Shown here: positions 1-53,246 of the stretch, piece after piece
Numbering within the stretch: the stretch's first letter is position 1
How the letters are laid out: every line of letters begins with the position of its first letter
Virus record (IMG/VR): IMGVR_UViG_3300042945_002100
Coordinates: 1-53,246 of that record
Origin: a virus
Lineage: Duplodnaviria; Caudoviricetes
Direction: 5' to 3' (one strand)
Length of the DNA stretch: 53,246 bases
Translations under genes and position numbers: made by a program
Notes under the pieces: generated by a model
The model's database searches: none
Told to the model about the DNA's origin: nothing
The model's input: the letters and a program-made list of their open reading frames with translations, nothing else

Positions 1-2
1 TC

Positions 3-257
3 GATCAGGCATACACATTTGCCAAGCAAGGACTAAAGTGCCGTTGTCCCGAGGCTGCTCTCTTTATTGCGGCTCCTGTCTATGAATGGATGCTTTTGGA
101 CGAATTTGCGATTGCATCATATTGGACGGGACATTTCAAGGAATCTCGACAGGCTTCAATTGCTCTGTTGCAATCCGGCAAGTATCCGCCTGACCAAAAG
201 GAAAGAATTGAGGCAAATCTCAAGTTTGCCACAGAGGAATTGATGAACGGAGGCTAA
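3..257 (+). CDS. C-terminal fragment of a TPR-containing glycosyltransferase-like protein (5' partial)
   Basis: Open frame from base 3 reads DQAYTFAKQG...LFIAAPVYEWMLLDEFAIASYWTGHFKE...RIEANLKF, resembling the TPR tail of phage GT2-TPR proteins. Stop overlaps the next ATG (TAATG). The catalytic domain is outside the window. Confidence 0.5.
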   Translation, partial: DQAYTFAKQGLKCRCPEAALFIAAPVYEWMLLDEFAIASYWTGHFKESRQASIALLQSGKYPPDQKERIEANLKFATEELMNGG

Positions 258-1063
258 TGCCCGCCTTTCCTCCAAGAATTCACATTCCTAGAGAGGGTGG
301 ATCGGACTCCATACGATCCACCCTCTCTCTTGGTTATTCTGCGTCGTTTGGTTCTGGAACCATTGTTTCTGTCGATAGGAATGACGGAAGAATTCGTCCC
401 TTTTCATCAAGTCATCCAAATGATCCAATCATAGGAATGGTTGAAAAGGCACATCCTCCAATGAATACCGAAATCGATGTAGTGATGTCGGGATTAATTA
501 ACATAGAGTGGATTGAGCGAGGAAAGACTTATTTTTTGACGAAGGATGGATTGTTGACGGACCATGGAGGTATACCGGTACTTCATGGTCTGAGAGATGG
601 ACAAGGTCTTTTTGTTCGTCCTCAACAGGAGGCCATTGCACCGATTCCTACCGGCACATTAATGCAGTTTTGCGGCATATCTCCTCCTGAAGGATGGATG
701 TTGTGCAACGGGTCATTGATAGAACAATCTTTATTTCCAAGGCTCCATGCGGTGCTGATTGAGTCTGCAAAAACAATGACTTTGAAATCCGTAAGTTTTT
801 CCAAAGAATTTGCAATATTTGCCTATGAAGGCACAATTACAGCAGGAACAAAGATATTCATGTCAACTTTGGGGTGGAGAGGAATTGTTCATGTCATGTC
901 GTGCGGAAACGGACTGTTAACGGTAACGGTCAATTCAAATCAAGAGTTTCCCTTGATGAGTCAAGCAATCGCAAGCCCATGTGAATTCTCTCCGGTCGAT
1001 GCCGCACATGCCTTTCTTCCCAATATAGAAAGCAGCGACTTCAGGTGGATAATCAAAATTTGA
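257..1063 (+). CDS. Tail fibre-associated protein with phage tail-collar domain
   Basis: Collar motif IPTGTLMQFCGISPPEGWMLCNGSLIEQSLFPRLHAVL. Confidence 0.7.
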   Translation: MPAFPPRIHIPREGGSDSIRSTLSLGYSASFGSGTIVSVDRNDGRIRPFSSSHPNDPIIGMVEKAHPPMNTEIDVVMSGLINIEWIERGKTYFLTKDGLLTDHGGIPVLHGLRDGQGLFVRPQQEAIAPIPTGTLMQFCGISPPEGWMLCNGSLIEQSLFPRLHAVLIESAKTMTLKSVSFSKEFAIFAYEGTITAGTKIFMSTLGWRGIVHVMSCGNGLLTVTVNSNQEFPLMSQAIASPCEFSPVDAAHAFLPNIESSDFRWIIKI

Positions 1064-1078
1064 AGCATTCGATGAAGT

Positions 1079-1085
1079 CTAAATA
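1079..1085 (+). promoter_or_regulatory. T4-type late promoter (CTAAATA) for gp13-gp17
   Basis: Intergenic CTAAATA followed by GGAGG and ATG; the motif recurs before structural genes. Confidence 0.7.
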
Positions 1086-1101
1086 GCATCGGAGGATTCC
1101 G

Positions 1102-1947
1102 ATGGCTGCAATCAACACGCGACAAAAACTGGTGGATTATTGCTTTCGGCAACTTGGCGCACCGGTTGTCGAAATAAATGTTGACGATGAACAAGTAGAT
1201 GATAGAGTCGATGATGCCCTTAGATACATGTCGGAATACCATTTTGATGGAGTCGAAAGGGTATACCTCAAATATCAACTGACTCAAGCAGACATTGATC
1301 GAAAATACCTGTTACTTGAAGCCGACAATTCATCAAGTTTGAGTTACGCAGATCGATATCAGACGATGACCGAAGCAGGATTAACAGGCGGAACTCCTGC
1401 TCACTTGTCGGGCGGTGTTGTCCCGATTGATAACTTGATCACAAGCGTAACAAAGATATTTCACATATCTCAGCAAACCATCGATATGTTCGATGTTCGC
1501 TATCAGTATGCCTTGAATGATCTTTATACATTCGGAACGATTGACCTGATCCAATATGATTTGACGCAGCAATATCTTTCCTTGTTGCGACAGTTCCTTT
1601 CTCCCGAAAAGCAAGTCGAATTCAGTCGTGTGACAAATCGTCTTGAGATTCACATGGATTGGAAAATTGTAAAACCTGGAGCATATCTTATTATTGAGTG
1701 TTATCGCATTCTTGATCCCCGCGTACACCCTGAAATATACGAGGACAGAATGTTGAAGAAATACCTCACCGCACTCATCAAGCGGCAATGGGGCGTGAAT
1801 ATGAGCAAGTACAGCGGCATCAAGATGCCAGGTGATGTTACGCTTCGCGGAGTGGACATTGCCACGGAAGCACAAAAAGAAATAGATGAAATCGAAAAGG
1901 AAATCATCACGAAATACGAACTTCCTGTTGATTTCATGATGGGATAA
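1102..1947 (+). CDS. gp13: Neck protein gp13
   Basis: LVDYCFRQLGAPVVEINVDDEQVDDRVDDAL, LKKYLTALIKRQWGVNMSKY, ELPVDFMMG; synteny. Confidence 0.92.
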   Translation: MAAINTRQKLVDYCFRQLGAPVVEINVDDEQVDDRVDDALRYMSEYHFDGVERVYLKYQLTQADIDRKYLLLEADNSSSLSYADRYQTMTEAGLTGGTPAHLSGGVVPIDNLITSVTKIFHISQQTIDMFDVRYQYALNDLYTFGTIDLIQYDLTQQYLSLLRQFLSPEKQVEFSRVTNRLEIHMDWKIVKPGAYLIIECYRILDPRVHPEIYEDRMLKKYLTALIKRQWGVNMSKYSGIKMPGDVTLRGVDIATEAQKEIDEIEKEIITKYELPVDFMMG

Positions 1948-1948
1948 A

Positions 1949-2821
1949 ATGGCAGTAAATCCATATTTCAACAAGTTCAAGAATCTTTCCGAGCAAAATC
2001 TCGTGGAGGATTTGACCATAGAGGCCATAAAGATTCATGGCATGGAGATGTACTATATCCCGAGAACAATGGTTCACAAGGATGATTTCTTCGGTGAAGC
2101 GGCGTATTCAAGATTCAATTCATTCAAAATGATAGAGATGTACATGGACACCACCACGGCATTTGAGGGTGGTGACCAATTCACTAAGTTTGGCTTTGAG
2201 GTGAGAGATAGCGTGAAGTTCACGGTTTCTCGCAAGCGATTCAAAAGAGAAACCGGAATGGCAAGACCAATGGAGGGCGATCTTCTTTTCTTGCCCCTCA
2301 ACAAAGGTTTGTTTGAGATTAAGTTCGTAGAACATGAAAATCCATTCTATCAATTAGGCAAACTTCATTCCTACCAGATGACTTGCGAACTTTTCCAATA
2401 CAGCGAGGAAAAGTTGAATACGGGAATACCCGAAATAGATGCGGTAGAGGAAGTTGCATTCAAACTTCAACTCACACTAGGAGCAACAAGTGGAACAGGA
2501 ACTTTTGCAAAAGGCGACTTCGTTTATCAGCCTTCGGGTGGGTCGATTACGGGAAACTTTTCGACGGCGACTTCAAAAGCAACCGTATATTCTTGGAACC
2601 CGCAGCAACCGTCGAGTATGGTTCTGGTGGATTCGCTTGGCGGCTGGAGTCTCACGGGAGGATATGTAACAAAGTCGGACAACACAGCATATTACCCTAT
2701 TGCAGCATCAGGAAGCACGGAGGCATTCGGTACGCTTGTAGACAATTCCAATGCCGCCATACAGGCAGAAGCCGATGGCTTCCTGAACTTTGATGAGAAT
2801 CACCCATTCGGAGAGCCTTGA
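1949..2821 (+). CDS. gp14: Neck protein gp14 with C-terminal extension
   Basis: NPYF..EQNLVEDLTIEAIKIHG, RPMEGDLLFLP, FEIKFVEHENPFYQLGK, FDENHPFGEP. Confidence 0.92.
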   Translation: MAVNPYFNKFKNLSEQNLVEDLTIEAIKIHGMEMYYIPRTMVHKDDFFGEAAYSRFNSFKMIEMYMDTTTAFEGGDQFTKFGFEVRDSVKFTVSRKRFKRETGMARPMEGDLLFLPLNKGLFEIKFVEHENPFYQLGKLHSYQMTCELFQYSEEKLNTGIPEIDAVEEVAFKLQLTLGATSGTGTFAKGDFVYQPSGGSITGNFSTATSKATVYSWNPQQPSSMVLVDSLGGWSLTGGYVTKSDNTAYYPIAASGSTEAFGTLVDNSNAAIQAEADGFLNFDENHPFGEP

Positions 2822-3615
2822 TGTTCGAATATTACTATCATGGCACTATAAGAAAGGCAGTTGTTGCCTTTGCCAATCTCTTCAACAACATTCATATTGC
2901 AAGATACGACTCAAGCAAAGTGGAAGTTGAAAGAATAAAGGTTCCCATTGCATATGGTCCAAGGCAGAAATTCATCAGGAGACTTGAAAGAATCGGAACA
3001 GATTTTGATCAAGCGGCAGTTAAGTTAGAAACATATCTTCCAAGACTTTCGTTTGAGATGCAAAACATCACATTCGATTCCTCTCGAAAATTGTCAACGA
3101 TGAATTCAACGGTTGCTGCACTCAATGCAAATCAATTAAAAAGAAGATATGAGCGGGTTCCTTATAACATTGATCTTTCGTTGAGCATCATGACAAAAAA
3201 TACGGAGGATGCATTACAGATATTTGAGCAAATCATTCCTTACTTTCAGCCCGATTACACGGTTTCTATCAACATGAATGAAACCGACATGGATGTGGAT
3301 GTTCCTGTTGTATTCAAGAATGCAATACTATCTGAAGGCGATGATGGAAGTTATGGTGATTACGGGACAAGAAAAGTCACAATCATGACTCTTTCGTTCA
3401 CCATGAAACTGTATCTGTATGGACCGATTAAGGCGGCACCCGTCATTCGTTCCGTGGAAGCATCGTTTACTGCTCGCGGCGGAACCGGAAACATAACAGC
3501 AGCATACGGACCTTCAGGATCAAATCATAAAGTTACAGTACAAGCCGTGACAGGAGCCACAGGATACACGCCAGGAACGACAGGTCAGGTAGTGGTCAAT
3601 ATCACTACATTCTGA
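2821..3615 (+). CDS. gp15: Tail sheath stabiliser/completion protein gp15
   Basis: YYHGTIRKAVVAFANLFNNI, IKVPIAYGPRQKF, LPRLSFE, VPYNI, EQIIPYFQP. Confidence 0.92.
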   Translation: MFEYYYHGTIRKAVVAFANLFNNIHIARYDSSKVEVERIKVPIAYGPRQKFIRRLERIGTDFDQAAVKLETYLPRLSFEMQNITFDSSRKLSTMNSTVAALNANQLKRRYERVPYNIDLSLSIMTKNTEDALQIFEQIIPYFQPDYTVSINMNETDMDVDVPVVFKNAILSEGDDGSYGDYGTRKVTIMTLSFTMKLYLYGPIKAAPVIRSVEASFTARGGTGNITAAYGPSGSNHKVTVQAVTGATGYTPGTTGQVVVNITTF

Positions 3616-3628
3616 AAGAGGATTCATC

Positions 3629-4093
3629 ATGGGAAATGTTGACGAAAATTTGTCTGATGCTTTGAACTTGCCGAAACCCGAACCTGCAAAGGAACCGACC
3701 ACAATTCAGACAGAGGTCAAGAGTGTAAAAGTCAATAGAGTCGATGCAGACAGAGACTATTCCGAAGTCAGGGACAATCTCAAACGGATAATAGAGAAAT
3801 CCGAAGAAGCAATAGAGAATATTCTTGAAGTTGCCGTTGAAAGCCAGAATCCCCGTGCTTACGAGGTTGTTGCTCAGTTGATATCCGCTTCTCTTGAAGC
3901 AAACAATAAATTGATGCATCTTCACAAGCAGATCAAGGATATCAAGAAGGAAGAACCTGGTAAAACTACAAATGTCACAAACAACAGCATATTCGTAGGA
4001 AACACTGCTGATTTGCAAAAAATGATAAGAAACATGAACAACAAGATGATTGCCGATCAAACGGAGAACGACGATGCCTCGCAAACAGGGTGA
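3629..4093 (+). CDS. gp16: Terminase small subunit gp16
   Basis: DYSEVRDNL, PRAYEVVAQLI, NNSIFVGNTADLQK. Confidence 0.9.
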   Translation: MGNVDENLSDALNLPKPEPAKEPTTIQTEVKSVKVNRVDADRDYSEVRDNLKRIIEKSEEAIENILEVAVESQNPRAYEVVAQLISASLEANNKLMHLHKQIKDIKKEEPGKTTNVTNNSIFVGNTADLQKMIRNMNNKMIADQTENDDASQTG

Positions 4094-5768
4094 TAGTTAT
4101 CTCGGAAATCCCCTGATCAAGGGACCAAATGTTCAGGTGCAATACACCAATGAGGAGTTGGCGGAATATGTTCGTTGCTCCAAGGATCCTATTCATTTTC
4201 TTGAAACTTATATGAAGATAGTTTCCCTTGATCAAGGTCCAATTGTCTTCAAAATGTATCCCTTTCAAAAGAGAATCGTCAAAGCAATTCACAGCAATCG
4301 TTTTGTGATTTCCAAGATACCCCGTCAGAGCGGGAAGTCCACAGTCATGCTTGGATACATTCTTCACAGCATACTGTTCATTCCGAACTATAAGGTTGCC
4401 ATTCTCGCCAATAAATTGAAGACTGCTAGCGAATTGTTGAGCAGACTGAAATTTGCGTATGAAAATCTTCCAAAATGGATGCAGCAAGGGGTTATAGAGT
4501 GGAACAAATTGAGTTTTACCTTGGAGAATGGATCGAAAGTAGTCTCTGCCGCAACGAGTGCATCCGCAGTTCGTGGAGACAGTTTCAACTTTCTTTTGCT
4601 CGATGAGTTTGCACATATTCCCGAAAATATAGCGCAAGAATTCTTTTCATCTGTTTACCCAACAATTTCATCAGGAAAGACCTCAAAGGTCGTAATTGTG
4701 TCCACACCTCGTGGCATGAACATGTTCTATAAGTTGTGGAAGGATGCAGAGGCAGGAAGAAATCAGTACATACCCATAGAAGCAAAATGGAGTGAGGTGC
4801 CTGGCAGAGATTCTAAATGGAAGGAAATCACAAGAAAAAGCCTGTCCAACGAAAGACTTTGGTATCAGGAATATGAATGCGAATTTCTTGGTTCGGAAGA
4901 CACCCTCATCAAAGCATCCAAGATATCCTCATTGGCACATGAGCAGCCAATATTTCAAAATGAAGAAGGGTTAATTGTTTACAAGGCACCAATCAAAAAT
5001 CACATTTATGCAATGTGCGTAGACACTTCCCGTGGTCAAGGACAGGACTATCATGCTGTAACCGTGGTGGATGCAACGCAAATGCCATATGAAGTCGTGG
5101 CTCGATTCAGAAACAATGTGATGCCCGTAATGATATTCCCCAATCTTATTGAGGTTCTTGGCAATCGATACAACGAAGCATATGCACTGATTGAATTGAA
5201 CGACACGGGACAACAGGTCTCTGACATTCTTCGTGAAGAACTTGAATACGAAAATATCATTAACATCACTGTAAAAGGCAAAAAAGGACAAAAAGCAGGA
5301 GAAGGATTTGGTACGGGAAGAGTTCAGTATGGCATCAAAATGTCAAATCAAACAAAGAAGACAGGGTGTCTGGTTCTCAAGGAAATGATTGAACATGACA
5401 AAATTCTGTTGAATGATTTTGACATCATTGCAGAACTTTCAACTTATGTTGCGAAAGGTGTTTCGTATGAAGCAAGTCCTGGATACAATGATGACTTGAT
5501 TTCAACGCTCGTTATGTTTGGATGGCTTACTACACAACCATATTTTAAAGATATTGTCAACACAGACATACGGCGCAAATTGTTTGAAGATAAACTGAAA
5601 AAACTTGAAGAAGATCTTGTTCCGTTTGGGTTTTTAGAAATTGGCGAGGACAGCGAAAGAACGCAGGATGAAATAGATTTGGGAAGAGAAATGACCCCAA
5701 AACAAGAGCGTCTACAACAAAACAGCCCATTCAACGATGAGCCATTCTACGGAGGGGCTAACTGGTAG
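4074..5768 (+). CDS. gp17: Terminase large subunit gp17
   Basis: YLGNP, Walker A PRQSGKST, Walker B LLLDEFAH, VSTPRG, nuclease motifs VDTSRG and NDDL. Confidence 0.96.
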   Translation: MPRKQGDSYLGNPLIKGPNVQVQYTNEELAEYVRCSKDPIHFLETYMKIVSLDQGPIVFKMYPFQKRIVKAIHSNRFVISKIPRQSGKSTVMLGYILHSILFIPNYKVAILANKLKTASELLSRLKFAYENLPKWMQQGVIEWNKLSFTLENGSKVVSAATSASAVRGDSFNFLLLDEFAHIPENIAQEFFSSVYPTISSGKTSKVVIVSTPRGMNMFYKLWKDAEAGRNQYIPIEAKWSEVPGRDSKWKEITRKSLSNERLWYQEYECEFLGSEDTLIKASKISSLAHEQPIFQNEEGLIVYKAPIKNHIYAMCVDTSRGQGQDYHAVTVVDATQMPYEVVARFRNNVMPVMIFPNLIEVLGNRYNEAYALIELNDTGQQVSDILREELEYENIINITVKGKKGQKAGEGFGTGRVQYGIKMSNQTKKTGCLVLKEMIEHDKILLNDFDIIAELSTYVAKGVSYEASPGYNDDLISTLVMFGWLTTQPYFKDIVNTDIRRKLFEDKLKKLEEDLVPFGFLEIGEDSERTQDEIDLGREMTPKQERLQQNSPFNDEPFYGGANW

Positions 5769-5773
5769 AAATG

Positions 5774-5780
5774 CTAAATA
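5774..5780 (+). promoter_or_regulatory. Late promoter for gp18
   Basis: Intergenic CTAAATA. Confidence 0.7.
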
Positions 5781-5822
5781 AAGTCGTTCGCAACTTTTGA
5801 ATAATCACAGGAGACCGCCCTT

Positions 5823-7613
5823 ATGGGATTCCAAATCAGTCCTGGCGTAACAATCACTGAACGAGACTTGACCACGATCATTCCTGCGGTGGCTACCACA
5901 AATGCCGGTATTGCAGGCTATTTCAAGTGGGGTCCGGCAGATCAGCGCGTAATCGTGACCGATGTCGCCAATCTTGTCGCTCTTTACGGCACCCCCAACG
6001 ATGACAACTTCAAGTATTGGTTCAGCGCAGCCAACTTCCTAGGCTATGGAAACAATCTTCAGGTTGTTCGTGTCACCACAGCCGGAGCATCGGCAGGCAA
6101 TGCAGGACAAACCGGATCACAAGGATACATTCCTAACAGTGATACTGATCTTCCTACAGTTAGCACTTCTTCGGGCATGTTCTTTGGAAAGTATCCAGGA
6201 TCTCTTGGAAACAGTCTTGCTATCGAAATTTGTGGTGCTGACGCTGGTCTAACCGCCTTCAATGCATGGACTTACAGTTCTCAATTTGATTCGGTTCCAA
6301 ATACTTCCTATTATGCAGGAACAACTCTTGGCTTGACTGACGCAAATGATGAATTCCATCTTGTCGTTCTTGATCGCCTTGGTCAATTTAGCGGAACAAT
6401 AGACACGGTTCTTGAAAGATTTCAGGGTCTTTCGCTTGATCCAAATGCAATCGAGCAAGATGGAACGAATGCGTATTTCAAGAGCAAAATAAACAACGAG
6501 TCTAAGTATATCGGAGTCGCGGGTTCAATCTCGTCATTTGCGTCCGCTCCTTTCATTGCGGGAGCAGTGACAGGTTCTGGCTTGACAGCAGGAACCAACA
6601 ATGGCGTTGGAACATGGAGTTTCAACCCTTCATCTGTAACAGGCAGCAGATATGACACAGGTTCTACAACCGGTGTAACTGCAACAGGCATTTTCCGTCT
6701 TAATCTTCAAGGTGGAACCGGTGAATTTGAATCGTCAGGCAGTCAGTTGTTTGCAACAGGAAGAGGTTATAATCTCTTTGCAGATCCAGACCAGTCTGAT
6801 GTATCTCTTCTGATTGGTGGACCAATCGATGTCACGAATGTTGGAAGCCTTCGTGATATCGTAAATGCAAGAAAGGATTGCGTGGCATTTGTCTCGCCCG
6901 TAATTAATAATGCATCCACAGATGAAGCCACTAAGTTGTCCACAGCCAAGACTTTCAGAAATGCTGTGGGTAACTCTTCCTATACCGTAATCGATACGGG
7001 CTACAAGTATCAATATGATTCGTACAATGACACTTATCGATATGTGCCGCTGAACGCAGACATTGCCGGTCTTTGCGCTCGTACAGACCTTACCAACGAT
7101 CCTTGGTATTCGCCTGCGGGATTCAATCGTGGGGTGGTTCGAAACACGATTCGCCTTGCATATAATCCCAATAAGACTCACCGCGATGAACTGTATCAGA
7201 ACGCCATCAATCCTGTTATCACCATGCCAGGAGAGGGAACTTTGCTGTTCGGTGATAAAACCGCGCAGACCAAGCCCTCGGCATTTGACCGCATCAATGT
7301 TCGTCGTTTGTTCATCGTACTTGAGAAGGCAATTGCAACGGCTGCCAAATACAGCCTTTTCGAATTCAACGATGCCTTCACACGCTCACAATTCCGCTCG
7401 ATGGTTGAACCGTTCTTGCGCGATGTGCAAAATCGTCGTGGTATTACTGACTTCCTCGTCAAGTGCGATGAGTCAAATAACACGGCTGAAGTCATAGATG
7501 GCAATCGGTTTGTTGCAGACATCTACATCAGACCTGCCCGTAGCATCAATTTCATCCAATTGAATTTCATTGCTACCAAGACAGGTGTTTCGTTCACAGA
7601 GGTAGGCGGTTAA
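5823..7613 (+). CDS. gp18: Tail sheath protein gp18
   Basis: FQISPGVTITERDLT, PWYSPAGFNRG, SAFDRINVRRLF, RPARSINFIQLNF. Confidence 0.96.
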   Translation: MGFQISPGVTITERDLTTIIPAVATTNAGIAGYFKWGPADQRVIVTDVANLVALYGTPNDDNFKYWFSAANFLGYGNNLQVVRVTTAGASAGNAGQTGSQGYIPNSDTDLPTVSTSSGMFFGKYPGSLGNSLAIEICGADAGLTAFNAWTYSSQFDSVPNTSYYAGTTLGLTDANDEFHLVVLDRLGQFSGTIDTVLERFQGLSLDPNAIEQDGTNAYFKSKINNESKYIGVAGSISSFASAPFIAGAVTGSGLTAGTNNGVGTWSFNPSSVTGSRYDTGSTTGVTATGIFRLNLQGGTGEFESSGSQLFATGRGYNLFADPDQSDVSLLIGGPIDVTNVGSLRDIVNARKDCVAFVSPVINNASTDEATKLSTAKTFRNAVGNSSYTVIDTGYKYQYDSYNDTYRYVPLNADIAGLCARTDLTNDPWYSPAGFNRGVVRNTIRLAYNPNKTHRDELYQNAINPVITMPGEGTLLFGDKTAQTKPSAFDRINVRRLFIVLEKAIATAAKYSLFEFNDAFTRSQFRSMVEPFLRDVQNRRGITDFLVKCDESNNTAEVIDGNRFVADIYIRPARSINFIQLNFIATKTGVSFTEVGG

Positions 7614-7619
7614 TCACCC

Positions 7620-7626
7620 CTAAATA
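7620..7626 (+). promoter_or_regulatory. Late promoter for gp19/gp20
   Basis: Intergenic CTAAATA followed by AAGGAG. Confidence 0.7.
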
Positions 7627-7644
7627 AGGAAAAGGAGACCTTAA

Positions 7645-8277
7645 ATGGCATACAGCCAATTCAGCATAGACGCTTTCCGAGCAAACCTTATTAATGGTGG
7701 TGCGAGAGACAACCTTTATCTGGTAACAGGTTCATTTCCAAGCGGAGGATCTCGTGCCATTAATGCAGCAGCAGGCGTGGCAGGAGCAATCTTTGGAACT
7801 GCCGCAGCAGGAGCAATCAGTTCTGTCGGTGGCCTTTTGAACAACGGCAACTCCAACAGTCAGATTACCTTTCTCTGCAAAGGGGCTAAGATTCCTGCTT
7901 CAAAATTGACTGAAGGTACGGCTAACTTCATGGGCAGAACCATGAAGTTTCCTGCTGACCGGTCTTATGATAACTGGGGTCTTACTGTTTACAACGACGG
8001 TTCCTACAACCTACGCAAGTCGTTTGAATCTTGGTCCAACCTCATTAATTCGTATCAGAGTAATGTTGGTCCCAACAACTTCAACTCGTATTTGATGGAT
8101 TGGGCGGTTCAGCCCCTTACTCGCGAAGGAAACGCAATCTGCACCTATAAGTTCATTGGTTGCTTTCCTGCAACTGTTGGCGAAGTTAGTCTTTCGTTCG
8201 AGAGTAAGTCAAACATTTCTGAATTCACAGTTGATCTTTCTTATCAATATTATGAACTAGTCGGCACATCAACCTGA
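7645..8277 (+). CDS. gp19: Tail tube protein gp19
   Basis: GGARDNLY, FMGRTMKFPADRSYDNW, YKFIGCFP, ISEFTVDLSYQY; synteny. Confidence 0.92.
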   Translation: MAYSQFSIDAFRANLINGGARDNLYLVTGSFPSGGSRAINAAAGVAGAIFGTAAAGAISSVGGLLNNGNSNSQITFLCKGAKIPASKLTEGTANFMGRTMKFPADRSYDNWGLTVYNDGSYNLRKSFESWSNLINSYQSNVGPNNFNSYLMDWAVQPLTREGNAICTYKFIGCFPATVGEVSLSFESKSNISEFTVDLSYQYYELVGTST

Positions 8278-8308
8278 TTTCAAGTCAGGCAATAGAGAGG
8301 TTTTAACC

Positions 8309-9802
8309 ATGGAATTGTTCGGCTTTAAATTAGAACGGTCGAAAAAGCAACAATCTGATTTCAAGGCACTTAAGTCGTTCGTGGTCCCCACCACGGACGA
8401 TGGTGCCATTCCGGTCGAGGCTGGCGGATTTTATGGTCAATATGTCGATCTTGATGGTTCTGTCAGAAATGATTTTGAACTAGTTGCAAAATATCGCGAA
8501 ATGTCAATGGATCCTGTCTGCGAAGTTGCCATTGATGATATTGTCAATGAATCCATCGTAACCGAACCAGGCAAAATGCCAATCAAGTTGTCATTTATAA
8601 ACGATTCCACTTTGGCACTTACTCCTAAGATCAAGAACAAAATCGAAGAGGAATTCAAGAACATTCTTCGTTTGATGTCATTCGACACAAAAGGATATGA
8701 AATCTTTCGAAGATGGTATGTGGACGGAAAGATATATTTTCATATCATCGTTGATGAAGAAAAGACGGAAAAGGGAATACTTGAACTTCGATATGTTGAT
8801 CCTCTCAACATACAAAAGATCCGTGAATTCAAGAAGGAAACTCGTCCAGATGGAAACAAGATTATCACGGGATTCCGTGATTTCTATCTTTACAACAAGG
8901 ATAATCCTCGCGTAGGTTCTTCTCAAGGCATAAAAATTAGCGATGATGCAATCGCCTTCTGTTCATCAGGAATGTTTGATAGTCGCTACCGCCGAACGGT
9001 GGGTTTTTTACACAAAGCCATCAAACCGTTGAATCAATTGCGAATGATGGAAGATGCCGTGGTCATCTACCGAATCTCCCGCGCTCCCGAACGCCGCATT
9101 TTCTACATCGATGTAGGCAATCTTCCCAAGACAAAGGCAGAAGCCTATGTCAAGGACATCATGAATCGGTATCGCAACAAGTTGGTATACGATGCCAACA
9201 CGGGCGAGATTCGGGATGACCGCAAGTTCATGTCCATGCTTGAGGACTATTGGTTGCCTCGCCGTGAAGGTTCAAAAGGAACCGAGATCAGCACCCTGTC
9301 CGGCGCACAGAATCTTGGTGAACTTGCCGACATCGTGTATTTTCAGAAGAAGTTGTATCGCGCTCTCAATGTTCCTGTCAGCCGCCTTGAGCAGGACAAG
9401 GGCATTGCCCTCGGAAGATCGTCAGAAATCAATCGTGACGAACTAAAATTCTCAAAATTTGTATCTCGCCTACGCAATAAATTCAATGAACTCATTTTTG
9501 ACCTTCTACGCAAGCAAATCCTACTCAAGAATATCATCACTCCAGATGAATGGCCCTCCATCAAGGAAGTATTGTTCTTGGATTATCTCAAGGATTCTTA
9601 TTATGTGGAAGCCAAGAATGCGGAACTACGCAAGCAGCGCAACGGCGAACTGAATGATATTGAAAAATACATAGGTAAGTATTATTCTCATTATTGGGTT
9701 CGTACACAGGTTCTCGGCATGACTGAAAGCGAAATTGCCGAAATGGATAAGCAAATGTCTGTGGAACGAAACAAGGGAATGTATCCATCAACAGATGGAT
9801 AA
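8309..9802 (+). CDS. gp20: Portal protein gp20
   Basis: FRRWYVDG, MEDAVVIYRISRAPERRIFYIDVGNLPK, EDYWLPRREG. Confidence 0.97.
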   Translation: MELFGFKLERSKKQQSDFKALKSFVVPTTDDGAIPVEAGGFYGQYVDLDGSVRNDFELVAKYREMSMDPVCEVAIDDIVNESIVTEPGKMPIKLSFINDSTLALTPKIKNKIEEEFKNILRLMSFDTKGYEIFRRWYVDGKIYFHIIVDEEKTEKGILELRYVDPLNIQKIREFKKETRPDGNKIITGFRDFYLYNKDNPRVGSSQGIKISDDAIAFCSSGMFDSRYRRTVGFLHKAIKPLNQLRMMEDAVVIYRISRAPERRIFYIDVGNLPKTKAEAYVKDIMNRYRNKLVYDANTGEIRDDRKFMSMLEDYWLPRREGSKGTEISTLSGAQNLGELADIVYFQKKLYRALNVPVSRLEQDKGIALGRSSEINRDELKFSKFVSRLRNKFNELIFDLLRKQILLKNIITPDEWPSIKEVLFLDYLKDSYYVEAKNAELRKQRNGELNDIEKYIGKYYSHYWVRTQVLGMTESEIAEMDKQMSVERNKGMYPSTDG

Positions 9803-11012
9803 AGAAAGGAAAAGGCTGGAGATGCAAAAGAACAATCTTTCAGGTGTCTTGGATTCCGTAAATGAGAAGGATGCCGTTGCATTCAAGAACTCCCTTGTTC
9901 AGGCTCTCAACAATCGATTGTTTGCAGCACTTGAGACAAGAAAGAACGAGGTTGCAAAGGAAATTCTCGGAGAGAGCGAGGCTACCGCAGAAGAAGTAAA
10001 CGAAGCCAACATTCTTGCACCGACTGCTCCACCTGTGGTTGGTGTGAAGAAGAAAACGGGAAAGACAATTGTTCCTCCCCCACAGACAAAGGCAGAAGCG
10101 ATTGCTCCTGCAAAGCCAGCAGTCGATCCTGCCGCAAAAGCCAAGGCAGATATGTTGAAGGCAAAGGCTGCTGTTCAGGCAAATAAGGCAAAGTTGGATG
10201 CAGTTGAAGTCAAGAAGAATGTTCTCGACAAGAAGGAACTTGATACCATGCAACGGCAGATTGATGCTGTCATGGACAACAGCGTTGACATTGCGTCTTT
10301 GAAGCCTGTTCCTGGCGGATTTGAAATTAAGAAGCAACCAGACGATGGTCTGAATCCGACATTGGACAAGGAATTCCTGATGAAGACTTTTCAGCACAAC
10401 GGCAAGATCGTTGAATTGAAGCAGATCGGTCTCGGGCTTTCAAGACCCATCCGTGTTTACATTGATGGTAGTCGATGGAATTTCTTTCCAGGACTTGAGT
10501 CTGCTGCGAAGATGGCAAAGGAATACATCGACATGACTAGTGGTATGAACCGCGAGTCGATTGAATCTGTTGCAGAGACTATATCAGAGAAGGTTGATCT
10601 TGATGGTCGAACAAAATTGGTCAGAGATACGATGGCTCGCCTTGAGATGTACAAAAAATCTCGAATCGAGAAAGCCAAAAAGATGCAGGAAGAGCAGGAA
10701 ACAGGAGAAAAGAAGTATGAGGGTCTGTACAAGGATGGAACAGGACGAGGAGCCTTTGTTCCTGAGCCATATAACACAGGGGCAAAGGTGCATCCATATT
10801 TCCAAAAGAGCGTAACCGAAGGGATTCTTGATGAATTTAAGAAAGCATTCGGCAAGGAAAGCATGACCTTCCATGAAGGGGATAAGGAAGAATATGAAAA
10901 ATTCTTCAAGGCTGCAATGAAGAAATTTGGCATTAATGCACCATCAGACCTACAGAGTGATGCAGACAAGAAGAAGTTCTTCGCCTATATCAAGAAAAAT
11001 TACAAGGGTTAA
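9795..11012 (+). CDS. Enlarged prohead core protein at the gp67 locus (multi-module)
   Basis: Follows the portal. N-terminus FKNSLVQALNNRLFAALETRKNEVAK is gp67-like; C-terminus YEKFFKAAMKKFGI..P.DL..KKKFF resembles T4-like core modules. Start uncertain (9795 or 9822). Confidence 0.65.
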   Translation: MDKERKRLEMQKNNLSGVLDSVNEKDAVAFKNSLVQALNNRLFAALETRKNEVAKEILGESEATAEEVNEANILAPTAPPVVGVKKKTGKTIVPPPQTKAEAIAPAKPAVDPAAKAKADMLKAKAAVQANKAKLDAVEVKKNVLDKKELDTMQRQIDAVMDNSVDIASLKPVPGGFEIKKQPDDGLNPTLDKEFLMKTFQHNGKIVELKQIGLGLSRPIRVYIDGSRWNFFPGLESAAKMAKEYIDMTSGMNRESIESVAETISEKVDLDGRTKLVRDTMARLEMYKKSRIEKAKKMQEEQETGEKKYEGLYKDGTGRGAFVPEPYNTGAKVHPYFQKSVTEGILDEFKKAFGKESMTFHEGDKEEYEKFFKAAMKKFGINAPSDLQSDADKKKFFAYIKKNYKG

Positions 11013-11013
11013 A

Positions 11014-11460
11014 TTGCCAACAGTTGTCTACAAGTTCAAAACCAAACAACTACTTGATGAAGTAGTTGCTGCTGTTGCCTCTTCTTGTATTTGCAGCAGC
11101 ATAAAAGAAGTACATTCAACCGAAGAGTTCAAAATTTTGGTTGAGTGTAGCAATGACAGGGACTTGAATGAGGTTCGTTTCTGCGTTGCTCAAATAAAAG
11201 AACAGATCAAAAACAAGCAACTCACCGAAAAGGTTGTCAATATTCTTCAACATTCATCAAGCGGAAATGGAAAACTGCTTCGTCTGATGAATGGAGATCT
11301 TGTGCGTCTGTCTCCCGTAAATGCAAAAGCAATAACACAAATACATGATCAATTATCAGAGACCAATCAAGCATTGTTGAGAACAATGTTGATCGAATCT
11401 AAGTATTGTCATGATGCTGTTGTTGATTTTTGCAACAACAGAATCAGAGAGGAATCCTAA
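11014..11460 (+). CDS. Hypothetical head-region protein
   Basis: Open frame between core genes; probable TTG start just after the preceding stop. Confidence 0.55.
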   Translation: MPTVVYKFKTKQLLDEVVAAVASSCICSSIKEVHSTEEFKILVECSNDRDLNEVRFCVAQIKEQIKNKQLTEKVVNILQHSSSGNGKLLRLMNGDLVRLSPVNAKAITQIHDQLSETNQALLRTMLIESKYCHDAVVDFCNNRIREES

Positions 11461-11511
11461 TCATGACAGATTCCTGTTCTGACAAGCAACTGGAGTTAAT
11501 AAAGGAAATAT

Positions 11512-11889
11512 ATGGCTAATTCAACATCGTATCTCGTAAGAACAAGAAATCGCTGTGTTGTCGGAGTATATGGAGATACCGCAGGAACAATCACTTTCGG
11601 CATCACTAACTCTGCATTTGATGCAAATGACTCGTTGGATAGCAGAATAACAAATTCGTCTGCTTGTCTTTCACGAATTGTATATGGATTAAGCGGAGCA
11701 GGAACCTTGCTTCGATTCGGTCCAACAGGAGGAACTGCGTTCATGCTGTCTCCGAATTCATCAGGTTCAATTGATTTCGAAAGAATCACTTTGCCAAACA
11801 ATGCCGTATCTCCCGCAGATGGAACTTTCAAAGTAGAAGTTCCAGCAAGCACCACGGTGACCGCGTATTTGGAATTCGTACCATTCTAA
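11512..11889 (+). CDS. Hypothetical virion protein upstream of gp21
   Basis: AAGGA RBS; beta-rich 125 aa; position typical of T4-like head operons. Confidence 0.65.
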   Translation: MANSTSYLVRTRNRCVVGVYGDTAGTITFGITNSAFDANDSLDSRITNSSACLSRIVYGLSGAGTLLRFGPTGGTAFMLSPNSSGSIDFERITLPNNAVSPADGTFKVEVPASTTVTAYLEFVPF

Positions 11890-11907
11890 CCAAACAACGG
11901 AGACCCA

Positions 11908-12555
11908 ATGAAACTCTTCTGTGATCTCAACGAAAATATTCAAGTTCTGACCGAGGAGCCTGCTCCTGGTCAGAAAAACTATTTCATCGAAGGCATATTT
12001 CTTCAAGGCAACATCACAAATCGCAATAAGCGAAAGTATCCCATGGAGACTCTTCAGAAGGAAGTAAGTCGCTATAACGAGAATTTTGTCAAACAAAAGC
12101 GTGCTTTTGGTGAACTTGGTCATCCTGAAGGACCAACCATCAACCTCGAAAGAGTCAGTCACATGATCACCGATTTGCGTCGTGAAGGTCATAACTTCAT
12201 TGGTCGGGCGAAGATTATGGATACTCCATATGGCAAGATTGTTAAAAATCTCATTGATGAAGGGGCTAAACTCGGAGTTTCAAGCCGTGGAATGGGTTCC
12301 TTGGAAGAAAGAAATGGTGTAAATGTTGTAAAAGATGATTTTCAACTTGCTACTGCTGCGGATATCGTTGCGGACCCATCTGCCCCTGAAGCCTTTGTTC
12401 GTGGAATCATGGAAGGCAAAGAGTGGATATGGGAAAGTGGTCGTCTAGTCGAAAAGGACATAGAGCAGATCAAGAAAGACATCAAAAAGACTAATTTGAG
12501 AAATTTGGAAGAAGCCAAGATAAATGCGTTCAATAAGTTCCTGCGCGGACTTTGA
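11908..12555 (+). CDS. gp21: Prohead protease gp21
   Basis: IEGIFLQ, NRNKRKYP, GELGHP, LGVSSRGMGSL, ADIVADPSAPEAFV. Confidence 0.96.
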   Translation: MKLFCDLNENIQVLTEEPAPGQKNYFIEGIFLQGNITNRNKRKYPMETLQKEVSRYNENFVKQKRAFGELGHPEGPTINLERVSHMITDLRREGHNFIGRAKIMDTPYGKIVKNLIDEGAKLGVSSRGMGSLEERNGVNVVKDDFQLATAADIVADPSAPEAFVRGIMEGKEWIWESGRLVEKDIEQIKKDIKKTNLRNLEEAKINAFNKFLRGL

Positions 12556-12561
12556 CAAATG

Positions 12562-12568
12562 ATAAATA
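12562..12568 (+). promoter_or_regulatory. Late promoter for gp22
   Basis: Intergenic ATAAATA. Confidence 0.65.
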
Positions 12569-12604
12569 ATCTGCACCCTCACTAAAACACCAAGGAGAGA
12601 GTTC

Positions 12605-13720
12605 ATGGACTCATTCAAGAACAACGAAGTAGAGGAAATCCTCGAAGAGGAAATTCTCGATACCGACGAGCAAACCGACGAAACAGAGGACACCATCAGC
12701 GAGGCTGATGACTCCGCTTCAAAGCAAAAGGCAAATCTGACTGCAACCAAGCAAATGCAGCAGCCAATGGCAGGCAGCACTGCCATGCCCAAAGAGTCAC
12801 CCAAGTACAAGGGTCTTTATAAGGATGGCACCGGCAAGGGTGCAATCATTCCAGAACCCATCGATACCGATGATGTTGAGGGAGATGCTGATGCCGATTC
12901 AAACACAAAGCAAAAGAGCAATGTGGACAAGAAGCGCATGGCAAAGGAAGATCTTGCCGTTCACATGGATGCAATGTTCACTGGCGAAGAGTTGAGTGAG
13001 GATTTTAAGACCAAGGCATCCACAATCTTCGAAACCGCCGTAAATGAGCGGATTGAAGCAATTGCAGAAGAACTTGAGACTGAATTCGAGACTCGCCTCA
13101 TGGCCGCACAAGAGCAAGTCAAGACAGAACTCACGGAGCAGTTGGATTCATATCTGTCTTATGTCATTGAGGAGTGGATGGAAGAAAACCGCCTTGCTGT
13201 TGAAAAGGGTATTCGTACCGAGGTTGCAGAGCAGTTCATCGAAGGTCTTCGTTCGCTCTTCCTTGAGCATAACATTGAAGTTCCATCCGCAAAGGTAGAT
13301 CTTGTCGATGAAATGGCTGAGAAGGTCGAAGCATTGACTAATGATTTGAACGAGCAAATCCTCAAGAATGTCGAAATAACCAAGGAAGTTTCCGAACTTC
13401 GTCGCAAGGACATTCTTGAGGAAAACTGCGAAGGATTGGCAGACACCCAGAAGGAACGCATGAAGAAGTTGGCAGAAGGCGTTGCTTTTGAAGGAGAGGA
13501 AGATTATCGCAGCAAGTTGGAAATCATTCGTGAATCCTACTTTGGTGCTGGCGCGACCGAATCGCAGAACGAGGAAACAGCAGAGGAAGAAACTGTTCTT
13601 TCCGAGAACATCGGTGATGACATGAGTGGTGCTGATGCGCCATCTCAAGATCGACAAGAGGAATTGAGTGAGTCGATGAGTGTGTATGCAAAGGCTCTCT
13701 CGCGTTTAAATCGCAGATAA
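12605..13720 (+). CDS. gp22: Prohead scaffold protein gp22
   Basis: ELSEDFKTKASTIFETAV, LDSYLSYVIEEWMEENRLAVEKGIRTE, KLEIIRESYF. Confidence 0.93.
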   Translation: MDSFKNNEVEEILEEEILDTDEQTDETEDTISEADDSASKQKANLTATKQMQQPMAGSTAMPKESPKYKGLYKDGTGKGAIIPEPIDTDDVEGDADADSNTKQKSNVDKKRMAKEDLAVHMDAMFTGEELSEDFKTKASTIFETAVNERIEAIAEELETEFETRLMAAQEQVKTELTEQLDSYLSYVIEEWMEENRLAVEKGIRTEVAEQFIEGLRSLFLEHNIEVPSAKVDLVDEMAEKVEALTNDLNEQILKNVEITKEVSELRRKDILEENCEGLADTQKERMKKLAEGVAFEGEEDYRSKLEIIRESYFGAGATESQNEETAEEETVLSENIGDDMSGADAPSQDRQEELSESMSVYAKALSRLNRR

Positions 13721-13737
13721 TCAAAATATCGTGATTT

Positions 13738-13744
13738 CTAAATA
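13738..13744 (+). promoter_or_regulatory. Late promoter for gp23
   Basis: Intergenic CTAAATA. Confidence 0.7.
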
Positions 13745-13799
13745 ATGCAGTTAGACACAGTTACTTTCAACAACAACTAATTTGTCACAGGAGACAAAA

Positions 13800-15161
13800 A
13801 TGGACTTGACAATCTCAGAAGCACTACAAAAGAAGTGGAAGGCAATCGTTGAACACGCAGATCTTCCCGAAATTAAGGATAACTGGCGCAAGACAGTTAC
13901 CACAACTCTACTTGAGAACCAGGAGCAATACCTCCGTGAGGCCGCACCAGTAAACTCTGCTGGCGATATGCCCAACACCGGCGGCGTTGCAAAGTGGGAT
14001 CCAATCCTCATCTCGCTCGTTCGCCGTGCAATGCCTAACCTCATTGCATACGACATCTGCGGCGTTCAGCCAATGAGCGGACCTACTGGTCTTATCTTTG
14101 CTCTTCGTAGCCGTTACAATTCGCAGAGTGGTCCCGAGGCTCTATTCAGCGAAGCCGATACCCGTTTCGGTGGTTCAGGCGGAACCCCTGGTTATACCGG
14201 TGTTGGATATACTGGTGGTCTGACCTATGGTGGTTCGGATCCTTTCTTCGGTGCTGCCGAAGCAAACCTTAACAATGCCGTAACCGACACCGATGCAGTA
14301 ACTCGCCCCATGACAACTGGCATGGGCGAAGCACTTGGTGACGCTGCCAACAATGCTTTTGCACAGATGGCATTCAGCATTGAGAAGACAACCGTGACTG
14401 CAAAGACACGCGCCCTCAAGGCCGAGTACACCATGGAACTGGCTCAAGACCTCAAGGCCATTCACGGTCTTGATGCTGAGACAGAACTCGCCAACATCCT
14501 CTCTGCTGAAATTCTTGCAGAAATCAATCGTGAGGTTGTTCGCACCATCTACCGCAACGCCAAGTTGGGAGCCAAGTCTGGTACAACTCAGACCCGTGGT
14601 ATCTTCGACCTCAATGTTGACTCCAACGGTCGTTGGTCGGTTGAGAAGTTCAAGGGTCTGCTCTTCCAAATTGAGCGCGAGTGCAATCAGATCGCCAAGG
14701 AAACTCGTCGCGGCAAGGGCAATTTTGTCCTCTGCTCTAGCGATGTTGCTTCGGCTCTCGCAATGTCTGGTGTCCTTGATTATGCTCCTGCCCTGTCCAC
14801 CAACCTTAATGTTGATGATACAGGAAACACCTTTGCAGGCGTTCTCAACGGCAAGTTGCGTGTATACATTGATCCATACTATTCGACCACCCTCGCTTCG
14901 GACTTCTTCTGTGTCGGTTATAAGGGTTCCAGCCCGTATGACGCTGGTATCTTCTATTGCCCCTATGTTCCGCTACAGATGGTTCGTGCGGTTGGTGAGC
15001 AGTCGTTCCAGCCCAAGATCGGATTCAAGACCCGCTACGGCATGGTCAACAATCCATTCGTCATGGGCAGCGATAATGCACCAATTCAGGATGTCGATAA
15101 CGCCAACGCTTCACGCAGTAACCAGTACTACCGTATCGTCAAGGTTAACAACCTCTTCTGA
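13800..15161 (+). CDS. gp23: Major capsid protein gp23
   Basis: DPILISLVRRAMPNLIAYDICGVQPMSGPTGLIFALRSRY, RALKAEYTMELAQDLKAIHGLDAE, FQPKIGFKTRYG. Confidence 0.98.
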   Translation: MDLTISEALQKKWKAIVEHADLPEIKDNWRKTVTTTLLENQEQYLREAAPVNSAGDMPNTGGVAKWDPILISLVRRAMPNLIAYDICGVQPMSGPTGLIFALRSRYNSQSGPEALFSEADTRFGGSGGTPGYTGVGYTGGLTYGGSDPFFGAAEANLNNAVTDTDAVTRPMTTGMGEALGDAANNAFAQMAFSIEKTTVTAKTRALKAEYTMELAQDLKAIHGLDAETELANILSAEILAEINREVVRTIYRNAKLGAKSGTTQTRGIFDLNVDSNGRWSVEKFKGLLFQIERECNQIAKETRRGKGNFVLCSSDVASALAMSGVLDYAPALSTNLNVDDTGNTFAGVLNGKLRVYIDPYYSTTLASDFFCVGYKGSSPYDAGIFYCPYVPLQMVRAVGEQSFQPKIGFKTRYGMVNNPFVMGSDNAPIQDVDNANASRSNQYYRIVKVNNLF

Positions 15162-15197
15162 TTCGCAGTACAAATCGAGTTACCCCACACTTGGAAT

Positions 15198-15230
15198 GGG
15201 AGCGGCAGAAATGCCGCTCTCGTTCTTTTT
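15198..15230 (+). terminator. Intrinsic terminator after gp23
   Basis: GGGAGCGGCA-GAAA-TGCCGCTCTC hairpin followed by GTTCTTTTT. Confidence 0.85.
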
Positions 15231-15238
15231 AAACAGTC

Positions 15239-15245
15239 ATAAATA
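15239..15245 (+). promoter_or_regulatory. Late promoter
   Basis: ATAAATA 9 nt before ATG 15255. Confidence 0.65.
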
Positions 15246-15254
15246 ACCGTAGTA

Positions 15255-17714
15255 ATGTATTACTCTACTGTCAACCAATTGGTTACATTGTCCATCACGG
15301 GAAGCACGGCGGGATTTGCCGTTGGTGATGATCTTGAGATATCTAGTCTTGCTACCAAGACAAACATAAGAATAGCAGGATTTACAGGAAATCTTGGAAG
15401 AACATTGCTGGTAAAATTGACAAGTGCTGCTGTAAATGAAAAAGCAATTACTCCAAATTATCCGTTTATTCAAGGAAATTTTATTGTTAAGGTATCAAAT
15501 CCTTCTTTGACGGCTGCAATACATTCAGATAATTGGATATCTACGACTGTAGGTGGTAGCGGTCCATTTAACACTACTTGGTATGGTGAACCAAACTACA
15601 ATCCATCAAGACACGAACTGTTCACTTACAGCAACGGAACACATGGAGTTCCTAATGGATACAATTCATCTTTCTATGAAGGAACGATGTTTGGGCTAAC
15701 TGGAACAGATATGTCGTGCGTTTTGATGTCAGATAGACCCGATGTTCCGTTTGGTTGGTGGAATGAGAGAGGAAGCAAAATTGCTTGCCTAATGACTCGA
15801 CAGCACATTCTGAATATCACTCACTATCCCGCAAATGCGAATGAAATGAAATGCGTTGCTTATGATGGAACCGTGCATTCCATAAAAAAGTTATCGGTAT
15901 CGCAATTTGTTGCTGGTATAACTGGAATGACTGCCCCTCCTGCAAATGGAAGTTGGCCTACAGGTCTTTCGGCATGCGGTAATGGAGTCATGTATCCATC
16001 TTTGTATCCACAATGGTACAAAAGAAATACAGGAAGGGAAATATATGAAGACTATGACTTGGATCCTAATGGTACTAGCGGTTTCGCTATGACATTTGGA
16101 GAGTGTTATATACAGACCTTCAAAACTCCCCTACCAGAAAAAATAAAACCTGCATTGATGCCGACCATAAATTGCGAAAATCAATTCAGCATCACAAACC
16201 TTGTGCTTGCAAATCAAGATTTATCAAGCACCTTATTGTCTTCAGTTTCAACAAGAACACCCACGACTCGTTCAAACATAATCGACGCTCTTTATCAAAT
16301 TTTTCCAACACATCTGAATGGGTTTCCTGAAGGAATTACCTCTAACTCCAATCCATTTTATCCAATTACAACTGCATACAATCCAAGCGCATTTTATTCC
16401 CACTTGAATGAAATGCCGATGCTTGTGATCAATAATACTTTTGCAAGAGGATTTGTGAGGCGAAGCAGGCTTGAAGGAATTGGTGTCAATCAGCGTTCAT
16501 CGGCAAGCATACCATTTCCAGGATCTTTAAATGAGTATCAATATCTCTTTCTTTCCTCTGTATTTGGACTGAATAGAACTTATGCAAAAAATTCTCCATG
16601 GAATGATTACTCTTCTTTTGAATCTGACCAAGGGTCTTATATGGGACAAGGGGATTCTGGAAGCATCATATTTGCAAAAAGAAACAATCGTCTTGTCTAT
16701 CATGGTGGTGTACTGTTGGGGTTCAACAACTTTGCCTTGACTGACTCGCCAACAGGAACAAATGAAGTCGATGGCGGTGCGTATTGCATGGGCACATCAT
16801 ATAGCGGCGGAACATGCAATCAATTTGATTCAAGTTCATATAATTTTTTGACATCACCATTCGTTGGAGTTTCACACGACCACAAGAAAATGCTTGACAT
16901 CATGCTTACCGATAAGAGTTGGCAGATAACAACAAATACAACAAATGCAGCAGTTTCGAATGATTATAAGATATTCGAAAGCGATCTTCAGGGACATTCA
17001 ATAGAATGGTATGACTACATGGATGAATTGCTGCCTCTGTATCTTGAGGAACTTGCAGAACAGACAGAAGCGGCTAACAGAATGTATGGAAATACTGTTG
17101 CGAGAGAAGACTCGCTCCCAAAAGTGGTTTCTTCTTTGCCTTCTGATTCAATATCAATCAGAAATAAGCCATATGAAATTGAACTTCCTGACCAAGTCGG
17201 TGCATTGGGCAGTCAACCCACTAACAATAATCTTGCAATGCCGACGAATTTCAAGTTTAGCATCAAGAGAGTTCCTGATCTTTCTTATTTCTGCACAAGC
17301 GTATCTCTTCCAGGATGGTCCAATCCTATCATTTCCATTCCCACAGGAGTACCAGGCGGAAGAAAGAATTTGAGAGTCAACAGCAATTCTATTTCGCATG
17401 GAGAGGCATCATTCAAGTTTCTTGTGAATGAAGACATGTCAAATTACGATGCATTGATGAAATGGTTCAAAGAATGCATTGGATTCAATGATTATTCACA
17501 AGTGACATATCGAAATTGGATGTCAGAAGAAGGGCATTTGCTCGTATTGAGCAACAAAAAGAAACCGTTGTTCAAACTCACATTCAGGGGACTGTTCCCT
17601 ACAAATGTCAGCGAATTGTCATTCAAGGCAAACGATACAGAGGCAACACCGATGACCGCCACGGTCACGATGGCGTTTACATACTTTGATGTCGAAAGGC
17701 TGAACAATCAATGA
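15255..17714 (+). CDS. Fusion: putative trypsin-like protease region plus C-terminal gp3-like tail completion domain
   Basis: C-terminal about 170 aa NNLAMPTNFKFSIKRVPDLSYFCTSVSLPG..FLVNEDMSNY..FRGLFPTNVSELSF is gp3-like; upstream CLMTRQHILNITHYP and GDSGS motifs. Confidence 0.7.
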   Translation: MYYSTVNQLVTLSITGSTAGFAVGDDLEISSLATKTNIRIAGFTGNLGRTLLVKLTSAAVNEKAITPNYPFIQGNFIVKVSNPSLTAAIHSDNWISTTVGGSGPFNTTWYGEPNYNPSRHELFTYSNGTHGVPNGYNSSFYEGTMFGLTGTDMSCVLMSDRPDVPFGWWNERGSKIACLMTRQHILNITHYPANANEMKCVAYDGTVHSIKKLSVSQFVAGITGMTAPPANGSWPTGLSACGNGVMYPSLYPQWYKRNTGREIYEDYDLDPNGTSGFAMTFGECYIQTFKTPLPEKIKPALMPTINCENQFSITNLVLANQDLSSTLLSSVSTRTPTTRSNIIDALYQIFPTHLNGFPEGITSNSNPFYPITTAYNPSAFYSHLNEMPMLVINNTFARGFVRRSRLEGIGVNQRSSASIPFPGSLNEYQYLFLSSVFGLNRTYAKNSPWNDYSSFESDQGSYMGQGDSGSIIFAKRNNRLVYHGGVLLGFNNFALTDSPTGTNEVDGGAYCMGTSYSGGTCNQFDSSSYNFLTSPFVGVSHDHKKMLDIMLTDKSWQITTNTTNAAVSNDYKIFESDLQGHSIEWYDYMDELLPLYLEELAEQTEAANRMYGNTVAREDSLPKVVSSLPSDSISIRNKPYEIELPDQVGALGSQPTNNNLAMPTNFKFSIKRVPDLSYFCTSVSLPGWSNPIISIPTGVPGGRKNLRVNSNSISHGEASFKFLVNEDMSNYDALMKWFKECIGFNDYSQVTYRNWMSEEGHLLVLSNKKKPLFKLTFRGLFPTNVSELSFKANDTEATPMTATVTMAFTYFDVERLNNQ

Positions 17715-18274
17715 TTCAATCAGATTTGGTCTATACTGAAAAGGATTACGGAATTTCTGATAGAACCGCATCTGGAATAGAGTCCGTAAATCCATCCAAT
17801 ACAAATCTTGCACTTCCTACCAATTTTCTGTTTACCATGACAAAACTGCCGAATCTTGCATATTTTGTTCAAGAATTTTCTTTACCAGACGCAGGAGGTG
17901 AACCATTTTCCTTGGAATACATGATAGGTCCGACCATAAAACTTCCTAAATCTACCGCAGTATATGGAAACATATCACTTAAATTCCTGATCAATGAAGA
18001 TTTTTCCAATTACCACTCATTGATTAATTGGATGCTTGAAAATGTACCATACCGACAATTTCTTCCTGTTCAAAAAACAAATTATGGCTCAAGCGACAGC
18101 GCAAGCCTAATTGTCCTCACAAACAGACGAGTACCATACCGAAAGTTTGAAATGAAAGGGTTAATGCCTACCGATTTATCAGGAATTGAATTCAGCAATG
18201 AAGCAACCGATGCCACATTCTTGACAGCCACAGTAAAGTTTGCGATTTCGGATTTTAAGATGGTTGACCTTTGA
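17711..18274 (+). CDS. gp3: Tail completion protein gp3-like (second copy)
   Basis: NLALPTNFLFTMTKLPNLAYFVQEFSLP, FLINEDFSNY, GLMPTDLSGIEF; precedes uvsY. Confidence 0.8.
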   Translation: MIQSDLVYTEKDYGISDRTASGIESVNPSNTNLALPTNFLFTMTKLPNLAYFVQEFSLPDAGGEPFSLEYMIGPTIKLPKSTAVYGNISLKFLINEDFSNYHSLINWMLENVPYRQFLPVQKTNYGSSDSASLIVLTNRRVPYRKFEMKGLMPTDLSGIEFSNEATDATFLTATVKFAISDFKMVDL

Positions 18275-18298
18275 CTTTCTTCAAACCAATGCTATACT
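18271..18298 (+). promoter_or_regulatory. Sigma70-type promoter for uvsY
   Basis: TTGACT-N16-TATACT with TGn extension. Confidence 0.7.
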
Positions 18299-18307
18299 GT
18301 GAACAAT

Positions 18308-18745
18308 ATGCATTTGGACAAAATCAAGGAAATAGCGGAAAAAGATCTTCCGATAGACGATACGGAACTTGGCAACGAGTCCGTTCGAATTCCCCAACTC
18401 CATAACAAGTATCTCGTCATCTTTCATGACGAGCGGCTTTCGCTGAAAAAGGCGCAGGCCGACTACAGGACTCTCCGACGCGACAAGTGGGAATATTACA
18501 CCGGCAAGATGTCACAAGAAAGACTTGATGAACTTGGCTGGGAGCCATTTCAGTCCAAGATTCTGCGAAATGATCTTGATATCTACATCGAATCGGACAA
18601 GGATCTTTTGGAATTGCAAAGCAAAATCGAATATCAGCAAGAAAAGGTCGATTATCTTGAGGGTATATTGAAAGGGATTGCCCAAAGACATTGGGTAATA
18701 CGCAACGCGCTCGAATGGAGAAAGTTCACCAACGGCATAGTCTGA
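18308..18745 (+). CDS. uvsY: Recombination mediator UvsY
   Basis: DLPIDDTELGNESVRIPQLHNKYL, KWEYYTGK, IRNALEWRKFTNG. Confidence 0.92.
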   Translation: MHLDKIKEIAEKDLPIDDTELGNESVRIPQLHNKYLVIFHDERLSLKKAQADYRTLRRDKWEYYTGKMSQERLDELGWEPFQSKILRNDLDIYIESDKDLLELQSKIEYQQEKVDYLEGILKGIAQRHWVIRNALEWRKFTNGIV

Positions 18746-18765
18746 TGGAGCCTTTTTTGGCGGTC

Positions 18766-18772
18766 ATAAATA
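18766..18772 (+). promoter_or_regulatory. Late promoter for uvsW
   Basis: ATAAATA 5 nt before ATG 18778. Confidence 0.6.
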
Positions 18773-18777
18773 ATGAC

Positions 18778-20322
18778 ATGCCAGAGATCATTGTCCATAG
18801 GCACAACACGGTTCATAGCCGTTTAGCATGCGAGCCTGCAATTGCCCGTGAAATACAGGAGTTCTTCACTTTTGAGGTGCCAAACGCACGATTTACTCCT
18901 GCATATCGAAACAAGCATTGGGATGGCAAAATACGAATGTTCCAACCAAGGAACGGTCTGCTTTATGTTGGCCTTCTTGACCATTTGGCACAATTCTGCG
19001 AAGAACGAAAGTATCACCTTGTTGTTGACAGAAAGTTGATCAATCCCGTGGAGCCTTGCACTCGCGAGGATTGCATCAGCAAAATCATCAAGGGGTTGAA
19101 TCTGACTGCCCGTGGAGAATCAATAGAGCCTCATGAGCATCAGATAGATGCGATACATCACGCATTGAACACCAATCGTTGTTTGTTGTTGTCACCCACG
19201 GCAAGTGGGAAAAGTCTGATTATCTATGTACTTGCACGCACATATTCGACATTGCTGAACATGATCGACTGCGATACGGGTACAGAGCCTAGAAGAACAT
19301 TGATCGTGGTGCCGAGCATATCGCTTGTCACACAACTGTTCAACGACTTTCAGGACTATTCATCCAAAGAGCCGCATGGATGGAATGTAAATGATTATGT
19401 CCATAAGGTGTTCGGTGGGGAAGACAAGGATGATCCTACCAAACAAATCGTGATAACGACATGGCAGTCGATATACAAATTACCAAAAGAATATTTTGAA
19501 CAATTTGGTGCCGTTATTGGTGACGAGGCTCATTTGTTCAAAGCAGCAAGCCTGACAAGCATCATGACTAAATTGACCAATTGTCCATACAGGATTGCTC
19601 TCACCGGAACACTTGACGGAACCCAAACCAATAAACTGGCAATCGAAGGTTTATTTGGAACCGTCAAGCAAGTCACGACCACGAAAGACCTGATAGAGAA
19701 AAAGTTACTATCAAATCTTGAGATAGATTGTTTGTTGCTTACTTACCCCGAAGAAATATGCAAAACCGTAGCATCGCTTCCTTATCAAGAGGAAATTGAC
19801 TGGCTTGTTAGTTGTGATGGCAGAAATGCATTTATTTCGAAACTTGCATGTTCTACCAAAGGAAACACTCTTGTGCTTTTTCAATTCGTTGAAAAACACG
19901 GCAAACCGCTTTATGAGAGAATAAAGAATCTTGCAGACAGCAGCAGGAAAGTCTTTTATGTTTCCGGTGAAACAGAAGGCGAAGTCCGTGAAGACATTCG
20001 ACACATAACCGAACAAGAAGACAATGCGATCATCGTGGCTTCTTATGGCACCTTTTCCACAGGGATAAATATACGATCCTTGCGAAACATCATTTTTGCA
20101 TCTCCTTCCAAGAGCCGAATTCGTGTATTGCAAAGCATAGGACGGCAACTGAGAAAGTCTGAAAGAAAAGACAAAGCGAGATTATATGACATTGCTGATG
20201 ATTTGCATTGGAAGTCAAGAAAGAATCACACTCTCAAGCATTTTATAGAACGAGTGAAGATATACAACGAAGAATCATTCGATTACAAGATGGTCAAATT
20301 TCCGATCAAGGAGGCAATATGA
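18778..20322 (+). CDS. uvsW: DNA helicase UvsW
   Basis: WDGKIR, SPTASGKS, DEAH, LTGT, QSIGRQLR. Confidence 0.95.
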   Translation: MPEIIVHRHNTVHSRLACEPAIAREIQEFFTFEVPNARFTPAYRNKHWDGKIRMFQPRNGLLYVGLLDHLAQFCEERKYHLVVDRKLINPVEPCTREDCISKIIKGLNLTARGESIEPHEHQIDAIHHALNTNRCLLLSPTASGKSLIIYVLARTYSTLLNMIDCDTGTEPRRTLIVVPSISLVTQLFNDFQDYSSKEPHGWNVNDYVHKVFGGEDKDDPTKQIVITTWQSIYKLPKEYFEQFGAVIGDEAHLFKAASLTSIMTKLTNCPYRIALTGTLDGTQTNKLAIEGLFGTVKQVTTTKDLIEKKLLSNLEIDCLLLTYPEEICKTVASLPYQEEIDWLVSCDGRNAFISKLACSTKGNTLVLFQFVEKHGKPLYERIKNLADSSRKVFYVSGETEGEVREDIRHITEQEDNAIIVASYGTFSTGINIRSLRNIIFASPSKSRIRVLQSIGRQLRKSERKDKARLYDIADDLHWKSRKNHTLKHFIERVKIYNEESFDYKMVKFPIKEAI

Positions 20323-20837
20323 TGCAGTTTTCCAAAGATGGCATGCCACCAGCAACTAAAATTCTTCGTCTTAAGAATGGCGAAATACTCATAGCAACAG
20401 TTCAATATTTTGGTAATGACTGCGTCTTAGAAAGACCCATGTCAATGGTATCTCTGCCAGTCATAGGAAAAACTGGCAAAATGGAAAAGGTGGGAGTTTA
20501 CCTGAAAGATTGGGTCGAATACAGCAATGATACATACTTCACCATCCCAAAAGAAATGGTCTTGGTGATGGCCGAACCAGATCAACGAATGTATGCAGAT
20601 TACCTAGAGGCAAAAATTCATTCTGACATACAAAAAGCACAAAGTGAACTTGCTGAAGTAATGCAGGAATACATCTCGAAGATGGAATTTCCTAGCATGA
20701 AAGGTAAAGAAGAGGATGACAAACCATCAGAAGATGGTTACAATCCAACAACCAATGAAGACGAAGATACGATTGATGAAGAGGATGAGGATGACGGTCT
20801 TCCGTGGTGGAAAGGCGATCCTCGTATACGATTCTAA
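20319..20837 (+). CDS. Conserved hypothetical protein (Sm-like fold) with acidic tail
   Basis: KILRLKNGEILIA..LERPM; GGAGG RBS; usual position between uvsW and gp55. Confidence 0.65.
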   Translation: MMQFSKDGMPPATKILRLKNGEILIATVQYFGNDCVLERPMSMVSLPVIGKTGKMEKVGVYLKDWVEYSNDTYFTIPKEMVLVMAEPDQRMYADYLEAKIHSDIQKAQSELAEVMQEYISKMEFPSMKGKEEDDKPSEDGYNPTTNEDEDTIDEEDEDDGLPWWKGDPRIRF

Positions 20838-20952
20838 CTGTACTATTAGTACTTAATAGAACCTTTCATTTCATACTGGACACCGGTATTTATGCTCACT
20901 TCGGATCAGCAGGCAAAAATTATTCTAGATTCATGCAAATTGTGGAGATATC

Positions 20953-21525
20953 ATGGGCAAGAACAGCACTCATTACATAGACAACAACCGTTTTCTGTTG
21001 GAAATAATAGAACATCGGAAAGTAGTGGCAAAAGCAAAGAAAGAGGGAACAAAGCCTCCTGGTGTATCAAATTACATAGGTCAATGTTTTCTTGACATTG
21101 CAAACAACCTTTCCAAGAAACCTAATTTTGCAAATTACAGTTTCAAAGAAGAGATGGTGGGAGATGCGGTGGAGAACTGCATCATGTATGCCACTAACTT
21201 TGATCCCAAGAAGTCAAAGAATCCCTTTGCCTTCTTCACACAGATCACTTTCTACGCCTTCCTGCGCCGCATACAGAAAGAGAAGAAGCAACTCTACATC
21301 AAGTTGAAGTGCTTTGAGGACAATGATCCAACCGGTAAGTTTAGAAATTGGATGGAAGAGGGAAAGTTGGACACAACAACCGATGAAGTGGCAGAAATCA
21401 TAGGGCTATCCGAAACGGACATGATCAATTTCAACAAAGAAAAGCAAAGTAAGTTAAAGAAGAAGCGCAAGCGCAGGGGAAGCAAAACTACAAATAATGT
21501 ACTTGACGACTTCATGGATGAGTGA
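20953..21525 (+). CDS. gp55: Late transcription sigma factor gp55
   Basis: HYIDNNRF, YIGQCFLDIANNLSKKPNFANY, NPFAFFTQITFYAFLRRIQKEKKQ. Confidence 0.95.
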   Translation: MGKNSTHYIDNNRFLLEIIEHRKVVAKAKKEGTKPPGVSNYIGQCFLDIANNLSKKPNFANYSFKEEMVGDAVENCIMYATNFDPKKSKNPFAFFTQITFYAFLRRIQKEKKQLYIKLKCFEDNDPTGKFRNWMEEGKLDTTTDEVAEIIGLSETDMINFNKEKQSKLKKKRKRRGSKTTNNVLDDFMDE

Positions 21526-21531
21526 TAGACT
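21503..21531 (+). promoter_or_regulatory. Sigma70-type promoter for the gp47/gp46 unit
   Basis: TTGACG-N17-TAGACT, 7 nt before ATG 21539. Confidence 0.6.
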
Positions 21532-21538
21532 CGACGCA

Positions 21539-21775
21539 ATGACAAATGAGGATATCATTATTCTGAACGCAAGGATTGCCACCGTTCTTGTTGACCGAAA
21601 CGAGTTAGACGATCCCGAAAAGAAGAAACGAGCCGTTATTGCCATTGAGCAAATCATCAAGAACTACAAGACAGTCCTTGAGGAGAACGCGGAACTGAAG
21701 CGATATGCAACCAAGATGCGAACCAAGGCTCTTGATGACATTGCAAAATTGGACGAGGAGTTGGGTCTTTCATGA
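21539..21775 (+). CDS. Hypothetical coiled-coil protein
   Basis: ORF overlaps the gp47 start (ATGA). Confidence 0.6.
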   Translation: MTNEDIIILNARIATVLVDRNELDDPEKKKRAVIAIEQIIKNYKTVLEENAELKRYATKMRTKALDDIAKLDEELGLS

Positions 21776-22818
21776 AGATCGCCATCATTACCGACACACA
21801 CTTCGGGGCTAGGTCAGATTCTCCGATCTTTTTGCATCATTTCTTCAAGTTCACGGAAGAGGTGTTCATGCCGTACTTGGAGAAGAACAAGATAGACACG
21901 GTGCTGCACTTGGGGGACTTGCTTGATCGACGCAAGTTCATCAATTTTGCCACCCTGAATGAGGTCAGAAAGCGTTTCATACAGCCACTTGTGTCCAAGC
22001 ACAAGGTTTATGCGATCCTTGGCAACCATGATGTCTACTTCAAAAACACGAATCAGGTCAATTCCATGCGGGAATTGTTTCACAATGACTTTGGTGACGG
22101 TCTATTGGAACAACCAAAGATTCTTGAATTTGATGGAGCGAAGATCGCGTTCGTGCCTTGGATCACTAAGGACAATTACGATGAGTGCATGGCCTTCATT
22201 CAGAAGGCAGCGGAGGAAAAGGTTCCCTTCCTCATGGGACATTTGGAACTGACGGGCTATGAAGTCATGCGTGGCGTGAAGCATGAAGACGGAATGGATC
22301 CTGCCATCTTCAAGGACTTTGAGGCGGTCTTCAGCGGACACTTTCATCAAAAGCACAGCCGTGGCAATGTCAACTATCTCGGTACACCGTATCAGATCAC
22401 ATTTGCTGATCTCAATGAGCCAAAGGGTTTTCATGTGTTTGATACCGAGGACAGGACGCTTGAATTCATTCGCAATCCTCTTACCATTTTCACTCAACTC
22501 ATCTATGATGATGAAAAAGATGACTACACCTCCTGTGACTTGGATAAATACAAGCACACCTTCGTTCGCGTGATAGTTCGCAAGAAGACCAATCCCGTGA
22601 TGTTTGACACCCTGATCGACAGGCTGACGAACATCGGAGTCTACGGAGCCACGGTGATTGAGGACAAGGAAATGGGAATCACCCTTACGGAACAAGTGGA
22701 TGTGGCGCAGGACACTTTGTCAATCATCAACAACGAGATTGACCAATTGAAGGTCGCCAATCCCAACAAACTCAAGAACATTCTTAAGGAACTGTACTTG
22801 GAATCACTCTATGCTTAA
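21772..22818 (+). CDS. gp47: Recombination endonuclease subunit gp47 (Mre11/SbcD-like)
   Basis: IITDTHFG, HLGDLLDRR, GNHD, GHLE, SGHFH. Confidence 0.95.
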   Translation: MKIAIITDTHFGARSDSPIFLHHFFKFTEEVFMPYLEKNKIDTVLHLGDLLDRRKFINFATLNEVRKRFIQPLVSKHKVYAILGNHDVYFKNTNQVNSMRELFHNDFGDGLLEQPKILEFDGAKIAFVPWITKDNYDECMAFIQKAAEEKVPFLMGHLELTGYEVMRGVKHEDGMDPAIFKDFEAVFSGHFHQKHSRGNVNYLGTPYQITFADLNEPKGFHVFDTEDRTLEFIRNPLTIFTQLIYDDEKDDYTSCDLDKYKHTFVRVIVRKKTNPVMFDTLIDRLTNIGVYGATVIEDKEMGITLTEQVDVAQDTLSIINNEIDQLKVANPNKLKNILKELYLESLYA

Positions 22819-22829
22819 GGAGCATTACA

Positions 22830-23153
22830 ATGTCACTACCGATTAAACTAGTTGGACTTCAGGGCGGCGAACAACTGATTGCACAGATCGTCAACGAGGA
22901 CTTTGCAAACAGCATCGTCACTCTCAAGAATCCTGCCATTCTCATTCCCGCAGGACAAGGCAAGTTGGCTCTTGTTCCTTGGTTGCCCTACACCAATGCA
23001 GAAGAAGGCATCACTACTCGCGGCGTAAACTTCATTGTTGCCCCACAGGAGTCTCTACTCAACGAGTACAACACGGGATTCATCTCGGGTCTTGTTGTTC
23101 CGTCAAAGTCCGTTCAGGCAGCACCCGCAGGACTGAAACTCGTCACCGAGTGA
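22830..23153 (+). CDS. Conserved hypothetical protein (Sm-like)
   Basis: IKLVGLQGGEQLIA..LKNPAIL..LVPWLPY; AAGGAG RBS. Confidence 0.7.
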   Translation: MSLPIKLVGLQGGEQLIAQIVNEDFANSIVTLKNPAILIPAGQGKLALVPWLPYTNAEEGITTRGVNFIVAPQESLLNEYNTGFISGLVVPSKSVQAAPAGLKLVTE

Positions 23154-23199
23154 TTCTTGCAGACTGTGAAGACTGTCCCTGTAGGAAGCAAGTGTATAC

Positions 23200-24927
23200 A
23201 TGATTAGATTCAAGAAATTGAGATGGCGCAACTTGCTCTCTACAGGGCAGTACTTCACGGAAATAGATTTGGCAAAGACCGATACCACCCTGATCTGTGG
23301 GGAGAACGGCGCAGGAAAGTCCACGATGCTGGATGCCCTGTGCTTCGTTCTTTTCGGCAAGCCCTATCGAAACATCAACATTCCGCAGTTGGTGAACACC
23401 ATCAACCAGAAGGATTCATTGGTTGAGATTGAGTTCTCCATCGGCAAGGATGAATACAAGGTCATTCGCGGACAGGCTCCGAAGGTCTTTGAAGTCTATA
23501 AGAACGGCAAGTTGATAGATCAAGATGCAAAGAGCAAGGACTATCAGCGGATGTTTGAGGAACAGATTCTCCGTATGACCTACAAGTCATTCTGTCAGGT
23601 CATTATCCTTGGCTCTGCAAACTATGTCCCGTTCATGCGCTTGCCCGCCGCCGAACGCAGGGCAATCGTGGAAACCATCCTTGACATCAACATCTTCAGC
23701 ACCATGAACAGCCTGCTCAAGGGCAAGGTATCGCAGAGCCGTGAGGAACTGACAGAGATCGAAAGCAAGTTGACCGTCATCAAGGAGCGCATTTCCCTGC
23801 ACAAGAAGTACATGGAAGAGCGAACCAAGGACGAGAATGACTTGGCGCAGAAGTATGAAGACGAGATCAAGGAAGCAGAGGAGAAGGCTTCTGTTCTTGA
23901 GGAAGAGATTTCCGTCCTGCGTGAAAAGATTGAATTGCATCTTGGTGAGATTGATGACAAGGAGTCGGTTGACAAGACTAAGAACAACCTTGAATCGGTG
24001 CAGCGTCAGTTGAACAGCAAAATCAAGAACCTCAATAACAGCGTTGACTTCTACGAGAAGAATGACACTTGTCCGACTTGCACACAACACATTGAACCCG
24101 ATTTTCGAGATTCAATGGTAGCCTCATTGAACACGAAGAAGCAGGAGATCGACAAGGCAATTTCGGATATCGGCGCAACGCTCTCCGACACGAACAAGCG
24201 AATCGATCAGATTGCTTCCGTCATTCGTGTATTGAAGGTCACGGAAGTAGCGATCCAAGAGCGCAAGTCCGAACTGTCTGGTCACAGGAAGTTTGTTGAG
24301 AAGACCAAGCAAAAGTTGAGCGAGTCAAAGACGAGCAAGAAGGACGATACCAAGGAGCAGGAAGCCCTTGCTGCCCTTTCCAAGGAAGAGGAAGAGAATG
24401 TGGGTAGCCGCAAGGAGATCGTGGACACGCAGCACTATTACGGCATTGCTTCAACGCTCCTCAAGGATTCGGGCATCAAGAGCCGAATCATCAAGCACTA
24501 CATTCCGATCATCAACAAGGTCATCAACCAATACCTGACACAGATGGGTCTTTTCGTCAATTTCAATCTTGACGAGGAGTTCAATGAGACCATCTTGAGT
24601 CGCCACCGCGACACATTCACCTATGCTTCCTTCAGCGAGGGAGAGAAGAAGAAAATTGACTTGGCTCTTCTGTTTGCATGGAGAACGATTGCACAGATGA
24701 AGAACTCTGTGTCAACCAATCTCCTGATCTTGGATGAGGTGCTTGATGGAAGCCTTGACGATGCTGCCTGCGAGTCGTTCCTTGACATCCTGAAGGGAAT
24801 GGACGAAAACACCAATGTGTTTGTAATCAGTCACAAGCCAAAGGAACTGCTAGAAACCAAGTTCAGCAGAATCCTGACTTTCGTCAAGAAGAACAACTTC
24901 AGCGGAATTGCAAGCAGCAAGATTTAG
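23200..24927 (+). CDS. gp46: Recombination ATPase subunit gp46 (Rad50/SbcC-like)
   Basis: GENGAGKST, zinc hook CPTC, signature FSEGEK, LILDEVLDGSLD, VISH. Confidence 0.96.
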   Translation: MIRFKKLRWRNLLSTGQYFTEIDLAKTDTTLICGENGAGKSTMLDALCFVLFGKPYRNINIPQLVNTINQKDSLVEIEFSIGKDEYKVIRGQAPKVFEVYKNGKLIDQDAKSKDYQRMFEEQILRMTYKSFCQVIILGSANYVPFMRLPAAERRAIVETILDINIFSTMNSLLKGKVSQSREELTEIESKLTVIKERISLHKKYMEERTKDENDLAQKYEDEIKEAEEKASVLEEEISVLREKIELHLGEIDDKESVDKTKNNLESVQRQLNSKIKNLNNSVDFYEKNDTCPTCTQHIEPDFRDSMVASLNTKKQEIDKAISDIGATLSDTNKRIDQIASVIRVLKVTEVAIQERKSELSGHRKFVEKTKQKLSESKTSKKDDTKEQEALAALSKEEEENVGSRKEIVDTQHYYGIASTLLKDSGIKSRIIKHYIPIINKVINQYLTQMGLFVNFNLDEEFNETILSRHRDTFTYASFSEGEKKKIDLALLFAWRTIAQMKNSVSTNLLILDEVLDGSLDDAACESFLDILKGMDENTNVFVISHKPKELLETKFSRILTFVKKNNFSGIASSKI

Positions 24928-26225
24928 AAAATCTTGTTCTGAATCATTGCTTGAATTGCGCTTGCTGTAACCTTGTGCATCGCTTTGCGGTATCCCGTTG
25001 ATTGATGAATTAGGTCGAACAAGCCATTGCCAGCATCAGCAACCTTATAGTACTGTCCCTTGACTACGCTGCCGTTGTCGGTCTTCTTGTCCTGCTTGGC
25101 ATATAGTCTCATGCCTGCCTTGATTGCAGGAGCGGCTTCGTCAACTTGCTCAACCTCTTCGTTGGCAGCAAACGCAGCCTTATTGTCAGCGAGTTTCACG
25201 GTGACCATGTGCTTCTTGCTGGCAGGAGCCTTGAACATCTCAATAGCCTTGAGTTGAGCCTTGTATGAGGTCTCTGCCTGAACGGTCATCTTCTTGCCGT
25301 TGTAGAAAGCGATGTAATTGTTCATTGCTTCGTCAATCGCCTCAATCTCTTCGCTCATCTTGGTCTTGGGATCGTTGTTCCATTGAATGCCCTTGACATT
25401 CACATCATCGATCTTCACATTGCCTTTTGCGGTCTTGACATGAAGCAGATGACCCTTGGTTGCGAAACCTTGATCATACTTGTCCATGCGTAGGAGAGTT
25501 CCTGAAACGGTCTTGCCGCTCTTTAGGGTTATGTTGACGGGTGTACCCTGCTTGTACTTTGCCCGCATCTTCTCCCAATCCTGCTGACGGAAACGGAATG
25601 CTTCCGTCATTTCCTCTTCAACCTCTTCCTTTACAGACTCTTTAATTGATTTCATGCCCGCAATAATCATTCGTTTTGTTTGCTTATCGTAGGAATTTAC
25701 GATTTCTTTAATTTTTGCAACAGCGTCAGCAGCGTTTACTTTACGAATCTTTGCGTCAATCTCAGCCTGCTTTGCATCAACAGCCTCTTCGATCTCAACC
25801 TCTTCCTTCTTTGCCTTCTGCTTGCGAATGGTCTTTAGGATTTCAAAGTCCTTGCCGGTCAACTTACCATCCTTGTTGAAGTCGAGTTTGTGCTGCTTGC
25901 CAATGAGTTTTTCACCAACAAACTCTTCTTCCTCAACCTCTTCCTTCTTTGCATCCTTTTTGGCTATCATCTTTGCGCGGAGGGAAGTATTGACCTTCTT
26001 TAGTTGATCAGGAGTCAACTTCTTCTTTTCCGTCATTGATTCACGCAGAACCTCATAACCTCTTGCATCGTTTGCGATTTCCTGAACCGAATTCACATCA
26101 GCGGTTTCAACCACAACAAATCCGTTATTGTTGGAAAGAATAGTACCAACACCATCCTTCTTGATAGTATTGGCGGCAAAATTGGCGAGGGACAGGCTGT
26201 TAAACTTGTATGTCAGGCGTTCCAT
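24924..26225 (-). CDS. Putative internal head polyprotein (Lys/Glu-rich, multi-module)
   Basis: Late promoter at 26259-26265, GGAG RBS; modules separated by acidic linkers ending in x-x-E; EF-hand-like LDFNKDGKLTGKDF. Confidence 0.65.
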   Translation of the reverse strand: MERLTYKFNSLSLANFAANTIKKDGVGTILSNNNGFVVVETADVNSVQEIANDARGYEVLRESMTEKKKLTPDQLKKVNTSLRAKMIAKKDAKKEEVEEEEFVGEKLIGKQHKLDFNKDGKLTGKDFEILKTIRKQKAKKEEVEIEEAVDAKQAEIDAKIRKVNAADAVAKIKEIVNSYDKQTKRMIIAGMKSIKESVKEEVEEEMTEAFRFRQQDWEKMRAKYKQGTPVNITLKSGKTVSGTLLRMDKYDQGFATKGHLLHVKTAKGNVKIDDVNVKGIQWNNDPKTKMSEEIEAIDEAMNNYIAFYNGKKMTVQAETSYKAQLKAIEMFKAPASKKHMVTVKLADNKAAFAANEEVEQVDEAAPAIKAGMRLYAKQDKKTDNGSVVKGQYYKVADAGNGLFDLIHQSTGYRKAMHKVTASAIQAMIQNKIF

Positions 26226-26258
26226 GGTCTCTCCTAAAGATGGGCAGTTGTATACCCA

Positions 26259-26265
26259 TATTTAG
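26259..26265 (-). promoter_or_regulatory. Late promoter
   Basis: TATTTAG on + (CTAAATA on -). Confidence 0.65.
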
Positions 26266-26278
26266 GATTTTTCAAAGC

Positions 26279-26707
26279 CTACTTGTGGTTTGCCATAAAT
26301 TGAAAAACTTGTGCGGGAGATTTCTTACAGCACTCCTTTTGGTATGTGGCTTCTGCTGTTACCCGTTCCTTGTTGATCTCAATTTCAATCTTCTCCATTT
26401 CCTCCTTTGAAGGAGGCACCCATTGGTGTGTAATCGTTGGCGTTTGCTTCAACTCATGCATTGACAGTTCAAGCCCATTTCTTAAAATCAAATCCCATTC
26501 AAGAATAGGAAGAGTAAAGGCGCGAAACATTGCGTAAAAGTCACGCATAAGTTCGATAATGTTTTCTCCAGCAGGCATCACTGGTTCTTCTGTAGTGGCT
26601 ACAACTCTGCCTTTTTCATCGTAATAAACTTCATACAGGTTGTAACTGTAGTAGGTCTTTCCGATTGCATGGGTTGTTTTGCGTATTACGCGATAATCCC
26701 AACTCAT
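26279..26707 (-). CDS. Hypothetical protein
   Basis: MSWDYRVIRK..LYEVYYDEKG, a common phage hypothetical pattern; CTAAATA at 26740-26746 upstream. Confidence 0.65.
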   Translation of the reverse strand: MSWDYRVIRKTTHAIGKTYYSYNLYEVYYDEKGRVVATTEEPVMPAGENIIELMRDFYAMFRAFTLPILEWDLILRNGLELSMHELKQTPTITHQWVPPSKEEMEKIEIEINKERVTAEATYQKECCKKSPAQVFQFMANHK

Positions 26708-26759
26708 GGTGCGACCTTCCTTTCTACGAAAGACGGAGGTATTTAGAAACCAAAGTAGA

Positions 26760-27356
26760 TTAGATGCGATTCGCAAGAGCATCATAAACCCTTCTCGGAA
26801 TCTTCTTATGGGATTGCGCCCTAAAACTTGCAGGCATCTGCGACAACACCGTAGGACTTTTCATCAATTCTTGCTCAAAGGGCCAGAATTTCCTGTATTC
26901 TCGCATGAAGTAATGGACATAAATGTAACAATTTGCCATGCGAGTATAGCGGTCAACATTGATTGGTAGATCATGCTTTTTAATCAATTTGATTGAGCGC
27001 ATTTCGCAGTCTCGCTCCATCTCACGAACACAATCAAAAGCCTTGTCGATGATTCGACTAGAATATTGTTTGCCATTGAACCAATTGTCGATGATGGCAT
27101 TTGATTTGTCGCTTTTACGATAGACCGGAGATTTTTCGATCCATTGGAGAAAGTGACAATATTCATGAATCAGGACTTCGAACCAAAGAGTGTTTTTTCT
27201 GGCAACCCGAAGTTCAAGATCATTGTCGGAAAAATACCCTGCTGCCCGATACCCACCACAGTTCAATTCCTTGCCTCTGCCGAATATAATTCGGCAACCA
27301 TGCTCTGCCATATGGTCTCTTACCTTGTCCACGAAATGGCGTTGGGCTTTGAGCAT
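26760..27356 (-). CDS. Zincin-like metallopeptidase domain protein
   Basis: EVLIHEYCHFLQW with downstream EMERDCE; AGGAG RBS. Confidence 0.65.
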   Translation of the reverse strand: MLKAQRHFVDKVRDHMAEHGCRIIFGRGKELNCGGYRAAGYFSDNDLELRVARKNTLWFEVLIHEYCHFLQWIEKSPVYRKSDKSNAIIDNWFNGKQYSSRIIDKAFDCVREMERDCEMRSIKLIKKHDLPINVDRYTRMANCYIYVHYFMREYRKFWPFEQELMKSPTVLSQMPASFRAQSHKKIPRRVYDALANRI

Positions 27357-27381
27357 GGATATCTCCTTTGAGAGTAGGTGT

Positions 27382-27690
27382 TTACGCTAGCATAGCAATT
27401 TTCTGTCCTTCAATCAAGAGGAAAATTTTGGTTCCCATAATGTTACGAATTGTCTCCTTATGTTCATTTGTCAAGGAGTTCGGTAATCTAACCATTTGTA
27501 AAATCAAGGCTTCTTTGGCTTTTTGAGTTTTTCGGCAACCACAGGAGTTGGGGTCCAAATAATCTCGCATGGCGGTTAGCCATGCTGTCAAATGGCGTAT
27601 CTCAGCCGCCGCCAGTTCCTTCTCTTTGGGCAGGAGAAGCCCGTACAAGGCTTCTGGCGTGTCAAAGGTAACCGAAGGCATCTCACTCAT
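27382..27690 (-). CDS. Hypothetical protein
   Basis: GGAGG RBS; coupled to the upstream ORF; SCGCRK motif. Confidence 0.6.
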   Translation of the reverse strand: MSEMPSVTFDTPEALYGLLLPKEKELAAAEIRHLTAWLTAMRDYLDPNSCGCRKTQKAKEALILQMVRLPNSLTNEHKETIRNIMGTKIFLLIEGQKIAMLA

Positions 27691-28042
27691 CAAAGCCTCC
27701 ATAAAGCCATTTATCGGCTTTGGTAAACGCCCTATAAGTTAGTAGCCCACCAAAATAGGTTATCGGAATAAACTGCCAACTTGAAAATAGTAGGGTCATG
27801 CCAATCGAAAGAGCCATTCCGAAACAATATGGACAAGAAAGCCATCGAATCAAAAACGAATCATATTGAATCCTCATGAATGTACCGTAGGACATTTGAG
27901 AATTGAATTCAAGTTCCCGCTTGTATTCTCTTTTTTTCGAAATCCACTCTGGTAGGAATCTTGAATATTCGTAAACGGCACTTGTCTCGTACAGTATAAA
28001 GAGCAACACTCCTACCCATAGCATCGCAAAAAAGTCACTCAT
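27683..28042 (-). CDS. Membrane protein with CxxC motif (DUF1360-like)
   Basis: Hydrophobic segments; WLSCPYCFGM. Confidence 0.6.
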   Translation of the reverse strand: MSDFFAMLWVGVLLFILYETSAVYEYSRFLPEWISKKREYKRELEFNSQMSYGTFMRIQYDSFLIRWLSCPYCFGMALSIGMTLLFSSWQFIPITYFGGLLTYRAFTKADKWLYGGFDE

Positions 28043-28045
28043 AAT

Positions 28046-29143
28046 TTACTCCTTTGGAGCAGCCTTGACTCCATATCTAGCACGGGTAATATCACCTTCG
28101 TTGTCATTGTGTATTTGTTGGAAGTCCTGCACAACAGCATGCGGAGGAATGTTGTTCATGATCAATTTCTGAATAGAATCAATATCGCCCATTAGGTGGT
28201 GTGCAAGGGACAGTTTGATTTTTTCGGGAGGAATCGGAGATTGCGTTCCAGCAGCCTTAAGTCGTATGCCAACAAAATCTCTAATTACACGCTGTGGAAT
28301 ATTTGGTCTTGGAAGTTCTTTGCCGTCTTTGTCTCTAACAGAACCGCCCACCATACTCTGAACCAAACTTTTTCCATCAAGAGGTTTGCCATCTTTGTTG
28401 GAATAGAATACTTGTCCCTCTCCCCCTCCGAGAATCATGTACACATCTCCATTGACATTGGGCGGATATGCGCCAGCAGCAATTTCTGACATTGTCTTTC
28501 CCACGCCTTCGTGAGTCAACAGCAAAATATGATCGGGTACACGACGAGGACGATTATCGTTGTTGACCATGGCAACACGCCAGTTTGTAAGTACCCATAT
28601 GATGTGAATATTTTCTTTCTTGTAACCCGACTGTATCAACATGTCAGAAATGTCTTTGATTTCTTCTGCCTTTTTTAGGGTACGATCAAAGATAATATTC
28701 GGAAGAAATGCTTTTTCGCCACCATAGGTTTCCCACTCTCTCCCCACGCTCCCCTGCTTGATTCCAAGTTTCTGCATTGAGAGTGCCCTAATGTGTGGAA
28801 AAAGCATAAAGGCAATCTGTTTCTGTTCAAGAGGCCAGTCCTTAAGAGCAAGATGTATCTTGGCAACATCATTGGGATTTCTGAAATTGATGTCCTTGAA
28901 TTGAACAAATTTACTCTTGATGCCAACTGAGGCATGAAGTTTGCCTATTCGAACAACAGCCTGCTTGAATGCATCAGGGTCGATAGTCTTGTAATCAAGC
29001 CCGTTCATTAGATTGCTGATGGCATATCCCTTGCCGCTTCCTGCCCCACCCGCCATGAATACCACCTGACCGTATCGTGCCCCATTATTGGGCATAATGA
29101 GTTTTTCTTGCAAATCTTGTTTGAAGGAAGAGAAGTCTTTCAT
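28046..29143 (-). CDS. P-loop NTPase/kinase (zeta-toxin/AAA_33-like)
   Basis: VVFMAGGAGSGKG, IDPDAFK, IIFDRT, lid-like NDNRPRRVP; ATAAATA at 29170-29176 upstream. Confidence 0.75.
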   Translation of the reverse strand: MKDFSSFKQDLQEKLIMPNNGARYGQVVFMAGGAGSGKGYAISNLMNGLDYKTIDPDAFKQAVVRIGKLHASVGIKSKFVQFKDINFRNPNDVAKIHLALKDWPLEQKQIAFMLFPHIRALSMQKLGIKQGSVGREWETYGGEKAFLPNIIFDRTLKKAEEIKDISDMLIQSGYKKENIHIIWVLTNWRVAMVNNDNRPRRVPDHILLLTHEGVGKTMSEIAAGAYPPNVNGDVYMILGGGEGQVFYSNKDGKPLDGKSLVQSMVGGSVRDKDGKELPRPNIPQRVIRDFVGIRLKAAGTQSPIPPEKIKLSLAHHLMGDIDSIQKLIMNNIPPHAVVQDFQQIHNDNEGDITRARYGVKAAPKE

Positions 29144-29190
29144 GAATACTCCATATTTGAGGTACGCAATATTTATTCAATTACCAAAAC

Positions 29191-29222
29191 AGAAACCCCC
29201 CGCTTCGCGGAGGGTTCTTTTT
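29191..29222. terminator. Intrinsic terminator, possibly bidirectional
   Basis: AACCCCCCGC-TTC-GCGGAGGGTT hairpin with T-rich and A-rich flanks. Confidence 0.7.
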
Positions 29223-29247
29223 AAGGCAGAGGTGAGTAGACTTCGAC

Positions 29248-29667
29248 TCAATCCTCGTCTTCAGTATCTAGAGATTTTGAAGATTTGACTGGCTCGTTCT
29301 CAAGTTCTTGGATGTATTTGGCGAGTGCTTCTTCGCATTGTGTGCGAGTCAGGAACGGGCCGTAGAACTCCGTGGAGGATTCGTTCCAGAATATCCAACC
29401 CATGTGGACTGCTGAATACTCCACAGGATCGTTCTTACGCAACTTGATCACCGCAGCACGGGGATTCTCGTAACGCTCGTAGGCGACCTTCTGATAGGTG
29501 CTAATCCACTCGCAAATCTCAAAATCAGCGGGGAAATGCTTGAGCAGATTACGCGCCCGTTGACGAACAGCCTTCGGAACCTTGGGGAACTTCTTGGTGT
29601 CCATCAGGTCGGTCAGGAAACTTCGGGTGTTGTGGAGCGAGAAGTAGTTCTCGTATGGCAAAGTCAT
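29248..29667 (-). CDS. BPSL0761-family-like hypothetical protein
   Basis: MTLPYE..TRSFLTDL..PKVPKAVRQRARNLLKHFP. Confidence 0.6.
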   Translation of the reverse strand: MTLPYENYFSLHNTRSFLTDLMDTKKFPKVPKAVRQRARNLLKHFPADFEICEWISTYQKVAYERYENPRAAVIKLRKNDPVEYSAVHMGWIFWNESSTEFYGPFLTRTQCEEALAKYIQELENEPVKSSKSLDTEDED

Positions 29668-29668
29668 G

Positions 29669-29944
29669 TCAGCCTCCGTACTGGTCGGGGATCATTGAAT
29701 TTGCAAGGAAGGCTACCGCGACCGTTTGAATCGCCTTCCATGCCTGTGCGCGATGAAACTCCTGCTCCGCTGCGGAGAGAGAATCAAAGTCGCCCATGTA
29801 TGTAACCATGATCTTCTCATGATCCTTTGTAAAAGCACCAACATCCATCAAAATCTTGACGGTGTTCTTGAAACTTTCGTGCTGAATCTTTGCTAATTCA
29901 TCAAGGAGTTTTGGATCATTGAGAACTTCAATTGGATTTTTCAT
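29669..29944 (-). CDS. Hypothetical protein
   Basis: GGAGG RBS; tightly packed. Confidence 0.6.
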   Translation of the reverse strand: MKNPIEVLNDPKLLDELAKIQHESFKNTVKILMDVGAFTKDHEKIMVTYMGDFDSLSAAEQEFHRAQAWKAIQTVAVAFLANSMIPDQYGG

Positions 29945-29957
29945 GCAATTCCCTCCA

Positions 29958-30119
29958 TCACTTCCCCATGTGCTTCAATTGAAGACTGGCTTCGTATGAC
30001 AGCAAAAGCAAAGCCGCCGTCATCATTAGAATTGAAATTCCAAGCGTGTAGATGAAGAACTCATCAGCCTTGCTCGTCTTCTTTTGCGCGACCTTCTTGG
30101 TTGTCTTCTTTGTTGCCAT
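29958..30119 (-). CDS. Small membrane protein
   Basis: Basic N-terminus MATKKTTKK plus one hydrophobic helix. Confidence 0.55.
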   Translation of the reverse strand: MATKKTTKKVAQKKTSKADEFFIYTLGISILMMTAALLLLSYEASLQLKHMGK

Positions 30120-30408
30120 TGTCGTTGCCTTTCTTGTTGAGAATGTTGCTGCACTCGTCAATGATGCCTACCAATCCCTTGATGTCGGCGGCACCCGTCT
30201 TTGGATTGTAATACCCGTCATAGTCAAAGAGGATTGCCCATGCTCTGAACATATCCTCTTTGAGTTCCATGTTTTCCCTTCGAACCTCATTGCAGCACTT
30301 GTTCAGCAGTTCGACTTCCGTTCGAAGTCGAAGAGTTTCATTTACAAGCGCAGTCAGGTCATCGTTCATCCATTCCGCATTCAGGAACTTTTCAAGCGGA
30401 TCATTCAT
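30064..30408 (-). CDS. Hypothetical coiled-coil protein
   Basis: ORF in tandem array; GAGGG RBS. Confidence 0.55.
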   Translation of the reverse strand: MNDPLEKFLNAEWMNDDLTALVNETLRLRTEVELLNKCCNEVRRENMELKEDMFRAWAILFDYDGYYNPKTGAADIKGLVGIIDECSNILNKKGNDNGNKEDNQEGRAKEDEQG

Positions 30409-30420
30409 TGCTTTCCCTCG

Positions 30421-30744
30421 TTACAGATCATCGACAAGGGGAACATCGCCCTTGTCCTCAAAAAACTTCCAAGCCTCGCAGCCAGCGCACTTCTCTTGGA
30501 ATTCCTCGCACTTTGGCCCCCACAGATCAAGCATCAATTGCTTCTTGCGATCAAAGGACATCTCCGACTTCTGCAAACGCTCAATCTCATCCGACAGATT
30601 CTCAATCAGGGTTATGGTGGTCTGTGAAAGGTTGAGACTTTTGATATTGATCTTGAGCCAGTCCCTTGCCTCCTTTGCCCAATTGCGTTGACCCTTTTCG
30701 GTCAGCGGGGGTTGGTAGAAAACATAAGTCTCTTCTTGCGTCAT
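30421..30744 (-). CDS. Hypothetical protein
   Basis: GGAG RBS; C-terminal WGPKCEEF..CAGCEAW Cys cluster. Confidence 0.6.
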   Translation of the reverse strand: MTQEETYVFYQPPLTEKGQRNWAKEARDWLKINIKSLNLSQTTITLIENLSDEIERLQKSEMSFDRKKQLMLDLWGPKCEEFQEKCAGCEAWKFFEDKGDVPLVDDL

Positions 30745-30745
30745 G

Positions 30746-30997
30746 TTATTCTCCATCCGTGGTGCGGAACAGGGTGTTGTTCGCGTCTGCTTCTGCCTTG
30801 TCAGAAAAGCAGTCCCATCCGCGCTCTTCTGCATACTGTGTCTCGCTCATAAGCGGAAACTGCGGTTCCCACCTTGTAACAGAAACACGCTTGCAGATTT
30901 CCCGCCTCGCCTCGTCGCGCTCGGCGCGGAGTTGAGCGATTTGCTCCTCGTACATCATCTTCTGTTCAACCATCACGGTGCGGATCATGTCAGGCAT
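30746..30997 (-). CDS. Hypothetical protein
   Basis: AGGAG RBS; LRAERDEARREIC..AEERGWDCF. Confidence 0.6.
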   Translation of the reverse strand: MPDMIRTVMVEQKMMYEEQIAQLRAERDEARREICKRVSVTRWEPQFPLMSETQYAEERGWDCFSDKAEADANNTLFRTTDGE

Positions 30998-31259
30998 TGG
31001 TATTCTCCTGCTTGTTCAGCATTGTCCACCCTTCGTTTGATAGATTGTACCATACTGTTCGTGCGGTCCCAAGCAACATCATGGATTCTTGCACGGAATA
31101 TTCCACATGGTCGATGGTTTTTGAGTATTGTCCATCTACTGTGGACAGATAACGAATTCCCACTTTTTCAATAACCCCTTTGGTGTTGGGGTATGTGACA
31201 AAAATTGCAAGTTCTTGCTTGCAAGGAGAGTACAGGGTGTAAGCCTTGGAATCCGTCAT
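30990..31259 (-). CDS. Hypothetical protein
   Basis: ORF in tandem array. Confidence 0.55.
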   Translation of the reverse strand: MTDSKAYTLYSPCKQELAIFVTYPNTKGVIEKVGIRYLSTVDGQYSKTIDHVEYSVQESMMLLGTARTVWYNLSNEGWTMLNKQENTNA

Positions 31260-31271
31260 CTTGACGCTCGT

Positions 31272-31553
31272 TCAATTCTTCAGACTGTTGACGATTTCCT
31301 TGTAGGTTGTCGGGCGGGTGATCGCCTTCTTCCCTTCCGCCGTTTCGGTGATCATCACGGCATCGTAGAGATTGCCGCTCTGTCCGATAAGTGCAGTCAG
31401 CACCGCGTACTTGGCGGTCTGCACATTGTAGCGGGAAACGACATACCAAGAACCCACGGTCAGGTTCTTGGCTCCATCATTCCAAGTCGCGTTGGGGACT
31501 TGGCTCTTCAGTTTTTCGTTGAGTGTTGCTGCGTAGAGCGTTGCATCAACCAT
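31272..31553 (-). CDS. Hypothetical protein
   Basis: ORF in tandem array. Confidence 0.6.
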   Translation of the reverse strand: MVDATLYAATLNEKLKSQVPNATWNDGAKNLTVGSWYVVSRYNVQTAKYAVLTALIGQSGNLYDAVMITETAEGKKAITRPTTYKEIVNSLKN

Positions 31554-31656
31554 CTGCGCCCCCCTTCGTGACTGCCACGGGAACGAGAACAGGTTGCGGG
31601 GCGTTGAGGGTCACCCACAGGGCGGCGGTAACGGCGAGGAAAAGAGTCAGGGTCAT
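31546..31656 (-). CDS. Small 36-aa hydrophobic peptide (not in ORF track)
   Basis: MTLTLFLAVTAALWVTLNAPQPVLVPVAVTKGGADG*; fills the gap and overlaps the next start. Confidence 0.5.
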   Translation of the reverse strand: MTLTLFLAVTAALWVTLNAPQPVLVPVAVTKGGADG

Positions 31657-31668
31657 TTCAAGTTTCTT

Positions 31669-32049
31669 TCAGCCCTTGAGGTAAGCAGGGCCATACGGAG
31701 TGAGTTTGCCGACTCCACCATCGGAGTCGAACAGATTGCCACGGGCGTGTTTGGCAGGAGCCTTGTAAGTTGCGGGCTTCAGAACATCACCCGTGAACTT
31801 GTCAATGAATGCCCAAACCGACCGCTGTCCTGCGCCATTGTCAACGATGCTGTCGATTCGCACATAGCGGCGACCATCGGTCATCTCAAGGACGCTCGGA
31901 GTCAGACCAGGAAAGTTGTTGGCATAGTTGGTGTTGACGACTTCCTGTGCCTTTTGCAGCCATTCGTCAAGACGCTGCCATGCCGTACCGTTCCAATTGG
32001 AAGGAAAGGTAGCGGAGGGAGACATGAGATTCAAGGCTTTGACGATCAT
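31669..32049 (-). CDS. Conserved phage early hypothetical protein
   Basis: SVWAFIDKFTGDVLKPATYKAPAKHARGNLF; AAGGA RBS. Confidence 0.75.
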   Translation of the reverse strand: MIVKALNLMSPSATFPSNWNGTAWQRLDEWLQKAQEVVNTNYANNFPGLTPSVLEMTDGRRYVRIDSIVDNGAGQRSVWAFIDKFTGDVLKPATYKAPAKHARGNLFDSDGGVGKLTPYGPAYLKG

Positions 32050-32058
32050 TGGATTCCT

Positions 32059-32736
32059 TCAGGCGAGGCGAGAAGCGATCACGGCAAGGACGGCACGGGC
32101 ATCCTTGATCTCACGATCAAGGGCGGCGAGGTGACGAGCGACTTGATCGTAGGCACGGCCATCGCAAGCCCAATGGGTCTCGGAAGACGAGCGCACATAT
32201 TCAGCGGTGCGGTTGATGCTTTCGTTGATGCACTCCGTGGTGCGCGTCAGCAGGACGGTCAGGGATACACCCCACTCCTTCGCAGTCTCCTCGTAGAGGC
32301 GCATCAGTTCGGTCTCAAAGACTTCGTTTTCGTAAACCTTGAGATTGGCGATCTCAACCGCGAGACCCGCATCAGTAACATCGCGCTCAAGATTTACCGT
32401 GACAACATCACGCGGACGCAGGAAGATCACATCCGCATAACGACCGTTGGGCAACTTCTTGTCGGTCAGGGCGAGGGCATAGCGAGTACCCCATTTGGTC
32501 TTGCCAGACCAAACCAAGGTTCCCGTGGAGCCTTCGTTGCGACCGTTGACAACCCTGTAGCGCACACCGACCTTCGGTTCGGGTGCAACCCACAGAGCCT
32601 TGCGCTTTTCTTTGAGTTCCAAATAACGCTTGTCGTGAGATTCCTTCGCCGTCTTTCGGGCGGCAGCAGGAATCAACACCGTGCTGAATCGCTTTCGCGC
32701 TTCGGCATTGTTGGTGTTGGGGGTCAAGGCGGTCAT
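32059..32736 (-). CDS. Hypothetical early protein (KOW/SH3-like segment plus helical tail)
   Basis: AAGGAG RBS; VGVRYRVVNGRNEGSTGTLVW. Confidence 0.65.
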   Translation of the reverse strand: MTALTPNTNNAEARKRFSTVLIPAAARKTAKESHDKRYLELKEKRKALWVAPEPKVGVRYRVVNGRNEGSTGTLVWSGKTKWGTRYALALTDKKLPNGRYADVIFLRPRDVVTVNLERDVTDAGLAVEIANLKVYENEVFETELMRLYEETAKEWGVSLTVLLTRTTECINESINRTAEYVRSSSETHWACDGRAYDQVARHLAALDREIKDARAVLAVIASRLA

Positions 32737-32760
32737 TCGGGGGTCTCCTTCGACATCACG

Positions 32761-32789
32761 ATTGTAGCAAATGCCGTATTCCTTGTCAA
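32761..32789 (-). promoter_or_regulatory. Sigma70-type early promoter
   Basis: TTGACA-N17-TACAAT on the minus strand. Confidence 0.8.
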
Positions 32790-32814
32790 GCCACATTTAG
32801 GCTATAAAGTCCGA

Positions 32815-33038
32815 TAACAACATCCCCCACGGTTTCGAACCCGTGGGGGCGTTGCCTCTCTGCGACTCTGCGAGATATCAATCAGCATGACGAGGCAGTA
32901 CCGTCAAGCAAATATTATGCAGGGGCAACCCGCCCCTGCCGCTCTGTGCCTAAAACCTGTTTAACCTCGCACAGACGAGGGCGGCTAGTCCCGAGCGAAT
33001 CGGGGCAGAGAGCGAATCTTCTTCGCCGCACTTTGACA
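32815..33038 (-). ncRNA. Candidate structured ncRNA (about 220 nt), family unknown
   Basis: Own promoter, multiple stems, closing CUCUCUGC/GCAGAGAG helix, 3' hairpin CCCCCACGG/CCGUGGGGG; no ORF of 60 aa or more. Confidence 0.6.
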
Positions 33039-33043
33039 CCCAA

Positions 33044-33072
33044 AGTATACGGTATCTATGGTCAGCCGTCAA
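33044..33072 (-). promoter_or_regulatory. Sigma70-type promoter
   Basis: TTGACG-N17-TATACT on the minus strand. Confidence 0.75.
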
Positions 33073-33081
33073 GTAACCAAA

Positions 33082-33480
33082 TCAGCGGATTTTATGTCCG
33101 ATAACACCTGTCGGCATTTCAGCGATTCCGTTGCCTGTGGTGTAGTAGATTCGGTCAAAGACCTCCACGCACCAAGGCAAGCACTTTGGACAGGGGCGAC
33201 TAATGCGCTCCTGCCCGAATCGATTGAAACGGAAATTCCAAAGTTCAAGACCGCTGCGATCATCCTCGCACTTGCGATACGCATCAAGTTCCGAATGAAG
33301 TTCGTCAAACAGGTATCCGTACTTCTTCGCCATCGGATGGGTCTTCAACAGATTCGTACCAACGGAGATGACGCGACCCTTTCGCAGAATGATGCTGCAA
33401 TGCCGCTTGGGGCGGTCGATGTGAAGGCAGATTTCCTTTGCCAACTTGTAGATGTTGCAAGGGCAGTCGATGTTATTCAT
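33082..33480 (-). CDS. Cytidine/dCMP-deaminase-fold zinc deaminase
   Basis: ISVGTN, LHSELDA (HxE), SRPCPKC (PCxxC), IYYT. Confidence 0.8.
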   Translation of the reverse strand: MNNIDCPCNIYKLAKEICLHIDRPKRHCSIILRKGRVISVGTNLLKTHPMAKKYGYLFDELHSELDAYRKCEDDRSGLELWNFRFNRFGQERISRPCPKCLPWCVEVFDRIYYTTGNGIAEMPTGVIGHKIR

Positions 33481-33836
33481 GCAATCAGCGCGTAGTTTGT
33501 CGCGTAGTTCGCGGAAGGGCTGTAGTCAAAGTCATCAAATGCTTGATAACCCTTGAAGTAGGAATGGGAGGAAGTGAAGACAAGCGGCTTGCCGCTCTCG
33601 TCAAGAGATGGCTTCCACCCGTTTCGCACAAGTTCTTCCCACATCTGGCGACCTTCCTCTTTCGTCATCAGGGTCTCACCCATGATTTCGCCATAGCGAC
33701 CGAACTTGACCTTCATGATGTTGAGTTTGTCGGGGCGCGTGAAGATATGGATTGTCTCAACCGTCCCGTCCACATAGAACAGGTTCAGGGTGTAGACAAA
33801 GCACTCGCCGTTTGCTTGGTATTGGAATTCGCCCAT
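33477..33836 (-). CDS. Hypothetical protein
   Basis: ATGA-coupled to the deaminase. Confidence 0.6.
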   Translation of the reverse strand: MGEFQYQANGECFVYTLNLFYVDGTVETIHIFTRPDKLNIMKVKFGRYGEIMGETLMTKEEGRQMWEELVRNGWKPSLDESGKPLVFTSSHSYFKGYQAFDDFDYSPSANYATNYALIA

Positions 33837-34057
33837 TTGTTGGGATTAATCTTACCACGCCTTGCCTCTTGCGTCAAGCGGTGATGTTCTCGGATTTTGC
33901 CTTGATACAGCCCTTTTGTGAATCCCGTATGTTCCCCGACTTCCTTGCCGCTCTGATAACCATATCGGTATAGCCAGAATTGGGATGCTATAAAAAATGA
34001 AAAAACAGAAATTGAGAAGAAAACAGTTTCTATAACTTTAAGGGCTTCAGTATTCAT
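33785..34057 (-). CDS. Hypothetical membrane protein
   Basis: N-terminal hydrophobic helix followed by GxxxG repeats. Confidence 0.5.
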   Translation of the reverse strand: MNTEALKVIETVFFSISVFSFFIASQFWLYRYGYQSGKEVGEHTGFTKGLYQGKIREHHRLTQEARRGKINPNKWANSNTKQTASALSTP

Positions 34058-34106
34058 GGGAAAGTATGTTCTCTTTAAGAAAAGTTGAACATGCTCTTAA
34101 CAAATG

Positions 34107-34403
34107 TCACTCGGATGCTTCGATTGCTTCTTGCATCGAAGAGCAAACGAGAAAGCCAGGTGTCCCTTCGCCTTGCCATGCACCAACTACATTAAATTCC
34201 ATAAATTCTATGGCCTCTTCTTCCGTTGGAATACCCTGTTGCATTAAGATTTCAATGCATTTTTCGTAGTCATAAATTGCAACTGCGGGCTTGCCACAGC
34301 GTCGAATAAGTCCCATGAACGCGGTTTCAAACCCATTGGCCCAAAGAGTTTCTTCGATTCTGGGCTTGATGTCATCCCACTTCTTCGTCTGTGTCGGTTC
34401 CAT
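34107..34403 (-). CDS. Conserved phage hypothetical protein
   Basis: GFETAFMG..AIYDYEKCIEIL..EEAIEFMEFNVVGAWQGEGTP. Confidence 0.7.
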   Translation of the reverse strand: MEPTQTKKWDDIKPRIEETLWANGFETAFMGLIRRCGKPAVAIYDYEKCIEILMQQGIPTEEEAIEFMEFNVVGAWQGEGTPGFLVCSSMQEAIEASE

Positions 34404-35019
34404 AATCTTCTGACTTCAACTTTCTCTGTAGTTTCTTTGCCCAAATCTCGGTCACGGTGAGTGGATATTCAACGGACTCAAACTTGAACCCACGCGCTCC
34501 TGTTGAATTTTTCTTCTTGAGAGTTGTGTAGATTCCATTCAATCGCATTGGATTGAACTTTCCTACGGGCGCAACAACATTAAGACCAGGCCACGCACCT
34601 TCCCGCGTACCAATCAGCACCGCTTCCTCATCTTTCGGATCCTTAAAGAGTACGCAGTCCTGTCCATACTTCTGACCCATCTTTTTGGCAAATCCCTTGA
34701 TGCCGCCTACCGAACCAGGAGAATCATCACGACCGATGATCAGAAACGATTCTTCGATGACTTGAATCTTCTTGTCGCCATAGTCTTCTTCGTAGCGACC
34801 GATCAGTTTTTCAAACCCGAACCCCGCAGCACGAATGTCATTTTCAAGTTTTGCGTTGTTGGTTCGGTTTGCTTGCAGGGAGATAGGCTCTCCTGTTTCC
34901 TTGTTCTTGAAGCGAAACGCAGTAAGGAGTGCAATCGGACGCTTCTGCACATGGGAAGCAATTCTAGAAAGCGAGACCTCGTTGAGTGGTTGTCTGTCAA
35001 ATCGATCTTCCTGCTGCAT
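34372..35019 (-). CDS. S-adenosylmethionine lyase (T3 SAMase-like)
   Basis: LLTAFR, IRAA, GRYEE, EESFL, YGQDCVL align with T3 SAMase motifs as recalled (LVSAFR, LRAA, GCYRE, EEKTV, WEQDCVL). Confidence 0.75.
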   Translation of the reverse strand: MQQEDRFDRQPLNEVSLSRIASHVQKRPIALLTAFRFKNKETGEPISLQANRTNNAKLENDIRAAGFGFEKLIGRYEEDYGDKKIQVIEESFLIIGRDDSPGSVGGIKGFAKKMGQKYGQDCVLFKDPKDEEAVLIGTREGAWPGLNVVAPVGKFNPMRLNGIYTTLKKKNSTGARGFKFESVEYPLTVTEIWAKKLQRKLKSEDYGTDTDEEVG

Positions 35020-35191
35020 TGCTTTCTCCTGCAAGTTCCTTTGTTTCCTTCAATTGTATGTAGAGTTTCTTGATCTCTTCAAACGCTTTGGACGATGTGA
35101 ACTTCCCTTCGTCCTCCAACTGCAATATCCACGCGACCTTTCGGGCGAACTCTCCTATGTTCGCATGGATTATGAAATCTTCGATGTCCAT
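34997..35191 (-). CDS. Hypothetical protein
   Basis: AAGGA RBS; FARKVAWILQLEDEGKFTSSKAFEEIKKLY. Confidence 0.6.
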   Translation of the reverse strand: MDIEDFIIHANIGEFARKVAWILQLEDEGKFTSSKAFEEIKKLYIQLKETKELAGESNAAGRSI

Positions 35192-35208
35192 TGAAGTTCC
35201 TTTCGTAA

Positions 35209-35547
35209 TGGAGATGAGGGGAGTCGAACCCCTGTGTTGAAATGGTGCGCCAGAGCGGCGGCTACATGATTAGTCCATGTGCGTTTGAAATGCCTTGGGC
35301 ATGGACACCCTTGGCAAGTTTTCCATCGTTCGTCTTATGAACCCAAGCACGATGGAGGCTTGTGGCTCAAGTCCCGATGATTGCGAATCGCCCCATATCG
35401 GGGTCAGTTGCGATTCGTTCGCTGATTAAGCAGCGAGGGCAAGTCTGCGGTTGGCAGTTCTTGTTTGATTGCATTTTTACGAAGCCTAGCAATCTTCTTC
35501 GTCATGCTCCGTTCTTTTGACCATCCAATCGAAACCTGTTCATCCCC
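35209..35547 (-). ncRNA. ssrA: tmRNA, tag peptide (A)ANRRLALAA*
   Basis: 5' GGGGATGAACAGGTTTCGA and 3' GGGGTTCGACTCCCCTCATCTCCA; G3.U acceptor pair; tag frame 35455-35426; 339 nt. Confidence 0.93.
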
Positions 35548-35552
35548 GAAAA

Positions 35553-35665
35553 AGGTTAGGAAGGATTTGCACCTTCTTTTCGGCTTTGTCGGTCAATTTA
35601 CAGTAGACCGTTTTACACCGATGCAAGTCTTGTCAACTCCGCGTGTTCATACCACGCCGCTAACC
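35553..35665 (-). ncRNA. tRNA-like RNA (113 nt) with extended extra arm
   Basis: GGTTAG/CTAACC acceptor, GCGTG/CACGC arm, GAAGG-TGCAAAT-CCTTC T-arm. Confidence 0.65.
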
Positions 35666-35676
35666 AAAAAAGAGAA

Positions 35677-35874
35677 TTACTTGACAACAGCAGTTGTCAC
35701 GATGTCCCATGCCGCCTTGAGGGCATCAGCACAAAGGACTGCGCCGTTCCAAGCAAACGGAAGTAGCGCGAGAGTAACGAGCAGACTGCGGGTGATCCCG
35801 ACCTTCGAAAGAAGGCACGAAACCTTATCACAACCACTCATCACGGGGCAAACACTTGTCTTAACCTTGTCCAT
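35677..35874 (-). CDS. Small membrane protein
   Basis: AAGGAG RBS; CPV..C....C then a hydrophobic helix. Confidence 0.65.
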   Translation of the reverse strand: MDKVKTSVCPVMSGCDKVSCLLSKVGITRSLLVTLALLPFAWNGAVLCADALKAAWDIVTTAVVK

Positions 35875-36025
35875 TTTTATTCTCCTTTCTGGATTGGTTG
35901 ACATTCTTGGCCGTCCTGGCCTTTTTGGGTTTCTTCCTGTTGAAGATTGCATCCCAATTTTTTGACCACATCATGCGGTCAACAGGGCGATATGTATCGC
36001 CTTTTCCTGCTTCGCCACTCAGCAT
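35861..36025 (-). CDS. Small basic 54-aa protein (not in ORF track)
   Basis: MLSGEAGKGDTYRPVDRMMWSKNWDAIFNRKKPKK..; TGATG-coupled to the upstream ORF. Confidence 0.6.
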   Translation of the reverse strand: MLSGEAGKGDTYRPVDRMMWSKNWDAIFNRKKPKKARTAKNVNQSRKENKNGQG

Positions 36026-36378
36026 CAAAGATCAACCTTCTCGCGAATGGTCGAAACTTTGATTCCGATGACGGATAGTTCTTCGCCTGTCATTGGATCT
36101 TTCTCCTTGCCAAGACCTCTGACTTCAGAGATATAGCGTCTGTCCGACACCACACCAAGTTCAGCAATTGCGTCACCAACACAAATGAAGGGACCGCCTT
36201 CTGGATCCATATAGAGGACACGCTTTGAGTCGCCACCTGTACGGCAGTAGCGCATCTTTCCCGTCAACTTGTATTCGTTTGCAGATGTCTTCCAAATGGT
36301 TCGTCGGTCACCATAACGAGAGTTAAACGATGAAACGATCCAAGGAAGAACTTCCTCTGTCAATGAAGTAATGTTCAT
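36025..36378 (-). CDS. Hypothetical protein
   Basis: SRYGDRR..YMDPEGGPFICVG. Confidence 0.6.
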   Translation of the reverse strand: MNITSLTEEVLPWIVSSFNSRYGDRRTIWKTSANEYKLTGKMRYCRTGGDSKRVLYMDPEGGPFICVGDAIAELGVVSDRRYISEVRGLGKEKDPMTGEELSVIGIKVSTIREKVDL

Positions 36379-36410
36379 ATCAGAAACTATACCTTACTTG
36401 CCTGACCGTG

Positions 36411-36770
36411 TCAAGAAAGCCGCAGCAAATACTTGGTCTGATTGATGACAGCAAGCATTTCGTCCCGAATGTTTAAAAGATCGGAATCGCCCTCTTTGCA
36501 AATTAGCGGCAACTCATTTGTCAAATAAGCAATGTAAGAATCCATGAGAGCCATGACATTCGAATCCTTGTAATTCGATGCCGTAAATTGAAAATTGGTC
36601 TTTGCTAGGGTGTTGCCGTACTTACCAGAGTGAACCTCAACGAATTGGTCAATAAGATCATCCAATGCGTCATAAGCCTTGCCAAGAGCCTGATGCTCCG
36701 CATAGGACTTGGTTTGCCAATGGAGGATACGAAGTTGTGCCTGAATTGTGAGGAATGTGCTGATGTGCAT
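36411..36770 (-). CDS. Ferritin/Dps-like four-helix protein (DUF5856-like)
   Basis: LHWQTKSYAEHQALGKAYD..DQFVE..DLLNIRDEML..KYLLRL; CTAAATA at 36790-36796. Confidence 0.75.
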   Translation of the reverse strand: MHISTFLTIQAQLRILHWQTKSYAEHQALGKAYDALDDLIDQFVEVHSGKYGNTLAKTNFQFTASNYKDSNVMALMDSYIAYLTNELPLICKEGDSDLLNIRDEMLAVINQTKYLLRLS

Positions 36771-36824
36771 GGTTAGTCTCCTAGAGTTTTATTTAGGATA
36801 GAAACACCGTTTGCTGCTCAAACT

Positions 36825-37037
36825 TTAAGAATTCTCAGTCAAGTACTTGCGCTGCTCGTTTACTTCATTTCTTGCATTTTCAAGAACCCTTCGTTCAGCA
36901 TCATCATAGCCCGTGAGATATTCCCGATCATAGGCAGTCTTTGAAAATCCAAACTTTGACTCTGCCTTATTGGGAAGACCGCTCATGCGATCATTGAATC
37001 CATCCTTGTAACCTTGACCTGGTGTGTAGTTGCTCAT
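36825..37037 (-). CDS. Small hypothetical protein (weakly RMF-like GY.DG...Y..GY pattern)
   Basis: AAGGA RBS; GYKDGFND..REYLTGYDDA. Confidence 0.55.
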   Translation of the reverse strand: MSNYTPGQGYKDGFNDRMSGLPNKAESKFGFSKTAYDREYLTGYDDAERRVLENARNEVNEQRKYLTENS

Positions 37038-37045
37038 GACTTTCC

Positions 37046-38038
37046 TTAATAGATGACTGCACCGCAATCAAGCATGGCACAGTCGGAATCAAACATTCTT
37101 CGTGCAAGCATCTGCATATTATATTCGGGCTTCCAACCAAGCAAAGTCCGCGCTTTGGTGGAGTCTCCGAGTAGGTATGGAACCTCGTTTGGACGCATCA
37201 AGCGAGGATCAATCTTGACATAGTTGTGCCAATCTCCAAGTCCTGCATAGGTGAACACTTCTGCGAGGAATTGTTCAACGCTGTAGGTTTCGCCTGTCGA
37301 AATCACATAATCGTCAGGCTTGTCCTGCTGTAGCATGAGCCACATTGCATTGACATAATCCTTGGCATGTCCCCAATCTCGCTTTGCATCAAGGTTGCCA
37401 AGGCGCAAGTCCTTCTGTAACCCCTTCTTGATTTTTGCCGCTGCCATCGTGATCTTGCGAGTGACAAATGTTTCGCCACGGCGTGGACTTTCGTGATTGA
37501 AGAGAATACCCGAAGACAGGTGAAGACCATAAGCCTTGCGGTATACTCCAACCATTTGATGGGCATACAACTTGGCTACTGCGTATGGGGAAACAGGCAT
37601 CATCCTGCTGTTCTCGTTGTAGCCCTTTTCCGTGTAGTCGGTGCTGTCACCGAACATTTCAGACGAGGATGCCTGATACATTCGTGTGGTCGGGGAGACA
37701 TTCTTGATTGCATTCAGGATGTTGAGAGTTCCACGGCAGATGCCGTCAGAGGTATAATCAGGAATTTCAAATGAAACTGCGACATGACTCTGTGCAGCAA
37801 GATTGTAGACTTCATCGATCTTTTCTTCCTTGAAAATGTGATTGATGAAGTAGGCATCGTGCAGATCATAATATTTCACGGAAAAATTTGGATTTTCCAT
37901 CAGATGATCGATGCGCCCCGTGCTGATTGTCGATGTCCTGCGTTTGAGACCAATGACTCGGTATCCTTTCTCTAGCAGAAGTTCTGCCAAATAGGAACCG
38001 TCTTGACCATTTACCCCCGTGATCATTGCTGTTTTCAT
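37046..38038 (-). CDS. gmd: GDP-mannose 4,6-dehydratase
   Basis: ITGVNGQDGSYLAELLL, NLAAQSHVAVSF, YQASSSEMFG, PYAVAK, LFNHESPRRGETFVTRKI, RDWGHAKDY. Confidence 0.96.
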   Translation of the reverse strand: MKTAMITGVNGQDGSYLAELLLEKGYRVIGLKRRTSTISTGRIDHLMENPNFSVKYYDLHDAYFINHIFKEEKIDEVYNLAAQSHVAVSFEIPDYTSDGICRGTLNILNAIKNVSPTTRMYQASSSEMFGDSTDYTEKGYNENSRMMPVSPYAVAKLYAHQMVGVYRKAYGLHLSSGILFNHESPRRGETFVTRKITMAAAKIKKGLQKDLRLGNLDAKRDWGHAKDYVNAMWLMLQQDKPDDYVISTGETYSVEQFLAEVFTYAGLGDWHNYVKIDPRLMRPNEVPYLLGDSTKARTLLGWKPEYNMQMLARRMFDSDCAMLDCGAVIY

Positions 38039-38052
38039 AATGAAATCGCCTT

Positions 38053-38580
38053 TCAATAACCAAGTTTCTTTAGTTGTCGAATTGTGTCCTCTGCACTCTT
38101 ATGCAGAATGCCAATACCACCTTTTGCTTCCCATTCTTTGATGTTTGGTTCATAATCATCGATTAGAATATTGGGAATGCCGTTTTTCTTGGCAAAATTC
38201 TGCTTGTCCTTGCGAAGCACCAAGTTTATTTCTGTTGGAAAAGGACTCATGTTTGTCTTAATCCAGTGCATCTTATCTTGCTTAGATGTGAACTGCCATG
38301 ACTTTGTGTGTGCAGAAAGTATATGTGCCCCATGCTTGGATACATAGGCCCACAGCCGCTTTCCATCTGCCATCCAAGGAAGATTGGCAAATAAATTAGG
38401 ATGTTCTACATCAAACTTCTTTTTGTTTTTTTCAAGCCATATTTCGAATTCTTTCGGCTTGATTCTTGGAATTCCTGCGAGTTTTGTCATTCCACCGATG
38501 ATGTCAACGAGAACACCGTCCATATCACAGAAAATGATACCCTGCGGGGTTTCGGTGATGTGAATGTCGAAATTCTTCAT
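38053..38580 (-). CDS. HAD-family 5'(3')-deoxyribonucleotidase-like protein
   Basis: IFCDMDGVLVD, LPWMADG, ILIDDYEPNIKEWEAKGGIGILH. Confidence 0.85.
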   Translation of the reverse strand: MKNFDIHITETPQGIIFCDMDGVLVDIIGGMTKLAGIPRIKPKEFEIWLEKNKKKFDVEHPNLFANLPWMADGKRLWAYVSKHGAHILSAHTKSWQFTSKQDKMHWIKTNMSPFPTEINLVLRKDKQNFAKKNGIPNILIDDYEPNIKEWEAKGGIGILHKSAEDTIRQLKKLGY

Positions 38581-38586
38581 TGCTCT

Positions 38587-38931
38587 TTATGTAGTCGGTG
38601 GTTCATTGCCAGTATTTCCTTTGACATCGGGATCGCTGTGAAATTCCACTCCTTCAACCTTAGTAAATGTCACGGCGTAGTCGATTGCTCTTTTCCAAAG
38701 TTCGGGATTTACTTCTTTTACATATTCACTGAATTTGAATCCAAATTCAATCAATGCCGTGCGAAAAAGAATGTCTTCTTCCGTGTCTTCCGTCAGAGGA
38801 AATTCTCCTGCATCATAAAGATCCTCTTCATCCCAATCCTCAGAGTCGTCTTCGTCTTCTTCCGAATCCATCTCATCTTCGATGTCTTCATCATCGTCAT
38901 CGGGATTCCACTCTGTATTGTATTCAGGCAT
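38587..38931 (-). CDS. Highly acidic hypothetical protein
   Basis: N-terminal about 55 aa dominated by D/E. Confidence 0.6.
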   Translation of the reverse strand: MPEYNTEWNPDDDDEDIEDEMDSEEDEDDSEDWDEEDLYDAGEFPLTEDTEEDILFRTALIEFGFKFSEYVKEVNPELWKRAIDYAVTFTKVEGVEFHSDPDVKGNTGNEPPTT

Positions 38932-38935
38932 AAAA

Positions 38936-39006
38936 TTCTCCCGCTAGGATTCGAACCTAGACCAAGAGGATCAAAACCTCTTGTGCTACCGTTACACTAC
39001 AGGAGA
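38936..39006 (-). tRNA. tRNA-Gln(TTG)
   Basis: Cloverleaf; AGAGG-TTTTGAT-CCTCT anticodon arm; TTCGAAT T-loop; CCA not encoded. Confidence 0.92.
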
Positions 39007-39081
39007 GAATTACTTCTATCCTGCATTTTGTTGCGAGTTGTCCCGTTCTTGCTTCAGAGCGAACATCCTTTCAGGCAACGG

Positions 39082-39088
39082 TATTTAT
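39082..39088 (-). promoter_or_regulatory. Late promoter inside the tRNA cluster
   Basis: ATAAATA on the minus strand just 3' of tRNA-Lys. Confidence 0.5.
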
Positions 39089-39091
39089 CAA

Positions 39092-39164
39092 TGCTCTCGG
39101 CGGGACTTGAACCCGCAACCAATTGATTAAAAGTCAACTGCGCTACCAATTGCGCTACGAGAGC
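39092..39164 (-). tRNA. tRNA-Lys(TTT)
   Basis: GCTCTCG/CGAGAGC acceptor; CTTTTAA loop. Confidence 0.94.
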
Positions 39165-39196
39165 GTAAGAAATTAATTCTAGGCTGTTTTGGTTAG

Positions 39197-39270
39197 CGTC
39201 CCTGGGTGGATTCGAACCACCGACTTATTGCTTAGAAGGCAATTACTCTATCCAACTGAGTTACAGGGAC
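39197..39270 (-). tRNA. tRNA-Arg(TCT)
   Basis: GTCCCTG/CAGGGAC acceptor; CTTCTAA loop. Confidence 0.94.
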
Positions 39271-39272
39271 AA

Positions 39273-39415
39273 AGCGTGATGAGGGACTTGAACCCTTCGG
39301 CGTTGAGAGGTTGAGGAATACGATCCTCGCTTACCCATGTTTGGAACCTCCTTTGCCTTACTCAGTCATCGCTGATCAGCCGATGACTCTAGACCGCTTG
39401 GTTACGGTATCACGC
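39273..39415 (-). ncRNA. tRNA-like RNA (143 nt) with long central stem and large branched extra region
   Basis: GCGTGAT/ATCACGC acceptor, ACCG/CGGT arm, AGTCATCG/CGATGACT stem, AGGG-TTCAAGT-CCCT T-arm. Confidence 0.7.
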
Positions 39416-39426
39416 AAATGCTCTCT

Positions 39427-39762
39427 TCATTTTTGAAATTGAGACTCAATCTTTTCCCGCGAAATCATGATGATTGAATCACAACGAAATGATCTCCATG
39501 CATTCTTTTCCAAGTCCCATACAACAACATGGTCATCGCTTTCGGTGATTCCCGTCTTCTTCTTCGAATTCGGAGAAACGGCATCTTGCTTGGCAGGAGG
39601 CATCAGGGATGAGTTCAAGGTAGCCCACATGATTCTTTCCTCGCCATTCACCTTTCGGAACTTGACAGTACAGCCGCTTGTGCTTTCAGTAAGCATCTTC
39701 TTGAGGGCTTCCTTGTTTAACATGGGATGAAAAATCCTAGATTGCATTTCAGAAATATTCAT
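39427..39762 (-). CDS. SH3/WYL_2-like beta-barrel protein
   Basis: VKFRKVNGEERIMWATL..VVWDLEKNAWRSFRCDSI. Confidence 0.75.
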   Translation of the reverse strand: MNISEMQSRIFHPMLNKEALKKMLTESTSGCTVKFRKVNGEERIMWATLNSSLMPPAKQDAVSPNSKKKTGITESDDHVVVWDLEKNAWRSFRCDSIIMISREKIESQFQK

Positions 39763-39872
39763 TTTGGATTCCGTGCCTTTCTTGCCGATGATGCCTTCTT
39801 TGCGGAAACTGCCTTCTTTGCCGATGTTGCCTTCTTTGCGGAAACTGCCTTCTTTGGTTTCTTAATTCCCAT
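39759..39872 (-). CDS. 37-aa histone-H1-like Lys/Ala peptide (not in ORF track)
   Basis: MGIKKPKKAVSAKKATSAKKAVSAKKASSARKARNPK*; GGAGG RBS; ATGA overlap with the next gene. Confidence 0.7.
   Translation of the reverse strand: MGIKKPKKAVSAKKATSAKKAVSAKKASSARKARNPK
39773..39854. repeat. Imperfect 18-bp tandem repeat (about 4.5 copies) encoding KKAxSA
   Basis: TGCCTTCTTTGCGGAAAC and TGCCTTCTTTGCCGATGT units. Confidence 0.8.
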
Positions 39873-40287
39873 TTCCGAACAGCCTCCACTTTCTTTCAAA
39901 GGTCGGCCATCTGTCGATGTCTAGACTTGTTTCCGTAAATTCATCGCAAGAGTCATTTGGAAAATATGCACCATCGTCCCATTCAGGAGAGTTCCATGAA
40001 TCTGGTTCGACATTCCATGTTGTCTGCTCATTGTAATCGCTCATGCCAAACAGAATTTGCTGCTTGAGGGAAAAAAGAAGATCGTTTCTTTTTTCGGTGG
40101 TCTTGGCCTCCATCAATGAAATAATAGAGGCCAAGGGAATTTGTACATTCTTTGAACGAGCCAATGCAGAAATGTAATCGATGATTGCAATATAACCTTC
40201 AATTCTGGTGCATTGAATGTCGATGAGTGTCTTTTGCTTGTCAATCAAAGCACGAAGAAGTTCGTGTGAGTCGTTGGTGTGTTCCAT
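39862..40287 (-). CDS. Hypothetical protein
   Basis: ATG 8 nt after the -10 box. Confidence 0.6.
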   Translation of the reverse strand: MEHTNDSHELLRALIDKQKTLIDIQCTRIEGYIAIIDYISALARSKNVQIPLASIISLMEAKTTEKRNDLLFSLKQQILFGMSDYNEQTTWNVEPDSWNSPEWDDGAYFPNDSCDEFTETSLDIDRWPTFERKWRLFGNGN

Positions 40288-40295
40288 TGAGTCAA

Positions 40296-40324
40296 AGTAT
40301 AGAGGTAGTTTGGCGATGTGTCAA
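40296..40324 (-). promoter_or_regulatory. Sigma70-type promoter for the tRNA-containing operon
   Basis: TTGACA-N17-TATACT. Confidence 0.8.
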
Positions 40325-40327
40325 CCA

Positions 40328-40334
40328 CTAAATA
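40328..40334 (+). promoter_or_regulatory. Late promoter
   Basis: CTAAATA 5 nt before ATG 40340. Confidence 0.7.
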
Positions 40335-40339
40335 CTCAT

Positions 40340-41038
40340 ATGAAACGACTTTTGGAACATCTTTTGCAAGAAGAAGACTGTGTCAAGATTTTTGGAAAGA
40401 CCCTTTTTGGAGATTTGATTGGCGGGGAGAAAGACTTGACGCAAGAGAAGGAAATTAAAAAAGCAGTTCAACACTTCTTCAGCGACAAGTTGACTTATCG
40501 GGCTAAACCAGAATCGGTGGTCAAGGCGTTCCGTGCATTGTTAAATTGCAAGTCAAAGTTCCCCGCAGAGTTGCAGCCAAATGTGACCTTGGTCTATCGC
40601 GGCGTTAGATTGACCATGCCTGATATATTGAGAGTCAAGGATTGGAAATTCATTGATGAAACTCATCAGGAAATCACGGGAACGGGAATCTATACATCCA
40701 AGTATCCAATACAGTCGTGGTCTGCAAGTAAAATTCGTGCAGAGTTCTTTGCGATTGACTTTCCGTCTTGGAGAAGCAAGAAGTTGATTCCAACAGTGGT
40801 GGTTGCCACACCCGATAAGAGCGACATGCTTTTCAATACAGCATTCGTCACCAAATTGAAGGCTTCGTCAAGAAACACCGCAGAATACAGCAAAGAACAG
40901 GAAATCGTTCGCGTGAGCGATAAACCGATTCCCTGCCGATTCGTAATTCCTGTCCAATACATCAAGATGACAGATGGAATCACGCAGCCCGTGAAGGATC
41001 ACCTGTTGGCGACCGCAGGACTGCGTATCACGGCTTGA
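40340..41038 (+). CDS. Putative ADP-ribosyltransferase (R-S-E class)
   Basis: LVYRGV, IQSWSAS and KEQEIV in canonical order. Confidence 0.65.
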   Translation: MKRLLEHLLQEEDCVKIFGKTLFGDLIGGEKDLTQEKEIKKAVQHFFSDKLTYRAKPESVVKAFRALLNCKSKFPAELQPNVTLVYRGVRLTMPDILRVKDWKFIDETHQEITGTGIYTSKYPIQSWSASKIRAEFFAIDFPSWRSKKLIPTVVVATPDKSDMLFNTAFVTKLKASSRNTAEYSKEQEIVRVSDKPIPCRFVIPVQYIKMTDGITQPVKDHLLATAGLRITA

Positions 41039-41273
41039 GAATGTTTTTTGCCTTCGCTTGCTCTACGAGATGAGCAAATTCGGGATTGTTCCCGACAATT
41101 TCCATCGCCTTTTCAATGATTGTGGACAATTCTCGCAATGAACGAATTGCATCGTTTGCTGCGGGGTATGTGATTTCCATGAATATCTTGTTGCGTTCTG
41201 TCTTTTTCTGCATATTTGCAGCGGATTCAAGGCGGTCTGCTAGATCACGGGCGTTGAGTGTATTCATGTCCAT
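41028..41273 (-). CDS. Hypothetical protein
   Basis: AAGGAG RBS. Confidence 0.6.
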   Translation of the reverse strand: MDMNTLNARDLADRLESAANMQKKTERNKIFMEITYPAANDAIRSLRELSTIIEKAMEIVGNNPEFAHLVEQAKAKNILKP

Positions 41274-41310
41274 ACGCTCTCCTTTGTTGAATTGTCCACA
41301 TCACGAACAA

Positions 41311-41381
41311 AGCCTCCAATCAGAATTGAACTGATATCTCTTGATTACAAATCAAGGGTATTACCATTATACTATGAAGGC
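41311..41381 (-). tRNA. tRNA-Thr(TGT)
   Basis: GCCTTCA/TGGAGGC acceptor; CTTGA-TTTGTAA-TCAAG arm. Confidence 0.88.
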
Positions 41382-41386
41382 AAGAG

Positions 41387-41468
41387 TGGGAGCGGAGGGA
41401 TTCGAACCCCCGTAGCCGATGGCAGCAGATTTACAGTCTGCCCTCGTTGACCGCTTGAGTACACTCCC
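41387..41468 (-). tRNA. tRNA-Tyr(GTA)
   Basis: GCAGA-CTGTAAA-TCTGC arm; long variable arm; TTCGAAT. Confidence 0.94.
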
Positions 41469-41483
41469 GATGAACAAATCAGA

Positions 41484-41876
41484 TCAACTGTATTTGTCCC
41501 AAAGCACATAAAGAGAAAACGAAAGGACGATAATCGCGGCAGTCGATGCAATTCCACATGTAAAAGGGTGATCAAAAGCAAAGTACATTGCCTTTCGACC
41601 GCCAAAAGAAATATTGTCTTGAATTTTTTGTATCAAATTGCCCCCGTTGTTTAAGCCATGTGGAATCTTGAATTGTCCTTGAAACTCTACATTTGGAGAG
41701 TGCATCGGAAATACAACTGTCTTGCTGTTGGGAGAAAAAATCAAGGAAGTCTTATCATCGTAAACGGCAACGATCTTACCGAACTTCGGCTTCCTGTTTT
41801 TTGCGACTTTCTTGATGGCAGGAGCCTTTGCGGGCTTCTTGCTTGTGAGTTTTCGTATCTGCTTCTTTTTGCTCAT
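41484..41876 (-). CDS. Hypothetical protein, basic N-terminus and C-terminal TM helix
   Basis: AAGGA RBS. Confidence 0.6.
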   Translation of the reverse strand: MSKKKQIRKLTSKKPAKAPAIKKVAKNRKPKFGKIVAVYDDKTSLIFSPNSKTVVFPMHSPNVEFQGQFKIPHGLNNGGNLIQKIQDNISFGGRKAMYFAFDHPFTCGIASTAAIIVLSFSLYVLWDKYS

Positions 41877-41886
41877 ATGTTTCCTT

Positions 41887-42087
41887 TCAGTCCATCCATT
41901 TTCTGTGCTTAAAGAGATGCCAAAGTCGGTGAATCAGAATTGACCATCCAAGAGAAATCCACGAATGGCTTATATAATTTCCTTGTGGGCAAACCATGCA
42001 GTAAACGATCTTGTGCTTGTCTTTCGGAAAGTCCGAATCGCCAATAACCACAACGCGCTCTGCTCCCACTTTTACAGCCTTTTGCAC
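41887..42087 (-). CDS. Hypothetical protein
   Basis: GTG start just after the upstream stop. Confidence 0.5.
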   Translation of the reverse strand: MQKAVKVGAERVVVIGDSDFPKDKHKIVYCMVCPQGNYISHSWISLGWSILIHRLWHLFKHRKWMD

Positions 42088-42089
42088 GA

Positions 42090-42407
42090 TCAGCGTTCCT
42101 TCTCCAACATGTACTTTCCCAATGCACCTTCATAGCCATCGATGCCTGTGCGATCCCACTCTGCTTCACGCAGAGACTCGTTCTCAAGAACGATGGATTC
42201 GATGTGTGCGATGATCTTGCGGAAAGCCGACCGTTCCTTGTCGCTGTAGGCTTCCTTGTCGGCAATGCAGCCGTTCAGGAACTTGATCGGGTCGAACTTC
42301 TGCTCAGGCTTCTTCTTCGGCTTAGGGGTGTCCCAATCAATGTGCAGACCCTTCTTGAGTCCGTTGGCGGTGCGGGTGTTGCGGGGGCGATTCGGTGCGC
42401 TTGCCAT
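42090..42407 (-). CDS. Hypothetical protein
   Basis: AAGGA RBS before MASAPNRP. Confidence 0.6.
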   Translation of the reverse strand: MASAPNRPRNTRTANGLKKGLHIDWDTPKPKKKPEQKFDPIKFLNGCIADKEAYSDKERSAFRKIIAHIESIVLENESLREAEWDRTGIDGYEGALGKYMLEKER

Positions 42408-42524
42408 GTTTATCCTTCTTGGAAGGCTAGTTTTGCGAAAATCTGTCCTTCTCATAAGGACAGATGTTTGTATACGAAACCACCCCACGATGGGATGGCT
42501 CGGAGAGAGAGAGAAACTTATTCG

Positions 42525-42833
42525 TTATTCAGGGACAGTCTGATCGTAGTAGAACTGCCCTTCTTCGGTCAGGTTGTAGTAGGGGTTGCCCTGCTCATCC
42601 CACACGGTCACCTCAACCATCTTGCCTTCGGTCTCCGTGGGCAGGGAGGCGTTCTCCTCCATGGCTCCCATCAGCATGGAGACTGCCATGGACGGATTGT
42701 TGGTCAGCATCCACACCGCCATCTCCTGAAGAGACATGGTGGCAGGGCGATCCTTATAGGACATCCAATGATTCTCGGCTGTCTCGGTCGCAGGGGCGGG
42801 AGGGGTCAGGACGGCTGTTGCTGTCTGTTTCAT
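42525..42833 (-). CDS. Hypothetical early protein
   Basis: Downstream of a sigma70 promoter. Confidence 0.6.
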   Translation of the reverse strand: MKQTATAVLTPPAPATETAENHWMSYKDRPATMSLQEMAVWMLTNNPSMAVSMLMGAMEENASLPTETEGKMVEVTVWDEQGNPYYNLTEEGQFYYDQTVPE

Positions 42834-42852
42834 GGGTTCTCTCTACAATTGA

Positions 42853-42880
42853 ATAATACCAAATACACCGTGTTAGTCAA
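42853..42880 (-). promoter_or_regulatory. Sigma70-type promoter
   Basis: TTGACT-N16-TATTAT with TGn. Confidence 0.65.
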
Positions 42881-43068
42881 GGCACCATGCAACAAATTTC
42901 TTGTCCAAATTATTATCGGACATTTTGAATTATCCACATTCCAGTTCAAACCGTGCAAGCATTTCTTGTCGTTTTTCTTCTTGTTCTGACAAATCTTTCA
43001 GGCATTTAACAAGAAGTTCCTGAAAGTTTTTACTCTGATTTTTACATTGTTCAGAGGTTACACTCAAA

Positions 43069-43467
43069 TTATTGTGCAAATGCGTATTGCAATAACCATA
43101 CTGATGCTGCAATGTCTACCTCCGTGAATTGATGGCCTGTCCAATTTATCGCCATCTTACTTGTTCCGCTCCCGACATACAAGGCTCGTTTGGAAATTCT
43201 GTATAGTGGAGTACCCGTACTTGTTCCCTTGAAAACAACATTGTTCTTGATATTAAACAAACAGTTGCTTGTTCCCGAACCGGAAAATACCTTCCCATCG
43301 ACAACCGTAAGAAGTGTTTTCGCCGTAGAGGTTCCGAGAAAAACTTGATTCTTTCGAACATTGCACAAAGCATTTCCGGTGCTGCTCTGATCATAGAATG
43401 TATTCTCATACTTCTTGAAGAGCGGAGTGCCTGTGCCGAGACCTTTGTAGACTTGCGTGATTCCCAT
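43069..43467 (-). CDS. Beta-repeat protein (about 19-aa repeats)
   Basis: Repeats VYKGLGTGTPL, VFLGTSTAKTL, VFSGSGTSNCL, VFKGTSTGTPL, LYVGSGTSKMA. Confidence 0.65.
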   Translation of the reverse strand: MGITQVYKGLGTGTPLFKKYENTFYDQSSTGNALCNVRKNQVFLGTSTAKTLLTVVDGKVFSGSGTSNCLFNIKNNVVFKGTSTGTPLYRISKRALYVGSGTSKMAINWTGHQFTEVDIAASVWLLQYAFAQ

Positions 43468-43535
43468 GAAAATATGTATGAATGAAAAGACGGCACCTTT
43501 CGATGCCGTCTTTCGGTTTGAACTCAAACGATAAA

Positions 43536-45107
43536 TTACTTTTCGCCCTTGCCTCCCGATGGTTTCTCAAAGGAGAGAGATGAAGTAGACTTGGAACGAT
43601 TGTCGTAATTTCCGACCATGTTTGTGTTGTACAGTCTTATGCCTGTATCTCCACGAACAGTGCAAGTTGAATCCTCAAAATTTATGCCTCCTTCAATAGT
43701 TGCACTTGCTCCTGAACCAGAAATTGCACCGAAAATCCAATTGTCGGCTTGAGGGGCATATCGCAAATCAAGCACGGAATTTTCGGCCATGGCAAGATTT
43801 CGTATCGTAAATGTACTGTCGCCATTGACATTTTCCATCGCACGAATCGTGGTGCCTTCGACATACATGTTGTCGATTGTGGAGTCACCGAAGAATTCAA
43901 TGATCCAAGGTCGTTGAGAGTTACCGCTTGAGGAGGAGAAAGGACCAATTTCATTGAACACTGTGAAGTTGGGAGCGGTGAATGTTGCGCCTGCATCGGG
44001 CAACCCTACGAGAATTGTAGGACTGTAATCATAATTGTCATTTCCTGGACTTGTCGTATATTGATCATAAAGATATACGCCTGAAGAGAATGCCTGTCCC
44101 GTTACGCTTGGTAAAAATCCAAGTGCATTTTCGACTTGTGTGCCGTTTATTGTACAGGATAGAGTAATCTCTCTTCCGTCAAATCCCGATTGTCTGCGAG
44201 ACAGATAATAGGGGTTTGGACCAGCAGGGACAACAAATGAACCGATGGTTGAATTGCGATCTATGTTGATGTCGCTGTTGAGCGTGGTGACGGTTTGCGC
44301 GGTGATACCATTCAAATTGACTCTGTATGGTCTTGCGGTTGCCAAATTGAATCCGGACAATCCCGATTCGATGGTAATACTTCGGAATCCACCACCATTG
44401 ATGGTGACATTTCCAAGACCACGATCACTTGCATTTGGACCAGTTCCTATGTTCGAATTCAGGAGCAGCGAGGTCAATGTTGCGGCGGTCAGACCGATAT
44501 TGGTGTTTCTTGATTGAACCGTGTTGAGATTCACAACACTGTAATTGGGGACGGAATTAAAGTCAATTCCACCAATTTCAAAGGAATCGCTTATTCTGCC
44601 GGTTGTATGAATCAACAAAGTTCCAGAGACTTTCAGAGTAAGCCCACGGTTTACATGCCCTGCGGTCGCACCGGTAATTTCCGATGCATCAAGACCAAGC
44701 ACATTGACACAGTAGTTGTAGATTTCGCCGGTTATTCCTCCACCGAAATAGGCGAACGGATATCCTGCATTATGCATGTATACGGTGGCAGATCTGAGGC
44801 TCGATGATTGAGTCGTTCCTGTCCCTCCGAGCGTATTTCCCGCGATACCGTTTCTCCACTCACCGAGTGCAACAGAACCCGAGTATCCACCATACAAGCA
44901 TGGAGATTGTGCGGTGAATCCTTGTCCTCCAAAACCTCTTCCAAAATAAACAAAGTCATCACGACCAGGAGCGGTAGCAGACACGGCCCAATTTGCCTGT
45001 GAGGTTCCCCATCTAGCGATACGCCAGTTGGATGGGCTATTGAAATCGAATCTGCTAATTCCGGCAGAAGTTGGGCCTCCCTGCCAGTAGTAATAAGCGT
45101 TGGGCAT
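43536..45107 (-). CDS. Gly/Ser/Thr-rich beta-solenoid-like putative virion protein
   Basis: CTAAATA at 45141-45147 and AAGGAG RBS; YYWQGG..FNSPSNW..APGRDDFVYF. Confidence 0.7.
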   Translation of the reverse strand: MPNAYYYWQGGPTSAGISRFDFNSPSNWRIARWGTSQANWAVSATAPGRDDFVYFGRGFGGQGFTAQSPCLYGGYSGSVALGEWRNGIAGNTLGGTGTTQSSSLRSATVYMHNAGYPFAYFGGGITGEIYNYCVNVLGLDASEITGATAGHVNRGLTLKVSGTLLIHTTGRISDSFEIGGIDFNSVPNYSVVNLNTVQSRNTNIGLTAATLTSLLLNSNIGTGPNASDRGLGNVTINGGGFRSITIESGLSGFNLATARPYRVNLNGITAQTVTTLNSDINIDRNSTIGSFVVPAGPNPYYLSRRQSGFDGREITLSCTINGTQVENALGFLPSVTGQAFSSGVYLYDQYTTSPGNDNYDYSPTILVGLPDAGATFTAPNFTVFNEIGPFSSSSGNSQRPWIIEFFGDSTIDNMYVEGTTIRAMENVNGDSTFTIRNLAMAENSVLDLRYAPQADNWIFGAISGSGASATIEGGINFEDSTCTVRGDTGIRLYNTNMVGNYDNRSKSTSSLSFEKPSGGKGEK

Positions 45108-45255
45108 TGGATCTCCTTCAGAGTGGGTTCAAACCTCACCTATTTAGCAAATTTGGATATTGAATCATGATTGTGATGAAAGATATAAAAATGAAAAAAC
45201 ATAGATATTGTACCGTTTTCTTCGGAATGTAACGCATCACGCAGGAGAACCAAGA

Positions 45256-46563
45256 ATGGCAATCTATCAATGGGTAGGTGGACATACAGGCTACACTGGT
45301 CCTGGTAGTGGATATGATATTGGATCAGAACTTTGGGTTCACCCAATCAGCGGAGCCGTGTCGGCATCAGGTGATTCTTATTTTGGACCATATTGGTGGG
45401 GGAATGTCAAAAATTGGAAACAAGTGATTTCTCCCACGGGTCAATATGGACTCTTTTCGTATGTCAATGCATCGACCCTTCCTAGAGGTGGAGATACCGT
45501 GTGGTTCAAGGGAGGATATAGCGGTACTTCGGGCAGTGTCAATACATACGCGGTGTCCTGCAAATATGGAGGAATGTCAGGCGATGGTGTGACTGCGTCA
45601 GGATTGACTTCTTGGGCAGGAGGATGGACCTCTTCAACCGATAGATTCAATCCGATTACATTTCTTCTTGAGGATACATTCAAACCGCAATCCCATCCAC
45701 ATGGTCTTGAAACTGGAGAAATAGGAGTTGGTGCTAATTTTGTGGGAGATTTTAGTTCATTTAACCCGCTGAATGTAAGAGTAAAGACATTCTCAATCAG
45801 GGATACAAGTTCATCTGAATCAAATGCCGTGAAAATTGCATTGAACAATGTTGCCTCTGGTGCAACTTCAGATTACGGGATCATGAACATAAATCAAGGC
45901 GGATGGTACATCAGTCCTTTTGATTATGGAGTGGTGTTCCTTAGAGGACAATGGGAAGAAATTTCTCAATATAGTGGAAGCGTGTTTACAGAGACAACGA
46001 CAAATAATAACGGTGGAAGATGGTCTATTTACTCATACCCCGTTAGATTTTCAAGTTCAAAAAATTCAAATTTTGGAACTTTCACGGTTCAGCCTATTTC
46101 CTTACGAGATGGTGGTTATATTTGGGGATCGGCGGGGTCCGCTCCAAATATAAGAATATTTGGATGGGGATCAACAAGTGGTTCTTCTACTTCGACTGTC
46201 ACTGTCGGAAATCTTGGCGATGGCGGAAGTTCAAGCATTACTTTGCTCGAAATGTATCCTGGAGCATCATTTGGTCCAACGGTGAAATTCGGTTCTTGCA
46301 TTATCGATTCGCTTAATTGCGTTAGTGGAAACATTCAGGTAAGTGAACTTGCAACACGCAATAACAGTGTCGTGATTCGCGACGGAAGAATCAGACAAGG
46401 AACCATTGATATGGCACATCCATTTGATCCAACTTGGCAACAATTCATACTAGGATATAGCCCTTCGGATGAGGGATTTAGAATAGATGACAATTCGGTG
46501 GTTATCAAAGGATATCCAGGAGTCAACTTGAAGACTGCAACACCCGAAACACCGAACTCTTGA
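45256..46563 (+). CDS. Paralog of 43536..45107, putative virion protein
   Basis: AGGAG RBS; YQWVGG..WGNVKNW..LPRGGDTVWF..CKYGGMSG. Confidence 0.7.
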   Translation: MAIYQWVGGHTGYTGPGSGYDIGSELWVHPISGAVSASGDSYFGPYWWGNVKNWKQVISPTGQYGLFSYVNASTLPRGGDTVWFKGGYSGTSGSVNTYAVSCKYGGMSGDGVTASGLTSWAGGWTSSTDRFNPITFLLEDTFKPQSHPHGLETGEIGVGANFVGDFSSFNPLNVRVKTFSIRDTSSSESNAVKIALNNVASGATSDYGIMNINQGGWYISPFDYGVVFLRGQWEEISQYSGSVFTETTTNNNGGRWSIYSYPVRFSSSKNSNFGTFTVQPISLRDGGYIWGSAGSAPNIRIFGWGSTSGSSTSTVTVGNLGDGGSSSITLLEMYPGASFGPTVKFGSCIIDSLNCVSGNIQVSELATRNNSVVIRDGRIRQGTIDMAHPFDPTWQQFILGYSPSDEGFRIDDNSVVIKGYPGVNLKTATPETPNS

Positions 46564-46585
46564 TCAAATAAAAATCAACGAAACA

Positions 46586-46614
46586 AAGGGAGCCGAAAGG
46601 CTCCCTTATTCTTT
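46586..46614. terminator. Bidirectional terminator between convergent genes
   Basis: AAGGGAGCC-GAAA-GGCTCCCTT hairpin. Confidence 0.85.
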
Positions 46615-46624
46615 GGTATTGTGT

Positions 46625-47146
46625 TTAAAATTGAAGAGGTTTGCGCGTGATTTCGGTGATCTTGGCTATTTGTTTGTTTATGGCTTCGGTGCGATTCGAC
46701 CACTTGATGTATTCCTTTTCGGGGTTTTTGAGAAGATTGTACAGAAGCGGCAGTATCAGACTTTCAACATCCTTCATTTTTTCCGAATGCTTTGCTGAAA
46801 TTTCTGCTTTTCTTTCTTCAACTTCGTCAATGATGGCGCGAATGTTGCCCTCGGCTCCTGAAAGGCTGTCGGAAAGTTCTTTGATCTCCATCGAAAGCAC
46901 TTTGTCTATCTTTTCCTCAACACGGGCAATTTCTGCCTTTCTTGCTACATCTGCGGGAATCGTGACATTGGGAATTGTGGTGGGAATTCTGGAGATTCTT
47001 GTGAGTATTTCATTTAACTTGGCCTCCACTCCCGTCATGTCAGTCGAAGCAACGGCAGGAACGCTTGGTTGTGGAGGAGCATCGACCAGTTCAAACCCGA
47101 AGTCTTGGTCTGCGAATGGGTTGCTTGGATCAAATGTGTCTGGCAT
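46625..47146 (-). CDS. Coiled-coil hypothetical protein
   Basis: DFGFELVD..LILPLLYNLLKNPEKEYIKWSNR; TGATG coupling. Confidence 0.7.
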   Translation of the reverse strand: MPDTFDPSNPFADQDFGFELVDAPPQPSVPAVASTDMTGVEAKLNEILTRISRIPTTIPNVTIPADVARKAEIARVEEKIDKVLSMEIKELSDSLSGAEGNIRAIIDEVEERKAEISAKHSEKMKDVESLILPLLYNLLKNPEKEYIKWSNRTEAINKQIAKITEITRKPLQF

Positions 47147-48546
47147 CAGGTTCCTTGGAATGGTTTCTTGGGATCGTACACCTTCTTGTCCATCATGAAG
47201 CCGCTGTAGAGAATGTTGTATGCTGCCTTGCTCTTGGTTGCATAGCCACCAGGCTTGAACTTTGCTGTTGCCTTGTTGAATTCCTGAGAAGTTGGAACCT
47301 TTCCGCCAGCCATCTTTCTTCTGTACTCTTCCATCGATTGCTTCAACTCATCCGCAAACAAAACGATGCGGGTCAGAAGTTTCTTTCGATTCTTCGGGTC
47401 TTCGAATGAAAAGAGGCTTGTGCTGAAGGAATGCCATGAAACCATTGCAAGGCAGAACAGCGGAAGTCCCTTCAGCCCCGTCTGTGCAGGGGGAATGCCA
47501 AGCATCTTCATTATGTGTTCGGGAATCCATGGTTCTGCAAGTGCATCATCGATCTTCCTGTACAACTCATCAATGACCGCATCACCGACCAACTTGGCTT
47601 TTGTCTGCGCGACCTGTGCATTGAACTTCGGGATCATCATCCCGTTCTTCGATATCGCCGCAGCCGCTGCACGATTCGTGGTTGCTGCAATCAGGAACGA
47701 TTGAACCGCATCCTCAATCTCCGATGCCGCACCTTGGAAATATGAATTCATCTCCGCATCGCTTGTGTAGTACTTTCGCTTGAACGGATCGGAACTGTCA
47801 CCGGATGCTTTTATGCCAGCGGCAATGTTGCCAGGTCTATCACTATCAGACTTGTACCGCATGTCATCAAGGAAGTGAATGTATTCATGAACGAATATTT
47901 CACGCTTGGCTGCGAGTTCCGTGTTGAATTCAGACAGCCACTTGTTGATCGGACGAATGATTGCATTCGGTGACTTTCCCTGCGCCCTCAACTTGACAAC
48001 TTCCGTGAATGCCTTTCCGAGAGGCTTGTCCGAATCCGCATAAAGAGTCGCAAAGTGGTTGATGTTGATCTCAAAACTCGCATCCTTGCGTCCTGTCTTG
48101 TATGTTCCGCCCCATGATTCCCCACCATAAGGAGAACGAAGAACGATGTCCATGAGACCGATTGAATTCTTGAGATATTTCTGAAAGTCCTTGAACTTGA
48201 TGTGCGGTGGGAAGAACATCTCTCCCTTGTCATGGACGCTGTAACGAAGGGATGCCGATCTGCCGTAGACAGAGGCGTTCATCCTCACTTTGCTGCCGCT
48301 TTGAAACGAGCCGATGGTCATCAACGAGTGAAAGAACTCAGACAATTCACGCCGGTATTGATCGGGGTCTTTCGGATCCAATGTCGGAACGGGGCGATCC
48401 TTCATCATGAAGAAATAGTTGTCCACTCCCTTGCCGATGATCTGCATGATCGTCTTCTGCATGCGATCAAATGTCTTACCCGCCGCTTCACGCATGGAGC
48501 GGTCGAATTCCCGTTCAAGAAGGAGCCATGAATTGAATGACTTCAT
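47146..48546 (-). CDS. Zincin-like metallopeptidase domain protein
   Basis: IFVHEYIHFLD with downstream YYTSDAEMNSY. Confidence 0.65.
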   Translation of the reverse strand: MKSFNSWLLLEREFDRSMREAAGKTFDRMQKTIMQIIGKGVDNYFFMMKDRPVPTLDPKDPDQYRRELSEFFHSLMTIGSFQSGSKVRMNASVYGRSASLRYSVHDKGEMFFPPHIKFKDFQKYLKNSIGLMDIVLRSPYGGESWGGTYKTGRKDASFEININHFATLYADSDKPLGKAFTEVVKLRAQGKSPNAIIRPINKWLSEFNTELAAKREIFVHEYIHFLDDMRYKSDSDRPGNIAAGIKASGDSSDPFKRKYYTSDAEMNSYFQGAASEIEDAVQSFLIAATTNRAAAAAISKNGMMIPKFNAQVAQTKAKLVGDAVIDELYRKIDDALAEPWIPEHIMKMLGIPPAQTGLKGLPLFCLAMVSWHSFSTSLFSFEDPKNRKKLLTRIVLFADELKQSMEEYRRKMAGGKVPTSQEFNKATAKFKPGGYATKSKAAYNILYSGFMMDKKVYDPKKPFQGT

Positions 48547-48559
48547 ATTGCCCCCTCTC

Positions 48560-50146
48560 TCATCCCTTGATGGGCACGAACCCTATCCATGATGTCTCGC
48601 GGCGAGGATCATGCACTGGATTCTTGCCAGGATCAACCGCTATTCTCTGCGCCGAACCTTCCAACTTTCTCGCAAAGAAGCGAACGCTGCCATCTGTCAC
48701 GAATTTTTCGTTGTCCAGACTGAGTTGCCAACCCTCCGAACCCTTGTAATCGGAGGTATCGACATTGATGCCTTGGCTCACGATCACGCAAAATGCATGA
48801 GGAACATATTGCGCGAATTTTTTCCATTGCTTTGGATTCAGGTACGCGGCGGCATTTTGATCGATGACCGCCTTCACGCCCACGCCAGGCAAGGAGAATC
48901 CCGACGAGAACTTCTTCTGTATTGCAAGAATTGCTTTCTCAAGGTCTGCCATTTCATCTTTCGAAAGAGTCCCCTTGTTGTAACCGGTGAGTACGCATAT
49001 CTTTCTCTTGAGATCGGCAGGATTGCCGATCACGGAACCCAACTTCAGAACATCATTTATCATGAACGGGAATATGGTGTTTGCGCCTATTCCAAGCGGG
49101 CTGCTTTGCGCTCGAAAATGCTTCAACAGAAGCGCAAGGAACCGATTGCTTATTCCCTTGAATGAATCATCCTTGTATTTCTTAGCCATCGCAAATGTCT
49201 TTGGCATGATGCTTCCTCGCGCACCCGCACCTCCCTTCAACTTCGTCTTTGAGGACACAAGAAGGGTTCCTTTTCCTCCAGTCAACAAGACTCCACCGAG
49301 ACAGGAGTCATACGATGCGTTGGTGCTGTCGGTGGGTACGCCAAAGTAATTTGTTTTCGAGAAACCAGGAAACCCGTCAATTGCCTTTCCGCTCCAAACG
49401 ACGAACGGATAGCCGAGTTCCGAAACGAGGTAAATTCCAAACTTACGACGATCAACCTCGTTCATCAAGTTGCCTGTCTTGGCCCAATTGAATGTCGCAC
49501 TCCCGCTTGAGGCAAGTTCATCGAGAAACCTTCCTGTTTCCTTGACCATTCGCGGATCCTTGAGATTGGAGAAATTGCTTGCGGCCATGTTCTGCAATAT
49601 CGTTGACTTCAGGTTCGACAAATTCTTGAACATGAAGTGCTTCACCGTTTCCCCGTTGACCATGACATCTCCCGTTGTCGCTCCTGCTATGAGAACGCTT
49701 GCCGTGAGTCGGGAAAGTTTCGCGCCGGTCGGATCGCTTCGTTGCCATCCGATTGAATCAAGAACCTTGTTCTGCAATGCCTTGGGAGAGGTGTCGGTGG
49801 TTGTTTTCATGGCAAGGTTCGAAGCCTTGCCATTGCTGCCTTTCAACACGATCAGGACAACTCCCTTTGCCTTGCTGTCATCCGTGGTTCCCACGAAATT
49901 CTCGGCGCGTTTGATCAATTTCAGGTATTCGGGGCGTTCGACCCTCTGCAAGGAAGATTTCGACCCTATGCTCTTGGTGGTTGCGATCTTGGGAGCGTTC
50001 GCATCATGTCTTGGTTCGAACAACCACTCCGTGGCGGTCCATGTGGTGCCTGACTTGTCCTCGAACGATATTTTGCCTTCGCGAACCCTGTCTCGGTCTA
50101 TGCCTGTTGCCTCCGAGAGACATGTCCAATTCTTGAAATTATGCAT
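48560..50146 (-). CDS. Large hypothetical protein, possible PD-(D/E)xK nuclease fold
   Basis: CTAAATA at 50177-50183 and GGAG RBS; SELG..VPTDSTNASYDSC..LLVSSK. Confidence 0.55.
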   Translation of the reverse strand: MHNFKNWTCLSEATGIDRDRVREGKISFEDKSGTTWTATEWLFEPRHDANAPKIATTKSIGSKSSLQRVERPEYLKLIKRAENFVGTTDDSKAKGVVLIVLKGSNGKASNLAMKTTTDTSPKALQNKVLDSIGWQRSDPTGAKLSRLTASVLIAGATTGDVMVNGETVKHFMFKNLSNLKSTILQNMAASNFSNLKDPRMVKETGRFLDELASSGSATFNWAKTGNLMNEVDRRKFGIYLVSELGYPFVVWSGKAIDGFPGFSKTNYFGVPTDSTNASYDSCLGGVLLTGGKGTLLVSSKTKLKGGAGARGSIMPKTFAMAKKYKDDSFKGISNRFLALLLKHFRAQSSPLGIGANTIFPFMINDVLKLGSVIGNPADLKRKICVLTGYNKGTLSKDEMADLEKAILAIQKKFSSGFSLPGVGVKAVIDQNAAAYLNPKQWKKFAQYVPHAFCVIVSQGINVDTSDYKGSEGWQLSLDNEKFVTDGSVRFFARKLEGSAQRIAVDPGKNPVHDPRRETSWIGFVPIKG

Positions 50147-50179
50147 TCGTGATCTCCGATTCCAGGGCGACTTCGATAT

Positions 50180-50911
50180 TTAGGATTCGGATGCTTCGTT
50201 GAATTGATGCCATTGAAGATCGATTTCCGCAGCGACTTTCGCGGCAATCTGACCCGCCTCAAGATCGGAGTGATAGTGAAGACCGGCAATCATGCGACTC
50301 TCTCCGACTTTTAGTGCCAATTTTTCAAGTTCTGCCTTGTGTTCAGGATGCCGACTTCCAATGTCATTTGCGATGATCCATGCATCATAGGAATGTCCCG
50401 AGGGATACGAACCGGTTCGTGGTTTGGGAAGAATGACCTTGATTTTCATTCCGATGGATTCGCTCAGGTCATAAGGACGCAGCCTGACATACTGTAATTT
50501 GAGGTATTGAACGAACGAATCACAACGATCAACAAGATTCCAGAAGTAGTTGAATCCGTAGCCCACCCCTGTCATGGAAAAAACCTTGCGGTCCCACCAT
50601 CGATAGTGATCCTTGACATCATCGACCTTGAAGCAGAATTCGATTTGCTTCTTGGAAGCGGCATCCTGCACATACTGTATGCTTTGCAATTCCCTGATGG
50701 TGCGTAGATCGCTGTTTTTGAAAAACGGCGGCAGCAGGGTCTTTCCCTCACCGATCAATCCCTTGCCCCGCAGTTTCATGAAGCGACCAAGGACGGTTGA
50801 CTCATCGAACGAGTCGTGTTGCACTCGCTTGAGATGCTTCTCCTTGGTGTCGGTGCAATAAAGAGAGTCCAGCCATGCGTTGTAGGTCTGCTGATCGATG
50901 AAGTTTTTCAT
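50180..50911 (-). CDS. PAP2/acid phosphatase family protein
   Basis: KLQYVRLRPY, SYPSGHS, SRMIAGLHYHSD. Confidence 0.88.
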   Translation of the reverse strand: MKNFIDQQTYNAWLDSLYCTDTKEKHLKRVQHDSFDESTVLGRFMKLRGKGLIGEGKTLLPPFFKNSDLRTIRELQSIQYVQDAASKKQIEFCFKVDDVKDHYRWWDRKVFSMTGVGYGFNYFWNLVDRCDSFVQYLKLQYVRLRPYDLSESIGMKIKVILPKPRTGSYPSGHSYDAWIIANDIGSRHPEHKAELEKLALKVGESRMIAGLHYHSDLEAGQIAAKVAAEIDLQWHQFNEASES

Positions 50912-50924
50912 GAAATTCCTTGTC

Positions 50925-51206
50925 TCAAAGTTCGCCAGTCACAAGTGCGCCGACCGCAGCACGAAACTTTTTCTCAACCGTCGAATTCGACTCAACGAAT
51001 CGTTGAAATACCTTGTTTCGCTCCAAGTCCACCCATCCGCAGTTCAGGGTATAGGCATCATTGCCATGGTAATCCTTGATGTCGTTTTTCTTGAAGATGC
51101 GCCAGAACACCCATATTGGAATCGTCACGAATTCACGGGTATAGAGATCCTGCGCGAGGAAGACGGTGCTTTCGGAAAGTTCCTGCGAATCTTCGTCTGT
51201 TCCCAT
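50925..51206 (-). CDS. Hypothetical protein
   Basis: ATG 5 nt after ATAAATA (51212-51218). Confidence 0.55.
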   Translation of the reverse strand: MGTDEDSQELSESTVFLAQDLYTREFVTIPIWVFWRIFKKNDIKDYHGNDAYTLNCGWVDLERNKVFQRFVESNSTVEKKFRAAVGALVTGEL

Positions 51207-51218
51207 GGAAGTATTTAT

Positions 51219-51249
51219 GGAAAGAAACGACCACCCCAATGGGGTGGCC
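51219..51249 (-). terminator. Intrinsic terminator
   Basis: CCACCCC-ATT-GGGGTGG hairpin followed by TCGTTTCTTT on the minus strand. Confidence 0.65.
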
Positions 51250-51274
51250 GTGGAAACGGGGATTGAGTGATGGG

Positions 51275-51667
51275 TCAGGGAGTTGAATTCACGAACATGG
51301 CCTGCCGCGACTGCCTTCCCATGAGCGGATGCGGTGCGACTGTCTGGTCTTTGGCGATGATTCTGTATTCCTGCTTGATGAGTAAATCCCAAAGAACCCT
51401 TGCGCTCTTTCGCGTGAAGGACTGCCATCCTCCTGCCGAGGAGATTCGAAGGAAATCAGGAGATGCTGCATCCGCCCATGCATAGATCATGCCGTTTGGA
51501 TTGGCATCTTGCAGGACTTGACCGATCTGAAGGGAAACTAAAATCATGGATTCGGCATGCGGTTCGTGCATCGACTGCGACTGACTATCCCAACCAAAGG
51601 GATCGCAGAAGACGAAACGACATTCCCCGTCCTTGCCCTCAAGGGCATGGTAGCGAGAAGCGGTCAC
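51275..51667 (-). CDS. Hypothetical protein
   Basis: GTGA overlap with the upstream stop. Confidence 0.55.
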   Translation of the reverse strand: MTASRYHALEGKDGECRFVFCDPFGWDSQSQSMHEPHAESMILVSLQIGQVLQDANPNGMIYAWADAASPDFLRISSAGGWQSFTRKSARVLWDLLIKQEYRIIAKDQTVAPHPLMGRQSRQAMFVNSTP

Positions 51668-51888
51668 TTGAGAAACTTCTTTCCGATTGCGGGAATGGCG
51701 AGGATGCCGAACAACGAGGTGATGATCATGGTGGCTTCCCAAAATGACCATCCTTCGTTTCGCAGGAATTGGTATGCTCCAAAGAGCATGGCCTCACCGA
51801 TGAAGACAATCATGCAGTACACGAAAAAGACGGCGATGCCGACGATTGCAAGGTAGGGTTGCAGGGGCTTTTGATTTTCAAACTTCAT
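51664..51888 (-). CDS. Small two-TM membrane protein
   Basis: AAGGA RBS; two hydrophobic helices. Confidence 0.6.
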   Translation of the reverse strand: MKFENQKPLQPYLAIVGIAVFFVYCMIVFIGEAMLFGAYQFLRNEGWSFWEATMIITSLFGILAIPAIGKKFLK

Positions 51889-51899
51889 GAGTTGTTCCT

Positions 51900-52178
51900 T
51901 TACTCGTTTCCAAGACCATAGTCATGGGCATGGTTCGTGGACTGCTGCTTCCAATCGTTCATGTCCGCAAGGATCATGAAAAGAAGTTCGCTCTCGTCAT
52001 CCGAAAGATAGTAACGATTCGGGTCTTCCGTCACTCGCTTCACGGCACGAATGTTGCCGACAAGAGTATCGAATGCCTCTGCATTGCTTCGCCACATTCC
52101 CATGTCGTAAAAATCGGAAATGCTGATCAGGGCATTCGAAAGGTGGATTGTGGAAATGATGTGGTTCTGTTCGTCCAT
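51900..52178 (-). CDS. Hypothetical protein
   Basis: ORF in tandem array. Confidence 0.55.
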   Translation of the reverse strand: MDEQNHIISTIHLSNALISISDFYDMGMWRSNAEAFDTLVGNIRAVKRVTEDPNRYYLSDDESELLFMILADMNDWKQQSTNHAHDYGLGNE

Positions 52179-52182
52179 GTGT

Positions 52183-52653
52183 TCAGCCCCTTGAGCGAGA
52201 GATGGCAAGAAAGGAAACGATCACCGCAACGGCAAAGATGACTCCCGTGCCCGCCGAAGGTACGGGAGGACGGACAGGGCAATCGGGGCAGGGAATCGAA
52301 CCGCCCTCCCCGAAACCCATGGAAACGCTCTCCACCCGATCATGCGAAACGGGAAGGAACATGTCTTGGTTCACGCTCTGCACCGTGGCGACCAAGCGGT
52401 CACCCATGTACAACTTATGAATCCAAAAGCCGTCGAACGAACCCATGAAATACGAATTCGGGACAGTTGGGTAATTCGACACAGTCGGCTCAAGCAACGC
52501 CTCGCTCCTTGGCTCGGTCACGGTAAGGGTGTTGTCGAAAGTGATCGGACTCGCAAACGGAACTCCAAGGTAAGTTGAACCCTGATCGATGGAGGATGCG
52601 AAACGCTGACCATTGGAGGAGTAAGTTGTTGAAATTGAGTATGCAATGCTCAT
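52183..52653 (-). CDS. Protein with PEP-CTERM-like C-terminal sorting signal
   Basis: Ends PPVPSAGTGVIFAVAVIVSFLAISRSRG (motif, TM helix, Arg tail). Confidence 0.6.
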   Translation of the reverse strand: MSIAYSISTTYSSNGQRFASSIDQGSTYLGVPFASPITFDNTLTVTEPRSEALLEPTVSNYPTVPNSYFMGSFDGFWIHKLYMGDRLVATVQSVNQDMFLPVSHDRVESVSMGFGEGGSIPCPDCPVRPPVPSAGTGVIFAVAVIVSFLAISRSRG

Positions 52654-53009
52654 GCCGTTTCCTTTTTCAAATTTTTAACCCACATGATGATGTCGGCTAG
52701 TTCATCGGGAGGAACACACGCCTTGGCTTGCTGCCCATCCTTAAAATTGATGAACTCACCTGTTGGATCGAAGATTGCGACTTCTACGGCACTTGCGGAA
52801 TTCGCTTCCAAGTCTTGGTCAAAAGTCTTGGCAAACAAATCCCCGTTCATGTCCCTGCTGTAGATGGCATACCCATAGACAATGGAGATGGCATACCCAT
52901 TTGAAAATCTGATCAGGGTTGAATGCTTCTGAAACGAATAGGCATTCACCTTGGGAGAGTCAATCCGTGAGCGAAAGAGCGGTGTGTGGATGGATGCAGG
53001 ATCGATCAT
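52650..53009 (-). CDS. Conserved phage hypothetical protein
   Basis: RFSNGYAISIV..VEVAIFDPTG. Confidence 0.65.
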   Translation of the reverse strand: MIDPASIHTPLFRSRIDSPKVNAYSFQKHSTLIRFSNGYAISIVYGYAIYSRDMNGDLFAKTFDQDLEANSASAVEVAIFDPTGEFINFKDGQQAKACVPPDELADIIMWVKNLKKETA

Positions 53010-53021
53010 GGGTTGAAAGAG

Positions 53022-53050
53022 AGTATAGAGAGAGGGGAAGGATGTGTCAA
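53022..53050 (-). promoter_or_regulatory. Sigma70-type early promoter
   Basis: TTGACA-N17-TATACT. Confidence 0.8.
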
Positions 53051-53246
53051 GCAAAAAACCTTGTCAGGAATGCCAGAATGAGGTTTTTAGAAATCTTTCG
53101 TTGAAATCCCAATGTGCGCCCCCTGTGGGGAAGGGTGGGGGAATGTGGGTTAGAGTGGAGGAGAAAGGGGAAGAGGGGAGGAGAGAAGAGGAACGCGTGT
53201 GTGTTAGGCTGCAACTTACCGAGTCAAATTTTTTGGAAAATTCCAG

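Follow-up and report, generated by a model that had tools for sequence, protein, structure and literature searches.

SgtA of C. difficile is described as a cytoplasmic, metal-dependent glycosyltransferase of 358 aa, with a GT-A domain (1-260) followed by a TPR domain (262-358), which adds beta-O-GlcNAc to Thr in the GPT collagen repeats of BclA3 and whose gene adjoins that of its substrate (PMC7157674). UDP-GlcNAc was the sole donor used among the three tested in that report, and Ser was accepted in vitro (PMC7157674). A GT domain is also combined with TPR in GmaR, which transfers GlcNAc onto flagellin (PMC9638930), and the SunS/ThuS relatives put GlcNAc on Ser, Thr or Cys of glycocins (PMC8620827, PMC12457901). 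Among phages, the mycobacteriophages (Che8 and relatives; Freeman et al. 2023) are reported to decorate capsid and tail-tube subunits with their own glycosyltransferases, the glycans being located at the C-termini of these subunits (PMC12619734, PMC11256854). They are siphoviruses of Actinobacteria with the glycosyltransferase genes near the right genome end (PMC12619734), whereas the locus presented here belongs to a T4-like myovirus, carries its glycosyltransferase inside the virion operon and has candidate sites distributed over many proteins.

The window, meaning the whole stretch of DNA that was analysed (53,246 nucleotides), is a genome fragment (53 kb) of an uncultured T4-like myovirus. 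The relative L001, which overlaps window positions 1-3658 at 99.86%, supplies the sequence upstream of the window, and the relative G001 comprises 177 kb at 98% completeness. The following features describe the glycosyltransferase gene, which is cut by the window edge, and its downstream neighbour.

3-257, plus strand: truncated GT2 ORF, the C-terminal 84 residues of a 401-aa enzyme
L001 6170-7375: full-length GT2 gene of the P0002 type, 401 aa
257-1063, plus strand: tail-collar protein of 268 aa (PF07484, 4.9e-6; PHROG tail-fibre families), between GT2 and gp13, with no strict motif

The truncated ORF matches, at 100% identity, the C-terminal end of P0002 (401 aa, PF00535), in whose relatives Asp64 and Asp118-Ala-Asp120 are invariant (n = 32). 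In the AF2 model of P0002 (pLDDT 90, pTM 0.83), a GT-A domain at residues 33-195 is followed by ten helices at 207-398, which make up the last 190 residues. Foldseek matched this model over the full length to SunS (2.4e-15 over 387 columns) and ThuS (1.4e-13) in the PDB, while the next match, RmlT (8.6e-7), was eight orders of magnitude weaker. When a profile of the enzyme family was compared with all PDB sequences, the matches were limited to GmaR (1.1e-15), SunS (1.3e-11 and 2e-11 for two constructs), ThuS (2e-8) and a consensus TPR protein (5.7e-5, matched by the helical C-terminal part), of which only the first three are glycosyltransferases; GmaR was also the best PDB sequence match of P0002 as a single sequence (6.8e-9). 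The TPR tail typical of GT2-TPR proteins that the first-pass annotation had recognised is real, given the identity to P0002, the ten modelled helices and the match to the consensus TPR protein. Judged by the model, the protein is a GT-A (GT2) enzyme with a predicted C-terminal TPR-like domain and is related to SunS, ThuS and GmaR, which glycosylate proteins or peptides; its architecture and closest structural relatives are established here.

The likeness to SgtA consists of the N-terminal GT-A and C-terminal TPR domains (358 aa versus 401 aa here), of an acceptor Thr in G-P-T-G, which equals G-x-T-G, and of a gene adjoining that of a collagen-like surface protein, and is confined to architecture and acceptor as given in the published description (PMC7157674). 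SgtA differs in its substrate, a spore coat protein as opposed to a candidate virion, in its long repeats as opposed to mostly solitary sites, and in taking Ser in vitro (PMC7157674), whereas here the Thr form alone is enriched. GmaR of Listeria monocytogenes shares the order of GT and TPR as well as the cytoplasmic glycosylation of a surface-filament protein, but is 637 aa long with additional linker and anti-repressor domains (PMC9638930), and its alignment with P0002 is restricted to the GT domain (residues 33-148). SunS and ThuS (PDB 7msn, 7msp, 7msk) combine GT-A with a helical repeat domain, act on peptides and reach a TM-score of about 0.6 over 385-401 aligned columns; however, their sequence identity to P0002 is 14-19% and their substrates are small helix-loop-helix peptides in bacteriocin clusters, whereas the GT2 lies among virion genes. 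The closest viral structural relatives are BFVD GT2 proteins of Harvfovirus, Pithovirus LCPAC302, Indivirus and uncultured marine phages (E 7e-35 to 7e-33, query-normalised TM-score 0.82-0.84, 32-36% identity over 366-390 columns), many of which differ in being longer multidomain proteins of 625-1164 aa.

As the best structural matches are glycocin enzymes and the PDB entry of SunS names an SP-beta prophage origin, the GT2 could instead be directed at a small secreted peptide (cf. SunS, SP-beta) or at a host pilin or surface protein, e.g. for a superinfection block. We consider this very improbable, because the NCBIfam SunS equivalog model scored 36.8 bits on the GT2, far below its cut-off of 350, because the neighbouring genes encode fibre, collar and neck proteins, and because the general gene annotation recognised neither a precursor-like small ORF nor a transporter or peptidase gene beside the GT2.

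The genes follow one another on one strand in the order fibre (873 aa), ORF of 385 aa, fibre-assembly-like protein (131 aa), fibre-like protein (634 aa), GT2, collar protein and gp13, and the seven genes around GT2 are fibre, collar and neck genes. In 61 of 80 GT2-anchored loci, gp13 comes after GT2. Every locus with at least 6.6 kb upstream carries GT2 (11 of 11, with most contigs originally retrieved by a GT2 query), and loci that lost it were not found among the relatives. The operon position is established, and the assignment of a protein- or peptide-type glycosyltransferase encoded within a virion operon is supported. The 634-aa fibre directly upstream of GT2 begins with about eight collagen-like triplets ending in GPT-GAT-G, and since the SgtA gene likewise adjoins bclA3 (PMC7157674), the enzyme might modify this and other collagen-like fibres, as SgtA does BclA3, with the scattered copies in gp15, gp18, gp23 and baseplate proteins being no substrates. 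This would also suit Tunturi_5, whose 308-kb genome has its triple G-x-T runs, 35 in number, confined to a single tail-fibre gene at 4-8 kb from a 35%-identical glycosyltransferase. Across the three distant phages whose enzyme shares 30-35% identity, such runs were 4-8 kb away, 224 kb away and absent, in one phage each, which counts against a general link of enzyme and motif. However, the 634-aa fibre has only two G-x-T triplets in its short collagen-like part, and the 2.5x-3.3x enrichment of solitary copies in non-collagen virion proteins, found in this clade only, would be left unexplained, so that we regard a restriction to the collagen-like fibres as improbable.

The first-pass annotation had proposed G-x-T-G/A as an acceptor sequon, a motif that was chosen post hoc, after the sequence had been inspected. 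In the 66 curated ORFs of the window, G.T[GA] occurs 34 times, compared with 10.9 expected from whole-protein shuffles and 14.0-14.5 from 12- or 8-residue block shuffles, and none of 1000 shuffles reached this count. Of the 24 ways to order these letters it is the most frequent, the others occurring 6-28 times, and when 2865 three-letter patterns of the window were screened blind, G.TG took only rank 29 and G.TA rank 50. With 12-residue local shuffles, the virion proteins of the window contain 12 G.TG versus 3.6 expected (reached by 0 of 200 shuffles), an excess beyond Gly/Thr composition, and the remaining 53 ORFs 2 versus 2.4. Four fibre-region genes of L001, which had not been seen by the first-pass annotation, contain 21 G.T[GA] versus 6.6 by local shuffles, and the window and the upstream fibre genes together 33 G-x-T-G versus 11.9. 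Gly spacing alone is not the source of this excess, because G-x-[not T]-G stands at 1.01x-1.03x (the two half motifs at 1.19x and 1.20x), and since the codons vary, it is not a DNA repeat either.

The carrier of the signal is G-x-T-G, the part of the proposed sequon that stood up against the shuffles. The Ala variant is not clade-specific (42 versus 23.8 expected here, 59 versus 41.1 in the controls; rank 1563 of 5721), and the Ser form, G-x-S-G/A, was not enriched in the window and differential screens. The preference for Thr fits a structural, collagen-like or beta-strand cause as well. Most copies of G-x-T-G are solitary, and outside the collagen-like proteins the longest runs comprise two to three triplets. 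The rarity of the motif noted for portal, TerL, gp46 and gp47 is borne out by zero strict copies of G-x-T-[GA] in all four. The proteins of the window in which motifs had been reported are the following.

1102-1947, plus strand: gp13-like neck protein (phrog_211, 2e-41), one GLTG at residue 93
1949-2821, plus strand: gp14-like neck protein (phrog_460, 1.2e-68)
2818-3615, plus strand: gp15-like tail terminator (PF16724 over residues 5-220; phrog_227)
3478-3585, plus strand: gp15 residues 221-256, the C-terminal tail past the conserved domain, with GGTG, GATG and GTTG
5823-7613, plus strand: gp18 tail sheath (phrog_23, 9.2e-120; Pfam sheath domains 28-84 and 349-582)
6105-6722, plus strand: variable middle of gp18, residues 95-300, five motifs at 95, 142, 253, 284 and 297
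11512-11889, plus strand: ORF of 125 aa, three strict motifs, no PHROG or Pfam match, no G001 homologue
13782-15161, plus strand: gp23 major capsid protein (phrog_138, 1.8e-163; PF07068), GPTG at residue 100
14169-14234, plus strand: variable loop of gp23, residues 130-151, two GYTG, aligned to the gp23 hypervariable stretch
15255-17714, plus strand: 819-aa protein (phrog_45, 2.7e-27), C-terminus 657-818 tail-tube-like
43536-45107, minus strand: G/T-rich ORF of 523 aa, seven strict motifs, in a cassette absent from G001
45208-46563, plus strand: G-rich ORF of 451 aa, three strict motifs, in the variable cassette of the 43536 ORF

Every peptide string quoted in the first-pass annotation was located in its protein; in gp14, however, none of the three strings fits G-x-T-G/A and the number of strict motifs is zero, so that this example falls away. 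A position in variable inserts or tails holds for the gp15 tail, the middle of gp18 and the loop of gp23, which lies in a hypervariable stretch that we take to be the T4 insertion domain. It does not hold for the GPTG of gp23, which is kept in all eight aligned cyanophage-type gp23 sequences (seven and that of the window; T4 differs) and is a fold element for this reason, for the GGTG of gp18, which 7 of 9 clade sequences retain and where T4 also has Gly-Gly, or for gp16, a non-virion protein with a conserved copy in both clades, with GT2 or without. Among 62 aligned clade sequences of gp13, 11 retain the GLTG, including that of the window. When the gp18 sites were mapped on an AF2 model, 253 and 284 fell into segments with pLDDT below 50 and 95 and 297 into coil, but 142 into a predicted helix. 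In the 819-aa protein, five motifs lie in the N-terminal ~640 residues, a part missing from the 182-aa orthologue in G001. The ORFs at 11512, 43536 and 45208 do contain motifs, but their status as virion proteins was assumed: the first lacks a family match, the second gave no match in PHROGs, Pfam or NCBIfam and only viral hypotheticals with scores below 0.9 in an Atlas search, and the third had neither a family match nor a G001 homologue.

In gp15, all 38 clade orthologues carry at least one motif in their divergent tails, with 2.39 motifs per protein versus 0.17 in the 36 orthologues from loci without GT2. These tails cannot be aligned between subclades, yet the motif is retained, a pattern that, judged from the alignments, is typical of short linear motifs and not of folds. 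For gp18, the corresponding values are 3.38 motifs (2.55x) and 1.51 (1.09x), whereas the enrichment in gp14 is nearly equal between the clades (2.30x versus 1.70x). The structural bins of G001 contain 108 G.TG versus 40.2 expected (69 versus 24.2 without two repeat proteins) and its other bins 7 versus 7.1. Ten motif-rich G001 ORFs were scanned, and nine of them had PHROG matches to families of the tail, baseplate or virion. A homologue of P0002 is absent from the five controls, in whose annotated virion proteins the counts were not significant (Syn9 8 versus 5.7, S-CREM1 4 versus 1.9, T4 2 versus 3.2, S-SM2 9 versus 6.1, P-RSM1 8 versus 8.6); a mild excess also exists at baseline in the control cyanophages, 1.30x across the genome and at most 1.9x in one structural bin. 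When 5721 patterns were compared blind between clade and controls, G.TG took rank 21. The enrichment is thus specific to the clade and to its virion proteins, and of the proposed co-occurrence with glycosyltransferase and gmd genes, the motif excess is indeed found only in the virion proteins of the GT2 clade. All GT2 carriers belong to this single clade, however, so that the co-occurrence of enzyme and motif amounts to one evolutionary contrast, and gmd is unspecific.

Such a contrast of one clade with the rest would also result if G-x-T-G were a collagen-like or beta-turn building block of the clade, linked to the GT2 by shared descent only, with the enzyme having some other target, such as a polymer or protein of the host surface or a small peptide. 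The clade does have true collagen-like G-x-T proteins (the 634-aa fibre and a G001 protein at 164191-165726 with 29 motifs), several copies belong to the conserved fold and occur also in phages that lack the enzyme, Thr and not Ser is enriched, the controls show a mild excess too, and a cyanophage study ascribes phage glycosyltransferases to modification of the host surface or of DNA (PMC12801897). Nevertheless, we consider this reading rather unlikely, as the copies are mostly solitary and outside triplet runs, the gp15 tails keep them without being alignable, general Gly spacing is not enriched, the closest relatives of the enzyme all act on proteins or peptides and not on polysaccharides, and the GT2 gene lies inside the virion operon.

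Two further features had been brought into connection with glycosylation.

37046-38056, minus strand: gmd, GDP-mannose 4,6-dehydratase (PF16363, 1.6e-121; TIGR01472, 413.1 bits versus a cut-off of 415)
39082-39088, minus strand: ATAAATA 7-mer between tRNA-Lys and tRNA-Gln, upstream of ORF 38587, NT5C and gmd

The gmd gene is real, with strong matches in 4 of 5 large clade records and a weaker SDR match in the fifth, but its link to the GT2-TPR enzyme is unspecific, because SgtA used only UDP-GlcNAc and because a second gmd in G001 adjoins a different small GT2. The late promoter claimed at 39082 is reduced to the bare 7-mer, which occurs nine times in the window compared with 4.18 expected; the full TATAAATA has no copy there. 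The 7-mer weakly suggests a possible late-promoter core.

Taken as a whole, the first-pass observation is partly confirmed and its interpretation partly supported. In the explanation that we tentatively prefer, the GT2-TPR enzyme would use a nucleotide sugar as donor and glycosylate the Thr hydroxyl of Gly-flanked G-x-T-G sites within the infected cell, before or during assembly, with the TPR-like domain gripping the protein substrate. The sites would be of two types, namely collagen-like G-x-T triplets of fibre proteins and isolated copies at places where gp15, gp18, gp23 and the proteins of the baseplate are exposed and variable. The Thr of G-x-T-G as acceptor, the virion proteins as substrates and the identity of the sugar are each deduced here, and that the GT2-TPR enzyme glycosylates the virion in this manner is possible, though somewhat doubtful, on the basis of sequence and models. 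The outcome would be a virion decorated with glycans, and by statistics and homology O-glycosylation of the virion of a T4-like phage may be called plausible, if still tentatively so.

The window comprises the entire IMG/VR virus record, whose completeness is estimated at 29% (CheckV), and is a fragment of a T4-like myovirus. The first part of its plus-strand block holds the genes of gp13, gp14, gp15, TerL, the gp18 sheath, the gp19 tube and the gp20 portal; further genes are those of the gp21 protease, gp22, the gp23 capsid protein and two tube-like proteins, and UvsY, UvsW, gp55, gp47 and gp46 are also present. On the minus strand, a block spanning about 24.9 to 45.1 kb contains small genes, an NT5C-like gene, gmd and five tRNA genes:

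38936-39270 and 41311-41468, minus strand: tRNA genes Gln-TTG, Lys-TTT, Arg-TCT, Thr-TGT and Tyr-GTA

The minus strand also encodes an S-adenosylmethionine lyase family protein (34372-35034; PF23780, 2e-10), a family which we take to have an anti-restriction function in phages, and a 365-amino-acid protein with a P-loop N-terminus (28046-29143), which matches Zeta_toxin (8.3e-7) and AAA_33 (0.0042), both weakly, and also phrog_5268. The GC content of positions 30001-34000 is 50.7-52.9%, compared with 39-50% elsewhere in the window, and a 407-amino-acid plus-strand ORF placed there by the greedy ORF caller, over two minus-strand ORFs, is probably false.

At the DNA level, isolated phages match the window in part of gp23 only; all 22 matching records are Synechococcus phages, with 73-75% identity among the matches listed, and the best isolate match of gp15 reaches 46%. 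The uncultured relative G001 (177 kb, 98% complete) is syntenic and its proteins are 35-92% identical to those of the window. A psbA/psbD-type gene (PF00124) was not found in G001 or in a second near-complete relative, G002 (93%), and for this reason the clade is not called cyanophage here; its host may be non-cyanobacterial, although among isolated phages it is Synechococcus phages that come nearest.

The ORF at 3-257 encodes the last 84 residues of a 401-amino-acid protein and is 100% identical to P0002, the glycosyltransferase whose full gene lies at 6170-7375 of L001, a contig that overlaps window positions 1-3658 at 99.86% and reaches 7.1 kb further upstream. The P0002 family includes 75 longer relatives, most of them with PF00535. 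L001:6170-7375 exceeds the Pfam cut-offs for both PF00535 (37.2 bits, cut-off 23.3) and PF13704 (31.5 bits, cut-off 27.5). The window's own 84-residue fragment gave no GT2 Pfam match, and no second glycosyltransferase was found within the window, where PF00535 gave 0 matches. Asp64 and Asp118-Ala-Asp120 are invariant across 32 relatives, and the latter is, from its position in the GT-A fold, the candidate catalytic DxD. The AF2 model of the enzyme (pLDDT 90, pTM 0.83) consists of a GT-A domain (residues 33-195) and ten helices (207-398). A Foldseek search against the PDB placed SunS (7msn) first, at 2.4e-15 over 387 columns of the 401 residues, and ThuS (7msk), likewise full-length, at 1.4e-13; the next fold family, from 8.6e-7, consisted of teichoic-acid glycosyltransferases matching in the GT-A part only, and weaker matches included TPR proteins (CTPR, OGT TPR domains) in the helical part only. 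Searched against PDB sequences, the family profile matched five distinct sequences from four proteins, namely GmaR (1.1e-15), two constructs of SunS (1.3e-11 and 2e-11), ThuS (2e-8) and, at positions 205-331, a consensus TPR protein (5.7e-5). Pfam TPR families are carried by the relatives P0024 and P0026 and were not found in the P0002 copy at E-values up to 0.01.

The enzyme thus has the full-length fold of the SunS type, a GT-A domain and then a helical repeat domain, and its TPR-like domain lies C-terminal to the glycosyltransferase domain as in the SgtA/GmaR type. Since it scores 36.8 bits on the SunS equivalog model TIGR04195 (NCBIfam), far under the cut-off of 350, it is regarded as a relative of the SunS family and not as a member. 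GmaR, SunS and ThuS, the named relatives, all act on proteins or peptides: GmaR is described as transferring GlcNAc onto flagellin, with a TPR domain following the glycosyltransferase domain (PMC9638930), and glycocin enzymes are described as modifying Ser, Thr or Cys with GlcNAc or glucose. Sugar transfer to Ser or Thr of a protein substrate is predicted, and we consider it likely that the enzyme acts on a protein or peptide. A tblastn search of isolated phages with the 84-residue fragment gave no match; full-length P0002 matched 12 records, the best at 35% identity and none of them a cyanophage. Among viral proteins, the nearest in structure are GT2 proteins from giant viruses and uncultured marine phages (32-36% identity, TM-score 0.82-0.84).

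The genes preceding the enzyme are fibre genes for the most part:

Upstream of the enzyme, same strand: tail fibre with an endosialidase-chaperone domain, 873 amino acids
Upstream of the enzyme, same strand: ORF, 385 amino acids
Upstream of the enzyme, same strand: fibre-assembly-factor-like protein, 131 amino acids
Immediately upstream of the enzyme, same strand: fibre-like protein, 634 amino acids

Downstream follow a collar-domain protein and gp13. The order of enzyme and gp13 recurs in 61 of 80 enzyme-anchored loci, the remainder being mostly too short to tell. The gene directly beside gp13 is a fibre or structural gene in Syn9, S-CREM1 and P-RSM1 and a fibre-assembly gene in S-SM2, and none of the four has such an enzyme at this position; no homologue of P0002 was found in the complete records of these four phages or of T4. 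Whereas glycocin systems have precursor, transporter and thiol-disulfide genes as neighbours, the enzyme here stands among fibre, collar and neck genes, and no glycocin precursor, transporter/peptidase or thiol-disulfide gene occurs among its recognised neighbours (tail-fibre, fibre-assembly, collar, neck).

The first-pass annotation had also pointed to gmd as a neighbouring glycosylation gene behind a late promoter. The gene is genuine, with 406.2 bits for PF16363 against a cut-off of 27 and 413.1 bits for TIGR01472, slightly under the equivalog cut-off of 415, and strong matches occur in four of five large clade records, with a weaker SDR match in the fifth; however, nothing ties gmd to the GT2-TPR enzyme, and SgtA, for comparison, uses a UDP-sugar. 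The T4-type late promoter TATAAATA has 0 copies in the window, upstream of gmd or elsewhere. The ATAAATA at 39082-39088 (minus strand), flanked on both sides by tRNA genes and situated upstream of NT5C and gmd, is one of 9 copies in the window against 4.18 expected, a number reached by 3 of 100 shuffles. No GT1-family gene was found in the five large clade records. In G001 (137184-138450), a second gmd-like gene (385 bits) adjoins a small GT2 in a 204-amino-acid frame; the two form a sugar cassette of their own, in a genome region beyond the window's coverage.

The peptide strings from which the first-pass annotation had proposed G-x-T-G/A as an acceptor sequon for virion O-glycosylation are all present. 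The 66 curated ORFs (15,770 residues) together contain 34 copies of G-x-T-[GA], and the expectation rises from 10.9 in whole-protein shuffles to 14.0 and 14.5 in shuffles within blocks of 12 and 8 residues, so that local G/T-rich composition explains part of the count. None of 1000 shuffles reached 34, and since no local shuffle did so either, the excess goes beyond such composition. Among the 24 possible orders of the motif's four elements, G-x-T-[GA] is the commonest, the others ranging from 6 to 28. The motif was nevertheless chosen post hoc, after inspection of the sequence, and in a blind screen of 2865 three-letter patterns with at least 5 occurrences each, G-x-T-G ranked 29th (20 versus 8.45 expected) and G-x-T-A 50th (14 versus 5.66). 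The window is by itself no convincing case for the motif.

Sequences that had played no part in choosing the motif repeat the excess. Four fibre-region genes of L001 carry 21 motifs against 6.6 by local shuffle (observed/expected per gene 10/3.08, 2/1.02, 3/0.26 and 6/2.24), and G001 carries 162 against 79.9, clustered in the structural regions of its genome. For G-x-T-G, the ten window virion proteins assigned by homology have 12 copies against 3.6 expected (reached by 0 of 200 shuffles), three unassigned G/T-rich ORFs have 6 against 2.2 (3 of 200), and the remaining 53 ORFs have 2 against 2.4. The structural bins of G001 have 108 against 40.2, or 69 against 24.2 when the collagen-like protein and a 2841-amino-acid repeat protein are left out, compared with 7 against 7.1 in the rest of the genome. 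Nine of ten scanned motif-rich G001 ORFs match tail-fibre, baseplate-hub, baseplate-wedge or virion-structural PHROG families.

A general periodicity of Gly, such as collagen or beta-helix spacing would produce, was rejected as the cause, with G-x-[not T]-G at 1.01x to 1.03x. The full motif G-x-T-G stands at 2.77x (33/11.9) in the window with L001 and 2.46x (76/30.9) in G001, compared with 1.18x and 1.14x for the G..G spacing (1.09x in controls) and 1.13x to 1.20x for the half motifs G.T[not G] and [not G].TG. The first blind DIFFERENTIAL screen in G001 was dominated by the 2841-amino-acid protein and was repeated without proteins longer than 2000 amino acids in both sets and without the 511-amino-acid collagen-like protein. 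In this differential screen of 5721 patterns against two control genomes, G-x-T-G ranked 21st, whereas G-x-T-A fell to rank 1563 (42/23.8 versus 59/41.1 in controls), and the Ser forms showed no enrichment. The proposed motif is therefore narrowed to Gly-x-Thr-Gly as the real signal. A DNA-level repeat was likewise rejected, because the 34 sites use a mixture of codons for Gly, Thr and Gly/Ala, which marks the motif as a protein-level feature. Enrichment of the Thr form alone is also compatible with a structural purpose of the motif rather than a role as acceptor sequon.

The shape G-x-T-G corresponds to a collagen-like triplet with Thr in third position plus the next Gly. Copies are mostly solitary, runs outside collagen-like proteins do not exceed two to three triplets, and no window protein has uninterrupted G-x-y runs, the copies there being solitary or paired. 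The 634-amino-acid fibre-like protein of L001 opens with about eight collagen-like triplets ending in GPT-GAT-G, and G001 encodes a true collagen-like fibre (164191-165726) with long runs rich in G-A-T and G-P-T triplets. The 2841-amino-acid protein of G001 (165699-174224; L175/L226) contains 18% Gly and 13% Thr, and patterns such as GL.V, S.TG, GLS and SVT suggest a short internal repeat. In Tunturiibacter phage Tunturi_5, the 1469-amino-acid tail fibre gp29 (L166:24942-29351) contains 66 G-x-T-[GA] in long GPT/GAT/GIT collagen-like runs and accounts for every one of the 35 triple G-x-T runs in the 308-kb genome; a homologue of the enzyme with 35% identity, next to a nucleotidyltransferase gene, is encoded 4-8 kb away.

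The motif was also compared with phages and loci without the enzyme. In annotated virion proteins, G-x-T-G occurs 8/5.7 (observed/expected) in Syn9, 4/1.9 in S-CREM1, 2/3.2 in T4, 9/6.1 in S-SM2 and 8/8.6 in P-RSM1, none of which is significant. Genome-wide, G-x-T-[GA] reaches 1.39x in Syn9 and 1.29x in S-CREM1, and G-x-T-G 1.30x in these genomes, with up to 1.9x in one structural bin, which indicates a mild general preference for the pattern. A second comparison used 80 more distant T4-like loci from a TerL-anchored scan (51-60% identity among the matches listed) in which no enzyme homologue was detected; not all of these include 10 kb of upstream sequence, and a glycosyltransferase elsewhere in those genomes is possible.

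Motif copies in orthologues from the enzyme-carrying clade and from loci without the enzyme
gp15: enzyme clade, 2.39 motifs per protein, 38 of 38 with at least one; loci without the enzyme, 0.17, 8% of 36
gp18: enzyme clade, 3.38 per protein (2.55x); loci without the enzyme, 1.51 (1.09x)
gp14: enzyme clade, 2.30x; loci without the enzyme, 1.70x; much alike

In gp16 and gp23, conserved motif copies occur in both sets. In the gp16-like small terminase-like protein (3629-4093), one G-x-T-[GA] is conserved, being present in 97% of the 31 orthologues from the clade and in 81% of 43 distant ones; this copy is a conserved element of a non-virion protein, unconnected with the enzyme. The C-terminal tails of gp15 are unalignable between subclades, and G-[VI]-T-A-G-x-Y and G-x-T-G recur in them. 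Natural loss of the GT2 gene within the clade was not found: the 18 loci without a match extend under 5.7 kb beyond gp15 on the upstream side, too short to tell, and the gene is present in each of the 11 loci that reach 6.6 kb or more, a weak test because most of these are contigs reached via the GT2 query. Among three distant phages with a 30-35% identical enzyme, one has G-x-T runs near the glycosyltransferase gene.

The position of the copies within the proteins was then considered. Those of gp15 (221, 246 and 253) lie beyond the conserved domain (residues 5-220), the five of gp18 all fall in the stretch that separates the Pfam sheath domains (within residues 85-348), and two of gp23 lie in a hypervariable loop; these regions are presumably surface-exposed, as in the T4 structures. 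In the AF2 model of gp18 (pLDDT 73.7), two sites have a pLDDT below 50, two are in coil and one is in a predicted helix. As separate observations, L077 carries tandem gp18 sheath paralogues (9392-11161 and 11199-13058), 46-50% identical to that of the window, and L049, L051 and L052 (16768-19161) have a gp15 ORF of about 797 amino acids, in which gp15 is fused to a long C-terminal extension. The 819-amino-acid protein at 15255-17714 ends in a gp19/tail-tube-like domain (residues 657-818), its N-terminal approximately 640 residues are absent from the 182-amino-acid G001 orthologue, and it is followed by a second, gp3-like tube-like ORF (17711-18274). The motif-rich ORFs beginning at 11512, 43536 and 45208 have no family match and no G001 homologue, and an ESM Atlas search with ORF 43536 gave no informative match. 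Two of them are divergent, G-rich and adjoin a beta-flower protein:

43069-43527, minus strand: 6-fold beta-flower protein, PF21786
43536-45107, minus strand: G-rich ORF
45208-46563, plus strand: G-rich ORF

Both G-rich ORFs, and that at 48560-50146, lack a homologue in the otherwise syntenic G001, and the region 43069-46563 looks like a variable cassette.

Sugar modification at motifs of this shape has a characterised precedent. SgtA of C. difficile is described as a protein of 358 amino acids (GT-A 1-260, TPR 262-358), encoded next to bclA3, which places beta-O-GlcNAc on Thr of the GPT collagen-like repeats of BclA3; UDP-GlcNAc was the only donor accepted among three tested, and Ser was also accepted in vitro (PMC7157674). 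It shares with the present enzyme the architecture and the acceptor shape G-x-T-G, a likeness drawn from the published description and not from sequence homology. In mycobacteriophage virions, capsid and tail-tube subunits are described as carrying glycans at their C-termini (PMC12619734, PMC11256854), and the glycan coats of a few of these phages alter antibody recognition (PMC11256854). Phage glycosyltransferases are attributed to host-surface or DNA modification in a cyanophage study (PMC12801897), and a full-text literature search returned no report of virion glycosylation in cyanophages or other phages outside the mycobacteriophage work.

What the first-pass annotation had noticed stands as far as the peptide strings, the G-x-T-G excess and gmd are concerned, but not for the specificity of G-x-T-A or the TATAAATA promoter. 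Its interpretation as virion glycosylation is partly supported, indirectly, by operon position and by the motif excess in virion proteins. It is favoured by a protein-type glycosyltransferase within the virion operon, by an enrichment of about 2.5x to 3.3x confined to virion proteins of the enzyme-carrying clade, by replication in sequences outside the first inspection, by the retention of the motif in otherwise unconserved gp15 tails, and by SgtA, described with the same build and acceptor shape. It is weakened by the choice of the motif after looking, by a single clade amounting to one evolutionary contrast, by the lack of relatives that have lost the enzyme, and by nearby G-x-T runs in just one of the three distant enzyme carriers; moreover, some copies are plain fold elements, and the ORFs at 11512, 43536 and 45208 are not tied to the virion. 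Whether virion proteins are the substrates of the enzyme we regard as evenly balanced, and the fuller reading, in which it glycosylates many of them with G-x-T-G as acceptor, is put forward tentatively as somewhat the less probable. In its boldest and rather unlikely form, a clade-wide O-linked sugar coat over capsid, sheath, neck, baseplate and fibres would be laid down by one SunS/SgtA-like enzyme of the late operon at a portable G-x-T-G sequon, which would have derived from collagen-like triplets and been scattered by evolution into exposed loops and tails.

If the excess is instead structural, the motif would be a structural feature of T4-like virion proteins peculiar to this clade, and the virion operon would still encode a protein-type glycosyltransferase with another target. 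Glycosylation at the motif would combine phage virion glycosylation with protein glycosyltransferases of the SgtA/SunS type, both already known, and in the boldest form would, outside the mycobacteriophages, be the first case of a tailed phage whose protein glycosylation is defined by a sequon. A true sequon would make glycosylated virion surfaces predictable from metagenomes for an abundant uncultured clade, would provide a directly testable pair of enzyme and peptide, and would be relevant to how virus particles in water adsorb, aggregate, decay and are grazed. Since giant viruses encode enzymes with 34-36% identity, a virion-glycosylation module common to phages and giant viruses is possible, and the reading, if true, would give a function to the GT2-TPR family that both share.

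Follow-up and report, generated by a model that had tools for sequence, protein, structure and literature searches.

A real and self-contained minus-strand transcription unit, the core of which is a known RNA family, the Pistol self-cleaving ribozyme, was found in the genome of a large, uncultured lake/freshwater phage. Its new part is a conserved, uncatalogued three-way junction (3WJ), fused base-to-base to the pistol within a promoter-to-terminator unit and having terminator-ended sister forms in related phages. With moderate confidence, we read the unit as a small non-coding RNA gene, the transcript of which would be split by the pistol into a 5' RNA bearing the 3WJ and a 3' structured RNA. 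The window (the whole stretch of DNA analysed) is a 53-kb IMG/VR virus record (53,246 nucleotides; CheckV completeness, 29%), which also contains a tmRNA and five tRNA genes. Its sequence recurs in lake and freshwater metagenomes; a BLASTN search (distant mode) with 4.1 kb of it gave no match among deposited phages. The elements of the unit and its flanks, in the direction of transcription, are:

33096..33104, minus strand: TTATCGGAC site, 23 nt upstream of the -35 box of the unit
33044..33072, minus strand: sigma-70-type promoter of the unit (-35 TTGACG, 33072-33067; 17-nt spacer; -10 TATACT, 33049-33044)
33030..33037, minus strand: short 5' leader, with a putative start ~7 nt past the -10 box (from promoter geometry)
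32981..33029, minus strand: 49-nt 3WJ motif, directly 5' of the pistol (covariance model R1, 75 bits)
32913..32980, minus strand: Pistol self-cleaving ribozyme (Rfam RF02679, 60.6 bits versus a cut-off of 34.5)
32850..32912, minus strand: 3' module, with the hairpin UGACG/CGUCA (32906-32902 with 32892-32888) and two GCAGAG repeats (GCAGAG, 32871-32866; GCAGAGAGG, 32863-32855)
32814..32849, minus strand: intrinsic terminator, a stem-loop (32849-32824) followed by the tail AUGUUGUUAU
32809..32817, minus strand: second TTATCGGAC site, 19 nt upstream of the -35 box of the next gene
32761..32789, minus strand: promoter of the next gene, TTGACA-N17-TACAAT with TG (11/12 matches)

The first-pass annotation, made from the letters alone, had described a stand-alone, structured RNA with its own promoter and terminator that was not merely a 5' UTR, and this description held. 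The TTGACG-N17-TATACT promoter is located as it had been described (33072..33044, minus strand), with 10/12 consensus matches, and its -35 and -10 boxes are fixed in position, with a diverging spacer, in 6/6 aligned relatives (L002-L005 and L008 are the named ones). The separate promoter claimed for the next gene was also borne out (TTGACA-N17-TACAAT, 32789..32761), and is followed by a GGAG ribosome site and an ATG at 32736. Promoter-like sites in a 3-kb scan numbered 6, versus 1.8 ± 1.2 in shuffled sequences. The previously listed hairpin CCGA/UCGG is present as CCCGA/UCGGG. The terminator-like pairing CCCCCACGG/CCGUGGGGG was confirmed at 32849..32824; terminator-like sites by scan numbered 2 versus 3.5 ± 2.0 expected, a count that by itself is not above chance, and the terminator is supported because it is conserved with compensatory changes in relatives (L008, L010, and L012). 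The minimum free energy of the 226-nt RNA was -95.9 kcal/mol, versus -80.9 ± 5.2 in shuffled sequences (z = -2.9; better than 200/200).

The TTATCGGAC word is probably a promoter-associated DNA site rather than part of an RNA. Four exact copies exist in the window (~0.4 expected by simple arithmetic), two of which lie 19-23 nt upstream of both local -35 boxes, and the word occurs in either orientation upstream of promoters in L003, L013, L031, L126, L188, and L197. With up to one mismatch, 10 sites were found versus 9.2 expected, namely, no enrichment. A possible internal promoter in the 3' module at TTGACGG was rejected: it has no -10 box and is absent from the promoter scan.

No conserved peptide coding by the unit was found among the relatives. 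The 29-codon GTG ORF noted earlier at the 5' end is present, inside a 40-aa frame (32950..33072), but a 1-nt indel in L003-L005 shifts its frame. A 28-aa ATG frame (32802-32888) was also rejected: it has neither a ribosome site nor a conserved stop codon, and the ATG is absent in L010.

The family had been reported as not recognised, with an Rfam/Infernal search proposed and a match to a known family listed as evidence against novelty. When that search was run, the central 68 nt proved to be a full-length pistol (model positions 1-68 of 68; local E-value, 2e-10), the single one in the whole record. The label of an unrecognised RNA was therefore retained for the 5' 49-nt motif, but not for the RNA as a whole. 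The pistol elements are:

32980-32977 with 32968-32965, minus strand: P1, CCUC/GAGG
32975-32969 with 32949-32943, minus strand: pseudoknot of 7 bp, UCUGUGC/GCACAGA, joining the P1 loop to the P2/P3 linker
32957-32954 with 32916-32913, minus strand: P2, U:A, U:A, G:U, and G.A
32939-32932 with 32926-32919, minus strand: P3 of 8 bp, GCAGGGGC/GCCCCUGC
G32950, G32949, G32942, C32941, and G32940, minus strand: core bases, from the alignment to RF02679
32917..32918, minus strand: predicted cleavage site A32918/U32917, the 2-nt P3/P2 junction (model positions 63-64)

The pairing UCUGUGC/GCACAGA, previously assigned to a hairpin, exists, but it is the pistol pseudoknot and not an ordinary hairpin; the other proposed hairpin, GCAGGGGC/GCCCCUGC, is present at 32939..32919 and corresponds to P3. 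P1, the pseudoknot, and P3 were 100% paired over 7 related copies with 6 compensatory pairs (P1, 1; pseudoknot, 3). The core set (the AAA linker, UUA-purine-GC, and G-C-G of GAGCG) was complete in the RF02679 alignment. Reviews (PMC6154101) assign catalytic roles to a purine preceding GC, the first G in GAGCG, and flanking C and G bases; all of these were found in the window pistol, using a putative env25-to-Rfam numbering map. P2 is weak (-3.7 kcal/mol as an isolated duplex) and barely detectable in L010; its pattern in the window matches GGCU/AGUA, common among other phage pistols (general form U:A, N:N, G:U, and G.A).

The cleavage junction has the usual length of 2 nt and reads A-U in place of the usual G-U. 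According to Harris et al. (2015, PMC4604425), GU at the cleavage site is "modestly conserved" and its identity "varies somewhat", with a strictly conserved junction length; since GU is only modestly conserved, the A-U junction is not disqualifying. A-U was also found in L002, L009, L374, L381, and L382 (three lineages), G-U in L003-L005 and L010, and GA in L372 and L383. In an independent sample (80 of the 91 other phage stretches matched by a core pattern), a crude parser resolved 72; among these 72, GU occurred in 46 and AU in 1, the near-twin of the window, and the remaining junctions were mostly mis-parses of long P3 inserts. The window ribozyme is an ordinary new member of the known pistol class.

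The motif immediately 5' of the pistol folds into a three-way junction with the following helices:

33029-33025 with 32985-32981, minus strand: H1, GCGGC with GCCGC
33022-33017 with 33011-33007, minus strand: H2, loop UUCGC
33005-33000 with 32994-32989, minus strand: H3, loop UUCGC

GAA, UG, and CUA are conserved at the junction, and the consensus order is H1 (5-6 bp), GAA, H2 (GARGA-UUCGY-UCYCU), G, H3 (UUCG-type loop), CUA, and H1'. Plain energy folding of L002 gave the same 3WJ. The earlier pairing of GCCGC (32985-32981) with a downstream GCGGC did not stand: no covariation was found for it, and the partner that covaries is the upstream GCGGC (33029-33025).

Model R1, built from seven equal-length motif members, found 20 copies in 19 sources when searched against the fetched loci, and a second pattern scan found 14 further copies on 12 new contigs: in total, at least 34 copies on 31 phage/metagenome contigs (the fractions below refer to 34). 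The homolog collection and covariation analysis that had been suggested as a check revealed compensatory changes in all three 3WJ helices. In the first set (20 hits, 15 distinct), 94.2% of cells were paired and 14/16 pairs had changed on both sides, with a covariation score of 0.577 versus 0.220 for shuffled alignments (0/500 as high) and ≤0.126 for slid partners. In the second-scan set (17 hits, 14 distinct), no hit of which was used in model building and 3/17 of which repeat first-set contigs, the corresponding values were 90.5%, 10/16, and 0.486 versus a shuffled mean of 0.154 (0/500 as high; best slid control, 0.085); both alignments were fitted to R1 and are hence biased towards it.

Rfam 15 gave no match at the motif (E up to 10, positions 32500-33400), nor at the motif in the pistol-less L124, L188, L197, and L218 (E up to 1). 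A hammerhead or tRNA-like junction was rejected: the junction letters disagree by eye, and there was no tRNA or Rfam hit. When the pattern AGARGATTCGNTCYCTGC was searched in metagenome and genome collections, 10 of the 240 matches examined passed a crude structure filter, and 3 of these were the motif (L188, L197, and L218); no host clue emerged from the matches examined. Two others, L130 and L226, were rejected as the motif (apparent protein-coding stretch, ...GKRIRSLP...), and this coding stretch likely explains the many bacterial hits. A whole-record R1 scan of G001-G003 was negative but unreliable, having missed the weak L012 copy found by direct Infernal. Judged from folding and covariation, the 3WJ is well supported as a candidate new family of structured RNA, found in large freshwater phages and absent from Rfam 15.

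A "zinc deaminase" gene directly upstream had been offered as a possible partner of the RNA. This was not upheld by the comparison of 30 viral loci encoding the upstream protein: the unit is directly downstream in only 5/30, lies ~1 kb upstream of the gene in L007 and L009-L013, and no copy of the motif was found in the other 18. The deaminase-like trace itself consists only of an HSE...PCPKC spacing, seen by eye; Pfam at E up to 0.01 gave no family (only DUF4388 at E = 0.048, below the cut-off), PHROGs no match, and PDB sequences none below E = 0.7.

In one alternative, the unit is a 3' UTR element of the upstream operon: most transcripts would arrive from upstream via the "deaminase" gene, the pistol would simply trim the 3' end of that mRNA, and the promoter would be incidental. 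The interval from the upstream stop codon (33082) to the unit contains no terminator, the 3WJ directly follows ORF stop codons in an L123-like clade, and an RNA-library contig (32950-33203; depth 2.4; possible DNA carry-over) extends across the promoter. However, the promoter boxes are position-conserved in 12/12 pistol-bearing units in three genomic settings, and the "deaminase" gene is not upstream of the unit in L009, L010, L372, L374, and L381-L383. We regard this alternative as distinctly unlikely. Six metatranscriptome runs contain parts of the stretch, and 4 were mapped, giving five shallow contig pieces (32300-32482, 32557-32778, 32667-32895, 32950-33203, and 33114-33257; depth, 2.4-3.8). 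One crosses the promoter and one the terminator, which leaves room for read-through from the upstream gene; no piece ends at the cleavage site or covers 32896-32949. Since the contigs could be DNA carry-over, they carry no weight either way on expression.

The fusion of the 3WJ and pistol is recurrent. The full unit is found at the same place in L002-L005, and a pistol over the cut-off follows H1' immediately in 12/34 motif copies, with a spacer of 0 nt in 10 (the window, L002-L005, L009, L010, L374, L381, and L382) and 4 nt in 2 (L372 and L383). All 12 fused copies have a sigma-70-like site, the -10 box of which ends 6-15 nt before H1; overall, a promoter-like site accompanies 17/34 copies versus 176/9300 random positions (1.9%). 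Another 12/34 copies come after an ORF stop codon and a GUGGUG-loop hairpin, none of them with a pistol (0/12), and 5/34 belong to neither class. Because of the 12 copies after ORF stop codons, the description "5'-terminal small RNA" is not true of the whole family. No hit of the 3WJ was obtained in 723 kb from 76 unrelated phage pistol loci, and the 3WJ-pistol link is thus specific to this phage group and not general. No pistol over the cut-off was found in two near-complete relatives (93% and 98% complete) in a search for which the control gave no signal; by this result, the unit is dispensable. In most relatives lacking the pistol, the motif is closed off by a terminator hairpin instead; the sequences that follow the motif are:

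L008, L128, and L377: terminator hairpin, 7-11 nt downstream
L011 and L013: hairpin, then AGGAG and the start codon (ATG) of a gene with the N-terminus MTLPYE
L007: ribosome site and ATG directly
L009: pistol, the P2 3' strand of which runs into the ATG of the MTLPYE gene; cleavage would leave a 4-nt leader
L010, L012, L374, and L382: terminator-ended unit; a separate promoter serves the MTLPYE gene, the ATG of which lies 6-8 nt past the -10 box

In another alternative, the pistol and 3' module are a selfish or neutral insertion, with no selected role, in an older 3WJ small-RNA gene. Presence is patchy: L008 retains the promoter, the first ~50 nt with the 3WJ, and the terminator without the middle (pistol and 3' module), and the near-complete relatives lack an over-cut-off pistol. 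The 3' module is conserved in L002-L005 (its GCAGAG repeats and the terminator also in L010), is missing from the pistol-less L008 and L012, and is replaced by a different one in L372, L374, and L381-L383, so that 3' modules vary by lineage. On the other hand, the exact joint of 0-4 nt is repeated in four or more diverged lineages, compensatory changes are maintained in the pistols, and fusion is confined to promoter-proximal copies (12/12 fused, versus 0/12 of the post-stop copies). We consider an insertion of this type improbable. Within the 3' module, the previously listed UGACG/CGUCA hairpin is present (32906-32902 with 32892-32888), and no covariation was seen among aligned relatives. Pairing of the GCAGAG repeats with the 3WJ was rejected (a C.A mismatch in 5/6 lineages, and no covariation).

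The first-pass annotation had treated the unit as a single novel RNA of ~220 nt closed by a long helix, CUCUCUGC/GCAGAGAG. Energy folding of the window sequence alone does predict this helix (probability, 0.78), but it is not conserved: the probability of its core is ≤0.01 in L002, L003, and L005, and ≤0.10 in L010. In L002, the nearest relative, U33009 is changed to C and compensated within H2 by A33019 to G, and the long helix is lost. Furthermore, L008 and the L123 clade conserve the 5' strand despite lacking any 3' partner for it, and the core of the RNA is a known Rfam family. A single closed RNA is therefore highly improbable.

A further alternative is that the 3WJ is a cis-acting control element, binding RNA polymerase (as in put-type antitermination), a phage protein, or a small molecule, and that the unit is a regulatory leader in which the bound 3WJ governs terminator read-through or the activity of the fused pistol. 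In 17/34 copies, the motif is at the predicted start or no more than 15 nt away from it; its junction letters are highly conserved and its helices covary in an aptamer-like manner, and genes follow it closely in several relatives (hairpin and ribosome site in L011/L013, the gene directly in L007, and the pistol running into the start codon in L009). A zero-nt joint to P1 is the geometry of engineered allosteric ribozymes, and was present in 10/12 fused copies. However, a terminator-ended unit with a separately promoted next gene is found in the window, L002-L005, L008, L010, L012, L374, and L382, 12 copies are located after an ORF stop codon, and the downstream gene is not constant across both clades. 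Both hairpin loops are of the UUCG type, unlike known ligand pockets, and the sole alternative pairing found (H1' GCCGC with GCGGC of the pistol core) is lost in L009/L010. We assess the control element as unlikely, and its narrower form, a natural allosteric pistol ribozyme in which the 3WJ, as a new class of functional phage RNA, senses a ligand or protein and directly gates the fused pistol, as improbable. If true, an allosteric pistol would decide the release of the downstream RNA, which is a structured small RNA in the window and, in L009, an mRNA with almost no leader.

The small-RNA gene reading is based on a motif 3' end that is formed by either a terminator or a ribozyme, the latter allowing onward transcription. 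We infer the following course. Host RNA polymerase would initiate at the unit promoter, and an RNA of ~215 nt would end at the intrinsic terminator, containing the 49-nt 3WJ, the pistol from the very next base, and a structured 3' module of ~100 nt that includes the terminator hairpin. The pistol would fold via P1, the pseudoknot, P2, and P3, and cut itself between A32918 and U32917, probably yielding two separate small RNAs: a 5' product of ~120 nt (3WJ and ribozyme body) terminating in a 2',3'-cyclic phosphate, and a 3' product of ~100 nt with a 5'-OH end. The 3WJ may be the conserved working part, with its 3' end formed among relatives by a nearby downstream terminator hairpin or by the pistol; the pistol version would give two separate RNAs from one promoter, the second of which would be a nearly leaderless mRNA in L009. 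Points against the small-RNA gene are the weak P2 and its near absence in L010, the rare A at position -1 (1/72 parsed pistols), the dispensability of the unit, the 12 post-stop copies, and the contigs that leave read-through possible.

A text search of the literature, in which sequences are not searchable and which excluded supplements (the Weinberg 2015/2017 lists), found no paper on the motif or on a pistol-3WJ fusion; a prior description is possible. In Harris et al. (2015, PMC4604425), which also cites Weinberg et al. (2015), the pistol class is associated with phages, and, as to its natural role, this paper and a review give only an association with phage genes. The present units provide a defined, recurring pistol partner, a conserved RNA domain joined base-to-base in 12 units from several diverged phages, and the use of a terminator hairpin at the same place by sister phages is a natural swap that favours the pistol as a maker of RNA ends.

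Among known systems, the closest is the Pistol class itself (RF02679): P1, the 7-bp pseudoknot, P2, P3, the 2-nt junction, and the core bases are the same in the window copy, whereas the -1 base is usually G in the class and A here. Many of the other phage pistols in our sample (80 of 91), judged by eye, closely precede a ribosome site and ATG, and the window pistol differs by its central position in a non-coding unit running from promoter to terminator and by its spacerless fusion to a conserved RNA domain. The antitermination RNAs of phage HK022 (put) are structured, promoter-proximal or located after the first gene, and upstream of terminators, similar to the 3WJ; they consist of two stem-loops, as opposed to a three-way junction, and are not known to resemble it in sequence. 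The motifs drum, DUF3800-I, and FuFi-1, as well as skipping-rope, as described by Weinberg et al. (2017, PMC5737381), resemble the 3WJ in being compact, strongly conserved multi-helix motifs with a 3' terminator, no obvious regulated gene, and a location near ribozymes or phage genes; the 3WJ has no Rfam match to them, is smaller (49 nt), and is ribozyme-fused in a third of its copies. In theta (HDV-like) ribozymes next to phage tRNAs, a phage ribozyme also abuts a structured RNA, and RNA-end processing is proposed by Kienbeck et al. (2024, PMC10879173); that system uses another ribozyme class and acts on the 3' side of a tRNA, whereas the partner here is the 3WJ.

Further elements lay next to the three-way-junction (3WJ) RNA motif in some of the related phage and metagenome loci (L-numbers). 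A conserved hairpin of the form ACNNG-GUGGUG-CNNGU was found directly 5' of the 3WJ in L124, L128, L188, L197, L218, L373, L378, and L380, where it directly joined the UAA stop codon of the preceding ORF to the motif, and its stem covaried: ACUGG/CCAGU versus ACGAG/CUCGU. In two of these loci, a -10 box just 3' of the 3WJ was overlapped by an inverted repeat:

L378, about 9063-9200, and L380, about 10406-10560: 15-nt perfect inverted repeat (TAGAATCTACTTGGT ... ACCAAGTAGATTCTA)

L130, L226, and many of the genome-contig matches listed share the 18-mer from helix 2 of the 3WJ by chance: in them it falls within what reads as protein-coding sequence (...GKRIRSLP...) that is conserved among many soil bacteria. 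Pattern searches with this motif are therefore prone to false matches.

A short word, TTATCGGAC, had four exact copies in the window:

33096-33104, minus strand
32809-32817, minus strand
31382-31390, minus strand
42913-42921, plus strand

Two of the four were followed by -35 boxes 19-23 nt downstream, and the word was also located, in either orientation, upstream of promoters in L003, L013, L031, L126, L188, L197, and L378. One possible role for it is as a site bound by a regulator of the phage. In L013 and L031, the gap between the "deaminase" (a first-pass annotation label without profile support) and the next gene, which in the window houses the RNA unit (promoter, 3WJ, pistol ribozyme, 3' module, and terminator), contained GTCCGATAA and a TTGACA box, with a terminator hairpin ~20 nt after the box. 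This arrangement is possibly what is left of the unit, or an empty version of it.

Other features of the window were:

31669-32049: 126-aa protein neighbouring the 220-aa protein below, DUF7717 match
34372-35034, minus strand: 220-aa protein matching the S-adenosylmethionine lyase family (PF23780, E 2e-10)
35206-35547, minus strand: phage-encoded tmRNA (Rfam, 119.8 bits)
38936-41468, minus strand: five clustered tRNA genes (Gln-UUG, Lys-UUU, Arg-UCU, Thr-UGU, and Tyr-GUA)

The 220-aa protein possibly functions in anti-restriction. The tmRNA, which ARAGORN did not call in the window, is conserved in L002, L004, L005, L006, and L008, where it again precedes this locus on the upstream side. Larger tRNA arrays were present in the more distant relatives L016-L030, on the opposite strand and upstream of the "deaminase".

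In some relatives, start codons lay inside a pistol or shortly after a -10 box. In one relative, the codon lay within P2, the pistol helix whose 3' strand follows the predicted cleavage site:

L009, 531-600: pistol ribozyme with a start codon in the P2 3' strand (AACAUG)

This codon belongs to a 149-aa gene (MTLPYEQY...) without a ribosome site, and predicted cleavage would leave a 4-nt leader on its mRNA. In the phages of L010, L012, L374, L382, L126, L128, L378, and L380, many genes had ATG only 6-8 nt past the -10 box, a layout seen at promoters downstream of the 3WJ in these eight loci; because of this short gap, their mRNAs are predicted to be leaderless, which hints at a host group efficient at leaderless translation.
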